Of a DNA stretch of 64,000 nt, positions 1 to 64,000 are shown in pieces. The DNA lies in assembly GCF_030028105.1 (NCBI RefSeq), contig NC_092383.1, positions 86,261,921-86,325,920 of the forward strand, given 5' to 3'. The DNA is from Mobula birostris. Taxonomy: Eukaryota. The position numbers and the translations under genes are program-made. How positions within the stretch are numbered: the first letter of the stretch is position 1; every line of letters starts with the position of its first letter. Below the pieces are notes generated by a model. It saw only the letters and a program-made list of their open reading frames with translations, was not told the DNA's origin and searched no databases.

Positions 1-1657
1 AGGGAATAGAATTAGGTACAGTCAAGATAACTAGAGAGAAAGTGCTTGGGAAGCTAAGTGGACTAAGAATAGATAAGTCTCCCAGCCCGGATGAGGTGCA
101 CCCAAGGGTTCTGAAGGAGGTGGCTTTGGAGATTGTGGAAGCATTGGAAATGATCTTTCAGGAATCAATAGACTCTGGCATGGTTCCGGAGAACTGGAAG
201 GTCGCAAATGTAGTTCCGCTATTTAAGAAAGGAAGGAGGCAGCAGAAAGAAAATTACAGACCTATTAGTCTGACATCGGTGGTTGGAAAGATATTGGAGT
301 CAATCCTCAAGGACGAGGTTATGAAATACCTCGAGATGCATGACAAGATAGGCCGAAGCCAGCATGGTTTCATGAAGGGAAGATCCTGCCTTACCAACTT
401 ATTGAAATTTTTTGAGGTAATCTCGAATAAGATTGACAAGGGAGAGGCTGTGGATGTTGTGTATTTGGATTTTCAAAAGGCCTTCCATAAGGTGCCGCAT
501 ATGAGGCTGCTTAATGGATGAGAGCCCATGGAATTATAGGAAAGATATTGAAATGGGTGGAGCATTGGCTGATAGGCAGAAAGCAAAGGGTGGGAATAAA
601 GGGATCCTATTCTGATTGGTTGCCGGTTACTAGTGGTGTTCCGCAGGGGTCGGTGTTGGGGCTGCTTCTTTTTACGATGTATATCGATGATTTGGATTAT
701 GGATTAAATGGTTTTGTGGCCAAGTTTGCGGATGACACCAAGATAGGTGGAGGAGCAGGAAATGTTGAAGAAACGGAAAGGTTGCAGAGAGACTTAGTCA
801 GTTTAAGAGAGTGGGCAAAGAAATGGCAGATGAGATACAACGTTGATAAATGTACGGTTGTACATTTCGAAAGAAGAAATAATCGGGCAGATTATTATTT
901 AGATGGGGAGAAAATTCAAATATCGGAAGTGCAAAGGGACTTGGGGGTCCTCGTGCAGGATACCCTAAAGGTTAACCACCAAGTTGGATTGGCGGTAAGG
1001 AAAGACGAATGCTATGTTGGCCTTCATTTCAAGAGGAATAATGTATAAGAGTAAGGAGGTGTTGATGAGGCTCTATGGGGCATTAGTGAGACCTCATTTG
1101 GAATACTATGTGCAGTTTTGGGCCCCCTATCTTAGAGAGGATGTACTGATGTTGGAGAGAGTTCAGAGAAGATTTACGAGGATGATTCCTGGAATGCAGG
1201 GGCTAACATATGAGGAGCGTCTGTCGGCTCTTGGATTGTATTCATTAGAGTATAGAAGGATGAGAGGGGATCTCATAGAAACGTTTCGAATGTTGAAAGG
1301 GTTGGACAGAGTAGATGTGGAAAGGTTGTTTCCCTTGGTGGGTGAGTCCAGGACAAGCGGCCATAGTCTTAGAATTAGAGGGTACCCAGTTAAAACAGAG
1401 ATGAGGGGAAATTTTTTTAGCCAGGGGGTCGTGGATTTGTGGAATTCGTTGCCACATATGGTTGTGGAGGCCCGATCATTGAGGGTGTTTAAGGAGGAGA
1501 TTGACAGGTATCTAATTAGTCAGGGTATCAAAGGATATGGGGAAAAAGCCGGAAATTGGAATTAGATGGGTGAATAGTTTAGCTCATGGGGGAGCTGTGG
1601 AGCAGACTCAATGGGCCAAATGGCCTACTTCTGCTCCTTTGTCTTGTGATCTTGTGA
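1..1657 (+). mobile_element. CR1-type LINE, 3' part of ORF2 (reverse transcriptase and C-terminal region), relatively young, runs off the left edge
   Basis: Three consecutive ORFs (42-521, 518-1048, 1014-1565) carry YRPISLTS, YLDFQKAF, GVPQGSVLG, FADDTK and RPHLEYYVQFWAP. A short tandem 3' tail (TCTTGTGA)2 ends at ~1657. Confidence 0.95.
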
Positions 1658-1934
1658 AGTGTTGGAGGTGGGTACAAATACACTATTTAAAATACATTTG
1701 GACAAGTTCATGTACAGGAAAGCTTTAGAAGGATGTGGACCAAATACAGGGAAATGGGTGAAACTCAGTAAGACACTGTGGTCGGCATGGACGATTTGGG
1801 CCGAAACACCTGTACCCATAACCTGTAACTCCATGACTCTGCAGCATCCTCTCTAAACTGGATTACACTTCTGAAAGTTTAAATTCAGAATTCAATTTCG
1901 GAGGGAAGGCCTCAAAATCCCCAGCTTTGCCTGC

Positions 1935-2305
1935 TGTTGGCAACCGAGATGGAGGACGAATCGTTCGGATAGAGATGGCGCTCAGTACTCGGTGTCAGAG
2001 AGCTGATCAGAACTCAAAGTTTTCAGATGACTCAGAGTCGGACCGTGGTCGGGTATGGCAGAGAGAGTTTTTCTTCCTTCTCCCTGAGATGTGGGACATT
2101 TGAGAGACTTCGAACTTTTACTGTGCTCATGGACTTCTTCATCAAGTTATGGTATTGTTGCACTGTTGTAACTATATGTTATAATTCTGTGGTTTTGTTA
2201 GTTTTTTTCAGTCTTCGTCTGTCCTGTGTTTTGTGATATCACACCGGAGGAAATATTGTATCATTTCTAAATGACAATAAAAGAGGACTGCATGTCTTCA
2301 TAATC
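1935..2305 (+). mobile_element. Short non-autonomous retroelement or LINE 3'-tail fragment, present in unit A only
   Basis: It ends in AATGACAATAAAAGAGGACTGCATGTCTTCATAATCTAA and is absent from the paralogous intron at ~42.9-43.0 kb. Family not identified. Confidence 0.55.
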
Positions 2306-2959
2306 TAAAAAAAAGTGTGACAGCTTATGGACTCAGCCAATCAGATTACACTTCAATTTCAAAGTTCAAAGTTCAAAGTACATTGATTATCAAAGTATGT
2401 ATACTATATACAACCCCGAGATTCATTTTCCTACAGGCAGCCACAAAACAAAGAAACCAAATAGAACACATTTAGAAAAAAAACTGTCAAATCGTGCAAA
2501 CCATAAAAGTAAGCAAATTACATTCAGAACTGAAATTCGTGAAAATGAGTCACAGACACAAAGCCAGTCATCACTGCAGCCAATTTAGGAGCCCATTAAT
2601 TGAAGGCCACAGCGTCAGTTCAGGACAGAGATATATCAGCCTTGTGGAGCTTAAGTTGAACACTGGCCTATCCCTCACCTATGACAAACATTGCTGTAGT
2701 GTTTTACAAGAGATTTGAGCGTTTATTATCCTGTTCAGAATCATGAAATGCAGCAGCCTTGTTTGTATCTCTAAATCCATTCTTTCTAGTCCTTTCAATA
2801 TTCGATAGGATTCAATGACGTACCCCTTCATCAAAATCAAAGTAAAAATTTGTTATTAGAGTACATACTTCTCACCACATATAACCCTGAGATTCTTTTT
2901 CTGCGGGCATACTTAGCAAACCTACAGAACAGTAACTGTAAACAGGATCAATGGATAAG

Positions 2960-3720
2960 AAACTGTGCAAACTTTGACTTTCACTTTGACTTTATTGTCC
3001 CCAAACTTGGCCACAAGGTCATCAACACTGTCATCCAAATCGTTGACATGAAATGTGAAATGAAGTGGTTCCAACACAGACCACTGTGGAAAACCTTGAG
3101 TCATTGACAGTCAAACAGAAAGGCACCATTTTGTTCACGCTCTTTGCCTCCTGCCAGCCAGCCGATCCTCTTTCCATTCTAGAATCTTTCCAGTACTACT
3201 GTGGTTTCTTCTTCAGCAGCTTCAAGTGTGGCACCTTGTCAAAGGCCTTCTAAAAATCCAAGTAAGCAATATCCACTTTGTCTATCCTGCCTGTAATTTC
3301 CTCAAAGAGTCTTAACTGATTTTTCAGGCTAGATTTCCCCTGTATGAAACCATATTTAATCATGTGCCTTCAAGTAACCCAAAACCTCATCCTTGATAAT
3401 GGACTCCAACATCTTCACAACCACTGAAGTCAGGCTAACTGGTCTTTAGCTCCCTTTCATTTGCCTCCCTCTATTCTTAAAGAGTGGAGGAACATTCCCA
3501 ATTTTTCAGTCCTAGAAAACCATTCCAGAATCCAGTTATTCTTTAAAGATCACTTCTTATGCCTCCACAATCTCTTCAGCTGCCTCCTTCAGAACACTGG
3601 GGTGTAGTCTATCTGGTCCAGGCAACCTATTGACCTTCAGACCTCTCAGTTTTCCAAGCACCTTCTCCTTAGTAGTAGCAACTACACTCACTCCTGCCCC
3701 CTGACATTCTCGAATTTCTT
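2960..3720 (-). mobile_element. Degenerate CR1 RT fragments
   Basis: The reverse strand reads CTTGGATTTTTAGAAGGCCTTTGACAAGGTGCCACAC (DF.KAFDKVP). ORF 2922-3104 contains VNDLDD..VAKFGD. A paralogous insertion lies at ~44040-44420. Confidence 0.8.
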
Positions 3721-4068
3721 TCATACTGCTTGTTCAGAGTCCTTCCTTTTGTTTATATGACAGTGTCACTGTCTCACAACTGGACACCCATTCTCACATC
3801 TTCAATGCAGAAGTCACAAGTATGAATGGAATTCTTTCTTTTTCATGGAGGTGCAAGTCCAACTATGTTTGAGATGCTCCACATCTTCCAGGAGGAAGTG
3901 ACAGACTTAACTGTTTACTGCACTTTATTTCTACCCCATGGAGGCTGCAATGTGTAGCTTCTACAAATGCAAAGACATACCTTACTCTCACTAGAAGTAT
4001 AAGAGCAGCAGTAACAGAGTAACAAAAAGAAATATTTAAATGTATCCTCTCTTGAAAGTAGAACTTAC

Positions 4069-4389
4069 TGGTGCCATTGATTTCTGTCACGTAACTGCAG
4101 ATCTCTCCGTTGTTGAAGACTGTCACTTTAACCATTGCACTGTATTTTACTCCAAGCTTACTCGAGGCTTTGCAGTAATATTGATGGTGCTGCTGGTTGA
4201 AGGATTGACAACATAGAGCCTGTTTATTGGTATCTGAGATCTTTGGATGCCCAGATGAGGTTTGTTCATACCATGTGTACTGAATGGGAAGGGATCCCTG
4301 GAGAGACTCACAGGAAACTGACACTGAGCCCCCAAGACGGGAGACATTTGCTGGTGACAGATATCGAAGCACAGGAACAGACACAGGTT
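4069..4389 (-). CDS. Unit A C2-type Ig exon (321 nt, phase 1-1)
   Basis: Acceptor TTCCTTCCCACAG, donor GTAAGT, open frame: EPVSVPVLRYL...VSCESLQGSLPIQYTWY...QYYCKAS...ICSYVTEINGT. It has the Ig Cys, Trp and YYC motifs. Confidence 0.92.
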
Positions 4390-4440
4390 CTGTGGGAAGG
4401 AATTCAACAATCAGACTCTGAATGAACATCTGAAAATCAA

Positions 4441-4993
4441 ACACTCTTCTGCCACTTTATTAGCTACACCTGTTCATCTGGTCATTAATGCAAATATCAG
4501 ATTAGTCATTTATGTGGCAGCAACACAGTCCATAAAATCATGCAGACATGGTCAAGATGTCTGGTTGCTGTTTAGGCAAAACATCAGAATAGAGAGGAAA
4601 TGTGCTCTTAGTGACTTTGACTGCGGAATAATAGTTGGTGGCAGATGGAGAGGTCTGAGCATCTCAGAAACTGTTGACCTCCTGGGATGTTCAGGCACAA
4701 CTCTCTCCAGAGTTTACACAGAACGGTGCAAAAAAACCAGAAAGTATCCAGTGAGCAGCAATTCTGTGATCAAAAATGCCTTCTTTATGAGAGAGGTCAG
4801 AGGAGAATGGCCGGACTGGTTCAAGCTGACAGAAAGATGACAGGAGTTTAAATAACCATGTGTTATGACGGTGGTGTGCAGAAGAGTATCTGAACCTTGA
4901 AGTGAGTGGGTCAGAGCGGCAGAAGACCATGAATGTACACTCAGTGGCCTATTTATTAGTTATGAAGATACCTAATGAAGTGGCCATTGAGTG
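4441..4993 (+). mobile_element. Internally deleted Tc1/mariner-type DNA transposon in the V-C2 intron of unit A
   Basis: Left end ACACTCTTCTGCCACTTTATTAG, right end TACCTAATGAAGTGGCCATTGAGTG (inverted), and an internal copy of the left end at 4937-4959. ORF 4514-4840 (LSDFDCGIIVGGR..GLSISETVDLLG) resembles the N-terminal HTH of a Tc1 transposase. Confidence 0.85.
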
Positions 4994-5347
4994 CTTAAAG
5001 GCAGCAACTTGTGAGATATCCGTCACATGTTTGGTGGCTTTCATGAGAAAATGACCTGCCGTAGAAAGGGAAATATTTGGCACTGATATTAATGCAATGG
5101 TAGTTAGGGATGGACAGTGTCTGGACAAAGATCTTGTAATCTGTGCAGAGGCTGAGCAGGAGGAGGAGAAGAATGCTGTTCTTCAGACACATCCACGAGA
5201 TGGGCATTTCTCCATTCAACAAGCTTCACCCTGGGATCAGCACATTGTCACTCCCCAGGACATCTAATGCACAGACCCTTCCCGGAGAAAACATGGATGA
5301 GACATTTATTCTACTGAAGGGACAAAGTCAATCACTGAGAAACCTAC

Positions 5348-5668
5348 CTTCATGTACTTCTAGATGTAAATAATATCTCGTATCAAGACCTGGTGTTCTA
5401 ATTCCACAGCTGTACCATCCTGTATCTCCAGAGTGGTGATCATCCACAGTAACAGTAAATATTTTCTGTTCTGGGTTATCTGTGATTGACACTCGTCCAC
5501 TCCGTCTGTGCTGCCCATTTGTTTCCACTAAAACTGAACACAGTGGAGTCCATCCATCACACCAATACTTTTTGTGTGAGCGGTGCTTTTCTTCATAGTG
5601 ACAATCGATTGTGATCGCTCTTCCCAAAACTCCTTTTACATATTTCTCTGCCCACAATGCACCTGAAA
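5348..5668 (-). CDS. Unit A V-type Ig exon, CD300/pIgR-like (321 nt, phase 1-1)
   Basis: Acceptor CCTCCCTCAG, donor GTAGGT, open frame: VSGALWAEK..ITIDCHY..KYWCDGWTPLC..RVSITDN..FTVT..DTGWYSCG. It has the V-set D-x-G-x-Y-x-C motif plus the extra C-C' cysteine pair typical of CD300/pIgR/TREM domains. Confidence 0.95.
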
Positions 5669-6189
5669 CTGAGGGAGGCATTTTCAGTTTTGAGGGGAAA
5701 GGACCAATTAATGCAAACTAATATTTTTGAACATGACGATAAAAAACCCGTCCAGGTCACGTCCAGCAAGTGGCACGTGTTACCACGGCTAATGATTTTG
5801 GTGTGAAGTGCAGTCAGTGCTGTTACTGTGTCAGCTGTGTCAGTGCTCTCTCCCCTGTGTCAGTACATTGTGGGTTCACTTCCCACTCCAGAGCCCTGAG
5901 CAGAAACCCAGGGCTGACCCTCCAGTGCAGTACTGGGGGACAGCGGCAATATTAAACTTTCAATTACCTCCTATCAGCCCTTCAAATGTACACAAAGTTC
6001 CCAAAGGATTAATTTGGAATACTCCCAGATTTTTGTGTGTGTGTGTCTCAGATTCCAGGAAATTGGAACTGGAGGCGGAGCCTAACGGCAACTCCTTTGC
6101 TGACATTTTGGAAACATCTCTATTTCTATCTTTTGATAGCTCTTTTTTCCCTCTCAAGATTCTTCTGTAGTCCCTGACCTGAAGGTTAC

Positions 6190-6845
6190 ACACTCAATTC
6201 AGTTCTTGGTGGAAATGGGACCTGCTTTCGGGGCCTCACGACTGGTCGCTTTTCGATATGCCAAGGATGCAGCCTGGAAGGTCAGCGCGCCTTCAGGGTG
6301 CCGGCTTTTCGTGGCTCTGGAGGCAGGCGGATTCAAGGCTGGTGAGTCGTGGGAGTACACGGAAGATCGTAAGCGGCGAGCTGGCTGCAGGTTGTGTGCC
6401 CAGAGGCCCGAGCCTTTTGGGCACAGGGCTTGGAAAATACAACACAACAGAATTTTAACACCATAAATCAGCAAGTCGCTTTGTTATGCCTCCCTTCTAC
6501 CTGTGAAACAGGGACACCTCTTTTCCCTTATTAGGGAGCGAGAGCGCCTGCGGTATGTTGAATTACCGGGTGAATGAATAGTCTTTGGGGTACTGCAAGT
6601 CTGTGTCTTTATTTATGCTTTGCTGCATGCTTGAGTGCTCAGTGGGTGGGGTGTTGATGCTTTTTTGCTGGTGGGGGAGGGGGGATCATTGCTTTGCTGC
6701 TGCTTATGCGTGAGAGGGGGAGTTGGGGGGTTCTTTGGGGTTCTAACATTTAATTGTCATTCATTCTTTGAGGCATTCCTCTGTTTTTGTGGATGTATGC
6801 TCAGAAAAAGAATTTCAGGATGTACATTAAATGTATCTATTGAAA
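6190..6845 (+). mobile_element. Non-autonomous retroelement-like insertion in the leader-V intron of unit A
   Basis: GC-rich 5' part and a TG-rich 3' part ending in AAAAAGAATTTCAGGATGTAC. It is absent from the paralogous intron of unit B at ~46.7 kb. Family not identified. Confidence 0.55.
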
Positions 6846-7863
6846 CTGATTGAGCTGGAAGTTGGTAGGATCATTTGAGATCATGTTTCAGTCCTCTCCA
6901 TTAGGCTGGTGTCCTGATTTACTCCTCACTTACAGACCAGTTTATAAACTGCAGAAAGAAACCCCTCATGATGTCTAAAACCAGGCCCTCTGGTTCTGAT
7001 GGAAACTTTATATTTTGTACCTATCAAGTATTTCTCTGTGTAATTAGAAGGTGGTGCAATAGTGGTCATTAGTACTTTAGTGTCTAGAAATCCAGGTGCA
7101 ATTTTAATTTCTTTAAGGATACATTAAGAGTTTATGTAGATAATTTATTAATTATTTCTGGATTAAAAACACATATCAATAATGATAATGATCAACTACC
7201 AGACTGTCAAAATCCCATCTGGATCAGAAAGGCCTTTCAGGACAGAAATCTTTCATCCCTACACACCCTGGTTTACCTTTGACTCTAGATCTAGTAATGT
7301 TCTTTACTAATTGCCCCACTGAAATGGTCCAGGAATGACACTGATTTCAAGACAATAATCTCATAGTGATCCCTACATTGTGAAATCAGATTCCAGAAAT
7401 GGCAGACCTGATGTTCTCGCTTAACAGCCACCAGGAGATTTCTCCACCTGGACATATTCTCTCCTGACTGACTCCATACTATTCCCCTTTTCTCCTTATC
7501 TGCTTCACCTCTCTCCCACTTGAAACTCCACACCTTCCCCTCTCCATTCTATTTGCCGACTGTGCTTCACCCCTCCTCAATCCCCTACCACCTAGTGGAC
7601 CCAGTCTCACACCTCCCCCTCTTCTATTTATACTCTATCCCTCTCCACTCACACGTGACGCAGGGTCTCGACCCAAACCGTTGACATTTCCCCTCTCCCT
7701 GAAAGAAGCTGCTTGACCCAGTGAGTTCCTCCAGGAGTGAACTCTGAACTCCAGTTTCTGACATCTTTAGTGTCTACAGGTATTCAAATACTGTTCTGAA
7801 AATGGTGTATGACCCCCAAACCAAAACTGATGATGCAAATGTCCAGCGCAGTTTGTTACTCAC

Positions 7864-7900
7864 CGGGTAGGAAACCAATCAGAAGAACTGAAGTCCACAT
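7864..7900 (-). CDS. Unit A signal-peptide exon (MWTSVLLIGFLP)
   Basis: ATG, 12 mostly hydrophobic codons plus 1 nt, then donor GTGAGT. It joins the V exon in phase to give MWTSVLLIGFLPVSGALW. Three paralogous copies occur in the window. Confidence 0.9.
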
Positions 7901-7968
7901 CTTTTTATTCGCAGAGACCCAGCCAGGACCTATCTGTCCTCAGAGAGAAATAGCTGGGAAATAAAAAT

Positions 7969-8006
7969 GAGGAAGAAAGCAGCAGGGAGTTTGATCAAAA
8001 ACCACA
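7969..8006. promoter_or_regulatory. Candidate proximal promoter of unit A: ETS (GAGGAAG), degenerate second ETS (CAGGGAGT), RUNX (AACCACA)
   Basis: The motifs lie 70-105 nt upstream of the ATG and are positionally conserved in all four units. Function is inferred. Confidence 0.55.
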
Positions 8007-8129
8007 ACTGGAGAGTAGGAAGTGACGATCTTCAAAGCTTTTAGCTATATTTAGCAAGAGAGAAACTTTCAAACAGTTCCCAAGGATTAAATTAAATGCT
8101 GAGAAGAGCTAAAATATCAGGATTAGAAA

Positions 8130-8983
8130 ATATATCAACGGGATGAGTTGCAACATAAAAGGCAGACAAAATTGAAAAGAGTGAATACAGGACTGAAGGT
8201 GTTATATCTGAATGTGCGCAGTATACAAAATGAGGTAGATGATCTTGCAGCACAGTTGAGGATTGGTAGGTGTGATGTTGTAGGCATCACTGAATCATGC
8301 TGAGAAAAGATTCTAGCTGGAAATTGAATGTCCTGGGATACATATTGTATCGAAAAGACAGGCAGGAAGGAAGATGAGGTGGGCTGGCTTTATTGGTAAA
8401 ACATGAAATCAAATCATTAGAAATAGATGACATATGGTCAGGCAGCTTTGAATCATTGTGGGTAGAACTAAGGAACTGCAAAGGTAAAAAGACACTGATG
8501 GGAGTTGTATACAGACACCCAAACAGTAGTAAGGATGTGGTCTGCAAGTTACAACAGGAGATAGAAAATGCATGCCAAAAGGGCAATGTTACAACAGCCA
8601 CAAAATGCTGCAGGAACTCAACAGGCCAGATAGCATCTATGGGCCAAAATGTCGACTGTACTTTTTTCCATAGATGCTGCCTGGCCTGCTGAGTTCCTCC
8701 AGCATTTTGGGTGTGTTGCTCAGACTGCCAGCACCTTCAGGTTTTCTCGTGAATGTTACAACGGTCATGGGAGACTTCAGTGTGCAGGTAGATTGGGAAA
8801 ATCAGGTTGGTGCCGGTTTCCAGGATGGAGAATTTCTGGAGTGCCTATGAGATGTCTTTTTAGAGCAGTTTGTGGCTAAGCTCACTAGGGGATCAGTTAT
8901 TCTGGATTGGGTGTTGTGCAATGAACCTGGATTGATTTGACAGATTAAGGTAAAAGAACCCTAAGAAAAACTAATCATAATAT
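8130..8983 (+). mobile_element. Degenerate CR1 endonuclease-domain fragment
   Basis: ORF 8393 contains ESLWVELRNCKGKKTLMGVVYRHPN, a CR1 APE domain motif. Confidence 0.85.
8597..8720. mobile_element. Hairpin MITE-like element nested in the CR1 fragment
   Basis: Inverted arms CACAAAATGCTGCAGGAACTCAACAGGCCAGATAGCATCTATGG and CCATAGATGCTGCCTGGCCTGCTGAGTTCCTCCAGCATTTTGGGTG. Related copies lie at ~19770, ~37390-37570, ~50030-50420 and ~56770-57090. Confidence 0.75.
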
Positions 8984-10060
8984 TGTGACACCGCCCCTGA
9001 ATTTCTAATGACCAGCACTATTTATTGCTCTTGTGTTCAAATGTTTTTATGGGATTATGGTGGGAAGTTCCAGTTCTTTTATTGTTACATTTTAGCTTGG
9101 ATTATACAGTTATTTGCTTGTGTATTTGTGGGTCACCCTAACTGCAATGGAGGTGTGTGATGGTTACCTCCCCCATCTGTATGAGACTGGTTGGGTTCAC
9201 TCTCCGGGTCATGGTTCCTAGTCTGTTTTGGGTTTATAACAATACAATGGTTGTTGAGTTCAATGAGTTTCCTCGTCTGTCATTGTGGACCAAATGTTCG
9301 CCACATTGGTATCAGGAGTGGGATGCAAAATTGACAATGAGATTGAAGGGCTACGACGTTGTATAGAGTGCCTTAAGACACGCGTAATAAGTCCAGGACC
9401 GAGCAGTATGCCTGCCCCGTACCGAGCTCATGAGATGAGACCCCAGGGAGGACCTGGGAACCGAGCTTCGTGCCTTCCCAGGGAGCCCCGACGGAGAGAG
9501 CGTACCAGTCAACCCAACCTGGCGGACACGGCGGAGCGCAACACCCGCCTCTGTCACGACCCGCACCAGGGAATGCAAGATGTCGTAGCCATGGGAGGAT
9601 GGGCATGAGGCAGATGCTGCTGGAGCAAGAGGAAGACCAAAGGGCCTCAACGATTAGCGCCACAAGATCAACCCTGGAGCTCCCCAGATACAACAGTCCA
9701 GCCGCCCGGAGCAAGTCAAACTTGCCTCATGGCACAACAGGTAGAGCCCGCCGAGGTGGCTGTGCACTTTTCCGTGGTGCTGGAGGGGTAGACCCTGTGA
9801 GCCCTCATCGACCTAACGCTAGACAAGCAGCATGACTACCGGGCCCTTGTATCAGTGCTGGAGCGCTGTTTCGAGCAATGAGGGAAGAACTGTGCCACAG
9901 ACGGTGCAGTACGGAGAAAGCTTGGGGGCCCCTGCAGCAGATCACAGCCACTGTACTCAGCAAGGCTACCGCCAGTTCCCTCCTGCAGCCCAGGAAGAGC
10001 TTGCCCTCTGCACTTTTGTAAACGCCTTCGGCAGCATGTTTGCCCAACATCGGCAGAATC
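8984..10060 (+). mobile_element. Truncated Gypsy-like LTR retrotransposon: 5' LTR, primer-binding site and gag fragment
   Basis: LTR TG...CA at 8984-9305, PBS-like TGGTATCAGGAGTGGGAT at 9307-9324, then a GC-rich frameshifted gag-like region (..PPAAQEELALCTFVNAF..). Confidence 0.75.
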
Positions 10061-10301
10061 ATTGGCTGGGGCAGAGAGGGCAGAAGCAATCTTAGTCCCC
10101 CAGAGACATCCCTTTTGAACAGCGATGAAGAGGTAGGAAATAGGTGTGATGTAGAAGGGGCCTTTCATGGAAACTCAGCATACAGTACTCCACTTCATTC
10201 CCTCTCTAAAGGCTGTGCCCACTCTTTAAAGTAACTTTTAGAGCTCACCTCTTCTGAATTCTTTTCCCTCCGTTGGTGCAATTTCAAGAGCTCTGATGTG
10301 A

Positions 10302-10462
10302 TTTCACTTTGCTTTAGTTAGATGTGAGGGGAAACCTACTGAATGGAATTACACATTCACAATGGGTAAAAGCCACGTCGGAACTGTTCCTAAACCAACT
10401 CGGCTCCACTTTGACAGGAAATGGTCTGTGTAAGTAGACAACCGCTGTAGTTTCTATTTCTC
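10302..10462. promoter_or_regulatory. Candidate interferon-responsive/ETS enhancer upstream of unit A
   Basis: IRF core TTTCACTTT (10302-10310), ETS ACAGGAAATG (10414-10423) and ISRE-consensus AGTTTCTATTTCTC (10449-10462). All three are identical in the paralogous block upstream of unit B. Confidence 0.5.
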
Positions 10463-10692
10463 ATAGAATCATAGGGCAAAGTAAATGGACAGGTCACACT
10501 TGTCTAAGGAGAAGACATTTTTATCTTACCTAATTCACCTCCATATCCTAACTCTGCATACTTTTGCACAGATTCTCAGTTGCTAGCTTCCCAATATTCC
10601 TGTTCACCTGGTTAGATCTTTCAATGTTAGTCAAAGTGTGATCTATCCAGATTCATGCTGTGCGATTCCCTGAGGCAGATGAAGTCTTAGAG

Positions 10693-11800
10693 TGTCATGG
10701 TCCAGTCAGTGAAGTCTGCATTTCTGTTCACGGTCCAGTCCATCAATGCTTGTTCTGGGTTTTCCTGTTTTCTCTCTTGTTCTGTTGGGTGCCTTAATTG
10801 AGGCACCTGATTCTCAATTCGGCCTGGCACATAAATACCTCTGCAAACCTAGGGATTGTTTTGGCTGGACTGTTCCCTTCCCTTCCTTCTGAAACCTTTG
10901 CCTGCAACCTTGTCAAGTTCAGCCGCCGGAGTGAGACCAGAGCCTTGCCGTGCCAAGAGAGGGAACTATCTGTCATTGAGTTTGGAACTGTCTCTTTGTG
11001 TCCCTCTGTTTAGTTTCCATGTTCTGTGTACAAGTCCCAACCCTACATCTTGTGCTTCCCAAGGAGGAGTCCTGACTCTGTGGTTCCTGTTCCTGTGCTC
11101 AAATCCAAAGCTCTCTGTTGCTGTGTTCCAAGACCAAGTCCAGGCGCCATGTTCCAGCCTTGTCTAAGTCTGAGCTTTGTGTCCTTATCCAGTTCTGGTG
11201 CCTCGCCCAGCCCAGTGCTGGAGATTCCTCATCCTGTGCTGGATCGCCCAATCCAAATCCTCAGCAGACATCCCTGCCCTGTGCTCCAAGGAGGAGTCCC
11301 AGCTCCGTACCCAAGAGCCTAACCAAGCCGAGTCCAAGAGCCGAGCCAAATCTAGTTCAAAAGCCACGTCCTGTGCTGGAGTTCCCTCGTCCAGTCCAGG
11401 AGTCCCTCGGCCTATCCAAGCCACATTCAAGAACCTCGTGCTGTGCAGGAGTTCCACATCCTGTCCTTGCCAAGATCCTAGTCCTGAGTCCCAGCCTAGA
11501 CCCGGGTTCCGGTTCCGAGTCAAGACTCAGGTTCCAAGTCCCAACTAAGACCCAGGTTCCGGGTCCTTGTCCAGGCTCTGGTTGCAAGTTCCTAGTCCAG
11601 GCTCTTTGTTCCTCATTCCACATCCGGGTTCCGTGCTTCTAGCCCAAGTCCTAGCCCAGGCCCTGAATCCTCGCCCAGGGCCTGTGTCAATGTCCAGCAT
11701 TGTTTCTTCCCTTGCTTTCCTGACAAACCTAGTCCTGTTCCTAGAACTTCAGTGTCTGTGTCTTGCATTTGGGTCCGCTACCAGCGCCCCCCTTGTAACA
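10693..11800 (+). mobile_element. Solo LTR-like element with internal CCAAG/GTCC-rich tandem repeats
   Basis: It starts TGTCATGG, ends TGTAACA and has a TATA-like ATAAATA near 10830. The paralogous site at ~49741-49770 is empty. Confidence 0.7.
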
Positions 11801-11809
11801 GAGAGAGCT

Positions 11810-12690
11810 TCAGTACAAGGGATAACAATTCTCACATGTCACACTTGTTGGAGAAACAATACAGGATCAGAATCAAAATCAAGTTTCATATCACTGGCAT
11901 ACTGTATGTCCTGAAATTATCTGTATCGGCACCATCTTGGAGTTTAACTAAACAATGTTAATTGTTCAACTGCCTGGACTGCTGAGCTCCCCCGGCATTT
12001 TGTGTGTGTTGTTTCATTGTTCAATCTTAATTTCATTGCAGTGCGAGGGTTGAGATGATCCAAGAATGTGGCTGATTTATATTGTCCTGAATTTTCGTTG
12101 CTGATTTTGCAATTGTTTATAAACACTGAATTTCACATTGTACAGAAATGGATAAATGATAAAAATAATTCAGTATAGATAGAGAGCTTTTGTTACTTTG
12201 GGTTTGTTACATGTGTTTTAGGAGAAAACAGTGCAGTATATTAGCCATGAATGTATGTCTGCTTAAATTCTGTACATTGGGATATAGTATGAGTGCTGAC
12301 TCTGTTGTATCAGTCACTACTGTCATCTGTGTAATTTTCACTCTCAGCAAAAGATGTGGTTAGAACTTCTGTCTTCTTTATTTATCTTCCCAAACAGAAT
12401 ATAGGGAAGTACCAGTAGATGCTATATATAAACAAATTGTTCTACCCTCTTCCTGTATTTTCCCATCACTTTTTGGAAAACTTCTCAATAACCATTGTGC
12501 TATATGCTGATGAGAGCAAGTGCAGAGATGCAAAATATCTTCAGATCAGCATTTTTGTTTCAGCAAGATCACTGAACAACAATAATAATTCCATGAAGTA
12601 AAGGCCTTTTGACCTTTGTGTTTAAAATTAATCCCAATCCTGTGCACAGCTGTAAACACAACTATGGGATCATAAAATGTTTTCCAGTTG
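11810..12690. repeat. Low-copy segmental-duplication block (non-TE) upstream of units A, B and D
   Basis: Visible homology to ~49770-50890 plus 51840-52070 and to ~63480-63960. Confidence 0.85.
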
Positions 12691-13280
12691 GTTTTTGGGA
12701 AGTTATCAAAGAACTGAGGCTTTATAAGGTATTGGTCAGACTGCACTTGGAATATGTTGAACAGTTTAGGAAACCCTATCTATGAAAGGATGTGCTGTAT
12801 TTGGAGAGGGTCCAGAGGAGATTCATGGGAATGATCCCAGGAATGAGCAAGGTTAACACATGAGGAGCGTTTGATGGCTCTGGGCCTGTACTTGCTGGAG
12901 TTTAGAAAAATGAGGGGGAAATTTCATTGGAATCTCTTGAATAGTGAAAGGCCTGGATGGAGTGTATGTGGAGACGATGTTTCCTATCATGGGGGAGTCT
13001 CCGATACAATGACATCCCTTTTGAACAGAGATGAGAAAGAATTTCTTTAGTCAGAGAGTGGTGAACCTGTGGAATTCATTGAAAAAGAAGGCTGTGGAGA
13101 CTACGTCATTGTGAATATTTAAAGTGGATGTTGGTGGTTCTTGATTAGTAAGGGTGTTGAAGGTTATGTGGAGAATGGGGCTGAGGTGGATAATAAGTCA
13201 GCCATTATAGAATGGTGGCACAGACTGATAGGCTGAATGGCCTAATTATGTTCCTGGAATATTGTCTTCTGGTCTTATGC
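12690..13280 (+). mobile_element. Degenerate CR1 3' fragment, shared with the unit B upstream region (~52060-52600)
   Basis: Contains GGTCAGACTGCACTTGGAATAT, GGTGAACCTGTGGAATTC and the CR1-type 3' end GGCTGAATGGCCTAATT. Confidence 0.8.
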
Positions 13281-13325
13281 TCTTAAGTGATGGAACAATG
13301 AAGGCAGATGATGGAACAATTTGTT

Positions 13326-14478
13326 TAGTCATAGTCATAGTCATAGTCGTAGTCATACTTTATTGATCCTGGGGGAAATTGGTTTTCGTTACAGTTGCAC
13401 CATAGATAATAAATAGTAATAAAACCATAAATAGTTAAATAGTAATATGTAAATTATGCTAGGAAATAAGTCCGGGACCAGCCTCTTGGCTCAGGGTGTC
13501 TGACCCTCCAAGGGAGGAGTTGTAAAGTTTGATGGCCACAGGCAGGAATGACTTCCTATGACGCTCAGTGTTGCATCTCGGTGGAATGAGTCTCTGGCTG
13601 AATGTACTCCTGTGCCCAACCAGTATGTTATGTAGTGGATGGGAGACATTGTCCAAGATGGCTTGCAACTTGGACAGCATCCTCTTTTCAGACACCACCA
13701 TCAGAGAGTCCAGTTCCATCCCCACAACATCACTGGCCTTACGAATGAGTTGGTTGATTCTGTTGGTGTCTGCTACCCTCAGCCTGCTGCCCCAGCACAA
13801 AACAGCAAACATGATAGCGCTGGCCACCACAGCCTCGTAGAACATCCTCAGCATCGTCCAGCAGATGCTAAAGGACCTCAGTCTCCTCAGGAAATAGAGA
13901 CGGCTCTGACTCTTCTTGTAGACAGCCTCAGTGTTCTTTGACCAGTCCAGTTTATTGTCAATTCTTATCCCCAGGTATTTGTAATCCTCCACCATGTCCA
14001 CACTGACCCCCCGGATGGAAACAGGGGTCACCCGTACCTTAGCTCTCCTCAGGTCTACCACCAGCTCCTTAGTCTTTTTCACATTAAGCTGCAGATAATT
14101 CTGCTCACACCATGTGACAAAGTTTCCTACCGTAGCCCTATACTCAGCCTCATCTCCCTTGCTGATGCATTCAACTGTGGCCGAGTCATCAGAAAACTTC
14201 TGAAGATGACAAGACTCTGTGAAGTAGTTGAAGTCCGAGGTGTAAATGGTGAAGGGAAGGGGAGACAAGACAGTCCCCTGTGGAGCCCCAGTGCTGCTGA
14301 TCACTCTGTCGGACACACAGTGTTGCAAGCACACGTACTGTGGTCTGCCAGTCAGGTAATCAAGAATCCATGACACCAGGAAAGCATCCACCTGCATCAC
14401 TGTCAGCTTCTCCCCCAGCAGAGCAGGGCGGATGGTGTTGAATGTACTGGAGAAGTCAAAAACCATGACCCTCTCAGT
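13326..14478 (-). mobile_element. 5'-truncated, young Rex1/Babar-type LINE
   Basis: Uninterrupted 343-aa ORF with DFSSTFNTI, GAPQGTVLSP, KFSDD and RLYFLRRL. A (TATGAC)n 3' tail lies at ~13326-13357. The paralogous site at ~52625-52650 is empty. Confidence 0.9.
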
Positions 14479-14939
14479 TACATGAGGCATCCATTGGTAC
14501 TTCCTTAAATTCTGTTTTGTAAGTCATGTAAAGAGCACAGAAGTTCTCAGCATATCCACTGAGAATTGCTTTGGGATGTCCTCAGAAAGGGAAAGGGCCC
14601 CTTTCAGAATCAGAATCAGGTTTGTTTTAACTGTCTTCTGATGTAAAATTCCCTGTTTTGCAGCAGAAAAAAAAACGAGCAAGTTCATTCCCTCAGACTA
14701 TTAATGAGTTTGGGTTTAACAGGTCCAGATTCACAAGTGGGACCACTGTAAATGGAATCATCTCGGGCTAATCAAATCCCATCAGATAACCCTGACTTGT
14801 AGAGGTCAAGAGCTCCTAACAGACTCTAGTGTTTTTGCTTCACATCCTCACACAGCAGGTGAAGACTATTGTGTCATATTCCTCCTTGTCAGTGAGGCAT
14901 TTCAAAGTTTAAAATTCAAATTAAATTTATTATCAGAGT

Positions 14940-15830
14940 ACATATATGTCACCATATACTACCCTGATTGTAGTTACAATAATGAAGTTCACCTTCTGTT
15001 TTATTTCCAAGACATTTTATTCTATGTATGTACATTTATGGGTTACAGGTGCATGTTAGTACTGAGAAAAGTTACACTATCTGTTTGCAGGTTTACACCC
15101 TGATGACCAATGCAAGCTGCAATAATTTGCAGCTCACTCATTTTAATCAGCACCAACTTTATTTTCATGCTTGAGTCTCTTTCTCACTCCATTTCTTCAA
15201 CATGCATTACAATAGGACAGTAGTCGTGCACCTTATCAAAGTTCAAAAAGAGCTGCTGCGCTCTTGTTAGAGAAACGTCACTCTGAAACAATATCCCCTG
15301 CACCATCAGTCTTCAGGACGGATATGTCACTCAGAGATTTGCACTGATATTATTATTATCATTATTATTTATTTTTGTGTATCTATGTGCTTTTTTAACT
15401 ATATGTGTTGTGTGATGTGTGCTGTGTGTAACTGTCTTCTGTGTTTTTCACCTTGGCTCCGGAGGAACATTGTTTTGTTTAGCTGTTACATGTGCATGGT
15501 TGAATGACAAATAAACTTGAACTTCAGATTGAACTTGAAAAGGTCCTTTGCATTTTCTAACTTCATGATTATAATGACAATAGTGTAGTTCACCTCTTAT
15601 TTTCAAGACCCTTTATTGTACATTCATGGGTTACAGTCACAGATCAGTACTGAGAAAAGTTACACCTTCTATTTGCAGATTCACACCCTGATGAACAATG
15701 CAAGCTGCAAAAGTTTGCAGCTCACTCATTTTAGTCAGCACCCAACTTTTATTTCCATTGCTCATTCTTCTTTAAAACCTTTGTACAGTGACCAGAAATT
15801 TTCATGCTGTGTCTCTTTCTCACTCCATTT
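14940..15830 (+). repeat. Tandem pair of a ~300 bp low-copy repeat (~14940-15260 and ~15560-15830)
   Basis: Shared core GGGTTACAG..TACTGAGAAAAGTTACAC..TTTGCAG..TACACCCTGATGA. The second copy is split by the CR1 at 15830 and resumes at ~19610. An inverted third copy lies at ~54010-54230. Confidence 0.8.
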
Positions 15831-18800
15831 ATGCAGATAGGGGATTCTGCAGCAGCAAAAGAAACAGCAGGATAGTGTGTTGCCTCCTGTGTGCTAGGGT
15901 TCAGGATGTCTCAGAATGGTTGAAGAATATTCTTGAAGGGGAGCGTGAGCAGCTGGAGGTCACAGTACATGTTGGTACCAATGATATAGGCAGGAGAGGG
16001 GTAGAGGTTCTGCGTCGTACATTTAGGGAGTCAGGAAGGAGGCTGAAGAGCAGAACCTCCAAGGTGGTAATCTCCAGATTACTCCTGGTGCCATGAGCTA
16101 GTGAAGGTCAGAACAGGAAGATAACACAGATGAATGAGTGGCTGAGGAGATGGAGCAGGGGGCAGGGTTTCAAGTTCTTGAATCATTGGAACCTTTTCTG
16201 GGGAAGGGGTGACCTGTACAAGGGGGACGGGTTGCACCTGAACTGGAGGGTAACTAATATCCTGGGAGGGAGGTTTGCTCATACTATTGGGGAGGGTTTA
16301 AACTAGATTTGCAGTGGGGTGGGAACCGAAGTGAAGAGGCAGAGGATGTGGTAGTGGTGCAAAAGTCGGGACAGCTTGTAGGAAGTTTGTGAGGGAGGAG
16401 AAACAGATGATACAGCAAAGATGCATTCAGCCAGATGGTTTGAGATGTGTCTATTTTAATGCAAGGAGAATCATAGGCAAGGCAGATGAACTTAGAGTGG
16501 GGAGCAATATGTGGAACTATCATGTTGATGTGACTACAGAGACTTGGATGTCTCAGGTGCAGGAATGGCTGCTGAGTGTGCCGAGTTTAGAGGTTTTAAA
16601 AAGGACTGGGAGGGAGGCAAAAGAGATGGGGGAGAAGCATTGCTAATCAGGGATAGTATTACGGCTGCAGAAAAGGAGGAAGTCTTGGAAGGATTGTCTA
16701 CTGCGTCATTGTGGGTGGAAGTCAGAAACAGGAAGGGGGCAAAAATTCTGCTGGGTGTTTTTTATAGACCATCACCCAATAGTAACAGAGACATCGAGGA
16801 GCAGATAAGGAGGCAGATTCTGGAATGGTGCAAAAATAAAAGGGTTGTTGTGATGAGTGATTGTAACTTTCCAAATATTGACTAGCATTTCTTTCGAGCA
16901 AGGGGTTTAGGTGGGGTGGAATTTGTTAGTTGTGTTCAGGAAGGTTTCCTGATGCAATACGTAGATAAGTCAACTAGAGAAGAGGCTGTACTTGATCTGG
17001 TATTGGGAAATGAACTGTCAGGTGTCAGATCTCTCAGTAGAAGAGCATTTTGGAGATAGTGATCACAACTCTTTCTGCTTTACCTTAGCGCTAGAAAGAG
17101 ACAGGAGCAGACTATTTGCAAAAACATTTAATTGGGGTAGGTGAAATATGATACTGTTTGGTAGGAACTTAGGAACATAAATTGGAAGCTGATGTTCTCA
17201 GGGAAATGCATGGCAAAAAAGTGGCAAGTGTTCAGGGAACATTTGCATGGCGTTCTGCATGGGTATGTTCCATTGAGGCAGGGAAAGGATTGTGGGATAA
17301 AAAAGTCACGGTGTACAAAGGATGTAGAAAATCTAGATAAAAAGTAAAGAAAAATTTACAAAAGGTTCAAGAAACTAGGTACTGTTAGAGCTCAAGAAAA
17401 TTACAAGGGTGCCAGAAAGGAGCTCAGGAATGAAATTAGGAGAGCCAGAAGGGGCCATGAGAAGGCACTTGTAAACAGGATGAAGGAAAACCCAAGGGCG
17501 TTCTACAAATATGTGAAGAACAGGAGGATGAGCCATGTGAGAATAGGACTAATCAGGAGCGATAGTGAAAAACGTGTATGGAGTCAATGGAGATAGCGGA
17601 GGAACCTAATGAATACTTTGCTTCAGTATTCACCAATGAAAAGGACCTTAGCAATTGTGAGGGTGACATACAGCAGATTGAAACAGTTGAGTGAATAAAC
17701 ATTAAGAAAGAGGATCTGCTGGAGCTTCTGAAAGGTACTAAGTTAGATGAGTCACCGGGACCGATCGTGATATACCCCAGGCTACAGGGGGAAGCGAGGA
17801 AGAAGATTGCTGAGATTCTGGTGATGATTTTTGTATCATCAATAGGGACAGGCGAAGTACCAGAGGACTGCATGGTTGCAAACTTTGTTCACTTCTTCAG
17901 AAAAGGGATTAGAGATACTCCAGGAAATTATAGACCAGTGTGTCTTACTTCAGTGGAGGGCAAGTTGTTGGAGAAGATCCTGAGAGGCAGGATTTATGAA
18001 CATTTGGAAATATATTGTCACCAGATTTGGATATGGCCCAAGTGCAGAGTGAGAGAAACTGAAGTGGTTCGATATTTCACAGACTTTAATGTGAACGATG
18101 TTAGAAAGGAAAAAGAAAACAATAAACGTTAGGCCAAACAGGGCCATTGACTAAAACACTCAGATGGAAAGTGGAGCCTACAGTGCGGCTGAAAAGAACA
18201 ACTAAGAATAAAATGAATACCGCTTGTCTTCACAGTCAGTTGACAGTCCAATTTCTCAGCCAAGGCAGAATGCAGGTAATGAAGTGTAGCTATGTCCATG
18301 ACCAAGTCTCGACAAATACTATGACTGGAGTTAAATACTATCACAATGAAGTAACAATTAGCTGACACATGCACATTCATGAGTGCAATTGCCGAATCTC
18401 CTGCGCTGCCGAATCCGTGGTTCTAACAGACGTAATCTGATTAGGGAGAGTCAGCATGGCTTTGTCAAGGGCACATCAAGCCTTATGAAAATATTGAGGC
18501 ATGGGATCCAAGGAGACCTTGCTTTGTGAATCCAGAATTGGCTTGTCCACAGAAGGAAAAGAGTGTTTGTATATGGTTTGTATTCTGCATGGAGGAGGGT
18601 GACCAGTGGTGTTCCACAGTGATTTGCTCTGGGACCCCTCCTCTTTGTGATTTTTATAAATGACCTGGATGAAGAAGTGGAAGGGTGGGTTAGTCAGTTT
18701 GCTGATGACACAAAAGTTGGGGGTGTTGTGGATAGTCTGGAGGGTTGTCTGAGGTTAGAGTGCGATGTCGATAGGATGCAGAACTGGACTGAGAAATAGC

Positions 18801-19607
18801 AGATGGACTTCAACCCAGATAAATGTGAAGTGATTTATTTCAGGAGGTCAAATTTGAAGACAGAATATAATGTTAATAGTAAGACTCTTGGCAGTGTGGA
18901 GGATCAATGTGATTTTGGGATCTGTGTCCATAGGGGACTCTAAGCTGCCGTGCAGGTTGACTGTGTTGTTAAGAAGGTGTATGGTATTTTGGCCTTCATC
19001 AACCATGGGATTGAGTTTCAGAGCTGTGACGTAATTTTACAGCTATATAAGACCTTAGTTAGACTTCATTTGGAGTACTGTCTTCAGTTCTGGTCACCTC
19101 ACTACAGGAAGGATGTGGATACTCTAGAGACAGTGCAAAGTAGATTTAAAAGGATGTTGCCTGGATTGGAGATCATGCCCAATGAGAACAGGTTGAGTGA
19201 ACTTGTCCTTTTCTTCTTGGAGTTACAGAAGATGAGAGATGACCTGAAAGAGGTGTGTAAGATGATGAGAGGCATTGATCGTGTGGATAGCCGGAGGCTT
19301 TTACCCCAGGCTGAAATGGCTAACATAAAGGATCATAGTTTCAAGGAGTTTGGAAGTAGGTACAAGGTCTAAGTGAGAGGTAAATTTTTCCACACAGAGT
19401 TGTCATTGTGCAGTATGCACTGCCGGCAATGGTGGTGGAGGTGGGATTCAATAGGGTCTTTTAAGAGACTCGTAGATAAGTAAATGGAGCTCAGAAAAAT
19501 AGAGAGCTATTTGGAAATTCTAGGCAGTTTCTAGAGTAGGTTACATGGTTGGCACAACTTTGTGGGCCGAAGGGCCTGTAATGTGCTGTAAATTTCTGTG
19601 ATCTATG
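15830..19607 (+). mobile_element. Near-full-length degenerate CR1 LINE (ORF1 esterase end, ORF2 EN-RT)
   Basis: VHVGTNDIGR (SGNH esterase), LWVEVRNRKG, NYRPVCLTS and RLHLEYCLQFWSP, with many stops and frameshifts. Confidence 0.92.
18016..18428. mobile_element. Solo LTR-like insertion within the CR1
   Basis: A 413-bp non-CR1 segment bounded by TG...CA that interrupts the CR1 ORF2 at the EHLE|..NLIR position. Confidence 0.6.
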
Positions 19608-19879
19608 CTCAAAAATGCGTTACTGTAGATAAGTAATCATGCACCTTATTAAAGCTCAAAAAGTTTAAAGTAAATTTATTATCAAAATTTGAAAATATCA
19701 CTATATATGAAGAAAGTGTAATTCTGAAAAGTGGAGAAAAAGAAAACAGTTCTGTTATTTGTAGCAACACACACAAAATGCTGGGGGAATTTCACAGGCC
19801 AGGCAGCATCAATGGAAAAGAGTACAGTCAATATTTCATATAGATTAGTAGAGTACAGGATGAGTCTTTCGGCATACAA

Positions 19880-20500
19880 TACTCAGACAATCTATGTTCC
19901 ATGATCAGTCTAATTCATCCCTCCTACATAGCCCATAACACATTATTTTTCATACATACATGTGCGTGCCTATCTGCAAGTCTCTTAAATGTTCCTATTA
20001 TATCAGCCTCTACTCCCATGCCTGCCATGCATTTCAGGGACACACCAATCTGTGTAAAAAAAAACTTGCCTGTTATATTACCCCTAAACTTTCTTCCAAT
20101 CACCTTAAATGGACGTCCTCTGGTATTGGTCATTGTCACCACGGGAAAGGGGTGCTGGCTGTCCACTCAATCTATGGCTTACACTCTACAATACTCCAAG
20201 GGTGATCAAATCAGAGTTTTACAGAGCTGCACCATTACCTTGCAGCTCTGGAAATCAGTCCCCAGTGCATCACACACCTTCTTTAACATTCTTTTAACTC
20301 GTGCAGCAACTTCGAGGAATCAACATACTTGGACCCCAATATCCCTCTGTACCTCCACATTGCTCAGAGTTCTGCCATTGACCTTGCAATCTGCCTTCAA
20401 GTTCAATTGTCCAAGGTGTACTGTCCTCTTATTTTTGTCTCCCCGACATGCTCTTTGTATGAGTCCTACTTTATTGCAACTTCTGCAAGTTTCACCTTTA
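19880..20500 (-). mobile_element. Degenerate CR1 3' fragment
   Basis: The minus-strand ORF 19924-20166 reads TRGRPFKVIGRKFRG..FFTQ, the CR1 ORF2 C-terminus. Confidence 0.75.
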
Positions 20501-20519
20501 AACCTGCATTTATTTGGTG

Positions 20520-21480
20520 AATGTGAGCCCCTGACACAATGCTAACACAATTTGTTCAGCCTGGCCAGTTTGTGTTCGGATATTGCAAATTGTTTACACT
20601 AACTTTCATTCTTGACTACAATTCAATTGCATCCCTGTCTGTGGTTTCCTTTGAAACAACAATTTTAGATGTTCTGTTGAATGTGAGTTGTGCTTCAGTT
20701 AAGAGCTATTTTTGACTGCTTTCTTGTAAGATTCCACAAACTAAATAATCTTTCAGTGCATCATCAAGCCCAACATTGAGCTGATAATACTCAGATAATC
20801 TCTTCAATTCAGCCACAAACGCTGAAGTGGACTCCCCTTCTTTCTGATTCTGCAAATGAAACCTAAAGCTTTCTGTAATTGATAATAACATTGTTTCTAA
20901 ATGTTCTAAATTTCTGCTGGTTTTTTTGGAGCAGTCTAAATTTCAAAGCAAACTGTATGCCTTTAAAGGCAAAGTACTCAGCAAAATTGGCACTTGTTTC
21001 TCGGTATCTATTATATTTGCTTCAAACTATTGTTGAATTAACTCAGTATACACAGTCCGATTGTCTGGTGTGGAATCAGACGAGCCCGTCTTTCTGATGT
21101 AGCTAGCTGTTTGTGCTGTTTTAAATGATAATTAGCGTCTGGTTCTCACTCTTTATGAATGGATGAATTCTTCTGATTTCTGATGTTTTTAAAACTTGAT
21201 TGTGTTCTCCATTCAGAAGAACATGTGCTGTGCTGCTTTTCTATTAATTTGGACCACCTCTGCACGTGCTGGGCTACAATTTCTTTTACTTGCAATGTTT
21301 CTTTACTTCAAATCTTTTGCTGCACTTCAGCAGGTTGACAGCCATCTAACATTCATTTTAAAGATACGTCGTCACCAATGCTATGTTTTGTAACTTCAAA
21401 ACATCAATCTAATTCAAAAGAAGATATGGGAGTCAGGGAATGTGGGTCTAACTTCGTTCTTCATTTCAAACGAGGCGTGC
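20520..21480 (-). mobile_element. Gypsy-like LTR retrotransposon remnant (LTR part, PBS, gag)
   Basis: ORF 20706-20891 reads ESFRFHLQNQKEGES.SAFVAELKRLSE..DALKDYLVCGILQE, a Gypsy gag motif. A PBS-like TGGTGACGACG lies at 21367-21377 on the minus strand. Confidence 0.8.
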
Positions 21481-21729
21481 ATGTATCATGTGAATTGCAT
21501 ACATCATCATGCTAGCTCATATTTTATGATCTTATGGTCTTGATTCCATTAAGAAAATCCAGGAGCCTAAATGTGATCTGTTCACTACGTTTGAATTTCA
21601 TTCTCAACTAAACCAAAAGGATAAATTACTTATTAATATCAACAATTTATTAATAAGAATATTAACAGATTATTTATTAGTTATTGAAACATACAACAAC
21701 AACCTCAGGCATATGAATCCACAGTGTGA

Positions 21730-24700
21730 TCGCGGGACCATCGCAGCACGAGGAGGAACGAGGGGCTCGGGAGAGCGCTGAGAGCTGGGAAGCAGCTGAG
21801 GAGCTGAGGTGAGTGTGCTTGAAAAGGAGCGTGGAGGGCAACTGAAGGATTAATCAGAGTGTTGATTAGTTGATTGGAGGAGTGAGTACTTGAGATAATT
21901 GGCAGGGACAAATATAAGGAGGGGCAACTAAAGAGGAGCGGCCAGTGTGTGAGTGGCTCCGGGTAGGAGTGGAGCTTTGAGGCTTTGGCGAGCAGAGGCT
22001 GAGGACAAGCTTGCTCCCAGTGAGGTAAGGCCGGGTAAGTTCCTTTAATTAATTTAATTAACTTAGGAGTAGGTAATGGAGGCAGCAGTTAGGGCAGTCG
22101 AGTGCTCCGTTTGCAGTATGTGGGAAGTCAGGGACAGCACAATTATCCCTGATGACTACACCTGTAAAAGGTTCATCCAGCTGCATCTCCTGACAAACCG
22201 AGTTAGGGAACTGGAGCTGGAGCTGGATGAACTTCGGATCATTCCTGAGGCTGAGGCAGAAATAGACAGGAATTTCAGGGAGACAGTCACCCCTAAAAGT
22301 CAGGAGGCAGGTAGTTGGGTGACTGTCAGTAGAGGAAGGGGAATAGACAGAAAGAGCAGAGCACCGCAGTGGCCGTTCCCATCAACAATAAGTATACCAA
22401 TTTGGATACTGTTGGTGGAGACGACCTACTGGGGACAAGTTGTAATGGTCACGTCTCCGGCACCGAATCTGGACCCTCAGCTCAGAAGGGAAGGAGGGAG
22501 TAGAGGAGAGTAGTAGTGATAGGGGATTCAATAGTTAGGGGGACAGATAAGAGGTTCTGTGGAAGAGATCGAGATCACGGATGGTCTGTTGCCTCCCTGG
22601 TACCAGGGTCTGCGATATCTCAGATCGAGTTCTCGGCCTTCTCAGGAGGGAGGGTGAGCAGCCAGATGTCGTGGTCCATGTAGGGACTAATGACGTGGAT
22701 AGGAAGGAGGATTAGGTCCTGCAAAGAGGGTTTAGAAAGTTAGGTGCAAAGTTGAAGGACAGGGCCTCCAGGGTTGCAATCTAGAGATTGCTACCCATGC
22801 CACGTGCTAGTGAGGCTAGAAATAGAAAGATAATGCAGCTAAATACGTGGCTGAGGAGATGGTGCAGGAGGCAGGGCTTCATGTTTCTGGACAATTGGGC
22901 TTTGTTCCAGGGAGGGTGGGATCTGTTCCAATGGGACGGTTTGCGCCTGAACAGGAGGGGGACTAACATCCTTGTGGGTAGGTTTGCTAGTTCTGCTGCA
23001 GGGGGTTTAAACTAGATTTGCAGGGAGAGGGGAACCAGAGTGTTAGAGCAGATAGTGAGGTGGAGGAGGATAAAGGACATGGGAGAACTGCATGTATAAA
23101 CAGAAATCAAAGGTTTGGCGGTGACAGAAATCTGCTCAGGTGCATCTATTTCAGTGCAAGGAGTATTGTAGGTAAGGCAGATGAGTTTAGGGCGTGGACT
23201 GGCACGTGGGATTACAACATTATTGCTGTTAATGTGACTTGGTTGCAGGAGGGGCAGGACAGGCAGCTCAGTGTTCCGGGGTTCCATTGTTCCAGATGTG
23301 ACAGAGGGGGAGGGATGAAAGGGGGAGTGGCATTACTAGTCAGGGAAAATATCACAGATGTGCATAGACAGGACAGCCCGGAGGGCTCGTCTACAGAGGC
23401 CATATGGGTGGAGCTGAGGAACAGGAAAGATGTGACCACACTAATAGGGTTGTATTATAGACCACCCAATAGTCAGAGAGAATTGGAGGAGCAAATCTGT
23501 AGAGATAGCAGACCGATGTAAGAAACAGGAAGTTGTAATAGTAGGGGATTTTAACTTTCCACGTATTGACTGGAACTCTCACACTGTGAAAGGGCTGGCT
23601 GGCTTGGAGTTTGTCAAATGTGTTCAGGAAAGTTTTCTAAATCAATATATAGAGGTACCAACGATGAAGGATACAATACTCGATGTCCTACTAGGGAACC
23701 AGACAGGTCAGGTGACAGAAGTATGTGTAAGCAAACATTTTGTGTCCAGTGACCATAATAACCATATAACCATATAACAATTACAGCACGGAAACAGGCC
23801 ATCTCGGCCCTTCTAGTCCATGCCAAGCGCTTACACTCACCTAGTCCCACCGACCTGCCCATAACCCTCCATTCCTTTCCTATCCATATAGCTATCCAAT
23901 TTTACTTTAAATGACAATATCGAGCCTGCCTCTACCACTTCTACTGGAAGCTCCTTCCACACATCTACCACTTTCTGAGTAAAGAAGTTCCCCCTTGTGT
24001 TACCCCTAAACTTTTGCCCCCTATCTCTCAACTCATGTCTTCTTGTTTGAATCTCCCCCACTCTCAATGGAAAAAGTATATCCACGTCAACCCTATCTAT
24101 CCCCCTCATAATTTTAAGTACCTCTATCAAGTCCCCCCTCAACCTTCTACACTCCAAAGAATGAAGACCCAACTTGTTCAACCTTTCTTTGTAACTCTGG
24201 AGATGAAACCCAGGTAACATTCTAGTAAATCTTCTCTGTACTCTCTCTATTTTGTTGACATCTTTCCTATAATTCGGTGAACAAAACTGTACATAATACT
24301 CCAAATTTGGCTTTACCAATGCCTTGTACAATTTTAACATTACATCTTAACTCCGATACTCAATGCCCTGATTTATAATATCATTATAAATCAGAATGTT
24401 ATTATAAATTATAATGTCATTAGTTTCAAGTTAATTATGGATGAGGATAGGTCTGGTCCTCGAGCTGAGGTTCTAAATTGGAGAAAGGACGATTTTGTGG
24501 AAATGAGAAAGGATCTAGGAAGAGTGGGTTGGGATAAGTTGTTTTCTGGCAAGGGTGTGTTCAGTAAGTGGAAGGCCTTCAAAGGCGAAATTTTGAGAGT
24601 GCAGAGTTGGCATGTTCCTGCCATGATTAAAGCCAAAGCTAACAAGCATAGGGAACCTTGGTTTTCAAGGGATATTGACGATCTGATCAAGAAAAATAAA

Positions 24701-25745
24701 GAAGTGTATAGCAGGTATAGGCAACAAGGAACAAATGAGTTACTTGAAGAGTATAGAAAATGTAAGAAAATACGAAAGAAGGAAATCAGGAAGGCAAAAA
24801 GAAGACATGAGGTTGCTTTGGCAGATAATGTGAAGGTAAACCCGAAGGGTTTCTACAAGTATATTAAGAGTAAAAGGATAGTAAGGGACAAAATTGGTCC
24901 CCTAGAAGATCAAAGACCAATGAGAAAAATGGGCCAGAAAATGTTAGATAGAATTTAATGCAGCCAAGTGTGAAGTGTTCCATTTTGGAAGGACAAATCA
25001 AAGTAGGACATACACAGTAAATGGTAGGGCACTGAGGAGTGTAGAGGAACAAAGGGGTCTAGGAGTTCAGATGCATAATTCCCTGAAAGTGGTATCACAG
25101 GTAGACAGGGTTGTAAAGAAGGCTTTTGGCATCCTGGCATTCATAAATTAAAGTATTGAGTATAGGAGTTGGAATGTTATGGTGAGGTTGCATAAGACAT
25201 AGGTGAGGCCAAATTTGGATATTGTGTACAGTTCTGGTCACCTAACTATAGGAAGGATATCAGTAAGATTGAAAGAGTGCAGAAAAGATTTACGAGAATG
25301 TTGCTGGGTCTTCAGGAGTCGAGTTACAGGGAAAGATTGAACAGGTTAGGACTTTATTCTTTGGAGCATAGAAGAATGAGGGGAAATTTGATACAGGTTT
25401 ACAAAATTATGAGGGGTGTAGACAGAGTAGATGTGAGTAGGCTCTTTCCACTTAGATTAGGAGAGATAAATATGAGAGGACATGGCTTTAGAGTGAAAGG
25501 GGAAAGGTTTAGGGGGAACTTCTTCTCTCAGAGAGTGGTGGGAGTGTGGAATGAGCTGCCATCTGACATGGTAAATGCAGGCTCACTCTTAAGTTTTAAG
25601 AATAAATTGGATAGATACATGGATGGGAGAGGTCTGGAGGGATATGGACTGGGTGCAGGTCAATGGGACTGGCGGAATAAAGTTTTGGCACATACTAGAA
25701 GGGCCGAATGGCCTGTTTTCTGTGCTGTAGTGTTCTATGGTTCTA
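21730..25745 (+). mobile_element. CR1 LINE with 5' UTR, ORF1 (zinc finger and SGNH esterase) and internally deleted ORF2
   Basis: ORF1 begins MEAAVRAVECSVCSMWEV..YTCKR, with esterase motifs GDSIVRG and VHVGTND. ORF2 EN starts at ~23018, most of the RT is deleted near 24930, and the 3' tail is TTCTATGGTTCTA. Confidence 0.92.
23757..24370 (-). mobile_element. 5'-truncated CR1 nested antisense inside the previous CR1
   Basis: Open 167-aa ORF 23837-24340 (KPNLEYYVQFCSP...), an (ACCATATA)n tail at ~23760, and a target duplication resembling CATAAT/TATAAT. Confidence 0.9.
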
Positions 25746-26234
25746 ACAGCATTTAATAGAGTAAAATGTTCTTCAGCAGTTCACAGCCATGATAGGGTTA
25801 AAAATTGTTGCCTGTGCCACAAAAAGAAAACAATGTGAAAAGGTGCCATATAATTGAGATCTGCGGAGGTGGCATGTTGGAAATGGAATGCTCAAAAAAG
25901 TTAATGTCCTGAAGTATGGTAACATTATTTCTTCACCTTCATGAAGTTGATAATGAATGATGAGAGGTTAATTCTCCATAAATGTTAAATTTGCAGAAAT
26001 TCTGAAGAAGTATGAATACTTGATCCTGTTGCGAGATTTCAACACAATCTGTGTGATCCCAAAGCCTTCACTTTACCTTATAGACCACTCTGGGAGGATC
26101 TGATTCATCAGGTTTCTGTAAAAGGCAACGGTCAAATCATCAGACTCATTGACACTGGGAACTCTGCTTTAGAGTTGTATCTGGAGCTTGGACTCCAATA
26201 TATTCACATCAAACATTCTGCACACATACAGTTG

Positions 26235-26255
26235 TCAACATCTTGTCAATATCAT
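26235..26255 (-). CDS. Unit B candidate last coding exon (MILTRC*)
   Basis: CTATCTGCAG acceptor after a 114-nt intron from the TM exon, phase 0, with a stop after 6 codons. The polypyrimidine tract is weak. Confidence 0.45.
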   Translation of the reverse strand: MILTRC

Positions 26256-26369
26256 CTGCAGATAGCTTTGGATTGACCATTGGATAAGAAATAGTCAATG
26301 TGTTTAAATATCTTCCCTCAAATGATCAGTATATTTGAAAGCAAATTCCATTGATGTCCAGAAACCTAC

Positions 26370-26460
26370 CTTAGTTTCCCTTGTGAACCATGAGACTGAA
26401 ATAGTGCAGATCAGCAGCAGTGTGAAGAGCAGCCAACGACCAACCTTCCATATCATGAAA
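26370..26460 (-). CDS. Unit B transmembrane exon (FMIWKVGRWLLFTLLLICTISVSWFTRETK)
   Basis: Acceptor CTCTTCCCCTTTGCTCAG (phase 2, matching the stalk exon) and donor GTAGGT. A hydrophobic core is preceded by Lys and Arg. It is the only TM-like exon found in the window. Confidence 0.8.
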
Positions 26461-26874
26461 CTGAGCAAAGGGGAAGAGATACAGAACTGATGAGACAAAA
26501 CGAGATGGCTCTGTGTTTGAAACATTTACCTCCTGTTTCCTCTGTAACCTTAGTGGAGTGGAGCTCGGTAGATAAGCACAGGCAGACGAGTTTAATTAGA
26601 AGAGTAAACTAGTGTTGACAGAACGATGAGTAGGAGAAAGGAGAAAAACCTGATCATCATCTGGAACAAAACCACATTTTCTCGAGGCAGTGGCAACATC
26701 TTGGATTGCAGTCATTCATTGATACTATTATGATTGTTGGAATTCCTGAGTATGCCCGCTAGAAAATGAATCTCAGGGTTGTATAATAAATTTATTTTGA
26801 GCTTTGAAATCTTTTCTGCATTACATCTAGTTCAATAACATTTTTTTTTAGCAGAATACCAACTTCTCCTCTCA

Positions 26875-27071
26875 TGTGTCATCACTGATTATTATTCTTC
26901 CATATTGTTCACTTTGCCCATTTGTATTCACTAACAATGTGCTCTGGCAGTCCTACATGAGGCACAAATACTTTGTGTGTGAACGGTATATTGGTGCATA
27001 GTGACAATCGATTGTGACCACTCTTCCCCACAACTCCTCTTATTTATCTTCTGCCCATAAACCACACAAAA
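26875..27071 (-). pseudogene. Truncated pseudo-exon of the V' type inside a late intron of unit B
   Basis: Homologous to 40898-41218 (VTIDCHYAPIYRSHTKYLC...NTNGQSEQYGRIIISD). It has -1/+1 frameshifts, a TAA, an in-frame TAG at 26953-26955, and is truncated after the ISDDT segment. Confidence 0.9.
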
Positions 27072-28159
27072 CTGAGGGAGAAATTCTTCAGAAAATTTAC
27101 AGGTAAAATTAAATTTACACAAGTAGATTCAAGATTGTTTAATGTCATTTCTTGTATACAAATGTAAAGGAGAACAAAATCATTGTTCCTCTCGATCTGA
27201 AGCAGCACAAAAACAAAAAAAAAATAAAGAAAGCAATAATAATAATAAAAGATGTTTTACTTAAAGCCTCTTTTGCACATTGGACATTTGTCGGACTTTG
27301 TTGTGTGTGGTTTGTCATGGATTCTATTGTGTTTCTTTGATTTGTGCATGTGTGAAAGAAGATGAATCTCTAGGTCGTTTATGGTGTATATACTTTGATA
27401 ATAAGTTTACATTGAATTTTGAACTTGGAAAGTGGCTAATGGGATGACTGATGGAATTGAACTCAGGCAGTGTGAAATGATGAATTTTGGGAAATTGAAC
27501 AAGGGCAAACCTTACGCAGTAGAGAACTAGGTGTGCAACTACACAGATACCTGAAAATGGTAAGACAGATACCTGAAAGTGGCAACACAGGCAGACAAAG
27601 TGCTGAACAAGGAATATGACCAGCTTGCCTTCATATGATGGGGCATTAATACAGTTGCGATGGCATGTTAGAGCTATAAAGGACATTGTCACCATCTCAT
27701 CTTGAATACTCTGTGTAGTTCCATAGGAAGAGTGTGATTAAATTAGAGAAGGTACAGAAAGCATTCACAAAGATGCTGCTAGGACTGGAGGGTTTGGGTT
27801 ATGGACAGGCTCGGACAGTTTGAAACTTGGATGTGCAAGTTCAACTATGTTTGAAATGCTCCACATTTGAATGGAGTAAGTGACAGATTATAACATTGCA
27901 TTAAGGTAGTACAAGGGGAAACAGTAAGAGAATGCAGAATAAAGTGTTACAGTTACAGAGAAAGTGCCATGCAGTAGACAATAAGCTGCAAGCCCAGTTA
28001 GATTATAAGATCAAACACCCATTTTATCATACTACGAGAGCATCCAATAGTTTTGTAACAGTGAGAAAGAAACTGTCCTTGAAGCTTGTGGTACATGCTT
28101 TCAGACTCTTGTAATTTCTGCCCAATATCAGGGGAGAGGAAGAGAGTACGTCAGTGGCT

Positions 28160-30840
28160 AAAAGATGGCTGCTATTGAGAGCTGAATGTCCAAGGATCTA
28201 CTGTGTATTGGAAAGATAGGTTGATAGGCAGAAGGGGTGGTGTGGCCCTGTGTATAAGAAATAATATTAAATCATTAGAAAGGGATGACAGAGGATTGGA
28301 AGGTGTAGGGTCTCTATGAGTTGAGTTAAGAAATGTCAATGGTAAAAGGACCCTAATGGCAGTTGTGTACAGACCTTCAAACTGCAGCTGGGATGCGGAT
28401 TACAAACTTCAGCAGGAGATAAAAAAGGCATGTCATAAGGGCAATATCATGATAACCTTCAGGGATTTTTACATGAAAACGTCTGGGGAAAGCCAGGTCA
28501 GTACTTGACCTCAAGAGAGAGGATTTGTAGAATGTCTAAGGCATAGTTTTTTAAAACAGCTTGTTATTGAGCCCACTTGGGGATAGGTTGTGCTGGATTG
28601 GGTGTTGTGCAATGATCCGGAGGTGATAAAGAGAGCTAAAGGTTAAGGAACCCTTAGGGAACAGTGATCACAATATGATCATTCACTTTGAAATTTGAGA
28701 AGAAGAAACTAAATTCAAATGTGTTGGTATTTCAGTGGAATAAAGGAAATTACAATGGCATGAGAGGGGAACTGGCCAAAGTTGACTGGAAAGGGACACT
28801 AGCAGGAAGGACAGCAGAGCAGCAATGATTGGAGTTTCTGCGAAAAATGAGGGAAGTGCAAGGCAGATATATTCCAAATAAGAAGAAATTTTCAAATGGA
28901 AGGATGATACTACCATGGCTGACAAGTGAAGTCAGAGCCAAAGTAAAAGCAAAAGAGAGGGCATACAAGGAAGCCAGAGCTAGTGGGAAGATAGAGAATT
29001 GGGAAGATTTGAAAGACTTACAGAAGGAAACTAAGAAGGTCATTAGGAAGGAAAAGATGAATTATGAGAATAAGCTGGTAACTAATATCAAAAAAGATAC
29101 TAAAGGCTTTTTTAAGTATATAAAGGGTAAAAGGGAGTCGAGGGTAGATATAGGGCCAATAGAAAATGCCGTTGGAGATATTGTAATGATAGACACAGAG
29201 ATGGCATATTTTGCAACAGTTTTCACAGTGGAAGACCTCTGCAGTATACCTGATATTCAAGAGTGTCAGGGAAGTGAAGTATGTGCAGTGAAAATTATGA
29301 CTGAGAAGGTGCTCAAGAAGCTTAATGGTTTGAATGTGGATAAATCTCCTGGACCTAATGGAATGTACCCTTGGGTTCTGAAGGAAGTAGCTGGAGAGAT
29401 TGTGGAGGCATTAGCAGTAATCTTTCAAGAATAAATATTTCTGGCATTGTACCAGATGACTGGAAAATTGCAAATGTTATTCCGCTATTTAGGAAGGGTG
29501 GGAGGCAGCAGAAAGGAAACTGTAGGCCTGTTATCCTGACATCAGTGGTTGAGAAGTTTTTGGAATTGATTGTTAGGGATGAAATTACAGAGTACCTGGA
29601 GGCATATTGCAAGATAGGCCAAAGCTAGCAGAGTTTCCTGAAAGGAAAATCCTGCCTGACTAACCTACTGCAATTTTTTGAAGAAATTACTAGCAGGGTA
29701 GGCAAAAGAGATGCAGTGGATGTGGTGCACTTGGATCTTCCGAAGGCCTTTGACAAGGTTCCACACATGTGGCTATTTAGCAAGTTAAGAGCCCAAGGAA
29801 TTACAGGGAAGTTACTAGCATGGGTGGAGTATTGGCTGATCGGTAGAAACAGAGAGTGGTAATAAAGGGATCCTATTCTGGCTGGCTGCCAGTTACCAGT
29901 GGAGTTGCACAGGGTTTGGTGTTGGGACTGCTGCTTTTTACAATGTACAACAATGATTTGGTCTATGGGATTAATGGATTTGTAGCTAAATTTGCTGATG
30001 ATACAAAAATAGGTGGAGGAGCGGGTAGTGTTGAGGAAACAGAGAGCCTGCAAAGAGCCTTAGATAGTTTAGGGGAATGGGCAAAGAAGTGGCAAATGAA
30101 ATACAATGTTGGAAAGTGTATGGTCATGCACTTTTGTGGAAGAAATAAATGGGCAGACTATTATTTAGATGGGGAGATAATTCAAATTGCAGAGATGCAA
30201 AGGGACTTGGGAGTCCTTCTGCAGGATACTCTAAAGGTTAACCTCCAGGTTGAGTCAGTGGTGATAAAGGCGAATGCAATATTGGCATTCATTTCTAGAG
30301 GTATAGAATACAAGAGCAGGGATGTGATGTTGAGGGATTATAAGAGAATGATTCCAGGAATGAAAAAGTTACTATATGGGAAACGTTTGGCAGCTCTTGG
30401 GCTGAATTCCCTGGAGTTCAGGAAAATAAGGGGGGATCTCATAGAAACATTCTGTATGTTAAAAGGCCTGAATGGATTCGAAATGGCAAAGTTATTTCCC
30501 ATGGGAGGGGAGTCTAGGACAAGAGGGCATGACTTCAGGATTGAAGGATGTCCATTTAGAACAGAAATGCAGAGAAGTTACTTTAGTCAGAGAGTCGTAA
30601 ATCTGTGGAATTTTTTGCCATGAGCAGCTGTGGAGACCAAGTCATTTTGTGTATTTAAGGCAGAGATAGATAGGTTCTTGTTTAGCTAGGGTAATCAAGA
30701 GCTATGGGTAATGAAGGGTATGGGGAGAAGGCAGGCGAGCGGGGATGACTGGACGAATTGGATCAGCCCATGATTGAATGGCGGAGCAGACTCGGTGGGC
30801 CAAATGGCCTACTTGTGCTCCTTTATCCTATGGTCTTATC
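28160..30840 (+). mobile_element. Degenerate CR1 LINE ORF2 (EN-RT) with 3' end
   Basis: ORFs 28829, 29371 and 29856 carry DKSPGP, NCRPVILTS, GVAQG and FADDTK. The tail CCTATGGTCTTAT lies at ~30830. Confidence 0.92.
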
Positions 30841-31133
30841 GGTAATTGGGTCTTCAATTAGATTGGCTGCTTTACCATGTCAGTGAAGTGTATTAAAATC
30901 AATTAAAAATATAAATTATTACAAATATCCATAAAGTATAATTATGTATGTATGAATGTGTATAACAATCAGGATGTGGGGAGAAGCTGAGGTAATATCT
31001 ACAGATCCCTCTGCACTCACAATTGAAGGATCTAATAAAGGAAACACTGCCTCTGCTTAAAACCAGCTCTCCTACAAAAGTCAACTCCCTCCTAATTCCA
31101 TACTGGTTTGGACATTGATTGTTGAGTTCTCAC

Positions 31134-31199
31134 TGGTGTCACGTCAAAATCTTTTCCCCTCTGGACTGTGGAACATCTTCAACAGACCCAGTAGAAAGC
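31134..31199 (-). CDS. Unit B candidate second stalk exon (66 nt, phase 2-2) containing an in-frame TGA
   Basis: Acceptor ATACATTCACTGCAG and donor GTGAGA. It reads (R)LSTGSVEDVPQSRGEKILT*H with TGA at 31139-31141. Confidence 0.5.
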
Positions 31200-31539
31200 C
31201 TGCAGTGAATGTATCAGGGCAAACAGTTTGACATCACATGAGCTCCTCCAAGCACACATTGTAGATGGAGATGTCTCCTGCTGTTACATAACCAGCACAT
31301 AGAGAAATAACTTGAAATGTGATGTCCTCAGCCAGTAATTGAGCAGGAACTTTGCCTTGCTGTGACTTTCGCTGCTGTGGAACCAGTGGTAAAGAAGCTT
31401 TGCAAGTTCTTGGCCAGTACAGCTCAACTTATGTCATGGGATAGAGTTAGCCGTGGAACTGTCAGAGTAAATGCTACAGGGAGCACCCTCTGAGTCATGA
31501 CAAATGGAGGAACATGTTCTAATTTCCTCATCACAGACA

Positions 31540-32410
31540 TAGCACAGCAGTGTGATGTAAACATGACGCTATTTCCATTCTGATGAGCTGCAGATCAGGA
31601 AGGTTCAGGGATGCCACTTTCCTGTAAGAATGAAGTGCAAGTCTGGCAGGATTAGGAAATCCTGGCTGACAAGGGATATTGAGATTCTGGTCAGGAAAAA
31701 CAAGGCATCGGCAGTGAATCCCTTGAGGAATGTAAGAGATATAGGTATACAATTAAAAGAGATCAGGAAAGCAAATAGAGTATGTGAGATAACATAAGCA
31801 GATAAGGTAAAAGAATTCTGAGAGTCTTACACGTCTATTAAAAGGAGAAGAGCAACAAGGAAGAGATTAAGTTCCCATAACGATTAATGTGATCATCCAT
31901 ATGTGGAGCTACAGGAGACTGGTGAGGTCTTAAATTAATATTTCTTGTCTGTATTTACTGTGGAGCAGGTCATGGAAGATAGGAATTAAGGGAAATGAAT
32001 AGTGTTCTATTGGAACATATCATTACAAAAGAAGAGTTGCTGGCAGTCTTGAAGAATATAATTTTCAGATAATCTCATAGGGCCTGAGCAAGTGTAGCCC
32101 AGGATATTATGAGGAGCTAGGGAGAAATTACTAAGGCCTTGGCAGAGATATCTGCATCACCCAGCCATAAGTGAGGGAACAGAAGTGTGGAGGATTAATG
32201 GCAAATATTGTGGCTTTATGTAAAGAAGGGGTACAAAGGCACGCCAGGAAGCTGCATGTCAGTGAGACCAACATCACTGGTCGGAACCTTACAAGAGAGG
32301 ATTCTGAGAAATAGAGTCGACTAGCAATTGGATAAGCAAGGACTGATGAGGAATAGTCTGCATGGGAAATCAGATCTCACCAATATGAATGAGCATTTGA
32401 AGAGGTGACA
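31540..32410 (+). mobile_element. Highly degenerate CR1 ORF2 fragment
   Basis: Recognisable CR1 segments include GAGGTCTTAAATTAATATTTCTTGTCTGTATTTACT and CCAACATCACTGGTCGG. Confidence 0.65.
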
Positions 32411-32689
32411 GTGTCACGATGTACGCTGGCAATGTTGGAACCCAATTGCACAGGAAATCCAGACTCCAATGTGGAGACGGAGACCAAAGTTTATTCATAG
32501 GAATTCCAACAGAATGTCAATGGCTGAGCGGCAACTGCAAGACTGAACGCTCTCAAATTGGACCCCGCGATTAGCGCTAATCAGGCATCCGCTTAAGTAA
32601 TACAAGTAATATGGAATTCCTGAGCCTATCAAAATGATGGAACGCACACCATGATGGACTGTTTATTGTCACCAGATATTTTAACCACG

Positions 32690-34700
32690 TGAACCTTAAG
32701 TCAGTGCTCCCCAGATTCCATCAGAACATGGACTTTGCAACGAGAGGGGAGAATGTGTTGGACCTTGTTTACACAAACATTCCCGACCCCACCTCAGCTA
32801 CTCAGACCACGTCTCTGTTATGCTAATCCCAGCGTACAGACAGCACATCAGGCGCGCCAGACCTGTTCAGAAGCAGGTGAAAACCTGGCCAGCAGGAGCC
32901 ATCTCTGCTCTTCAAGAATGCTTTGAGCACACTGACTGGCACATGTTCAGGGAGGCTGCAACTGACGGCGACTCTACCAGCTTAGAGGAGTACACGGCAT
33001 CAGTGACTCAGCAAGTGCGTCAATGACGTCACTGTGGCCAAGACCATCACTACACGCGCTAACCAGAAGCCATGGATGACCACAGAGGTGCGTGCGCTGC
33101 TGAGGACCCGTGACTCCACCTTCAGAGCAGGCGACAGGGCAGCCCTAACAACAGCAAGGGCCAAACTGTCCCGGGCCATCAAAAAGGCAAAGCGTGCACA
33201 CGCCCAGCGAATCCACAGCCACTTCCAGGATAGGGGCGGCACATGGCACCTGTGGAAAGGCATTCAGAACATCACCAACTACAAGACAACACCACCTGCC
33301 TGTGCTGGTGATGCCTCCCTCCCAGATGCGTTGAATAACTTCTATGCTCGTTTTGAGGTGAAAAATGACATGGCAGTGAGGAAGACCACTCCTCCTCCGA
33401 ACAACCAGGTGCTGTGTCTTACCTTGGCTGATGTGAGGAGAACCCTGTGCAGGGTCAACCCATGGAAGGCTGCTGGACCAGACAATATTCCTGGCAAAGT
33501 GCTTAGAGTATGTGAAGACCAGCTAGCTGAGATTCTCACTGACATCTTCAACATCTCCGAGCAGCACCGTCGTTCCTACGTGCTTCAAGGCCGCCACCAT
33601 CGTCCCCGTGCCGAAGAAGTCTTCAGTGTCCTGCCTCAACAACTACCATCCCGTCACACTCACAACCATCATCATGAAGTGTTTCGAGAGGCTCGTCATG
33701 GAGCACATCAAGACCCTGCTGCCCCCCTCACTGGACCCCCTGCAGTTCACGTACCGTCCCAACCGTTCAACAGACGATCCCATTGCCATCACCCTCCACC
33801 TGGACAAAAAAGACACTTACGTTCGAATGCTGTTCATAGACTTCAGTTCAGCATTCAACACAATCATTCCTCAGAAACTGATTGGAAAGCTGAGCCTACT
33901 GGGCCTGAACACCTCCCTCTGCAACTGGATCCTAGACTTCCTGACTGGGAGATCTCAGTCCGGATTGGAAGCAGCACCTCCAACACCATCACACTGAGCA
34001 CGGGGGCCCCCCAGGGCTGTGTGCTCAGTCCACTGCTGTTCACTCTGCTGACCCACAACTGTGCTGCAACACACAACTCGAACCAAATCACCAAATTTGC
34101 CAATGACACGGCCGTGGTGGGTCTCATCAGCGAGAATTATGAGTCAGCTTACAGAGAGGAGGTGCAGCGGCTAACAGACTGGTGCAGAGCCAACAACCTG
34201 TCCCTGAATGTGAACGAAACAAAAGAGTTGTTGTTGACTTCAGGCTTCAGGAGGACACGGAGCGACCACTCTCTGCTGAACATGAATGACTCCTCCGTAG
34301 AGATCGGTAACAGCACCAAATTTCTTAGTGTTCACATGGCGGTGAATCTCACCTGGTCCCTCAACACCAGCTCCAGAGCAAAGAAAGCCCAGCAGCGTCT
34401 CTACTTTCTGCGAAGGATGAGAAAAGTCCATCTCTCACCTCCCGTCCTCACCACAGTCTACAGAGGTTGTATTGAGAACATCCTGAACAGCTGCATCACT
34501 GCCTGGTTCGGAAATTGCACCATCTTGGATCGCAAGACCCTTCAGCGGATAGTGAGGTCAGCTGGGTAGATCATCGGGATCTCTCTTCCCACCATTACCG
34601 ACATTTACACCTCACGCTGCATCCGTAAAGCAAACAGCATTATGAAGGACTCCATGCACCCTTCATACAAACTCTTCTCCCTCCTGCCATCGAGCTGCCA
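32690..34700 (+). mobile_element. Rex1/Babar-type LINE ORF2 fragment with frameshifts
   Basis: ORFs 33034 and 33608 carry [41 protein letters not shown] and QRLYFLRR. Confidence 0.9.
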
Positions 34701-35420
34701 TAGCAATCCATAGAAATGGATACATTAACAAAGGTTAAGAGACATTTTGACAGATGTGTGGATAGGAAAGGCTTAGAACAGGGCTTCACAAACTTTTTTA
34801 TGCCATGGACCTTAATTCATCAACTTCAGTTTGTTTATTTATGTGTAATTAATCTGTAGATTTCATTCTCACTTTCATAAACTATTATGCATTATGTATA
34901 CTGCAGTGCTTTGTATCTTGGTTTGGAGAAACATTGCCTCACTGGACGGTATACATGTATATAGTTAAATGACAATAAACTTGACTGGACTGGACTGGAC
35001 TTGATCCCAGGTTGGGAGCCCCTGGCAGAGAAGGATATGGAATAAATAAAATTAAATGTGCTGAACTTAGATGAACATCCTGGTTGGCTTGGACGAGTCA
35101 GGCTGAAGGGCCTGTTGTTCTAATATATATCAAAGACATTATGATTCTATACATGAGCTTCAACTGCTATGCTTAAATTTTTAAATAATTGGGGAAGAGA
35201 AATTTTTCTTTGATCTCAGGCTTGACGCATGTTCAAGAAAATCAGGAATGCTCAGTTTCCAAGATATGAGTTTGTTGAAGTTAATCATGTCAAATATGAT
35301 AAACACTAGTTGAAGAGAAACAGATTTCTCTCCCAACTGGCTCTACTTGGAAGCAGTAGCAGTGAAACCACCCGCAGCGAAAACCTTATACTTTACATCT
35401 GGGCTGGAGTAGTTTCTTAC

Positions 35421-35475
35421 CTTTGTGCGGTTGTCATCAATTCTGTCACAGTATTTTCACAGAAATCAATTCTCC
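35421..35475 (-). CDS. Unit B stalk exon 1 (GRIDFCENTVTELMTTAQ; 55 nt, phase 1-2)
   Basis: Strong acceptor TTTTATTTTATTTTCTTTTAACAG and donor AG|GTAAGA. The only stop-free frame is the one that matches the C2' phase. It is Thr-rich and has one Cys. Confidence 0.75.
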
Positions 35476-36159
35476 CTGTTAAAAGAAAATAAAATAAAAT
35501 TTCAGCTGCTTTGTACTTGCAAGAACAAGAGAGCACAGTTATTAGACCAATAGGTACTTGAACATGGTGGACCAAAGGTGATCTATTACCTGATGCACAT
35601 TTAAAGATTAAAGATGAGCTTTATTTGTCGCATGTACATCTGATCATACAGTGAAATGTATCGTTTACAACAGTTACCAACAGAGTTTGTGCTGGGGGCA
35701 GCCTGCAAGGGTTCCATGCTTCTCGCACCAAAATGGCTTCCATAGGACTTACTCATCCTAACCTGTGCATTTCTGGAACGTGGGAGGAAACTGCGGCCCC
35801 AGAGGAAACCCTCGCAGTCACTGGGAGAACATACAAACAACTTGCAAACAGTGGTGGCAATTGGACCCTGATCGCCGATCGCTGGTGCTGTAATAGTGTT
35901 ACAGTTAATTGCTGTGCTCCTGTGCAGCCAATTACATTTACTGGCAGTTTGGATACAGGGAGATAATCCAACAGGATAATGCAGGAGGTTTTCTCAATGA
36001 AAAAGCAAGGTCTTTTGTTTCTCACATCTCTTGATGTCTCTACCTCTGAGAAAAATAACTCAATCTTTCTTGAATACTGGTTCACCACATTCTGGGAGAA
36101 GAAATCTTTCCTAATCCCAGTCTTAAATGTCTCACCCTTCAGATAATTTCTAAGATTCC

Positions 36160-36590
36160 AAGCTTACTTACTTACTGTCCGTTACACCACTGGTGTTTAG
36201 GGCAGCAATGAAGGTGTCCTATCTCTGGCAGTGTTCGGGGCTTCCTTCATTGTGTCAGTAGGTCCCTCTCGGTTTTCACTGCTGTCAGTCATGCAAGTCC
36301 CAGGTAGAGACTGAGCAATACCGTCAAACTCTGATGGAGAGGAATTTTTCATTTCTGTTTCCATGACAATTTTGTTGAACCAATCAGGCTTGTCAGTCCT
36401 GAGTGAACCCCCCGAACCTGGAGGATTGGGGGACCACTCTAAGTCTGGCCCCTACCCTCTGACCTGTTCGGCATGGGTGACCCGATGAACTGCCAAAGCA
36501 TAAAGCCCTCACTCCAGCCAACGTAGCTCTCTGCGTCATTGAGGCATGCAAACCTCCAAATCTAACGACAAATTTGTGGTTCTCTTGGAG
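36160..36590 (-). mobile_element. Short retroposed element with (TAAG)n-type tail
   Basis: TTACTTACTTAC tail at ~36165 and a body unrelated to the gene units. Family not identified. Confidence 0.5.
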
Positions 36591-38076
36591 GTAAGTCTCA
36601 TTAGACTATCCTGTATTCCCTGGCATTTGAAGCATCCTACCTGCATCTGTATCACCCTGCTAAAATATTGCTCATTTCTATGTGATCACCTCTCAGCCTA
36701 CTGAACTCCATCAAATAAAAACCAATTACATTTGCTCTCTGATCTTGTGTCACTTGTGGCATTCCAGAAATCAGTCTGCTGATCCTTTGCTTGCCTTCTT
36801 CCTTAACAAGAACATCTTTCATTGAACCAAATCTGCTGACAATGCTGGTGGCCCAAGACTGAGGCTCGAGTCAATGTCTGATCGATTTAAGCTTCAGGCC
36901 AGAAAGGAAAGATCGGGTATGGGCCAAATCGAGGCGGTGAGTCCTGCGTACAAGAGCGTGTCAAAGCAGCAAGAACCCCTACCATCCAAGCTATGCTGTC
37001 TTCTTGCTGCTGTCAGTACGAAGGAGTTGCAGGGGGCTTAGATCCCATATTACCAGGTTCAGGACCAATTATTATCTGCAACCTGTAGGCTCCTGAAACA
37101 TCATGGATAAATTCACTCACCAACACTGAACTGATTCTGCAACCGATGGACTCACTTTCAAGGATTCTACAGTTCATCTTCTCAGTATTTATTTGTTTAT
37201 CTCCTTCACCTTTCCCCTTTCCCTCTCTCACCATTCTCCTAACCTGCCCATGACCTCCCCCTGGCGAGCCTCCACTTTCCCTGCTTTCCATGGCCTTCTG
37301 TCCCCTATCAGATTTCCCCTCCTCCAGCCCTTTATCGCTTTCACCAATTGACTTTCCAGCTCTTTACTTCAACCCTCCCACTCTCTCAATTTCACCTTGT
37401 ACTTCTCCATCTCCTCCCACCGACTTTCTTACGTTGACTTCTAATCTCCTTTCCTTTCCAGTCCTGATGAAGGGTCTCAGCCCGAAACGATGACTGATGA
37501 CTCTTTTCAATAGGTGTTCCCTGGCCTTCTGAGTACCTCCAGCAATTTGTGTGTAGTGCTTTGCTTTCCAGCATCTGCAGGTATTCTCTTGTTAATTATT
37601 TATCTATTATTTGTTACTTTTGTATTTGCACAATTTGTCTTATTTTGCACATTGATTGTTTGACATTTTTGATTGTGTGTAGTTTTACATTGAGTCTGTT
37701 GTATTCATTTGTATCTACTGTGAATGCCTGCAAGAAAATGGATCTCGGGGTAGTATATGGTGACAAAAACTTAATTTTCTTTCAACTTTGAAGTGATTTA
37801 TCTTGGAAGGACTATCTTAATGAATGGCCAGAAATATTACCAGATGAGATACATTCACACCCAGCCAGCGAGAGTCAGATCAGAGACAGGAGACCCTGTG
37901 CTGAGAGACTCACATTTAAACGGCTGTGCCGAAAAGCTTCTCATTCTCTGAAACGTGGTGACAACATACACTTCATGCTCCTGTGTGAAGTTCCAACAAC
38001 ACAATATCCAGCACACATCAGTCATTCAGTTGTACTCCATTGACCATCATAAAGAATCAAACCCTCCAGCACTTAC

Positions 38077-38397
38077 CCATGCTGTTGACTTCAATCACAT
38101 TTCTGCAGCTGCTGACACTGTTGGACATGGACACACTGACCACTTCACTGGACTTCTCTCCATTAATATTTGAGGCTTTGCAATAATACAGATAATTTTT
38201 GTATTTTATGGATTGGCAATGTAGATCAAGTTTATTTGTGTCAGAGATCTTTGAATCCTCAGATGGCGTCTTTTCATACCATGAGTACTGAATGGGAAGG
38301 GATCCATGGACAGACTCACAGGACACTGACACGGAGTCCCCACAATTTGAGCCATTTGTTTGTGGTGAAAATCGAAGCAAAGGAAGAGACACAGGTT
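38077..38397 (-). CDS. Unit B second C2-type Ig exon (C2', 321 nt, phase 1-1)
   Basis: Acceptor TTCTGTTCCACAG, donor GTAAGT, open frame: EPVSLPLL..NCGDSVSVSCES..YSWY..LHCQ..YYCKAS..SSCRNVIEVNSM. Confidence 0.92.
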
Positions 38398-38889
38398 CTG
38401 TGGAACAGAATTAGTGAACATCTGAAAATCAAACACAAAGATTTCAGCAGTTCTGTATCTCAACCAGGAGCCACCAGTTTGGAATCTCAGCAGCTCATCT
38501 ACTCCACTGTGTCTCGTCATCCTCACAGCTGCCAGAACGTACATGTCTGTCAGTACCTCCAAAAACAGCAGGACTCCTGATCAGATCAACAGTGGTGACA
38601 CAGAGTATGTGTCAGTATGAAATTCAGGGCTTCAGTCTCTCTCAGCAGTGGGGAAACAGTCTAAAGTGAGACCAAACAGTTTGACTCTGGAATAGCAGCA
38701 TTTGTGGATGTTCTGGAAAACTCTCCATAGGTTGAAAGCAGGAAATTGTCAGATACATACAAAATGAATGGTGACTTCATTTTGTGAAGTCAGAAAGAGA
38801 TGAGTTATACAGCTCTCGTTACATGCACGTGCAGTTCAACTCTTTGAGTGATAATGCATTATGCAGAAAGTTTAAAGTTAATAACTCAT

Positions 38890-40030
38890 CTCCTTCTACT
38901 TTAGGCCACGAACGTATCAATCACCTCTGATGTGGACCACTTTCTGGAAGTCCAAAATGCCGGCTTCTACAAAGAATGGATCTGTATGCTCCATGACTCT
39001 TTAGATGCTGGATTAGTTCCTGAGGATTGGAGGGTGGCATGTAACCCCACTTTTTAAGAAAGGAGTGAGAGAGAAATTGGGGAATTATAGAATGGTAAGC
39101 CTGACATCGGTGGTGGGGAAAATGCTAGAGTCAGTTATCAAAGGTGTGATAACAGCACTCTTGGAAAGCGGTGAAATCATCGGACAGAGTCAGCATGGAT
39201 TTGTGAAAGGAAAATCATGTCTGACGAATCTCAGAATTTTTTGAGGATGTAACTAGTAGAGTGGGTAGAGGATAACCAGTGGATGTGGTATATTTGGATT
39301 TTCAAAAGGCTTTTGACAAGGTCCCTCACAGGAGATTAGTGTGCAAACTTAAAGCATACGGTATTGGTGGTATGCTATTGATGTGGATAGAAAATTGGTT
39401 GGCAGACAGGAAGCAAAGAGTGGGAATAAATGGGACCTTTTCAGAATGGCAAGCAGTGACTAGTGGGGTACCGCAAGACTCAGTGCTGGGACCCCAGTTG
39501 TTTACAATATATATAAATGACTTAGACAAGGGAATTAAATGCAGCATCTCCAAGTTTGCGGATGACACGAGGCTGGGCGGCAGTGTTAGCTGTGAGGAGC
39601 ATGCTAAGAGGATGCAGGGTGACTTGGATAGGTTAGAAGCGGGCAATTCAGAAGTTTTCCAGATGTTCCTCTGTACTCTCATGTCCGTCTCAATCAAATC
39701 AGAATTGTGCATGGTCCCCTACTTAACAGATAACAGACATCACCATCGAAGTGGTTGTGCGTGCTGCTGTCGCGCCGCCATCTTATCCTTCTCATTAGTA
39801 AAGGCTTCATCTCCCTCTGGCTGAAGAAGTTCCTCCTCATGTCTCTTTTAAAGGGACATCTTTCCATTCTGAGTCTGTGCTTTCTGGTCCTAGATGCCCA
39901 CACTGTAGGGAACCTCTCTTCACATCCACTGGGGTTTGCAATGCTCGATAGCTTTCAATAAAATCCACCCTCATTCTTCTAAACTCCAGCACGCACAGGC
40001 CCAGAGCCTTCAAATGATGTTCATACATTC
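38890..40030. mobile_element. Rearranged CR1 fragments (RT on + to ~39630, 3' part on - to ~40030)
   Basis: ORF 39279 carries YLDFQKAFDKVPH, GVPQ and FADD. The minus-strand ORFs 39694 and 39837 match the CR1 C-terminus. Confidence 0.8.
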
Positions 40031-40897
40031 AGGGAGTTTAACATCACCTGGAATTTAACAGATGGATCCCTTTAGAATTGATATACCGAGAGTTCTTGGG
40101 AAACAAGTCCATTGCTCCCTGAAAGTGGCAACACAAGTGGACATAATGGTAATGAAAGCATTCAGCACCTTTGCCTTCTTCACTCTACATGTTGGAGGCT
40201 GAAGCTGACTGGGCATCTTGTAGCTTCATAAAACACTGATTAGGTCACATTAGGAACATAATATGTATTTCTGGTTGCAACACTATAGGAAGGATGTTGT
40301 CATTTATCAGCCTATTTTTCAATCTATTGTAGATCTCTCTGCAAGCCATGATTGCCCCCCTGACTGTGCAATACACACACAATCTTGGTGTCATCTGCAA
40401 ATTTGCTGATTCATTTTACCATATTATCATCCGGATCACTGATACAGATGCAAACAACAACAGACCCAGCACCAATCCCTGCGCTAAGCATCATTGTTGC
40501 TAACTATATTTTAATTATGTTTGCCAGCGCCCCAGTAATTTCTGTACTTGCCTCCCGTGAGGTCCAAGATAACACGTTAGCAGGCCTTGGGGATATATTC
40601 ACACTGATTTGCCTCAGGAAAGCAAACACCTCCTCCTTTAACAGGGTGACGTCTCATAGAGTTCAGAAGCAGGAAAATATACTGAGCCTTCCACTGGAAA
40701 CCAGTATCCCAACAGTGGATCAGAACTCACAGTGGATGAGAGTATTATGAGCGAGGTCTCCCCATCTTTGCACACTCGCCACAGGGTTCTGCACTGCTGT
40801 GGAGCCTCCGGATATTCCTGCTGCCCTGACTCTTCCCAGAGAAAAACTGAATCAGACATTTCGGTGGAGACAACAAATCAATCAATGAGAAACCTAC

Positions 40898-41218
40898 CAT
40901 CAGATACTTGGAGATGCACATCAAACACTGGATCATTGCCAAAGGTTGTAATTCCACATCTGTAAGGTCCTGTATCATTAGAGACAAGATTCTCCATAGT
41001 AACAGTAAATATTCCTAGGGATGTGTTATCTCTGATTGTCATTCTTCCATACTGCTCATTTGTCCCATTTGTATTCACTAACGATGTGCATTGGCGACCC
41101 CACAGGCGGCACAAATACTTTGTGTGTGAACGGTACATTGGTGCATAGTGACAATCGATTGTGACCGCTCTTCCCACAACTCCTCTTCCTTCATCTTCTG
41201 TCCATAAAGCACCTGAAA
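40898..41218 (-). CDS. Unit B second V-type Ig exon (V', 321 nt, phase 1-1)
   Basis: Acceptor TTTTCTCCCTCAG, donor GTAGGT, open frame: VSGALWTEDEG..VTIDCHY..KYLCRLWGRQC..DTGPYRCG..VHLQVSD. Confidence 0.93.
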
Positions 41219-43484
41219 CTGAGGGAGAAAATCTTCAGAAAATGGACAGGTAAAATCAAATTTACACAAGCAGGCTCAAGTTTCAAGATTATTTAATGTC
41301 ATTTCCTGTACAAACGTGTAAACTGGAATTAAATCGTTGTTATGCTGGATCTAAATGCAGCAGAAAAAAACACAAAAGATAATGAATACAATTAAAATAG
41401 CTAAAGATGTTTTATTTACAACTGACACTGTGTTACAAGGAATCTGCCACAGTGTCAATTGATATAAATAAATTCCTCACAGACAGAGAAGACAATAACA
41501 TCGTCCCTCCTCACGTGCTCCCAGCTCTTCACAAGTAGCAATTTTTATTTGATTGGAGTCATCATTGTCACTGCCCACTAATGTCTCAGTGTGTTTCCAT
41601 ATTTCTGAGTCAATAGATTACTGATCCAGTCCCACTCCTGGCAGGTGAGCCCAAGATCAGTGGGGGGTAACTTACTGGAGGCAGGATCGACCTGAATTTG
41701 CAAAGGCAAGATCTGATTTGGGATAGTCAACATGATCTTGTGCATTGGAAATCCTCCCCCAAAACTATTTGACTGAGTTTTTTTTGAGAGACGATGAAAG
41801 GACAGGACCTTAGAGATTAGCAATTTTTGTTTAGCAAGGTTTATGACCATACCTTGCATAGCAGACTGATCTGTAATGTGAGATCACATGGTAAGCTACC
41901 TGGATGGATATTGAATAGGCTTGGTGGAAGGATACAGACTGTGGTAGTGGAGTGTTGGTTTTCTGACAACATCAGACTTTATCACCAGCAATGTGCCATC
42001 AGGATCGTTGCTGTTATTTGTTAACCACTCTTATTGTCATCAATATTAATAATCTGGAATGAAACTGTAGGTGGCATGATTAATAAGTTATGGGTGAGAC
42101 AGCAGTGTGGTGGACAGTGGCAAGAGTTGTGTAAGTTTACACGAGGATCTTGAAAATGAGCCGGTGTTCAGCCCCATTATTCTGTGCCAGCAAGCTGCCC
42201 CCTCCCCACCTGAGCCTGTATTGTCTGTTTGCATTTGACCTGTCTCCCTCTCTTCTTGGTCCTACTATCAGGTGGAAGGTGCAGGAGCCTTGGGGCCCAC
42301 ACCGCAGGGTTCGTCAACAGTTGTTGTCCTGCAGCTATCAGGCTCCTGGATTGGTTTCACTCGCCTCAGCACTGAACTGACTCTGCAGCTGTGGACTCAC
42401 TTTCAGAGACTCTGCCTCTCATGTTCTATGTATTATTTGTTTACATAGTTTTATTATTTGCACGATTCATCATCGCTTGCACATTGGTTTTTTGTCAGTC
42501 TTTGTTGTGTGTGGTTTTACATGGATTCTATTGTGTTACTTTGTTTTGTGGGCAAAGGTATGGTGGATAATCACAGTCTTTATCCCAGGGTGGGGGAGTT
42601 GAAAACTAGAGACCCTCGGCTTAAGGAGTGAGGGAAAATTCTTAGAGATCCCGGAGCAGCCGTGTTTTACACACACAGCCGTGTGTGCATGGAAAAGGCT
42701 GTCAGAGGAAGTACTAGAGATGGTTACAAATACACTATTTAAAATACATTTGGACAAGTTCATATATAGGCAAGTTTTAGAAGGATACGAGACAAATGCA
42801 GTGAAATGGGAGAAGCTCAGGAAGACACTGTGGTCAGCACGGATGATTTGGGGTGAAACTCCTGCGTCCATAACCTATAACTCCCTGACTCTGCAGCATC
42901 CTCTCTAAACTGGAACATGCTTTTAAAAGGATAAATTCAGAATTCTATTTCATTGCATAGATGTGACAGCTCATGGGATCACAGCCTATCAGATTGCACT
43001 TCAATCTCAACAATCAAAGTTCAAAGTATACTTATTATCAAAGAATCTATACTATATACAACCTTGAGATTCACCTCCTTCCAGGCAATCACAAAAAAAT
43101 AGAACATCCCAATATACAGAAAAAAGAGCAAATCAAAGTAAGCAAATAACATTTGGAACTGAAATTCACAAAACTGAGGCCACAGCCAAGAAGCCAGTCA
43201 TCACTGTAGTCAATTCATGAGGCCATTAATTGCCAACCACAGCCTCAGTTCAGCGTAAAGACACGTAAACCTTCTGTGCAGCAAGCTGAACACCAGCCAT
43301 CCCTCACCTTGGACTGACATTCCTTTAGTGATTAAAAGGGAATTGAAGGTTTATTATCCTTGTTGTAATCATGAAATGCAGCAGCCTTGTTCATAGAAGG
43401 AATGGATTTCCTTCTCATGTCTCAAAGCGAGTGAGGTTTTTTATTTAACAAACAAAAACCCAATTTCAGCGGTTAGTAATTTAC

Positions 43485-43508
43485 CTGGGCTGCTCAGATA
43501 TTCAAAAG
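43485..43508 (-). CDS. Candidate 24-nt linker microexon (AFEYLSSP, phase 1-1) between C2 and V'
   Basis: TTGTCTTTGGTCGTCTCTAG acceptor, CAG|GTAAAT donor, frame-preserving. Supported by sequence only. Confidence 0.4.
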
Positions 43509-43511
43509 CTA

Positions 43512-44420
43512 GAGACGACCAAAGACAATGAGACCATTAGACATAGGAGGAGAATTAGGCCATTTGGCCTATACAGTCTGCTCCACTATTCCATCAAGGC
43601 TGACTTATTATCCCACTCAATTCCATCCTTGGCATTTCTCCCCATAATCTTTTGATGCCTTTCCTAAACAAGAAACTATTAAGTACGCTTTAAATATACT
43701 CAAATGTCTTGGCCTCAAAAGCCATGTATGGTATTGAATTCCACAGATTCAACACCCTCTGGCTACAGAAATTCCTCCTCATCTCTGTTCTAATGTACGG
43801 AGTCTGCACATCCTCCATGTGGAATGTATGGGGTCTCCCCGAGTGGTCCTGTTTCCTCCCACAGTCCAAAGACATACTCATTAGGATAACTGCTCTTTGC
43901 AGATTGCCCTGTGATTATGTTACAGTTAATTGGGTTTGTCGAGAGTTCGATCGGTGTTGTGACCCAAAGGGCTGGAAGGGCCTATTCTGTACTCTATCGG
44001 TAAATAAATAAAATAAAGGGATGCCCTTGCATTCTGAGGCTGATTTTTCAGGATGATTTCCCCATAAGGAAACCACTTTTGATCATATACCTCCAAATAC
44101 CCCAAAATCCTGTTCTTAATAATAGACTCCCACATCTTCACAACCACTAAAGTCAGGCTAACTGGTTGACAATTTCCTTCCTTTCGCCTCCCTCCTTTCT
44201 TAAAGAGTGTGGTGATACTTCCAATTTTCCAATCCTTTGAACATTCCAGTCTAATTATTCTTGAAAGATCACCACTAATGCCTTCATGATTTCTTTAAAT
44301 AACTCTTTCAGAAACTTGGGATGTAGTACATCTGGTCCAAATGACTCATCTACTTTCAGATCCCTCAGCTTCTCAAGCACGTTTTGCTTAGTAATAGCAA
44401 CAACACTCATCTCTGCCCCT
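43512..44420 (-). mobile_element. Degenerate CR1 fragments (3' end and RT) with a nested short repeat at ~43800-44010
   Basis: Antisense CR1 3' end (CCATTAGACATAGGAGGAGAATTAGGCCATT). ORF 44255-44524 contains VDESFGPDVLHPKFLKE. Confidence 0.75.
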
Positions 44421-44787
44421 GCCATTGCCAAATTTCTGTCATTCCCACTAATATTTGCAATATTATAAGTCCTTCCTTTTGCTTTTATGAGAATCAGAAG
44501 TCGATACCAGTCTGGACTTTTCAATGTGAAGCCAGAAGTATTAATGGAATGCTCTCAATTTGTCGAGATGCGCAAGTCCAACTATGTTTGAGATGCTCCA
44601 TATCTTCCAGGAGCAAGTGACAGACTTAACTGTTCACTGCACTTTAGTTCTACCCCATGGATGCTGCAATGTGCAGCTTCTACAAATGCAAACAAATTCC
44701 TTACCCTCACTAGAGGTATAAGAGCAGCAGTAACAGAGTAATAAAAAGAAATATTTAAATGTATCCTCCCTTGAAATTAGAACTTAC

Positions 44788-45108
44788 CGCTGCCATTGAT
44801 TTCTGTCACGTAACTGCAGATATCTCTGTTGTTGAAGACTGTCGCAGTAACCATTGCACTGGATCTTGCTCCAAGCCGATTTGAGGCACTGCAGTAATAT
44901 TGCTGGTGTGTGTGCTTGAAGGATTGACAATGCAGAGTCAGTTCATGGGTATCTGAGATCTTCGGATACCCAGATGAGGTTTGTTCATACCATCTGTATT
45001 GAATGGGAAGGGATCCCTGGAAGGACTCACAGGAAAGTGACACTGAGCCCCCGAGACGTGAGACATTTGCTGGTGACAGATATCGAATCACAGGAACAGA
45101 CACGAGTT
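44788..45108 (-). CDS. Unit B first C2-type Ig exon (321 nt, phase 1-1)
   Basis: Acceptor TTTCCCACAG, donor GTAAGT, open frame, paralog of 4069-4389. Confidence 0.92.
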
Positions 45109-45160
45109 CTGTGGGAAAGAATTAAACATTCAGACACTGAATGAACATCTGAAAATCAGA

Positions 45161-45700
45161 CACTCTTCTGTCACTTTATTACGTACAAATATTAACCTGA
45201 TCATTAATACAAATATCTAATCAGTCAATCAGACGATCAGCAACTCAACTCATCAAAGCATGCAGAAATATTCAAGAGTTTCAGTCAATGTTAGGCCAAA
45301 GTCAGAATGCGGAAGTATTGTGATCTAAGTACCTTTGAGCATGCAATTATTGCTGGTGCCAGACGGGGTAGTAAATATCTAAGGCACTACTATCCTCCTG
45401 GGATTTTCACACACAACTGTCTCTAGAGTTTAGTGAGAATGGTACGAACAACATGATAAAACATCCAGAGAGCAGCAATTCTGTGAACAAAAGTGCTTTA
45501 TTAATGAAAGAGGTCAGAGGAGAATGGCCAGACATGTTCATGCTGACAGAAAGGTGACGGGAATTCAAATAACCGTGGGTTATGACAGCGGTGTGCTGAA
45601 GAGCATCTGAAGGTACAACACGTCAAAGCTCGAAGTGGATGAGCCACAGAAGCAAGAGACCATGAACATCCACTCAGTGGCCACTCTGTTATGTTCAGGA
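45161..45700 (+). mobile_element. Tc1-type derivative in the V-C2 intron of unit B, at the same position as 4441-4993
   Basis: Same left end ACACTCTTCTGTCACTTTATT and same internal structure as the unit A copy. Confidence 0.8.
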
Positions 45701-45912
45701 GGTTTAAAGGCAGCAACTTGTGAGATATCTGTCACATGTTTGGAGGCTTTCAGGAGAGAATGAAATTGTAACTGGGTTCAGTGACCTGCCGTATAGAGGG
45801 AGACATTTGGTACTGATATTAATGCAGAGATAGTGAGGGATGGACAGTGTCTGGCAAAGATCATGAGACTTTTATTTTATGGAATGCACAAATCAATCAC
45901 TGAGAAACCTAC

Positions 45913-46233
45913 CATCATTTACTGTTAGTTCTAAATTAAATCTTGTATCGAGACCTGGTGTTGTAATTCCACAGCTGTACCATCCTGAATCTCCAGAGTG
46001 AAGATCTTCCATAGTAACAGTAAATATTCTCCGTTCCGGGTTATCTGTGATTGACACTCGTCCACTCCGTCTGTGCTGCTCATTTGTTTCCACTAAAACT
46101 GAACAATGGAGATTCCATCCATGGCACCAATACTTTGTGTGTGAGCGGTACTTTTCTTCATAGTGACAATCGATTGTGATCGCTCTTCCCACAACTCCTC
46201 TTACAGATTTCTCTGCCCACAATGCACCTGAAA
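45913..46233 (-). CDS. Unit B first V-type Ig exon, CD300/pIgR-like (321 nt, phase 1-1)
   Basis: Open frame with the same splice sites as the unit A V exon: KYWCHGWNLHC and DSGWYSCG. Confidence 0.95.
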
Positions 46234-46659
46234 CTGAGGGAGGCATTGTCAGATGTGAGGGAAAGGAACAATTTAATACAACAATTATTTTTCAACATGA
46301 CGGTAAAAGCAGGTGCAGGTCATGTACAGCATGTGTTCCATGACAACACAGCCAATGATTTTTGTGTGAAGTGCAGTCAGTGCTGTTACTGTGTCAGCCG
46401 TGTCAGTGATCTCTCTTCCCTGTGTCGGTACATTGTGGGTTCACTTCCCACTCCAGAATCCTGAGCAGAAACCCAGGGCTGATCTTCCAGTGCACTGCTG
46501 GGGGAGAGCCGTAGTGTAGCTAGAGGGTGTTGACTCTATGGAATTCAATACCATACACAGCTTTTGAGGCCATGAAAGTGTTCAACTTTCAGTTGCTTCA
46601 GAATATGTCAGCCTTTGAAATGTCCACAGAGCTTCCAGCTATTTCATAAGATGCTCCCA

Positions 46660-46663
<4 letters not shown>

Positions 46664-46693
<30 letters not shown>
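46664..46693. repeat. (TG)15 microsatellite
   Basis: Perfect dinucleotide run. The paralogous position in unit A (6034-6046) has only about (TG)6. Confidence 0.95.
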
Positions 46694-46696
<3 letters not shown>

Positions 46697-47589
46697 CTGT
46701 GTGTGTTCAGACAAGGTTCTGAAGCAATTTGTAAATATTGTACCTATCAAGTATTTCTATGTGTAGTTAGAAGGTGGCGCAACAGTGGTCATTAGTGCTT
46801 CTGTGTCTAGAAACTCAGGTGAGATTTCAATAACTGTTGAGATACTTTGAGTATGAAAATCCAATTTATTATTTCTGGTATTTAAAAAACAAGTATCAAT
46901 AATAATAATGATGAACTGTCAGATTGTAAAGATCCCATCTAGATTGGAAAGACTTTTAGGGAGAGAAATTTCTTATCCCTACCGCCCTGGTTTACCTTTG
47001 ACTCCAGATCTAGTAACGTTCTATGCTAACTGCACCACTGAAGTGGCCCAGGAAGGACTCTGATTTCAAGACAATAACGTCAAATGTCGCAGTGATCCCT
47101 GCAGAGAGAGAACAGATCCCAGCAATGGTAGATCTGATGTTCTCGCTTAACAGGTTGCAGTAGATTTCTCCAGCTGGACATATTCTCCCCAAACCTGGCT
47201 CTACACAATTCTTCTTTTCTCCTTATCTGCTTCCACCTCTCACCCACCTCCAAACACCATCCCTTTTCCACCCCATTCCATTTGCCTGTTGTGCTTCACT
47301 ATTCCTCAGCCCCGACTAACTTGAGGACCCAGTTTCACACTTCCCCCTCTCCTATTTAACCCTCTCCCGCTCTACTCACACATGAGGCAGGGTCTCGACC
47401 CGAACCATTGACATTTCCTCTGCCCCTGACAGAAGCTGCTTGACCCATTGAGTTTCTCCATGAGTGAACTCTGAGCTCCAGTTTCCGACAGCTTTAGTGT
47501 CTACGGGTATCAAGCATTCTTGTGAAAACGTTGTACGACCCCCAATCCAACACTGATTATGCAGTTGTCCAGTGCTGTCTGTAACTCAC

Positions 47590-47629
47590 CAGGTAGGAAA
47601 CCAGTCAGAAGGATCAACGTCCACAGCAT
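47590..47629 (-). CDS. Unit B signal-peptide exon (MLWTLILLTGFLP)
   Basis: ATG, 13 codons plus 1 nt, donor GTGAGT, in phase with the V exon. Confidence 0.9.
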
Positions 47630-47692
47630 TTTATTCACGGAGACACAAGCAGGACCTGTCTGTCCTCAGAGAGAAATGACTGAAATAAAATA

Positions 47693-47731
47693 AGGAAGAA
47701 GTCAGTCGGAAGTTTGATCAAAAAAACTACA
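47693..47731. promoter_or_regulatory. Candidate proximal promoter of unit B: ETS (AGGAAG), ETS (CGGAAGT), degenerate RUNX (AACTACA)
   Basis: Positional homology with the promoters of units A, C and D. Confidence 0.5.
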
Positions 47732-48049
47732 GTAACACAATTGGTGTGTGGTACATGACAATCTGAAAAGCTTTTAGTTGTATTTAGCAGGACAGGAACA
47801 CTTAAACTATTCTCAAAGAGTGAATGAAGTGATGAGAAGTGTTAAAATATTAGAGACAAGCAACAGGAAACGTTTTAATCTGAAGTCAAAATAAACGACT
47901 GTAGGTGTCCTGAAGCAGGGAATTAAGCTGAAATGTTGACCACCTGACTCCTGAAGTTCAATTTATTTTTTGCATGATTTATAGTGTTAGCTGTGGTGCG
48001 TCATTGGGAAAAGTGTTCATGGTGAAAAGTTAACGATGGAAAGAGAAAG

Positions 48050-48520
48050 AGCCCATGTAGAGTGTTGTGAGTGTGAGGAGAAAGTTTGATGGCTCTAGGC
48101 GTGTACTCACTGGAGATTAGAAGAATGAGGGGGAGAGGGGGAATCATATTCAAACCTATTGAATATTGAAAGGACAAGACAGAGTGGATGTGGAGAGGAT
48201 GTTCCCTGTGAGTTCTAGGATCAGAGGGCAGTGCCTCTGAGTACAAGCACATTCCTTTAGAACAGAGATGAGGGAAAATTGTTTTAGCTGGATGGTGGTG
48301 AATCTGTTATATTCACTGTCACAGATGACCGTGGAGGCCAATTCACTGGGTATATTTAAAGTGGAGATTGATAAATTCTTGAATAGTAAGGGCATGAAAG
48401 ATTATGGGGAGAAGGCAGCAGAATAGGGTTGAGAGAGAAAATAAATCAGGCACAATGGAATGGTGGAATAGACTCAAAGGGAAGAATGGCCTAATTCTTC
48501 TCTCTGCCTTTTGGTCCTAT
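48050..48520 (+). mobile_element. CR1 3' fragment upstream of the unit B leader, shared with unit D (~61820-62190)
   Basis: CR1 3' motifs are present. The same insertion and flanks occur in D but not in A. Confidence 0.75.
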
Positions 48521-49349
48521 GGTCTTCTGATACAGGCAGCAATCTGCTGAACCTCTTCTGCAATCCCTCCAATGTTTCCACATCTTTCTTGCTATGCTGC
48601 AAACACAACTACACACTGACCTGAAGTGTGTCCTAATCATATTTTTATACATTTGCAACCTGAATTTTCATATGCACATTGCTGGCTCATTGCCATTAGC
48701 GGAAACACATCTCCCTCTGTTCCAAATTTCAGGGAGTTATGGACTTACACTCCAAGCTTTGTCCGTCATTCCGGATCTTGCCTTGGTACCCCCAGCACTC
48801 AGGGCAAACCCTTTTCTCATTGTTACCATCAGTAGGGAGATACAGAAGCCTGAAGGCACACACTCAGCAATTCAGGAACAGCCTTTTCCCCTCTGTCATC
48901 CAATTCCTAAATAGGTATTTTATGCATAAAGACTACCTCACTTTTTTAATGTATATTATTTCTGTTTGTGCATGATTTTAATCCATTCAGTATATGTATA
49001 CTGTAATTTATTTTTTTCTCTTCTTCTATATTATATATTACATTGAACTGCTGCTGCTAAGTTAACAAATTTCATGACACATGCCAGTGATAATAAAAGT
49101 GATTCTGATTCGGGTTCTGATTTTGATTCTGATAATTCAATGTTTTGGGGAGCTTGCTGCTGAGGAGGGAGCAAAGTAGGAAATAGGTGTGATGTAGAAG
49201 AGGCTTTTCACGCAAACTCAGCATACAGTACTTCACTTCATTCCCTCTCCTCTCTGAAAACCGTGTCTGCTCTTTGAAGGAAACTTTAAAGCACACCTTT
49301 TCTGAATTCTATTCCATCTGTCAGTGCAATTTCAAGAACTCTGATGGAT

Positions 49350-49512
49350 TTTCACTTTACTCTGGTTAGATGTGAGAGGAAACCAAGTGAATGGAATTAC
49401 ACAGTCACAATGGAGTAAAATCCATATCAGATCTGTTCTTAAACCAAATCAACTCAATTTTGACAGGAAATGATCTGTGTTAAGTAGACAACCCCTGTAG
49501 TTTCTATTTCTC
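49350..49512. promoter_or_regulatory. Candidate IRF/ETS/ISRE enhancer upstream of unit B
   Basis: TTTCACTTT (49350-49358), ACAGGAAATG (49463-49472) and AGTTTCTATTTCTC (49499-49512). Confidence 0.5.
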
Positions 49513-50889
49513 ATAGAATCACAGGGCACAGTTAATGGGCTGGACACACTTGTCCAAGGAGAAGACATTTCTGTCTTACCTAGCTCAACTCCATGGTCTC
49601 CCTTTCCCCTAACCCTGCATATCTTTGCTGAGATTCTCAGTCTCTAGCATCACAGTATCTCTGTTCACCAGGTTAGATCTTCCTATGTTAGTCGAAGTGT
49701 GATCTATCCACATTCATGCTGTGCAATTATCTGGGACAGATGAAGTCTGAGGAGAGCTTCAGTGCAAGGAATAACAATTCTCACATGTCACACATATTGT
49801 AGAAGTAATACAGAATCATAATCAAAATCAGTTTTAATATCACTGACATAATGTATGTTGTGAAATTAAATGTAGCAGTCCTAAATGGGAATGTTCGATG
49901 ATTACCATTGGAGCTCTACACAGAGTCACGACTTCTCGGTGCCATCTTGAATTTTATCTGAACAATGTTAATTGTTCAACCTTGATTTCATTGTAAACAC
50001 TGGAAAATCTGCAGATGCTGGAAATCCAAACCAACACACAGAAAATGCTGGAGGGAACTCAGCAAGTCAGGCAGCATCTGTGGAAATGAATAGATAGTCG
50101 ACATTTCAGGCTCAGGCTCTTAGTCAGGTCTGAGAAGAAAGTGAGAAGTTGCCTGAATCAAAAGATGGGTGAGGGGCGGAAGGCTATCTGGAAGGTGATC
50201 AGTGATGCCAGCTGGATAGGAACAGGTGTAAAGGCAGTAAAAGAAGGAATCTGACGTGAGAGGAAAGTGGACCATAGGAGAAAAAGGAGGAGGGGCCTAG
50301 GGAGAAGAACCAGGCTGGTGAGAACTGGTAAAAGAAGGGCCTCCGACTGAAACCTTGACTGTCTATTCACCTCCATAGATTCTGACTGACCTGCTGAGTC
50401 CCTCCAGTATTTTGTGTGTGTTGCTTTTGACCTCATTGTAGTATGAGGGTTGAGGTGATTCAAGAATGTAGCTCATTTATATTTTCCTGAATTTTTGTTG
50501 CTGACTTTGCAATTGTTTATAAACACTTAATTTCACATTGTATATCAAGAGATAAATCATAAAATAATTCAGTATAGATGGAGAGCTGTTGTAATTTTGG
50601 GTTTGTTACATTTGCTTTAGGGGAAAACAGTGCAGTATATTAGCCATGAATGTATATCTGCTTAAATTCTGTACATTGTATAGTATGAGTGCTGGCTCTA
50701 TTGCATCAGTCACTGCTGTCATCAGTCTAATGTTCACCCTCAGCGAATGATGTGGTTAGAACTTCTGTCTTCTTTACTTGTCTTACCAAACAGAATATAG
50801 AGAAGTAACAGCAGATGCTACACATTGACAGATTGTTCTGGCCTCTTCCTGCATTGCACCATCACTTCTTGGAAAACTTCTCAAAGGTC

Positions 50890-51835
50890 ATTTTCATAAA
50901 TAACCTGGATGAGGAAGTGGAGGGATGGGTTAGTAAATTTGAGGACACAAAGTTTGGGCGTGTTGTGGATAGTGTGGAGGGCTGTCAGAGGTTACAGCGG
51001 GACATTGATAGGATGCAAAACTGGGCTGAGAAGTGCAGATGGAGTTCAACCCAGATAAGTGTGAGGTGGTTCATTTTGGTAGGTCAAATATGATGGCAGT
51101 ATACAGTATTAATGGTTAGACTCTTGGCAGTGTGGAGGATCAGAGGGATCTTGGGGTCCAAGTCCATATGACACTCAAAGCTGCTGCGCAGGTTGACTCT
51201 GTGGTTAAGAAAGCATGCGGTGCATTGGCCTTCATCAATCGTGGGATTGAGTTAGGAGCCAAGAGGTAATGTTGCAGCTATATAGGACCCTGGTCAGACC
51301 CCACTTGGAGTACTCTGCTCAGTTCTGGTCGCCTCACTACAGGAAGGATGTGGAAACCATAGAAAGGGTGTAGAGGAGATTTACAAGGATGTTGCCTGGA
51401 TTGGGGAGCATGCCTTATGAGAATAGGTTGAGTGAACTCGGCCTTTTCTCCTTGGAGCAACGGAGGATGAGATGTATAGATAGAGGTGTATAAGATGGTG
51501 AGAGACATTAATTGTGTGGATAGTCAGAGGTCTTTTCCTAGGGCTGAAGTGGCTAGCATGAGAGGGCATAGTTTTAAGGTACTTGGAAGTAGGTACAGAG
51601 GAGATGTCAGGTGTACGTTTTTAATGCAGAGAGTGGTGAGTGCATGGAATGGGCTGTCAGCAATGGTGGTGGAGGTGGATAGATAGGGTCTTTTAAGAGA
51701 CTCCTGGATAAGTACATGGAGCTTAGAAAATCAGAGGGCCATGGGTAACCCTTGGTAATTTCTAAGGTATGAACATGTTAGGCACATCTTTGTGGGCCAA
51801 AGGGCCTGTATTGTGCTGTAGGTTTTCTATGTTTT
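50890..51835 (+). mobile_element. 5'-truncated CR1 inserted into the duplicated upstream block of unit B
   Basis: CR1 RT and C-terminal motifs. The host block continues on both sides (compare 12470-12520). Confidence 0.88.
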
Positions 51836-53139
51836 TAACTGTGGGTCAATATCCTGATGAGAACAAGTGCAGAGATACAAAACATCTTCAGCAAAGTATT
51901 TTTGTTTCAGCAGCTAGATCACTGAACAACAATAACAATTTGGTGAAGAAAAGTGAAAAGGTCATTTAACCATCGTGTTTAAACTGGATCCCAATCCTGT
52001 GCATACCTCTAAATACAATGGTGGGATTGTAAAACATTTTCCATTCGGTTGTTGAGAAGTCATACAAAAAGAGCAGCTTCATGAGGTATTGGTCAGACTG
52101 CACGTGGAAGATGGTGAACAGTTTTTGGCCCCTTATCTTTGAAAGGATGTGCTGTATTTGGAGCGGATCCAGAGGAGGTTCCCGAGAACAATACCAGGCA
52201 TGAAAGGGTAAATATGTGAGGAGTGCTTGATGTCTTGGGGTCTGTACTCGCTGGAGTTTAGAAGAATTGGGGAAGGGTTCTCAATGAAACCTCTTGAATA
52301 GTGAAGGGCCTGGACCTGGGTTGGTGTCTATGTGGAGAGGAAGTTTCCTCTGGTAGAAGGGTCCCTGACCAAAAGGTACTGATTCTGTGGAATTTATTAT
52401 CACAGATGGCTGAGGAGGCTAAGCCCTTGGACATATTTAAAGCAGAGGTTGATAGGTTTTTGTTTAGTAAGGGTGTCAAAAGGTACTGGGAGAATAGGGT
52501 TGAGGTGAACAATAAATGAGCCATTATAGAATGGTGATACAGTCTCAATGGGCTGAATGGCCTTCTGCCACTATGTGTCATCGTCTTATGATCTGAAGTG
52601 ATAGGGCAATGCAGGGAAAGGTTGCAACAGTTAGTTTACGTGAGGCATCCATTGATACTTAACTATATTCTATTTTTACAGAATAAGACAAGTAAAGAAT
52701 ACGGAAGTCCGAACACAGACTCAGGGCAGTAATTGTTGCCAAAAGTGCATCTACGAAGTACTGACTTGAAGGGGGTGAATACTTATGCAATTAATTATTT
52801 TGCATTTTATATTTCAAATAATTTACATCACTATGTAGAGATCTGTTTTCATATGCAGAAGTGTCCATAAATCAGGGCTTCATCACCTGGGACTGAACTG
52901 TATTGTCTTTGTCTTACACCTCATTCCTCTGAGCAGATCTGCTTTCTAAACTGACAGTGTTCCATTATTTATCCAGATCTGAGGAGGGGTCCCTGACCTG
53001 AAACTGGGTTCAATGGCCCAAAACGTTCAGTGCTAATTCCTTTACAGAGATGCTGCCTGATCTGTTGAGTTCCTTCAACACTTGTGTGTGTTCAATCAGT
53101 ATACAGGAGGACGTTTGAAAATCTGGTTGTATAGTGTCA

Positions 53140-53960
53140 CAACAACTATCTCTCATTTAACATCATCAAAACCAAAGTGCTGATTATTGACCACAGTATG
53201 AGGTATCCAGAAGTCCACGAGCCAGTATTCAGCAGGAAGTCAAAGGTGGAAAGAGTCAGTAACTTTAAATTCCTTGGCATTATCATTTTAGAGGATCTGT
53301 CCTGGGTCCAGCACAAAGAAAGCTGACAGCGCATTATTTACTTAAAAATTTGCAAAGATCAAACTGTCATCTAAAACTTTGACAAAGTTCTATAGATCCA
53401 CAGTGGAGCATATTCTTACTGGTTGCATCATGGCATGGTATGAAAACACCAATGTCCTTGAATGGATAAACCTATAAAAGGTAGTGGATAAAGTCCAGTT
53501 GATCACAGATAAACCCCTCCTCACTGTGGAGCACATTGTCACACTAAAAACAGCATCTATCATCAACTAGGCCATGCTCTCTTCTTCCTGTTGCCGTCAG
53601 GAAGCAGGTACAGGAGCCTCATGTCCCACACCAGCAGGTTCAGGAACAGATATTACCCCTTAATCATGGGGCTTCTGAACCAGAGTGGATAATTTCACCT
53701 ATCACTGAACTGATTTCTCAACCTATGGACTCACTTTCAAGGATTCTACAATTCATGTTCTCAAATATTATTTAGAACTTATTTACCTATTACTATGATT
53801 ATTATTTTGTTTTTCTTTTAGTATTTCCATTTTTTTTTACTCATTGGTTATTTGTCTTTGTGTGTAGTTTCCACTGATTCTATTGTGTTTCTTTGTATTT
53901 ACGGTGAATGCCTGAAAGTAAATGAAATAGTATATGGTGACATATACAGTATGTCCTTCA
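53140..53960 (+). mobile_element. Degenerate Rex/L2-like LINE 3' fragment with tail
   Basis: Contains FKFLGIII-like and ILTGCIMAWY-like segments, and the CAGGTTCAGGAACAG 3' motif shared with other copies. Confidence 0.65.
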
Positions 53961-54934
53961 ATAATAAATTGAAGTTTCTTTTCTGACAATTATGCAATCA
54001 TTTGATCAGAATAAAATAAAAGTTAATTGAAATTGGGTATATTTCCAGTCAATATTCAGGGGTATTAAAGACGAATGAACAATGGAATTAAAAGTTGGGT
54101 GTTGAACAAAATGAGTGATTGCCTTGTTGCAGCTTGCAATGGTCAACGGGGTGTGAATCTGCAAATAGAAGTTGCTACTTTTCTCAGAGTTGACATGTAA
54201 CTGTAACCCGTCGATGTACAATTCGCCTCGGAGCTGCTACATGAAGGGAGCTGTTTGCAGATGTAAAGATCATCACTCATGATAACAAAACGCAAAATAT
54301 TAGAAGATTCTTTGTAATCAGATAACGATGTGGTATAGCACAAGTTTTTTTCACACAGTGGATGAGAAAGAGAATAAGTAAGGCAAAAGGCCAGCATTAC
54401 ATTGAAAACTGCAGCAGGTCACTCTTATGCAGCGAGTTTCAACCTGGAATAAAACTGCAACCTACAATCCAATTTTGAGCTTATTATAGTTGTATATCTT
54501 TCACCTTTGATTGAGATGATGTCAGTTTCTTTGATTAATATGACAGAGGATTCACATATTAAGGTATCAAGTTTCAGTAACTGACAGACTATAGTTTCAA
54601 GATCAGGCACCTGAATCAGCATGGATAACTTCACTCACTCAACACTGAACTGATCATGACACAGAAACCTAAGGGTTCACTTTCAAGGACTCCATAACTC
54701 GTGTTCTCAGTATTTATTTATTTGGAGATTCAGCACAGAACAGGCTCTTTAGGCCCAATGAGCCACACTGCCCAGTAACCCACCGATTTAACCCAGCCTA
54801 ATCCCAGCACAGTCTTCACTAATTCATTTGACACAAGAAGATGGATTTCACTGTATGCTTCGAAGTTTTGATGTAAATTTGATGAATATAAAGCTAATTT
54901 TTAAAAATAAAACAGAATATACATGCAATATTTC

Positions 54935-55134
54935 CTTCCCGACCCTGTAGCCCATTGGTTTCTACTGAAACTGAATATTGGTGACCAATATTCCATGGCA
55001 CCAATACATTGTGTGGGACTGATTTACTGTTGCATAGGGACAATCATTTATGATCACCTTTCCTACAACTCCTCTTACCCCATCTCTCCATCTCCACAAT
55101 CCATCTCTCTCTAACCAAAAGCAAACTGAAATTG
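54935..55134 (-). pseudogene. Unit C degenerate V exon
   Basis: Reads VRGVVGKVI..DCPYATVNQSHTMYWCHG..ETNG with frameshifts, a small insertion, a mutated upstream acceptor (AG to AA) and a missing 3' half. Confidence 0.8.
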
Positions 55135-55929
55135 AAAGCAAAATTCTTGAGGATCTGAAGAGAATTCAGAATTGAAGCGAATGAGGGTGAGAGACAACAT
55201 GATAGAGATGTATAAGATGATCAGAGGCAGAGATCAAGCGGAGATCCAGAGAATATCTCAGGGCAGAAATGGCCAATGTGTGGGGGAATAATTTCAAGGT
55301 GATTGGAGGAAAGGATTGAGAGGGTGTCCGAGGCATGTTCTTTACACAGAGTGGTGGGAGCATGAAAAACCTTGCCAGGAGTGATGGTAGAGGCAGATAC
55401 ACTTAAAAGACTCTTAGATAGGCTTATGGATTATAGGAGAGCTTTAGAAGGGATGGATTATATTGATCTTATAGTAACACACAAATGCCAGAGAAACTTA
55501 GCAGGCCAGGCAGCACCTATAGAAACAGGTACTGTCCACGTTTCGGGCTCAGACCCTTCAGCGTCTACTCCCCAATTTTCAGGAACAGTAATTACCCTTT
55601 CATCATCATACTCCTGAACCGATGTGGATAACTTCACTCACTTGAACTATGAACTGATTCCACAACACATGGAATCAGTCTCACTTTCAAGGATTCTGCA
55701 GCTCATACTCTCAGTATAAAAATAATGTATTAAAATATGTGTATTTTTATCTGCACTATTTGTCTTCTTTTGCACCTTGGTTGTTTGTCTGACTTCATTT
55801 ATGTAGGTTTACACAAATTCTATCACATCGCTTTATTTTTCTCTAAACGCCTGAAAGAAAATGAATCTCACTGTAGTATCTGCTGACATGCATGTACTTT
55901 GATAATAAATTTACTTTGACTTTGACTAG

Positions 55930-56310
55930 TGCAGCACTTTGTCAAAAGGCTTTTGAAAATCCAAGTAAACAACATCCACTGATGGACAAAGTCTCGTTCC
56001 TCTATGCAGCCTGTTAATTCTTTAAGGAGTTCTAACAAATTTGGCAGGGTAGATTTCTCCTTATGCAGATTATGCTGACTTCAGCCTATCTTACCATATA
56101 CCTCCAAGTACTCTGAAACCTCATCCTTAATAACAGATTCTAACATCTTAGCAAACACTGAAGTCGGACTAATTGTCCTATAACATCCTGCCTTTTGTCT
56201 CCCTCCCTTCTTAAAGAAATGAGTGACATTTGTAGTTTTCCATTCCTCTGGAACCATACTTGAAAGATTATTACTCATGCCTCTACAATCTCTTCAGTTA
56301 GCTCCTTCAG
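55930..56310 (-). mobile_element. CR1 RT fragment
   Basis: ORF 56081-56278 reads VPEEWKTTNVTHFFKKGGRQK..YRTIS. Confidence 0.8.
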
Positions 56311-56594
56311 AACCATGGGGTGCAGTCCAAGTAACTGATCCTATTTCACAATGTCCTCTCTCCTATTTACACCACCTTCCCTCTCCACTCAGGTTCAATG
56401 CAGAGTCTCAACCCAAACCACCAACAATTCCCTTCCCCCAGACAGATGCTGCTTGGCCTGCTGAGTTCCTCCAGGAGATTTCGCTGAACTCCAGTTTCTG
56501 ACATCTTTAGTGTCTACACGTATTCAAGCTCTGTTCTGGAAACAATGCAAACCAAAACTGATTATAAAAATACCCCATGCTGGTTGTCACTCAC

Positions 56595-56631
56595 TGGGTA
56601 GGAAACTAATCAGAAGAATCAAAATCCACAT
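56595..56631 (-). pseudogene. Unit C signal-peptide exon (MWILILLISFLP), intact but followed by a dead V exon
   Basis: ATG, 37 nt, donor GTGAGT, paralog of the unit A and B leaders. Confidence 0.85.
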
Positions 56632-56700
56632 TGTTTTATTCACTGAGACCCTGTCAGCACTTGTCTGTTCACAGAGTGAAATTGCTGTTGAATAAAATTA

Positions 56701-56738
56701 AGGAAGAAGAGGGCAGGAAGTCCAATCGCGAAACCACA
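56701..56738. promoter_or_regulatory. Unit C promoter-like ETS/ETS/RUNX triplet (AGGAAG, CAGGAAGT, AACCACA)
   Basis: All three motifs are intact at the conserved spacing. Confidence 0.5.
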
Positions 56739-57997
56739 GTGAGCTAACTTAGGCTGATATGTGAACATATGAAAAGCAACACACACAAAATTCTGGAGGA
56801 ACTCAGTAAGTCAGGAAGCATCTATGTAAATGAACATACAGTCGATATTTTGGGCCGGAATCCTTTATCAGGTCTGAAAAGGAAAGGGGAAGACACCAGA
56901 ATGAAAGGATGGGGTGAGGGGATGCAGGCTAGCTGGAAAGTGATTGGTGAAGCCAAGTGGGTGGGTAAGGTAAAGGGCTGGAGAGGAAGGAATCTCGTAG
57001 GAGAGGACCGTGGAACATAGGAGAAAGGGAAGGAGAAGGGGACCCAGGGGGAAGTGATAGGAAGGTGGGATGAGGTAAAAGGCCAGAATATCAAAAGCTC
57101 TTAATTATATTTGTCAAAATTAAAGACAATTCCCAATAACAGATAGAAATAATGAGAAAAGTCGAATTGTTAGATGCCAGCGACAGCAGATGTTATAATC
57201 TGCAGCAAAAATAAATTGCTGGAGGAGTCATGATGCAGCAGCTTAATCTGCAATGTTGACCATTCTGCCGGACATTAAAAGTGACAGGTGCGTAAAAAGG
57301 ACCCGAAGGATTATTGGCAAACCAAGTTACCCCGACCACAAACTGTTCCAGCTGCTACGATCCGGGAAACAGTATCGCAGCATAAAAGCCAGGACCAACA
57401 GGCTCCGGGACAGCTTCTTCCACCAGACCATCAGACTGATTAATTCACACTGACACAATTGTATTTCTAAGCTATATTGACTGTTCTGTTGTATATCTTA
57501 CTGTTCATACTCTTTATTACAAATTACTGTAATTTGCACATTGTACATTCAGATGGAGATGTAACGTAAAGATTTTTACTCCTTATGTGATGGATGTAAG
57601 AAGTAAAGTGAATTCAATTCAATTCAATCTGCAGATGCTATCTGACTCCCTAAGTTCCTCCAGAAGCTTTTTCTCTTGCTTGAGTTAAAATGTTATCCAT
57701 GATGAGTCATCAAGTAAAGGGTTGATGACAAAAAGTTAACTGAGGAAGGAAAAGGAATGAGAGGAAGAGAAAAAACCATGGTCAAGACGTTCAGTTGTTC
57801 TTCAGAACAAACATCAGAATGGGAAGAAATGTGTTCTAAGTGACTTTATTGTGGAATGGTTGTAGGTGCCAGATGGAGTAGTTTGAGTATCTCAGAAACT
57901 GATGATCTCCTGGGATTTGCACACATTACAGTCTCTAAAGTTCACAGAGGATGGAGCAAAAAATTGAAAAAAGGAAATCTTGTGAGTAGTGGTTCAG

Positions 57998-58231
57998 TGC
58001 CAATTCCAGGCACTGCAGTAATATTGATGGTACTTGCATTGAAGGATTGACAACGTCGAGCCACTTCATTGGTGCCTGATACCGTTGGATACCCAGATGA
58101 GGTTATTTCAGACCATGTGTGCTGAATGGGAAAGGATCCCTGCAAGGACTCACAGGAAACTGACACTGAGTCCCTGAGACGTGAAACATTTGCTGTTGAC
58201 AGATATCGAAGCACAGGAGAAGACACAGGTT
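57998..58231 (-). pseudogene. Unit D truncated C2 exon
   Basis: Reads EPVSSPVLRYL..SCESLQGSFPIQHTW.. with a frameshift before HQYYCSAWN. The 3' end and donor are replaced by a Tc1 fragment (~57778-57997). Confidence 0.88.
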
Positions 58232-58364
58232 CTGTGGAAAGGAATTCAACAATCAGACACTAAATGAACATATGAAATCAAAAACTCCTCTACCACTTTA
58301 TTAGGTACACCTGTTCACCTGTTTGTAAATGCAAATATCTAATTAGCCAATCATGTGGCAGCGT

Positions 58365-59455
58365 ACTTACACACCTGGAGAAGAGGGATGCTGATGTGAG
58401 AATACTGTTCTTGGACCACAGTTCAGCATTCAACACCATAATTCCCTCCAGGCTTGACAAGATACTCAGAGACCTCAGCCTTCACCCTGTCTTGTGCAGC
58501 TGGATCCTGGACTTTCTGTCAGTTCGCCGGCAGGTGGTAAAAGGGGGGTTCCCTCATCTCTGCCCCTCTGACCCTCAACACAGGAGCCCCTCAGGGCTGT
58601 GTCCTAAGCGTCCTCCTTTACTCTCTGTATACTCATGACTGTGTTGTCACCTACAGCTCTAATCTGCTAATTGTATTTGCAGATGATACTATATTGATTG
58701 GCCTTATCTCAAATAATAACAAGACAGCCTACAGGGAAGTCATCACCCTGACACTGTGGTGTCAAGAAAACAACCTCTGCCTCGATGTCGCAAAAACAAA
58801 GGAGCTGGTTGTGGATGACAGGAGGAATGGACACAGGCTAACCACTATTGACATCAATGGATCTGAGGTTGAGAAGGTAAACAGCATCAAGTTCCTTGGC
58901 ATACACATCACCAAGGATCTCAAGTGGTCTGTACATACTGGTTGTGTGGCGTAAAAAGCACAACAGCACCTCTTTCACCTCTGATGGTTGAAGAAGTTTG
59001 GCATGGGTCCCCAAATCCTCAGGACTTTCTACAGGGACACAATTGAGAGCATTCTGACTGGCTGCATCACTACCTGGTATGGGAACTGTACCTCCCTCAA
59101 TCACAGGACTCTGCAGAGAGTGGTGCGGACAGCCCAGCACATCTGTGGATGTGAACTTCCCAATATCCAGGATATTTACAGTGATAGGTGCATAAAAAAG
59201 GCCTGTAGGATCATTAGGGACCCAAGTCACCCTAACCACAAACTGTTCTGGGACAGCTTCTTCCATCAGGCCATCAGACAGATTAATTCACGCTGATACA
59301 ATTGTATGTCTATGCTACATTGACTGTCCTGTTGTACATACTATTTATTACAAATGACTATAAATTGCACTTTGCAGGTTCAGACAGAGATGTAGTGTAA
59401 TAATATTTACTCCTCATGTATGTGAAGGATGTAAGAAATATAGTCAATTCAATTC
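58365..59455 (+). mobile_element. 5'-truncated Rex1/Babar-type LINE splitting the intronic Tc1 of unit D
   Basis: Carries [19 protein letters not shown] and ESILTGCITTWY. Tc1 sequence flanks it on both sides (58270-58360 and 59460-59690). Confidence 0.85.
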
Positions 59456-59699
59456 AACACAGTCCATAAAAGCATGCAGACATGGTCCAGAGATTCAGTT
59501 GTTGTTCAGGTCAAACATCAGAATGTGGAAGAAGTGTGATCAAAGTAACTTTACGCATGAAATGATTGTAAGCGGTTGTTTGAGTATCTCAGATAATGCA
59601 GGTCTCCTGGAATTTTCACACTGTCTCTAGAGTTGGTAGAGAATAGTGCAAAAAACAAAAAAAAAAACATCCATGGAGCAGCAATTCTATAAGCATAAA

Positions 59700-59991
59700 A
59701 TCTCGTATCAACACCTGTTGCTGTAATTCTACAGCCGTACCATCCTGTATCTCCCGTGTGAAGATCCTCCATAGTAACAGCAAATACTCCCCATTCCGGG
59801 TCATCTGTGATTGACACTCGGCTACTCCGTCCGTGTTGCCCATTTGTTTCCACTAAAACTGAACATTGTTGACTCTATCCATGGTACCAATACTTTGTGT
59901 GTGAGCGGTACGTTGCATCAGTGATAATTGATTGTGATCGCTCTTCCCACAACCCCTCTTACATCTTTCTCCTCACACAATGCACCTGAAA
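59700..59991 (-). pseudogene. Unit D V exon, pseudogenised
   Basis: The first Ig Cys is mutated (TGT to TAT), a 2-nt deletion creates TGA, YWC has become YWY, and the 3' end and donor are deleted and fused to Tc1 sequence. Confidence 0.9.
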
Positions 59992-61046
59992 CTGAGGGAG
60001 GCATTTTCAGATTTGAGGGAAAGGAACAACTTCATGCAAACAAATACCTTTGAACACGAGTGTAAAAACAGGTCCAGGTCACGTCCAGAATGTGAACCAT
60101 GATGAGCAACCAATAATTCCGGTATGAAGTGCAGCCGAACGTACACAAATATAACAGCCGTTTCATTTAGGATGCTGCTCTAATTTCTGATGGAAATCTT
60201 ATATTTTGCATCTATCAGGTATTTCTATGTGTAGTTGGAAGGTGGTGTAACAGTGGTCATTACCACTTCAGTGTCAAGAACTCCAAGCATGATTTCAATT
60301 TCCATAAGGATATATTGTGTGTTTAAATCCAATTTATTAATTATTTCTAGAATTTATAACCACATATCAATGATGGTAATAATCAACTACCAGATTTTCA
60401 AAATCCCATCTGGATCAGAAAAGCCTTTAGGGACAGAAATCTCTCATCCCTACCCACCCTGGCTTATCTTTGACTCCAGATCTAGTTGTATTCTTTACTT
60501 AATTGCCCCAGTGAAATGGCCCAGGAAAGACACTGATATCAAGACAATGTCAGCGTATTCCCTGCAGAGTGAAATCAGATTCCAGCAATGGTAGACCTGA
60601 TATTCCCACTGAACAGCCTCCAGGAGATTTCAGTAGCTGGATATATTCTCCCCCCACTTGGCTACACACTACTCCCTTTTTCCCTTTATCTGCTTCCACC
60701 TCTCAGCCATCTTCAAAATCCACCCCTTTTCCTCCCCATTCCATTTGCCTGTCATGCTTCACCCCTCCTCAGTCCCTGACCACCTAGTGGACCCAGATTC
60801 ACATCTCCCCCTCTCCTATTTACACTATCTTCCTCTCCACTCAGACTTGATGCAGAGACTCAGCCTAAACTGTTCGACAGTTCTCTTCCCCCTAACAGAT
60901 GCTGTTTGGCTCACTGACTTCCTCCGGAAGTTTGCTCTGAACTCCAGATTCAGTCATCTGTAGTGTCTGCACACATCAAGTTCTGTTCTGCAAATGGTGG
61001 ACGACCTCCAAATCAATGCAAATGGCCAGTGCTTGCTGTCACTCAC

Positions 61047-61083
61047 CAGGTAGGAAACCAATCAGAGGAATTGAAGTCCACAT
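61047..61083 (-). pseudogene. Unit D signal-peptide exon (MWTSIPLIGFLP)
   Basis: ATG, 37 nt, donor GTGAGT. Confidence 0.85.
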
Positions 61084-61151
61084 TGCTTTATTCACAGAGA
61101 CCCAGCCAGGACCTGTCTGTCCTCAGCAAGAAGTAACAGTGAAATAAAAAT

Positions 61152-61190
61152 GAGGAAGATGGCAGCAGGAAGTTCAATAAGAGAACCACA
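61152..61190. promoter_or_regulatory. Unit D promoter-like ETS/ETS/RUNX triplet (GAGGAAG, CAGGAAGT, AACCACA)
   Basis: All three motifs are intact at the conserved spacing. Confidence 0.5.
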
Positions 61191-62829
61191 ACAGGGGTAT
61201 GGTATGTGACAATCTGAAAAGCTTTTAGCTATATTTAGCAAGACAGAAACATTTAAGCAATTCCCAAAAACTGAATGAAATGTTGAGAAGAGTTAAAATG
61301 GTAGATACAAGAAACAGCAGTTGGTCTAATCTTCAGCAAAAACCAACTGCTGCAGATGTCCTGAAGCAGAGCATTAATCTAAAAATGTTGCCTCTGTGGA
61401 TCCCACCTCTCTCCCCACATTTCTCCAGAAATTTTATTTTTTTACTTGATTAAATATGTTAGGTGCATTGAGTTATTGGGGAAACTGCTGATGTTGAAAA
61501 CTAAATGGTGGAAAAGGAAAAAGCCCATGTTGAAGGTTGTCGTGATTGTGAGTTGAAGTTACGATCTGGGCTTCGTGTCTACGGGTTCCATGTGCTGATT
61601 TGAGGCTGAGGGAGTGACCCTCCCCACTGCTCCAGTCTTTTCTTCTAAATGCTATTTGCTTCCTTTTGTTTTTGATTTGTTCTTTTCTCTCGCTGTACAT
61701 TGGGTGTTTGGAGGTCTTCTTTTATTTGTGGGTTATTTTGGGTTTCTTTGATTTGTGGCTGCCTGTAAGGAAGCTAACCTCAGGATTGTATAATGTATGC
61801 ATACAATGATGATAAATGTACATTGAACTATTGAATATTGAAAGGCCTAGATAGAATGGATGTGGAAGGGATGTTGCCTGTAGAAAAGGAGTCTAAGACC
61901 AGAGGGTACAGCCTCAGAGTACAGGATGTTCCTTTAGAACAAAGTTGAAATTGAGAGTGATGAATCTGTGGAATTCACTGCCACAGATGGCTGCGGAGGC
62001 CAAGACACCAGGTGTATTTTGAGTGGAGATTGATAGTTTCTTGATTAGTAAGGACGTCAAAGGCTACGGGGAGAAGTCAGGATAATGAGATTGAGAGTAA
62101 AAATAAATCAAACATGATGAAATGGTGGAATAGACCCAAGGGGAAGATTGTCTTAGTTCTTCTCCTATGCCTTTTGATCTTATGGTCTTCTAATACATTC
62201 ACCAAACCTGTGAACTCTTCTACACCCGTCCAATATTTCCACATTCAGTATTTGCCATGATGATAATTCAATCAAATCTGTTTTGTGAACTTGCTGCCAA
62301 AAAGCAACAAACTAGGAAATAGGTGTGATGTAGAAAGGGCTTTTCATGCAAACTTAGCACACAGTACTTGGCTTAATTCACTCTCCTCTCTGAAGGCTGT
62401 GTCTTATCTTTGAAGAGACTTTAAAGCTCCACTCTTCTGAATTCTATTCCATCTGTTTGTGCAATTTCAATAGCTCTGATGGGATTTCACTTTGCTGCAG
62501 TTACCATCAGGAGCAATGTCAACATCAATATCTTCCAACCCAATGTCACGTCTTTCTGATGATTTGATTTCATTTTAATAAACAGAGCAATGCCACCCTT
62601 GTTGCCTTCTTGTCTGTTCTTTCGATACAATGTTCTCCAAGCTATAATTTTCTTTCAGCCATGATTCAGTGATGCCTACAACATCATACATGCCAATCCA
62701 TAACTTTGTGACAAGTTCCTCTACCTTATTCCGTATACTGCACATATTCAAATTTAACGGTGTATTCACCCTGTTCGATCTTGTCTGCCTTTTATGTTGA
62801 AACTCATCCTATTGACTGGTATTTTGCCC

Positions 62830-63450
62830 TGTCAGAATCAGAATCAGGTTTATTGTCATCGGCACTTGTTAACTTGGCAGCAGCAGTTCAATGCAATATA
62901 TAATTTAGCAGAGAAAATAATAATAATAAATAAACAAGTAAATCAATTACAGTATACATATATTTAATAATTTTTTTAAAAAGCGTGCAAAATCAGAAAT
63001 ACTGTATATTTAAAAAAAGTGAGGTAGTGTCCAAAGATTCAATGTCAATTTAGGAATCAGATGGCAGAGGGGAAGAAACTGTTCCTGAATCGCTGAGTGT
63101 GTCTCTTCAGGCTTCTGTATCTCCTACCTGATGGTGACAGTGAGAAAAGGGCATGCCCTGGATGCTGGAGGTCATTAATAATTGATGCTGCCTTTCCATG
63201 ACACCGCTCTCTGAAGATGTCCTGGGTACTTTGAAGACTAGTACCCAAGATAGAGCTGACTAGATTTACAACCTTCTGCAGCTTCTTCTGGTCCTGTGCA
63301 GTAGCCCCTCCATACAAGACAGTGATGCAACCTGTCAGAATGCTCTCCATGGTACAACTATAGATATTTTTGAGTGTATTTGTTGACATACCGTATCTCT
63401 TCGATCTCCTAATTATGTACAGCCGCTGTCTTGCCTTCTTTATAACTACA
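62830..63450 (-). mobile_element. Rex/L2-like LINE 3' fragment
   Basis: ORF 63057-63389 reads YSCTMESILTGCITV..GRRYRSL..RFRNSFFP. A (GATTCT)n tail lies at ~62835. Confidence 0.85.
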
Positions 63451-64000
63451 ACAGCCTCGCCTCACCACACATTGGGTATTTGTAAATGATACCTTGTATA
63501 ATATGAGAGCTGACTCTATTGTATAAGTTATTGCTGTCAGTTGTGTAGTGTTCACCCTCAGTGAAGGATGTGGTTAGAACGTCTGTCTTCTTTACTTGCC
63601 ATAGCAAACAGAATATGGAGAAGTACGAACAGCTGTTGGTACTTCTCTATAGATGACAGATGTTCTGGTCTCCTCCTGTATTGCCCCATCACTTCTTGGA
63701 AAACATCTCAACAACCATGGTGCAACATGCTGATGTGAACAAGTGCAGAGAAACTAAACATCTTCAACAAAACTATTTTGTTTCAGCATCTAGATCATTG
63801 AACAACAATAACAATTCAGGGAAGTGAAAAGGCCACTTAACCATTGTGTTGAAACCTAATCCCAATCCTGTGCAGCCCCGTAAATACAATGGTGGGATCA
63901 TAAAATGTTTACCAGTCAGTTCTTGGGAAGTTATCCAAGAACTGAGGCTTTATAAGGTATAGGTCAGATTCAATGGGCTGAGTGGCCTAATTCTGTTCTG

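Follow-up and report, generated by a model that had tools for sequence, protein, structure and literature searches.

The window, i.e. the whole stretch of 64,000 nucleotides analysed here, contains a tandem array of immunoglobulin (Ig)-domain receptor units, all elements of which lie on the minus strand (Table 1). A pattern scan of the window for a 26-nt leader/donor signature returned exactly four matches, all on the minus strand (0 expected by chance), each comprising an ATG, a hydrophobic peptide of the form MW(T/I)..L(I/L)GFLP and a phase-1 GTGAGT donor. The leaders start at 61083, 56631, 47629 and 7900, share conservation over some 130 nt ahead of the ATG as a putative promoter, and are each followed by a V exon of the CD300/pIgR type with an extra pair of cysteines. 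Three leader-bearing units contain C2 exons resembling FcRL5; the fourth, at 56.6 kb, consists of a V fragment without C2. Altogether, the four units and six V copies are found within 57 kb. An earlier sequence-only reading of this DNA had described four paralogous minus-strand units with leader exons, V exons carrying a CD300/pIgR-type extra C-C' disulfide, and C2 exons in three units, all of which is borne out.

The central unit is an intact gene of eight exons (47629-26068, minus strand; termed gene X) that encodes, in this order, a leader, V, C2, V, C2, a stalk, a transmembrane (TM) segment and a short tail. The reading frame of 505 amino acids is uninterrupted, and 14 of 14 splice junction sites are canonical AG/GT. 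All four Ig exons are 321 nt long and of phase 1-1. The second V-C2 pair (exons 4 and 5) has no leader of its own; together with the exons for the stalk (35.4 kb) and for TM and tail (26 kb), it extends the sequence-only reading. The product is 98.0% identical to the Mobula birostris protein XP_072134926.1 ("polymeric immunoglobulin receptor-like"), the gene of which spans 21,589 bp, versus 21,562 bp in the window. RefSeq already carries the gene under an automatic "pIgR-like" name. The four-Ig splice form is predicted, on the basis of this automatic RefSeq model and the GenBank entry of skate MDIR5 (see below). The alternative stalk exon is present in the window as an in-frame 42-nt form without a GT donor; a GT one base upstream shifts the frame. 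A further 66-nt "stalk exon" at 31134-31199 has AG/GT flanks but found no homologue support by tblastn, and was excluded from gene X. The introns are rich in LINE reverse-transcriptase fragments.

Table 1. Receptor exons and pseudo-exons in the window, listed by unit.
Feature	Positions	Strand	Remarks
Gene X exon 1, leader MLWTLILLTGFLP	47590..47629	-	phase-1 GTGAGT donor; 100% match to homologue P0016 aa 1-13
Gene X exon 2, V domain D1, extra C-C' Cys pair	45913..46233	-	321 nt, phase 1-1; 96% identical to P0016 D1
Gene X exon 3, C2 domain D2 (C2a), FcRL5-like	44788..45108	-	321 nt, phase 1-1; 97% identical to P0016 D2
Gene X exon 4, second V domain D3, without own leader	40898..41218	-	321 nt, phase 1-1; 98% identical to P0016 D3
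Gene X exon 5, second C2 domain D4 (C2b)	38077..38397	-	321 nt; clade only in stingrays/mantas, support 100/100
Gene X exon 6, stalk GRIDFCENTVTELMTTAQ	35421..35475	-	100% match to P0016
Alternative stalk exon of M. birostris isoforms (P0014, P0024)	34980..35021	-	overlaps repeat-like tract
V'' pseudo-exon, 5' half of D3-type V exon with in-frame stops	26875..27071	-	81% identical to 41021-41418
Gene X exon 7, transmembrane, conserved W-K-V-G-R-W motif	26370..26460	-	100% match to P0016
Gene X exon 8, short cytoplasmic tail KPDESDPPRVVYKVK and stop codon	26068..26115	-	
Pseudogene unit U1, leader exon	61047..61083	-	
U1 V pseudo-exon	59698..59995	-	in-frame stops, frameshift, two conserved Cys replaced
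U1 C2a pseudo-exon	57997..58241	-	frameshift before F-strand YYC, stop in shifted frame; no Pfam match
Pseudogene unit U2, leader exon	56595..56631	-	
U2 V fragment, degenerate and truncated, no C2 after it	54992..55141	-	
Unit U5, leader exon MWTSVLLIGFLP	7864..7900	-	
U5 V exon, intact, AG/GT boundaries	5348..5668	-	
U5 C2a exon, intact, phase-1 donor	4069..4389	-	gene runs on past window start

Both units upstream of gene X, U1 and U2, are pseudogenes. Unit U5 (7900-4069) is intact as far as the window reaches, and homology to part of the C2a-D3 interval of gene X (42708-43391) is found downstream of its C2a exon (1656-2763). The sixth of the V copies (V'') is broken and located in an intron of gene X, about 400 nt before the TM exon. 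Comparison of gene X with U5 gives dN/dS ratios of 1.11 for V and 0.91 for C2a. These values of about 1 between paralogous Ig exons support the view, already expressed in the sequence-only reading, of a tandem birth-and-death family with pseudogenes. The cluster evolves via duplication, shuffling of exon modules and decay, and comprises the two pseudogene units, the stranded V pseudo-exon and paralogues with this dN/dS in their Ig exons.

The V exons match the Pfam V-set family (E-values from 2e-13 to 1e-5), with the canonical pair of cysteines 65 residues apart. Their extra cysteines (YWC...xC; Cys37 and Cys44 of the domain) align to the cysteines of the C-C' disulfide in pIgR D1 and show little or no variation among 17 homologues. 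The closest solved single-domain relative is CD300LF (about 77 bits), and pIgR domains also match. The C2 exons match Pfam Ig_3/Ig_2/Ig_C17orf99, and their canonical cysteines are 46 residues apart, a C2/I-like spacing; human FCRL5 (9loc) is their best solved relative (E 2e-33), and CD22 d6-d7 is found as well. The assignment of the gene X domains to the V and C2/I sets is accordingly a prediction from sequence. These relatives in structure databases agree with the earlier proposal of a CD300/pIgR-like V joined to an FcRL-like C2. An AlphaFold2 model of D1-D2, computed from a 17-row alignment, was too poor for use (pLDDT 42.7). In the C2 domains we propose a putative extra disulfide between an E-strand cysteine and a post-G cysteine. 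The stalk of gene X carries a cysteine 14 residues after the post-G-strand cysteine of C2b.

Modular domain immune-type receptors (MDIR) are a cartilaginous-fish family known since 2006, when Cannon and colleagues described it from a skate (Immunogenetics 58:362, as cited in PMC3031540); the description followed here draws on this citing paper and on database names and sequences. The gene X product matches skate MDIR5 (ABC86800.1) with an E-value of 1e-157 at 100% coverage. Global alignment with MDIR5 of the clearnose skate (501 versus 505 amino acids) is colinear and displays 59.2% identity over 500 aligned residues, by which we assign gene X to the MDIR family. MDIR2, of the layout V-C2-ITIM, is matched as well (E 6e-62), and a protein of the elephant shark (AFK11143.1) is already named MDIR2. 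Other properties of the MDIR family are found here too: an ectodomain built from a variable number of CD300/pIgR/TREM-like and FcR-homologue-like Ig modules; a type I membrane protein with a charged TM segment, ITIM tails or neither, gene X having an arginine-bearing TM; and a complex multigene family, with many paralogues per species in RefSeq. Among 86 homologues, 36 have the architecture V-C and 12 have V-C-V-C, the latter from sharks, skates and rays; V-V-C and V-C-C also occur. The mixture of V and C2 was found in Chondrichthyes only, in 84 of 84 word-search matches and in every V-C architecture among the best 150 HMMER representatives. Thus a lineage-specific family, as predicted earlier, is supported among the matches searched, and the predicted cartilaginous-fish host agrees with the best match being the manta ray M. 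birostris (98%).

In domain trees, D2 of gene X groups with D2 of MDIR5 (support 95/86) and D3 with D3 of MDIR5 (96/83). The placement of D1 relative to MDIR5 is ambiguous, and D4 falls into a separate clade of C2 domains from stingrays and mantas. Judged by sequence, gene X is a member of the MDIR family with MDIR5 layout; it is apparently not a clean one-to-one orthologue of MDIR5, because D4 fails to group with D4 of MDIR5. The sequence-only reading had called the V-C2 architecture unusual and could not say whether it had been described. It has been, as the V-C2-V-C2-TM-short-tail layout already occurs in skate MDIR5, which aligns over the full length. That reading had also named one-to-one orthologues of MDIRs with the same architecture as the case that would speak against it; the same layout and family are indeed found, strict orthology only for some domains (D2, D3). 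Gene X adds a member to a known family and does not represent a novel architecture. Taken together, the window very probably represents part of a tandem MDIR cluster of a manta or devil ray, with a four-Ig, putatively activating-type receptor of MDIR5 layout at its centre.

The homologues fall into two classes regarding TM segment and tail. One class consists of 23 proteins (22 homologues and gene X) with a W-x-[VM]-x-R-W motif in the TM segment, none of which (0/23) has an ITIM; 22 of the 23 have tails of at most 36 amino acids (19 of these at most 25), and one Gnomon model has 83. The other class comprises 24 proteins with an uncharged TM segment and one to three ITIM-like motifs. There is zero overlap between the two, which suggests a paired receptor family. 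Encoding of both signalling types in the window itself was considered and rejected, as tblastn with MDIR2, P0007 and P0008 found no ITIM tail exon there. The tail of gene X comprises about 20 residues after the TM core and has no signalling motifs.

On the gene model, the gene X product is a type I membrane protein with an ectodomain of two V-C2 modules in tandem. The V domains are CD300/pIgR-like, with two disulfides each, and the C2 domains FcRL5/CD22-like, followed by a short cysteine-bearing stalk, a TM helix in which a conserved arginine (W-K-V-G-R-W) lies close to the outer end, and a tail about 20 residues long. We hypothesize that the V domains would bind a ligand and, as the tail is inert, that the TM arginine would recruit an ITAM adaptor through which the signal passes. 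By analogy with activating CD300, KIR, NKp46 and FcalphaRI, gene X may be the activating-type partner of ITIM-tailed MDIRs encoded elsewhere in the family. However, the arginine lies at the margin of the hydrophobic core, where it might simply serve as a flanking or stop-transfer charge. Since Cannon and colleagues reportedly classed MDIR5 in 2006 as having neither activating nor inhibitory characteristic motifs, adaptor coupling by a boundary arginine is something that we infer and do not regard as established.

It is conceivable that V-C2a and V'-C2b-TM are two genes, one for a secreted or GPI-type two-domain protein and one for a membrane receptor, the four-Ig RefSeq model being a fusion made by prediction. 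Three stingray RefSeq models (P0002, P0003, P0004) indeed stop after V-C2a with short, odd C-termini, M. birostris models that skip domains exist (P0024, V-C2b; P0001, C2a-C2b), and some very long (V-C)n models, such as P0087 with 1254 amino acids, look like fusions. However, the 3.5 kb before the second V contain no leader and no signal-peptide-like mini-exon, while control intervals yield true leaders; a fifth leader was sought there and not found, and the second V was rejected as an independent unit. A phase-1 donor closes the C2a exon, an in-frame terminal exon was not identified, and the four-domain order is shared by skate MDIR5 (ABC86800.1) and by V-C-V-C models in 12 homologues, so we consider a split into two genes quite improbable. 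Still less probable, to the point of being very nearly dismissed, is a decay of the whole cluster in which gene X, though seemingly intact, would be silent or without function. Clear pseudogenes make up two of the four units with a leader, a V pseudo-exon is stranded in an intron, the introns are full of LINE fragments, and dN/dS between paralogues is about 1; yet gene X has kept its open frame of 505 amino acids with canonical junctions and all invariant structural residues (cysteines, tryptophan and the DxGxYxC motif), and it matches the M. birostris gene in span and at 98% identity.

The receptors may also be imagined as the elasmobranch counterpart of pIgR/Fcalpha-muR or FcRL, with V domains binding polymeric IgM/IgW or IgNAR. 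The RefSeq name points in this direction, the V domains align to D1, D4 and D5 of pIgR, including the HTKYWC segment on the CDR1 side, and the C2 domains resemble FCRL5, which binds IgG. On the other hand, CD300LF gives a single V domain a better score than does any individual pIgR domain, and nothing in the tail of about 20 residues corresponds to the long cytoplasmic part needed by pIgR for transcytosis. The idea is weakened further by the all-V, five-domain "pIgR-like" proteins that cartilaginous fish possess in addition (e.g. Narcine XP_069798182.1) and that are better candidates. Moreover, the family is large, fast-evolving and paired, with dN/dS of about 1, a profile closer to that of innate paired receptors than to that of one conserved Ig transporter. 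A literature search on shark pIgR/CD300 and on lipid binding by DICP provided nothing usable. We regard such an Ig receptor as unlikely in the extreme sense of only a slight chance. Similarly slim is the prospect that MDIR5-type proteins, with their strictly conserved W-x-V-x-R-W motif and inert short tail, activate cells through an adaptor once their CD300/pIgR-like V domains have bound polymeric IgM/IgW or a danger signal of phospholipid nature, as an elasmobranch counterpart of Ig receptors of the Fcalpha/muR type; if true, this would overturn the original view of MDIR5 as devoid of signalling capacity.

As part of a tandem MDIR array, the manta-ray cluster offers a clean genomic view of how MDIR genes are built and decay: each Ig domain corresponds to one 321-nt phase-1 exon, and V-C2 modules are repeated within the gene. 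In sharks and rays, it is the one MDIR family to which the RefSeq labels "pIgR-like", "CMRF35-like" and "Fc receptor-like" refer. The clean split between arginine-bearing TM segments with short tails and ITIM-bearing proteins suggests that MDIR5-type proteins are activating partners, which would be a small revision of the 2006 description and implies no new kind of receptor.

The pIgR ectodomain consists of V domains only (five in mammals, two in teleosts), and its long tail carries sorting signals. Gene X shares the V-domain type, all five pIgR domains aligning to its V, but differs by its interleaved C2 domains and by a tail about 20 residues long. In mammalian CD300 proteins, one V domain sits on a mucin-like stalk and C2 domains are absent; the family has paired activating (charged TM) and inhibitory (ITIM) members. 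Gene X V shares with CD300/CMRF35 (CLM) the second disulfide (C-C') and the core GRVSI.D.P...FTVT...L...D.G.Y.CG, yet two of the four Ig domains that the gene encodes are C2. Six Ig domains of FCRL5 (9loc) can be aligned to the C2 exons, as can CD22 d6-d7. FcRL tails carry ITIM or ITAM-like motifs; in contrast to the C2-only plan of FcRL, gene X has V domains and no such tyrosine motif, and C2-type relatives outside Chondrichthyes in the HMMER search had no CD300-type V. The M. birostris models XP_072134926.1 and XP_072134927.1 ("isoform X1") have the same eight coding exons and gene span, XP_072134926.1 differing from gene X by ten amino acids over 505 residues, which makes the window an allele, a different assembly or a sister species of Mobula; its pIgR name does not fit the architecture. 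The closest described relative is MDIR5 of Rostroraja/Raja eglanteria, of the Rajiformes, whereas gene X belongs to the Myliobatiformes and has its D4 in a C2 clade observed in stingrays and mantas only. Both share the order leader-V-C2-V-C2-stalk-TM-tail, the W-K-V-G-R-W motif, the cysteine-containing stalk and a C-x14-C motif across the last C2 and stalk, and their D2 and D3 are mutually the closest domain types.

A 26-nt pattern that takes in the leader exon's end together with its donor has exactly four matches in the window, where none is expected. Each of the four leader copies has an ATG, encodes a hydrophobic peptide and carries a phase-1 GTGAGT donor, and about 130 nt 5' of the ATG are conserved in each unit. 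These matches coincide with the four minus-strand units proposed by the sequence-only reading. The V-like open frames match Pfam V-set (E 2e-13 to 1e-5), and the C2-like frames match Ig_3, Ig_2 or Ig_C17orf99 in three cases out of four, the copy at 58.1 kb having no Pfam match. Comparison of the window with itself identifies the Ig frames as paralogous DNA segments and reveals an extra V copy at about 27.0 kb. Base composition is about 42% GC, N runs are absent, and LINE-type reverse-transcriptase (RT) fragments are abundant throughout. Both the introns of the cluster and the stretches between its genes are occupied by LINE-type RT ORFs; in two such ORFs the 'ALKBH8_N' model also matched downstream of the RT region.

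Further exons of the central leader-bearing gene were located by tblastn, using homologues retrieved first with the C2 frame and afterwards with a ray protein of full length. Eight exons join to encode an uninterrupted 505-aa protein, with AG at all acceptors and GT at all donors; the Ig exons, encoding domains D1 to D4, are all 321 nt long and of phase 1-1 (4/4). The product shows 98.0% identity to XP_072134926.1 of Mobula birostris ('polymeric immunoglobulin receptor-like isoform X1'), and the gene spans 21,562 bp in the window versus 21,589 bp for the gene of that entry. The leader pattern was not found in the 3.5 kb 5' of the second V-C2 pair, and a scan for mini-exons combining an ATG, a hydrophobic stretch and a phase-1 donor gave none before the second V, while recovering the true leaders in both control intervals. 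As no separate leader serves the second pair, the alternating V-C2 arrangement is best read as a single gene with two V-C2 modules.

Features of the window, with positions and strand
Feature	Position	Strand	Remark
U1 (pseudogene unit)	61.1 kb	-	V exon: stops, frameshift, lost Cys residues; C2 exon frameshifted
U2 (pseudogene unit)	56.6 kb	-	only a degenerate V fragment kept
Leader exon	47629-47590	-	central gene
V (D1) exon	46233-45913	-	central gene
C2a (D2) exon	45108-44788	-	central gene
V' (D3) exon	41218-40898	-	central gene
C2b (D4) exon	38397-38077	-	central gene
Stalk exon	35475-35421	-	central gene
TM exon	26460-26370	-	central gene
Tail exon and stop	26115-26068	-	central gene
V pseudo-exon (D3-type, 5' half)	27071-26875	-	in-frame stops; in long intron, ~400 nt before TM exon
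Alternative stalk exon, 42 nt	34980-35021	-	in other M. birostris isoforms
V-like open frames	~5.5, 41.0, 46.0, 59.7 kb	-	Ig character
C2-like open frames	~4.2, 38.2, 44.9, 58.1 kb	-	Ig character
LINE-type ORF	33034-34569	+	Pfam RVT_1
LINE-type ORF	13459-14490	-	Pfam RVT_1
LINE-type ORF	1-1565	+	Pfam RVT_1
LINE-type ORF	29268-30623	+	Pfam RVT_1

The V pseudo-exon and its upstream intron are 81% identical to 41021-41418, and it is what remains from a duplication or deletion in the past. The half-exon stranded before the TM exon suggests that the present gene was born of a deletion fusing two tandem copies of an MDIR (modular domain immune-type receptor; a cartilaginous-fish family). The alternative stalk exon is embedded in a repeat-like tract of GTCCA repeats followed by 'tcaagtttattgtcat'; since an in-frame GT donor is absent in the window, this exon may have come from the exonisation of a repeat and be either lost or unproductive in this copy. 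A 66-nt AG/GT-flanked candidate stalk exon at 31134-31199 (-) was rejected: stops fall in each frame or close to the segment's end, and none of the tested homologues aligns with it.

In the units at 47.6 and 7.9 kb the leader, V and C2 exons are all intact, and their splice sites are canonical. The 3' end of the second of these units (7.9-4.1 kb) lies at a phase-1 donor, and the DNA downstream of its C2 exon is homologous, in the self-comparison, to the central gene's intron between C2a and V'. This unit most likely continues like the central gene past the window start. The last 28 residues of a Mobula hypostoma RefSeq model (P0020), an odd C-terminus, find a 64% match at 15738-15821 (-); because this site sits in repeat-rich DNA between genes, the terminal exon of that model is probably spurious or repeat-derived.

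Against solved structures, the V exon matched all pIgR domains; its best single-domain match is CD300LF/CLM-1 (~77 bits), with NKp44, the IgM receptor FAIM3 (FcmuR) and TREM2 ranking lower. The two extra V cysteines (YWC...xC) align with pIgR D1's additional Cys pair and are invariant or nearly so among 17 homologous modules. For the C2 exon, human FCRL5 ranks first among solved relatives (9loc; E 2e-33 as a sum over six domains), with titin Ig domains and CD22 d6-d7 next. Between the canonical cysteines the distance is 65 residues in V and 46 residues in the other domain type, the usual V and C2/I spacing, respectively. The sequence-only reading described these domains, CD300/pIgR-type V and FcRL-like C2, correctly. 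The C2 domains have a conserved additional Cys in the 'L.L.C' strand, and a C-x14-C motif extends across the C2b exon end (38077-38110) and the stalk exon (35421-35475) (-), likewise in skate MDIR5. These cysteines may form an intradomain pair, or the stalk Cys may stay free and serve dimerisation.

One V-C2 module, searched exhaustively with HMMER against 1.84 billion representatives, had 3220 matches. Among the best 150 examined, only chondrichthyan proteins score strongly to both V and C2 profiles; the top non-chondrichthyan matches there are either all-V ('pIgR-like' proteins of reedfish, a mormyrid and a caecilian) or all-C2 (paddlefish CD22-like and a wrasse CEACAM5-like). All-V five-domain 'pIgR-like' proteins exist in cartilaginous fish too (Narcine).

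In the region 3' of the last Ig domain, homologues fall into two classes without overlap. A W-x-[VM]-x-R-W TM start is present in 23 proteins, including the window product, and none of these has an ITIM; their tails are at most 36 aa long in 22 (at most 25 aa in 19), one model having 83. The other class (24 proteins) combines an uncharged TM with a long tail in which between one and three ITIM-like motifs occur. Conservation of the Arg motif extends from rays to the hexanchiform and carcharhiniform sharks. Arg-TM signalling has known analogues in NKp46, FcalphaRI and the activating CD300 and KIR receptors, and by this analogy the TM Arg would recruit an ITAM adaptor. We infer on that basis that the window gene may be an activating-type member of a paired receptor family. 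MDIRs reportedly contain between one and six Ig domains, which belong to four subfamilies; MDIR1 is said to have a charged TM residue, MDIR2 and MDIR3 ITIMs, and MDIR4 and MDIR5 no characteristic motifs. The dN/dS values between the two intact window paralogues (V 1.11, C2a 0.91) would fit either relaxed or diversifying selection acting on the ectodomain. As a guess, the ligand might be a phospholipid, as in CD300, or an Ig.

All 84 proteins obtained in the ray-protein search come from Chondrichthyes (sharks, skates, rays, sawfish, elephant shark); among them are clearnose-skate MDIR5 (ABC86800.1, 501 aa; E 1e-157, 100% coverage) and MDIR2 (ABC86796.1); an elephant shark protein, AFK11143.1, is already named MDIR2. 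In RefSeq models from Mustelus, Rhinoraja and Leucoraja (P0087-P0090) V and C2 domains alternate, with as many as eleven in a model (1254 aa); these are either very long MDIRs or predictor fusions of tandem genes. The window gene belongs to the MDIR family, described in Cannon et al. 2006, Immunogenetics 58:362 (as cited in PMC3031540), and RefSeq already lists it, with an automatic name that misleads. The sequence-only reading was right in its observation and in placing a birth-and-death family with these domain affinities in cartilaginous fish, but the architecture is not new, as skate MDIR5 has the same V-C2-V-C2 layout.

V and C2 domains were placed in separate maximum-likelihood trees. 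Window D3 and MDIR5 D3 share one starred clade (96/83), and window D2 clusters with MDIR5 D2 (95/86). Window D1 falls among batoid domains, MDIR2 D1 included, whose grouping is poorly resolved, D4 lies in a clade of only stingrays and mantas (100/100), and shark domains cluster in groups of their own. From these groupings, the gene is an MDIR with MDIR5 layout, in a family so reshuffled that strict one-to-one orthology is limited to part of the protein: D2 and D3 group with their MDIR5 counterparts, while D4 sits in its separate clade and D1 is poorly resolved. Aligned end to end, MDIR5 and the window protein are 59.2% identical over 500 residues; they have in common the V-C2-V-C2 order, a stalk Cys 14 residues past the last C2's post-G-strand Cys, and W-K-V-G-R-W at the TM start.

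Follow-up and report, generated by a model that had tools for sequence, protein, structure and literature searches.

The locus is an intact eight-exon gene on the minus strand, running from 47629 to 26068 of the window (the whole stretch of DNA that was analysed, 64,000 nucleotides), and its product would be a 505-residue type I membrane glycoprotein of the modular domain immune-type receptor (MDIR) family with an activating role. We hold this explanation as a whole, covering gene model, MDIR identity and activating role, with good confidence. From the N-terminus, the protein would consist of a signal peptide, a V domain of the pIgR/CD300 type, a C2 domain of the FcRL/CD22 type, a second V and a second C2 domain; its membrane-proximal part would comprise a short Cys-bearing stalk, a transmembrane (TM) helix in which an Arg-Trp pair close to the outer end is invariant, and a motif-free tail of about 20 residues.

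A single 505-codon ORF, starting at the ATG at 47629, closes across the leader, V, C2, V', C2', stalk, TM and tail exons (Table 1). The splice sites of all eight exons are canonical (AG/GT flanking V, C2, V' and C2'), and the supported phases are 1,1,1,1,1,2,0. The stalk exon has C2' upstream (phase 1) and the TM exon directly downstream (phase 2 to 0), the latter translating as FMIWKVGRWLLFTLLLICTISVSWF and then TRETK. Tandem acceptors were found for both V exons: that of exon 2 lies 6 nt downstream, at 46227, and that of exon 4, at 41212, corresponds to RefSeq isoform X2.

Table 1. Exons of the putatively activating MDIR gene and an adjoining intronic relic (window coordinates).
Feature	Position	Strand	Details
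Exon 1, start codon and signal peptide MLWTLILLTGFLP	47590..47629	-	40 nt, donor CTG|gtgagt, phase 1; residues 1-13 of P0175
Exon 2, V domain, pIgR/CD300 type	45913..46233	-	321 nt, phase 1 to 1; Pfam V-set E 1.4e-13
Exon 3, C2-type Ig domain, FcRL5/CD22 type	44788..45108	-	321 nt, phase 1 to 1; Pfam Ig_3 2.4e-8
Exon 4, second V domain (V')	40898..41218	-	321 nt, phase 1 to 1; Pfam V-set 2.7e-9; 98% identity to P0175 residues 229-334
Exon 5, second C2-type domain (C2')	38077..38397	-	321 nt, phase 1 to 1; 99% identity to P0175 residues 336-441
Exon 6, stalk RIDFCENTVTELMTTAQ	35421..35475	-	55 nt, phase 1 to 2, donor AAG|gtaaga
Decayed TM relic, noncoding intron	35345..35420	-	like first half of neutral inhibitory-type TM (…SIRFSLRVVSLLLL)
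Exon 7, transmembrane exon FMIWKVGRWLLFTLLLICTISVSWFTRETK	26370..26460	-	91 nt, phase 2 to 0; Arg468 and Lys465
Exon 8, cytoplasmic tail KPDESDPPRVVYKVK and stop codon	26068..26115	-	acceptor ttgccttttacag|AAA; 100% identity to P0175 C-terminus

The gene model agrees with an independently predicted protein, Mobula birostris XP_072134926 (RefSeq name "polymeric immunoglobulin receptor-like"), to which the translation aligns gaplessly with 495/505 residues identical. The RefSeq pair XP_072134926.1 / XP_072134927.1 (polymeric immunoglobulin receptor-like isoform X1) shares the length of 505 aa and the eight-exon junctions; in XP_072134926.1, the stalk, TM and tail are 100% identical to ours and the gene likewise spans 21.6 kb. 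As the ten amino-acid substitutions between them, all within the Ig domains, show that these are not the same sequence, our gene is another haplotype, a very recent paralogue or the copy of a sister species. An initial sequence-only reading had proposed a four-domain gene with a TM Arg in one open frame, and this part is confirmed; the gapless alignment is more than chance would give. V-C2 and V'-C2' likewise belong to one gene, since a leader is missing before V' and neither a TM nor a stalk exon comes after C2. The C2-to-V' join occurs at exactly these sites in RefSeq models from several rays, and the two annotated M. birostris isoforms differ solely by the tandem acceptor at this junction (6 nt, 'SV'). 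What the same reading said of the exon count, the last exon and the length and composition of the tail did not hold, as described below.

Sequence comparison places the gene in the MDIR family of cartilaginous fish, which was described from skates (Cannon et al. 2006, Immunogenetics 58:362, as cited in PMC3031540) and comprises multigene activating and inhibitory receptors resembling CD300, TREM, FCAR and pIgR (PMC3031540). With the near-identical RefSeq protein P0175 as query, MDIR3 (E 1.4e-207), MDIR5 (1.2e-185) and MDIR2 (2.9e-82) were recovered, and BLASTP against clearnose skate MDIR5 (ABC86800.1, a GenBank protein entry under the name of the 2006 authors) gave 59% identity end to end (504 columns, 3 gaps). 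MDIR5, from a host in a different order of rays, shares the V-C2-V-C2 order, the C-x14-C pair over the junction of the last C2 and the stalk, the WKVGRW...F TM module and the short (K/R)(R/P)DES(E/D)P... tail; it differs in the stalk (RIDFCEN... against HEYSCEN...) and at the tail end (VVYKVK instead of SAHELQ). Neither the family nor the exact architecture that the sequence-only reading had put forward is therefore new, as MDIRs and the V-C2-V-C2 design were already known. Relatives have the architectures VC, VCC, VCV, VCVC, VCVCVC and others, that is, variable arrays of CD300/pIgR-like and FcR-like domains.

At the domain level, V-set and Ig_3 domains alternate along the protein (Pfam). The V domain matches pIgR (3.7e-51) and CLM-1/CD300f (2e-20) in the PDB and carries four Cys in the CD300/pIgR pattern, including the second disulfide, while the C2 domain matches FcRL5 (5.3e-35, summed over 6 stretches) and CD22 d6-d7 (1.3e-6). 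The best Foldseek matches to the predicted structure are pIgR ectodomains, for an AF2 model of mediocre quality (mean pLDDT 64); its C2' and stalk fall below 50, too weak for the C-x14-C pair to be assessed.

Three better-known families do not accommodate this gene. The pIgR ectodomain consists of V-type domains, five in mammals and two in teleosts, followed by a neutral TM and a long sorting and transcytosis tail; our protein has V domains of the same subtype but alternates them with FcRL-type C2 (domains 2 and 4), and it has Lys and Arg in its TM and a tail of about 20 residues. CD300, which has activating members (charged TM, short tail) as well as inhibitory ones (ITIM), carries on a mucin-like stalk just one V domain, which has two disulfides; the V subtype of CD300/CMRF35 and its four-Cys pattern recur here, in a protein with four Ig domains. 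In FcRL proteins, every ectodomain unit is of the C2/FcR type and the tail itself bears ITIM and/or ITAM-like motifs, whereas ours has two pIgR-type V domains and neither Yxx[LI] nor ITIM. The RefSeq names "polymeric immunoglobulin receptor-like" and, for some paralogues, "Fc receptor-like 5" are thus misleading and mask the MDIR family.

The activating assignment draws on the TM segment and the tail. The TM Arg and the Trp next to it are invariant in 41/41 distinct homologous segments, with the neighbouring Lys varying, in line with the earlier view of an Arg near the outer TM end as an activating-type feature. A TM segment is also predicted, with a hydropathy peak at 462-485 and an AF2 helix at 460-489 that includes Arg468; as Arg468 lies at the outer margin of the hydrophobic core and 17 hydrophobic residues separate it from the inner boundary, its depth of burial is uncertain. 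The tail had been read as about 12 residues without Tyr; it has about 20 after the hydrophobic core (TRETK plus KPDESDPPRVVYKVK) and includes one conserved Tyr, Y502. That it lacks a signalling motif nonetheless stands, since Y502 fits neither [SIVL]xYxx[IVL] nor Yxx[LI], leaving no ITIM or ITAM. A conserved basic TM residue with a short motif-free tail is one mark of the adaptor-coupled activating class, and the protein has both.

Among 124 family models, 33 have an Arg TM and 51 a neutral one, accompanied or not by ITIM-like motifs. The ITIM-tailed M. birostris proteins XP_072134916/917 are 99% (V) and 97% (C2) identical to the activating model (106/107, 104/107, 98/107 and 85/107 over the four domains) and then continue into an unrelated TM and an ITIM tail, which, at the sequence level, supports the paired-receptor reading. 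The sequence-only reading had expected ITIM partners near an activating receptor, and such a partner does exist in M. birostris. Within the window itself, a search for inhibitory-type TM/ITIM exons with nine tails as queries gave chance-level matches only, one of them within a LINE. Separately, three further MDIR units or relics lie in the window besides the studied gene.

Over its 3' half the gene is collinear with a sawfish locus (L001), where blocks for C2', the stalk, the TM and the tail come in the same order (C2' block, L001 55845-56428; tail block, L001 62359-62567). The position of the stalk donor and its GTAA are common to sawfish, the intron after this donor begins with an in-frame TAA, and this intron is alignable with its sawfish counterpart. 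The relic that adjoins the stalk was found by a tblastn search in which Hypanus P0069 served as query and aligned at 58% over 43 aa (E 1.7e-8); its 17-aa post-stalk part alone scores 20, a score reached at only 23 of ~128,000 window positions. The stalk exon looks as if it would derive from the stalk-plus-TM exon of inhibitory members, in which case a donor inside the ancestral exon would divert splicing to the distal Arg-TM exon. We considered whether a nonsense mutation specific to Mobula had produced the TAA and, with it, a rescuing donor, given that Hemitrygon P0198 and Hypanus P0069 read RKETTSPQ; as sawfish has an identical GG|GTAA at the same position, the donor is old and regular, and this idea was rejected. 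Capture of the Arg-TM and tail exons from a downstream gene, represented by a dead V'' exon at 27.0 kb, is also unneeded, since the sawfish order is collinear without V''; V'' is a partial copy, particular to this lineage, of V' together with the intron upstream of it.

On one alternative, which turns on the same donor, the main product would be a four-Ig protein that is soluble or acts as a decoy, with the Arg-TM form either a minor product or kept in the ER. If the stalk donor went unused, the frame would stop at once (TTAQR, TAA) and a secreted V-C2-V'-C2' would result. Manta and sawfish both keep the in-frame TAA that overlaps the donor, the intron beyond it is unusually alignable between the two, and the Hypanus RefSeq model P0177 ends nine residues past the same stalk motif. 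In the same direction, skate MDIR4 and MDIR5 were reportedly described in the 2006 study as being without signalling motifs. However, the donor AAG|gtaaga is near consensus. Further downstream, the TM and tail exons have stayed intact, with 100% identity to P0175 and conservation in sawfish, and the invariance of Arg-Trp speaks for selection acting on the TM, so we consider a mainly soluble product unlikely.

Slightly less probable still is that the paralogue seen here is silent or decaying, an unexpressed pseudogene-in-waiting in a fast-turnover cluster. Decay does occur within the family in this window (unit A with frameshifts, the dead V'' exon at 27090-26875, fragments at 56.6-54.9 kb), and introns are swollen by LINE fragments, but none of the eight exons is interrupted and their splice sites are intact, and the 10 substitutions relative to P0175 include no stop and no frameshift. 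Expression is suggested by the RefSeq isoforms of the near-identical species or haplotype, whose RNA support we infer; because many RefSeq models of the family are clearly chimeric or mis-framed (e.g., P0012 and P0026; the P0198 gene spans 146 kb), support from models alone is weaker than cDNA would be.

The nine-exon model of the sequence-only reading (phases 1,1,1,1,1,1,2,0), with a last exon at 26255-26235 ending in MILTRC* and a 12-residue Tyr-free tail, is highly improbable: its acceptor, ctatctgcag|A at 26256, is usable, nearer the TM donor and in phase 0, but has a weaker polypyrimidine tract than that at 26116, the peptide occurs in no homologue, the stretch is unconserved with sawfish, unlike the 26115 exon (the conserved tail exon of the family, 120 nt past 26235), and the extra phase-1 exon has neither conservation nor homology behind it, being absent from the near-identical RefSeq model, with no conserved block between C2' and the stalk in the comparison with the sawfish locus. 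Two candidate exons were also discarded: 31199-31134 has stops in its usable frames, is missing from the RefSeq isoforms and falls outside the part of the intron that is conserved (31592-31410), and a mini stalk exon upstream of the TM exon, at about 26560-26525, has no phase-compatible frame.

As the activating half of a paired receptor, which the analysis suggests it to be, the MDIR protein would bind a ligand through its four-domain ectodomain, its TM Arg would pair with an acidic residue in the TM of a dimeric ITAM adaptor (of the FcR-gamma/CD3-zeta or DAP12 kind), and the adaptor would in turn recruit a Syk-family kinase. FcalphaRI, GPVI, OSCAR, LILRA, NKp46 and macaque KIR3DS have the same arrangement of an Arg, about 17 hydrophobic residues and a short motif-free tail, and in FcalphaRI and CHIR-AB1 the positive TM residue serves pairing with FcR-gamma or DAP12 (PMC4016189). 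The Ig domains of FcR-gamma-coupled receptors (FcalphaRI, GPVI etc.) are unrelated to those of our protein, for which adaptor coupling is putative. Macaque activating KIR offer another parallel: their TM Arg couples to FCER1G and their origin is ascribed to recombination of a TM/tail module (PMC8102735), a module seemingly joined to an inhibitory-type ectodomain, as here. A 2014 survey reported no FcR-gamma chain from cartilaginous fish (PMC4016189). We regard it as a tentative idea, less probable than its opposite, that either the MDIR Arg-Trp TM couples to an ITAM adaptor despite FcR-gamma being reported missing, or the TAA at the stalk donor acts as a switch between membrane and secreted forms. 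Candidates for the partner of the Arg-Trp TM would be a CD3-zeta-like or DAP12-like chain, or one that has yet to be described.

The finding is sound and otherwise ordinary for an immune gene cluster, with the family and a near-identical gene model already known. It yields a clean gene model, with earlier errors corrected, for an activating MDIR of a manta-type ray, and it shows that the V-C2-V-C2 design with an Arg TM has been kept from skates to mantas and sawfish. The M. birostris pair follows the textbook paired-receptor pattern, in which the outer domains are near-identical to those of the ITIM partner and the membrane-proximal parts have diverged. The question of which adaptor serves the Arg-TM receptors of cartilaginous fish is thereby sharpened; if the coupling is true, finding the partner would establish which adaptor system paired Ig receptors used ancestrally among jawed vertebrates.

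The TM (transmembrane) peptide was found at 26459 on the minus strand, so the gene extends from 47629 down to about 26070. Its stalk and tail exons were placed by tblastn of homologous proteins against the window, and the other exons were called by direct reading of the DNA. The resulting eight exons, which have good pyrimidine tracts at every acceptor and GT at every donor, join into an open reading frame of 1518 nt (505 codons). Within the window, no leader was found upstream of the V'-C2' pair, and C2 is not followed by a TM or stalk exon; V'-C2' therefore cannot be a separate gene. The sequence-only reading needs correcting in its number of exons, its last exon and its account of the tail. 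It had proposed nine exons with phases 1,1,1,1,1,1,2,0; the supported chain has eight, with phases 1,1,1,1,1,2,0, and no candidate for an additional phase-1 exon was backed by homology (tblastn of homologues) or by conservation with L001, the sawfish locus used for comparison. The last exon had been placed at 26255-26235 (MILTRC followed by a stop), which has a usable acceptor but falls between the TM and tail blocks, in sequence that is not conserved, and encodes a peptide absent from homologues; the supported tail exon is 120 nt beyond the span then given. Instead of about 12 residues without Tyr, the tail beyond the hydrophobic core reads TRETK-KPDESDPPRVVYKVK; it has about 20 residues, and its single Tyr recurs as LVYKVK-COOH in one subgroup of ray paralogues and matches neither an ITIM nor Yxx[LI].

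Exons of the gene under study (unit B) and other features of the window
Feature	Position	Strand	Remarks
Leader exon	47629-47590	minus	40 nt, phase out 1
V exon	46233-45913	minus	321 nt, phase 1 to 1
C2 exon	45108-44788	minus	321 nt, phase 1 to 1
V' exon	41218-40898	minus	321 nt, phase 1 to 1
C2' exon	38397-38077	minus	321 nt, phase 1 to 1
Stalk exon	35475-35421	minus	55 nt, phase 1 to 2
TM exon	26460-26370	minus	91 nt, phase 2 to 0
Tail exon	26115-26068	minus	48 nt, stop codon at end
Duplicated leader-V-C2 units (three: A, B, C)	61.4-58.0 kb, 47.9-44.0 kb, 8.1-3.3 kb	minus	self-BLAST
V'-C2' pair (one)	41.4-38.1 kb	minus	no leader of its own; self-BLAST
Truncated V'-like copy	27263-26874	minus	82% partial duplicate of V' exon and 200 bp of upstream intron
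LINE fragment	3-1562	plus	
LINE fragment	13462-14523	minus	
LINE fragment	29364-30708		
LINE fragment	39017-39821	plus	
LINE fragment	58276-59293	plus	

The gene model was compared with public proteins. Queried with the C2 exon, profile-free HMMER returned about 950 relatives, the nearest from rays, and follow-up searches with two relatives as queries gave more than 100 named RefSeq models. The exon model is identical at 495/505 positions, gapless and over its full length, to M. birostris P0175 (XP_072134926.1/927.1, 505 aa, named "polymeric immunoglobulin receptor-like isoform X1"), with 100% identity in stalk, TM and tail, and the gene of P0175 spans 21.6 kb, comparable to that in the window. 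Isoform X2 (XP_072134928.1, 503 aa) equals P0175 except for two residues at the C2-to-V' junction, the expected product of the tandem acceptor cag/tttcag/ at 41218/41212. The NCBI pipeline calls alternative isoforms from transcript evidence, and if X1 and X2 are such calls, this junction has probably been seen in RNA. In L001, V', C2', stalk, TM and tail follow one another in the same order, and from C2' through stalk and TM to tail the two loci align in collinear conserved blocks. The single frame, the P0175 match and this collinearity uphold the proposal that V-C2-V'-C2' is one gene, which is well supported, as is the activating-type reading.

The V and V' exons matched Pfam V-set, and the C2 and C2' exons matched Ig_3/Ig_2. 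Against the PDB, the V exons matched pIgR (E 3.7e-51, summed over its domains) and CD300f/CLM-1 (2e-20), and their four Cys are arranged as in CD300/pIgR; the C2 exons matched FcRL5 (5.3e-35, six stretches) and also CD22 d6-d7. An AF2 model of mediocre quality (26 relatives, mean pLDDT 64) showed four beta-sandwich domains and a single helix (460-489) containing Lys465 and Arg468, and its best Foldseek matches were pIgR ectodomains.

By ungapped BLAST, the TM exon matched 58 of the 266 proteins collected; these reduce to 41 distinct segments, which come from mantas, stingrays, sawfish, skates and carpet sharks. The Arg and its adjacent Trp are invariant (41/41), and the Lys three residues before the Arg is variable (K, D, S, N, T). 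After the Arg come 17 hydrophobic residues, then TRETKK. FcalphaRI, GPVI and NKp46 have this geometry of Arg, hydrophobic run and short tail, and coupling of a receptor to its adaptor by a basic TM residue is an established rule. This rule is echoed in a 2014 survey (PMC4016189) and in a macaque KIR study (PMC8102735). For cartilaginous fish, the survey reported FcR-gamma chain, pIgR and FcRL all as not found (PMC4016189).

XP_072134916/917 of M. birostris has four domains, a neutral TM and a tail that carries an ITIM (NIVYADL). Its identity to P0175 falls from V (106/107) through C2 (104/107) and V' (98/107) to C2' (85/107), and its TM and tail are unrelated to those of P0175. Judged by sequence, such an outer-to-inner gradient is what activating/inhibitory pairs usually show, and the inhibitory partner anticipated by the sequence-only reading is thereby found within this family. 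The partner had been expected nearby: it exists in the species, but no ITIM-type exon is present in the 64-kb window, and its proximity to P0175 is indicated only by a common 99.8-Mb record and close accession numbers.

Among inhibitory members, stalk and neutral TM are one uninterrupted coding stretch, and the window sequence just past the stalk donor aligns in frame with an inhibitory-type neutral TM. For this alignment, tblastn with Hypanus P0069 gives 58% over 43 aa (E 1.7e-8), and the 17 residues past the stalk, scored alone, place within the best 0.02% of window positions. The stalk exon of the activating gene thus appears to be what is left of an inhibitory stalk-TM exon truncated long ago, now spliced to a distal Arg-TM exon. 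Its donor, AAG/GTAAGA, overlaps an in-frame TAA, so that intron retention would yield a secreted form; this is a live but minor alternative, in keeping with Hypanus model P0177, which ends at the stalk site. A recent lesion was rejected as the source of the TAA on account of the sawfish GG/GTAA at the same site. The sawfish intron past this donor is alignable with the window for more than 120 nt.

The intron at 35420-35216 (minus) is about 72% identical to L001 59742-59940 over more than 300 bp including exon, which is unusual conservation for an intron, and an in-frame TAA opens it in both manta and sawfish. It may have a role in splicing control or in an intron-retaining secreted isoform. 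A second conserved block (31592-31410, minus; 73% to L001 60009-60191) lies deep in the stalk-to-TM intron and gave no match to coding sequence, and a candidate exon (31199-31134) lies just beyond its edge.

The surrounding cluster, defined by stop-to-stop frames and self-BLAST of the window, consists of minus-strand Ig exons in which every V exon is followed by a C2-type exon. The truncated V'-like copy sits in the stalk-to-TM intron and is missing from the sawfish intron; it has lost its acceptor (tttcag to ttttgt), carries a frameshift and stops, and ends about 200 bp into the exon. Unit A (61083-57997) is a dead leader-V-C2 copy: 2 bp are deleted from its V exon, which also lacks its 3' end and donor, and its C2 exon is truncated with a 1-bp deletion. 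In unit C (7900-4070), the leader (MWTSVLLIGFLP), V (5669-5349) and C2 (4390-4070) are all open. Its exons are 80-88% identical in DNA to those of unit B and at most 87% identical to the proteins collected; it is collinear with unit B to position 1656 and then runs off the window start, placing its 3' end outside. A leader-like piece (MWILILLISFLP; 56631-56596, minus) and a heavily decayed V-like fragment (55138-54924, minus) are probably a fourth, dead unit. Many LINE reverse-transcriptase fragments, the longest an open 354-aa frame, occupy introns and spacers; the piece at 44554-44258 is common to units B and C and so is older than their duplication.

Several public models in the family look faulty. 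In Pristis P0026 the Arg-TM exon is translated out of frame (LHDMECAALGAL), M. birostris P0012 continues into a LINE ORF1-like coiled coil, and the gene of Hemitrygon P0198 covers 146 kb across three other models. L001 contains two tandem stalk/Arg-TM/tail modules (12187-14668 and 59685-62459) with identical stalk exons; two overlapping RefSeq models, of 744 aa and 678 aa, extend across 60 kb there on opposite strands.

The database matches include clearnose skate proteins that UniRef/GenBank lists as modular domain immune-type receptor (MDIR) 2, 3 and 5. PMC3031540, which refers back to Cannon et al. 2006, presents MDIRs as a multigene set of activating and inhibitory receptors resembling CD300, TREM, FCAR and pIgR. 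MDIR5 (ABC86800.1, 501 aa) shares the V-C2-V-C2 layout, a similar TM (ISWKVGRWLLF) and the short tail, and over its full length its identity to P0175 is 59%. The RefSeq names "pIgR-like" and "FcRL5" mislead, since features that define the pIgR and FcRL families are lacking. By sequence and layout, the gene is a member of the MDIR family; that family, its V-C2-V-C2 architecture with an Arg-bearing TM and a near-identical gene model (P0175) are already public.
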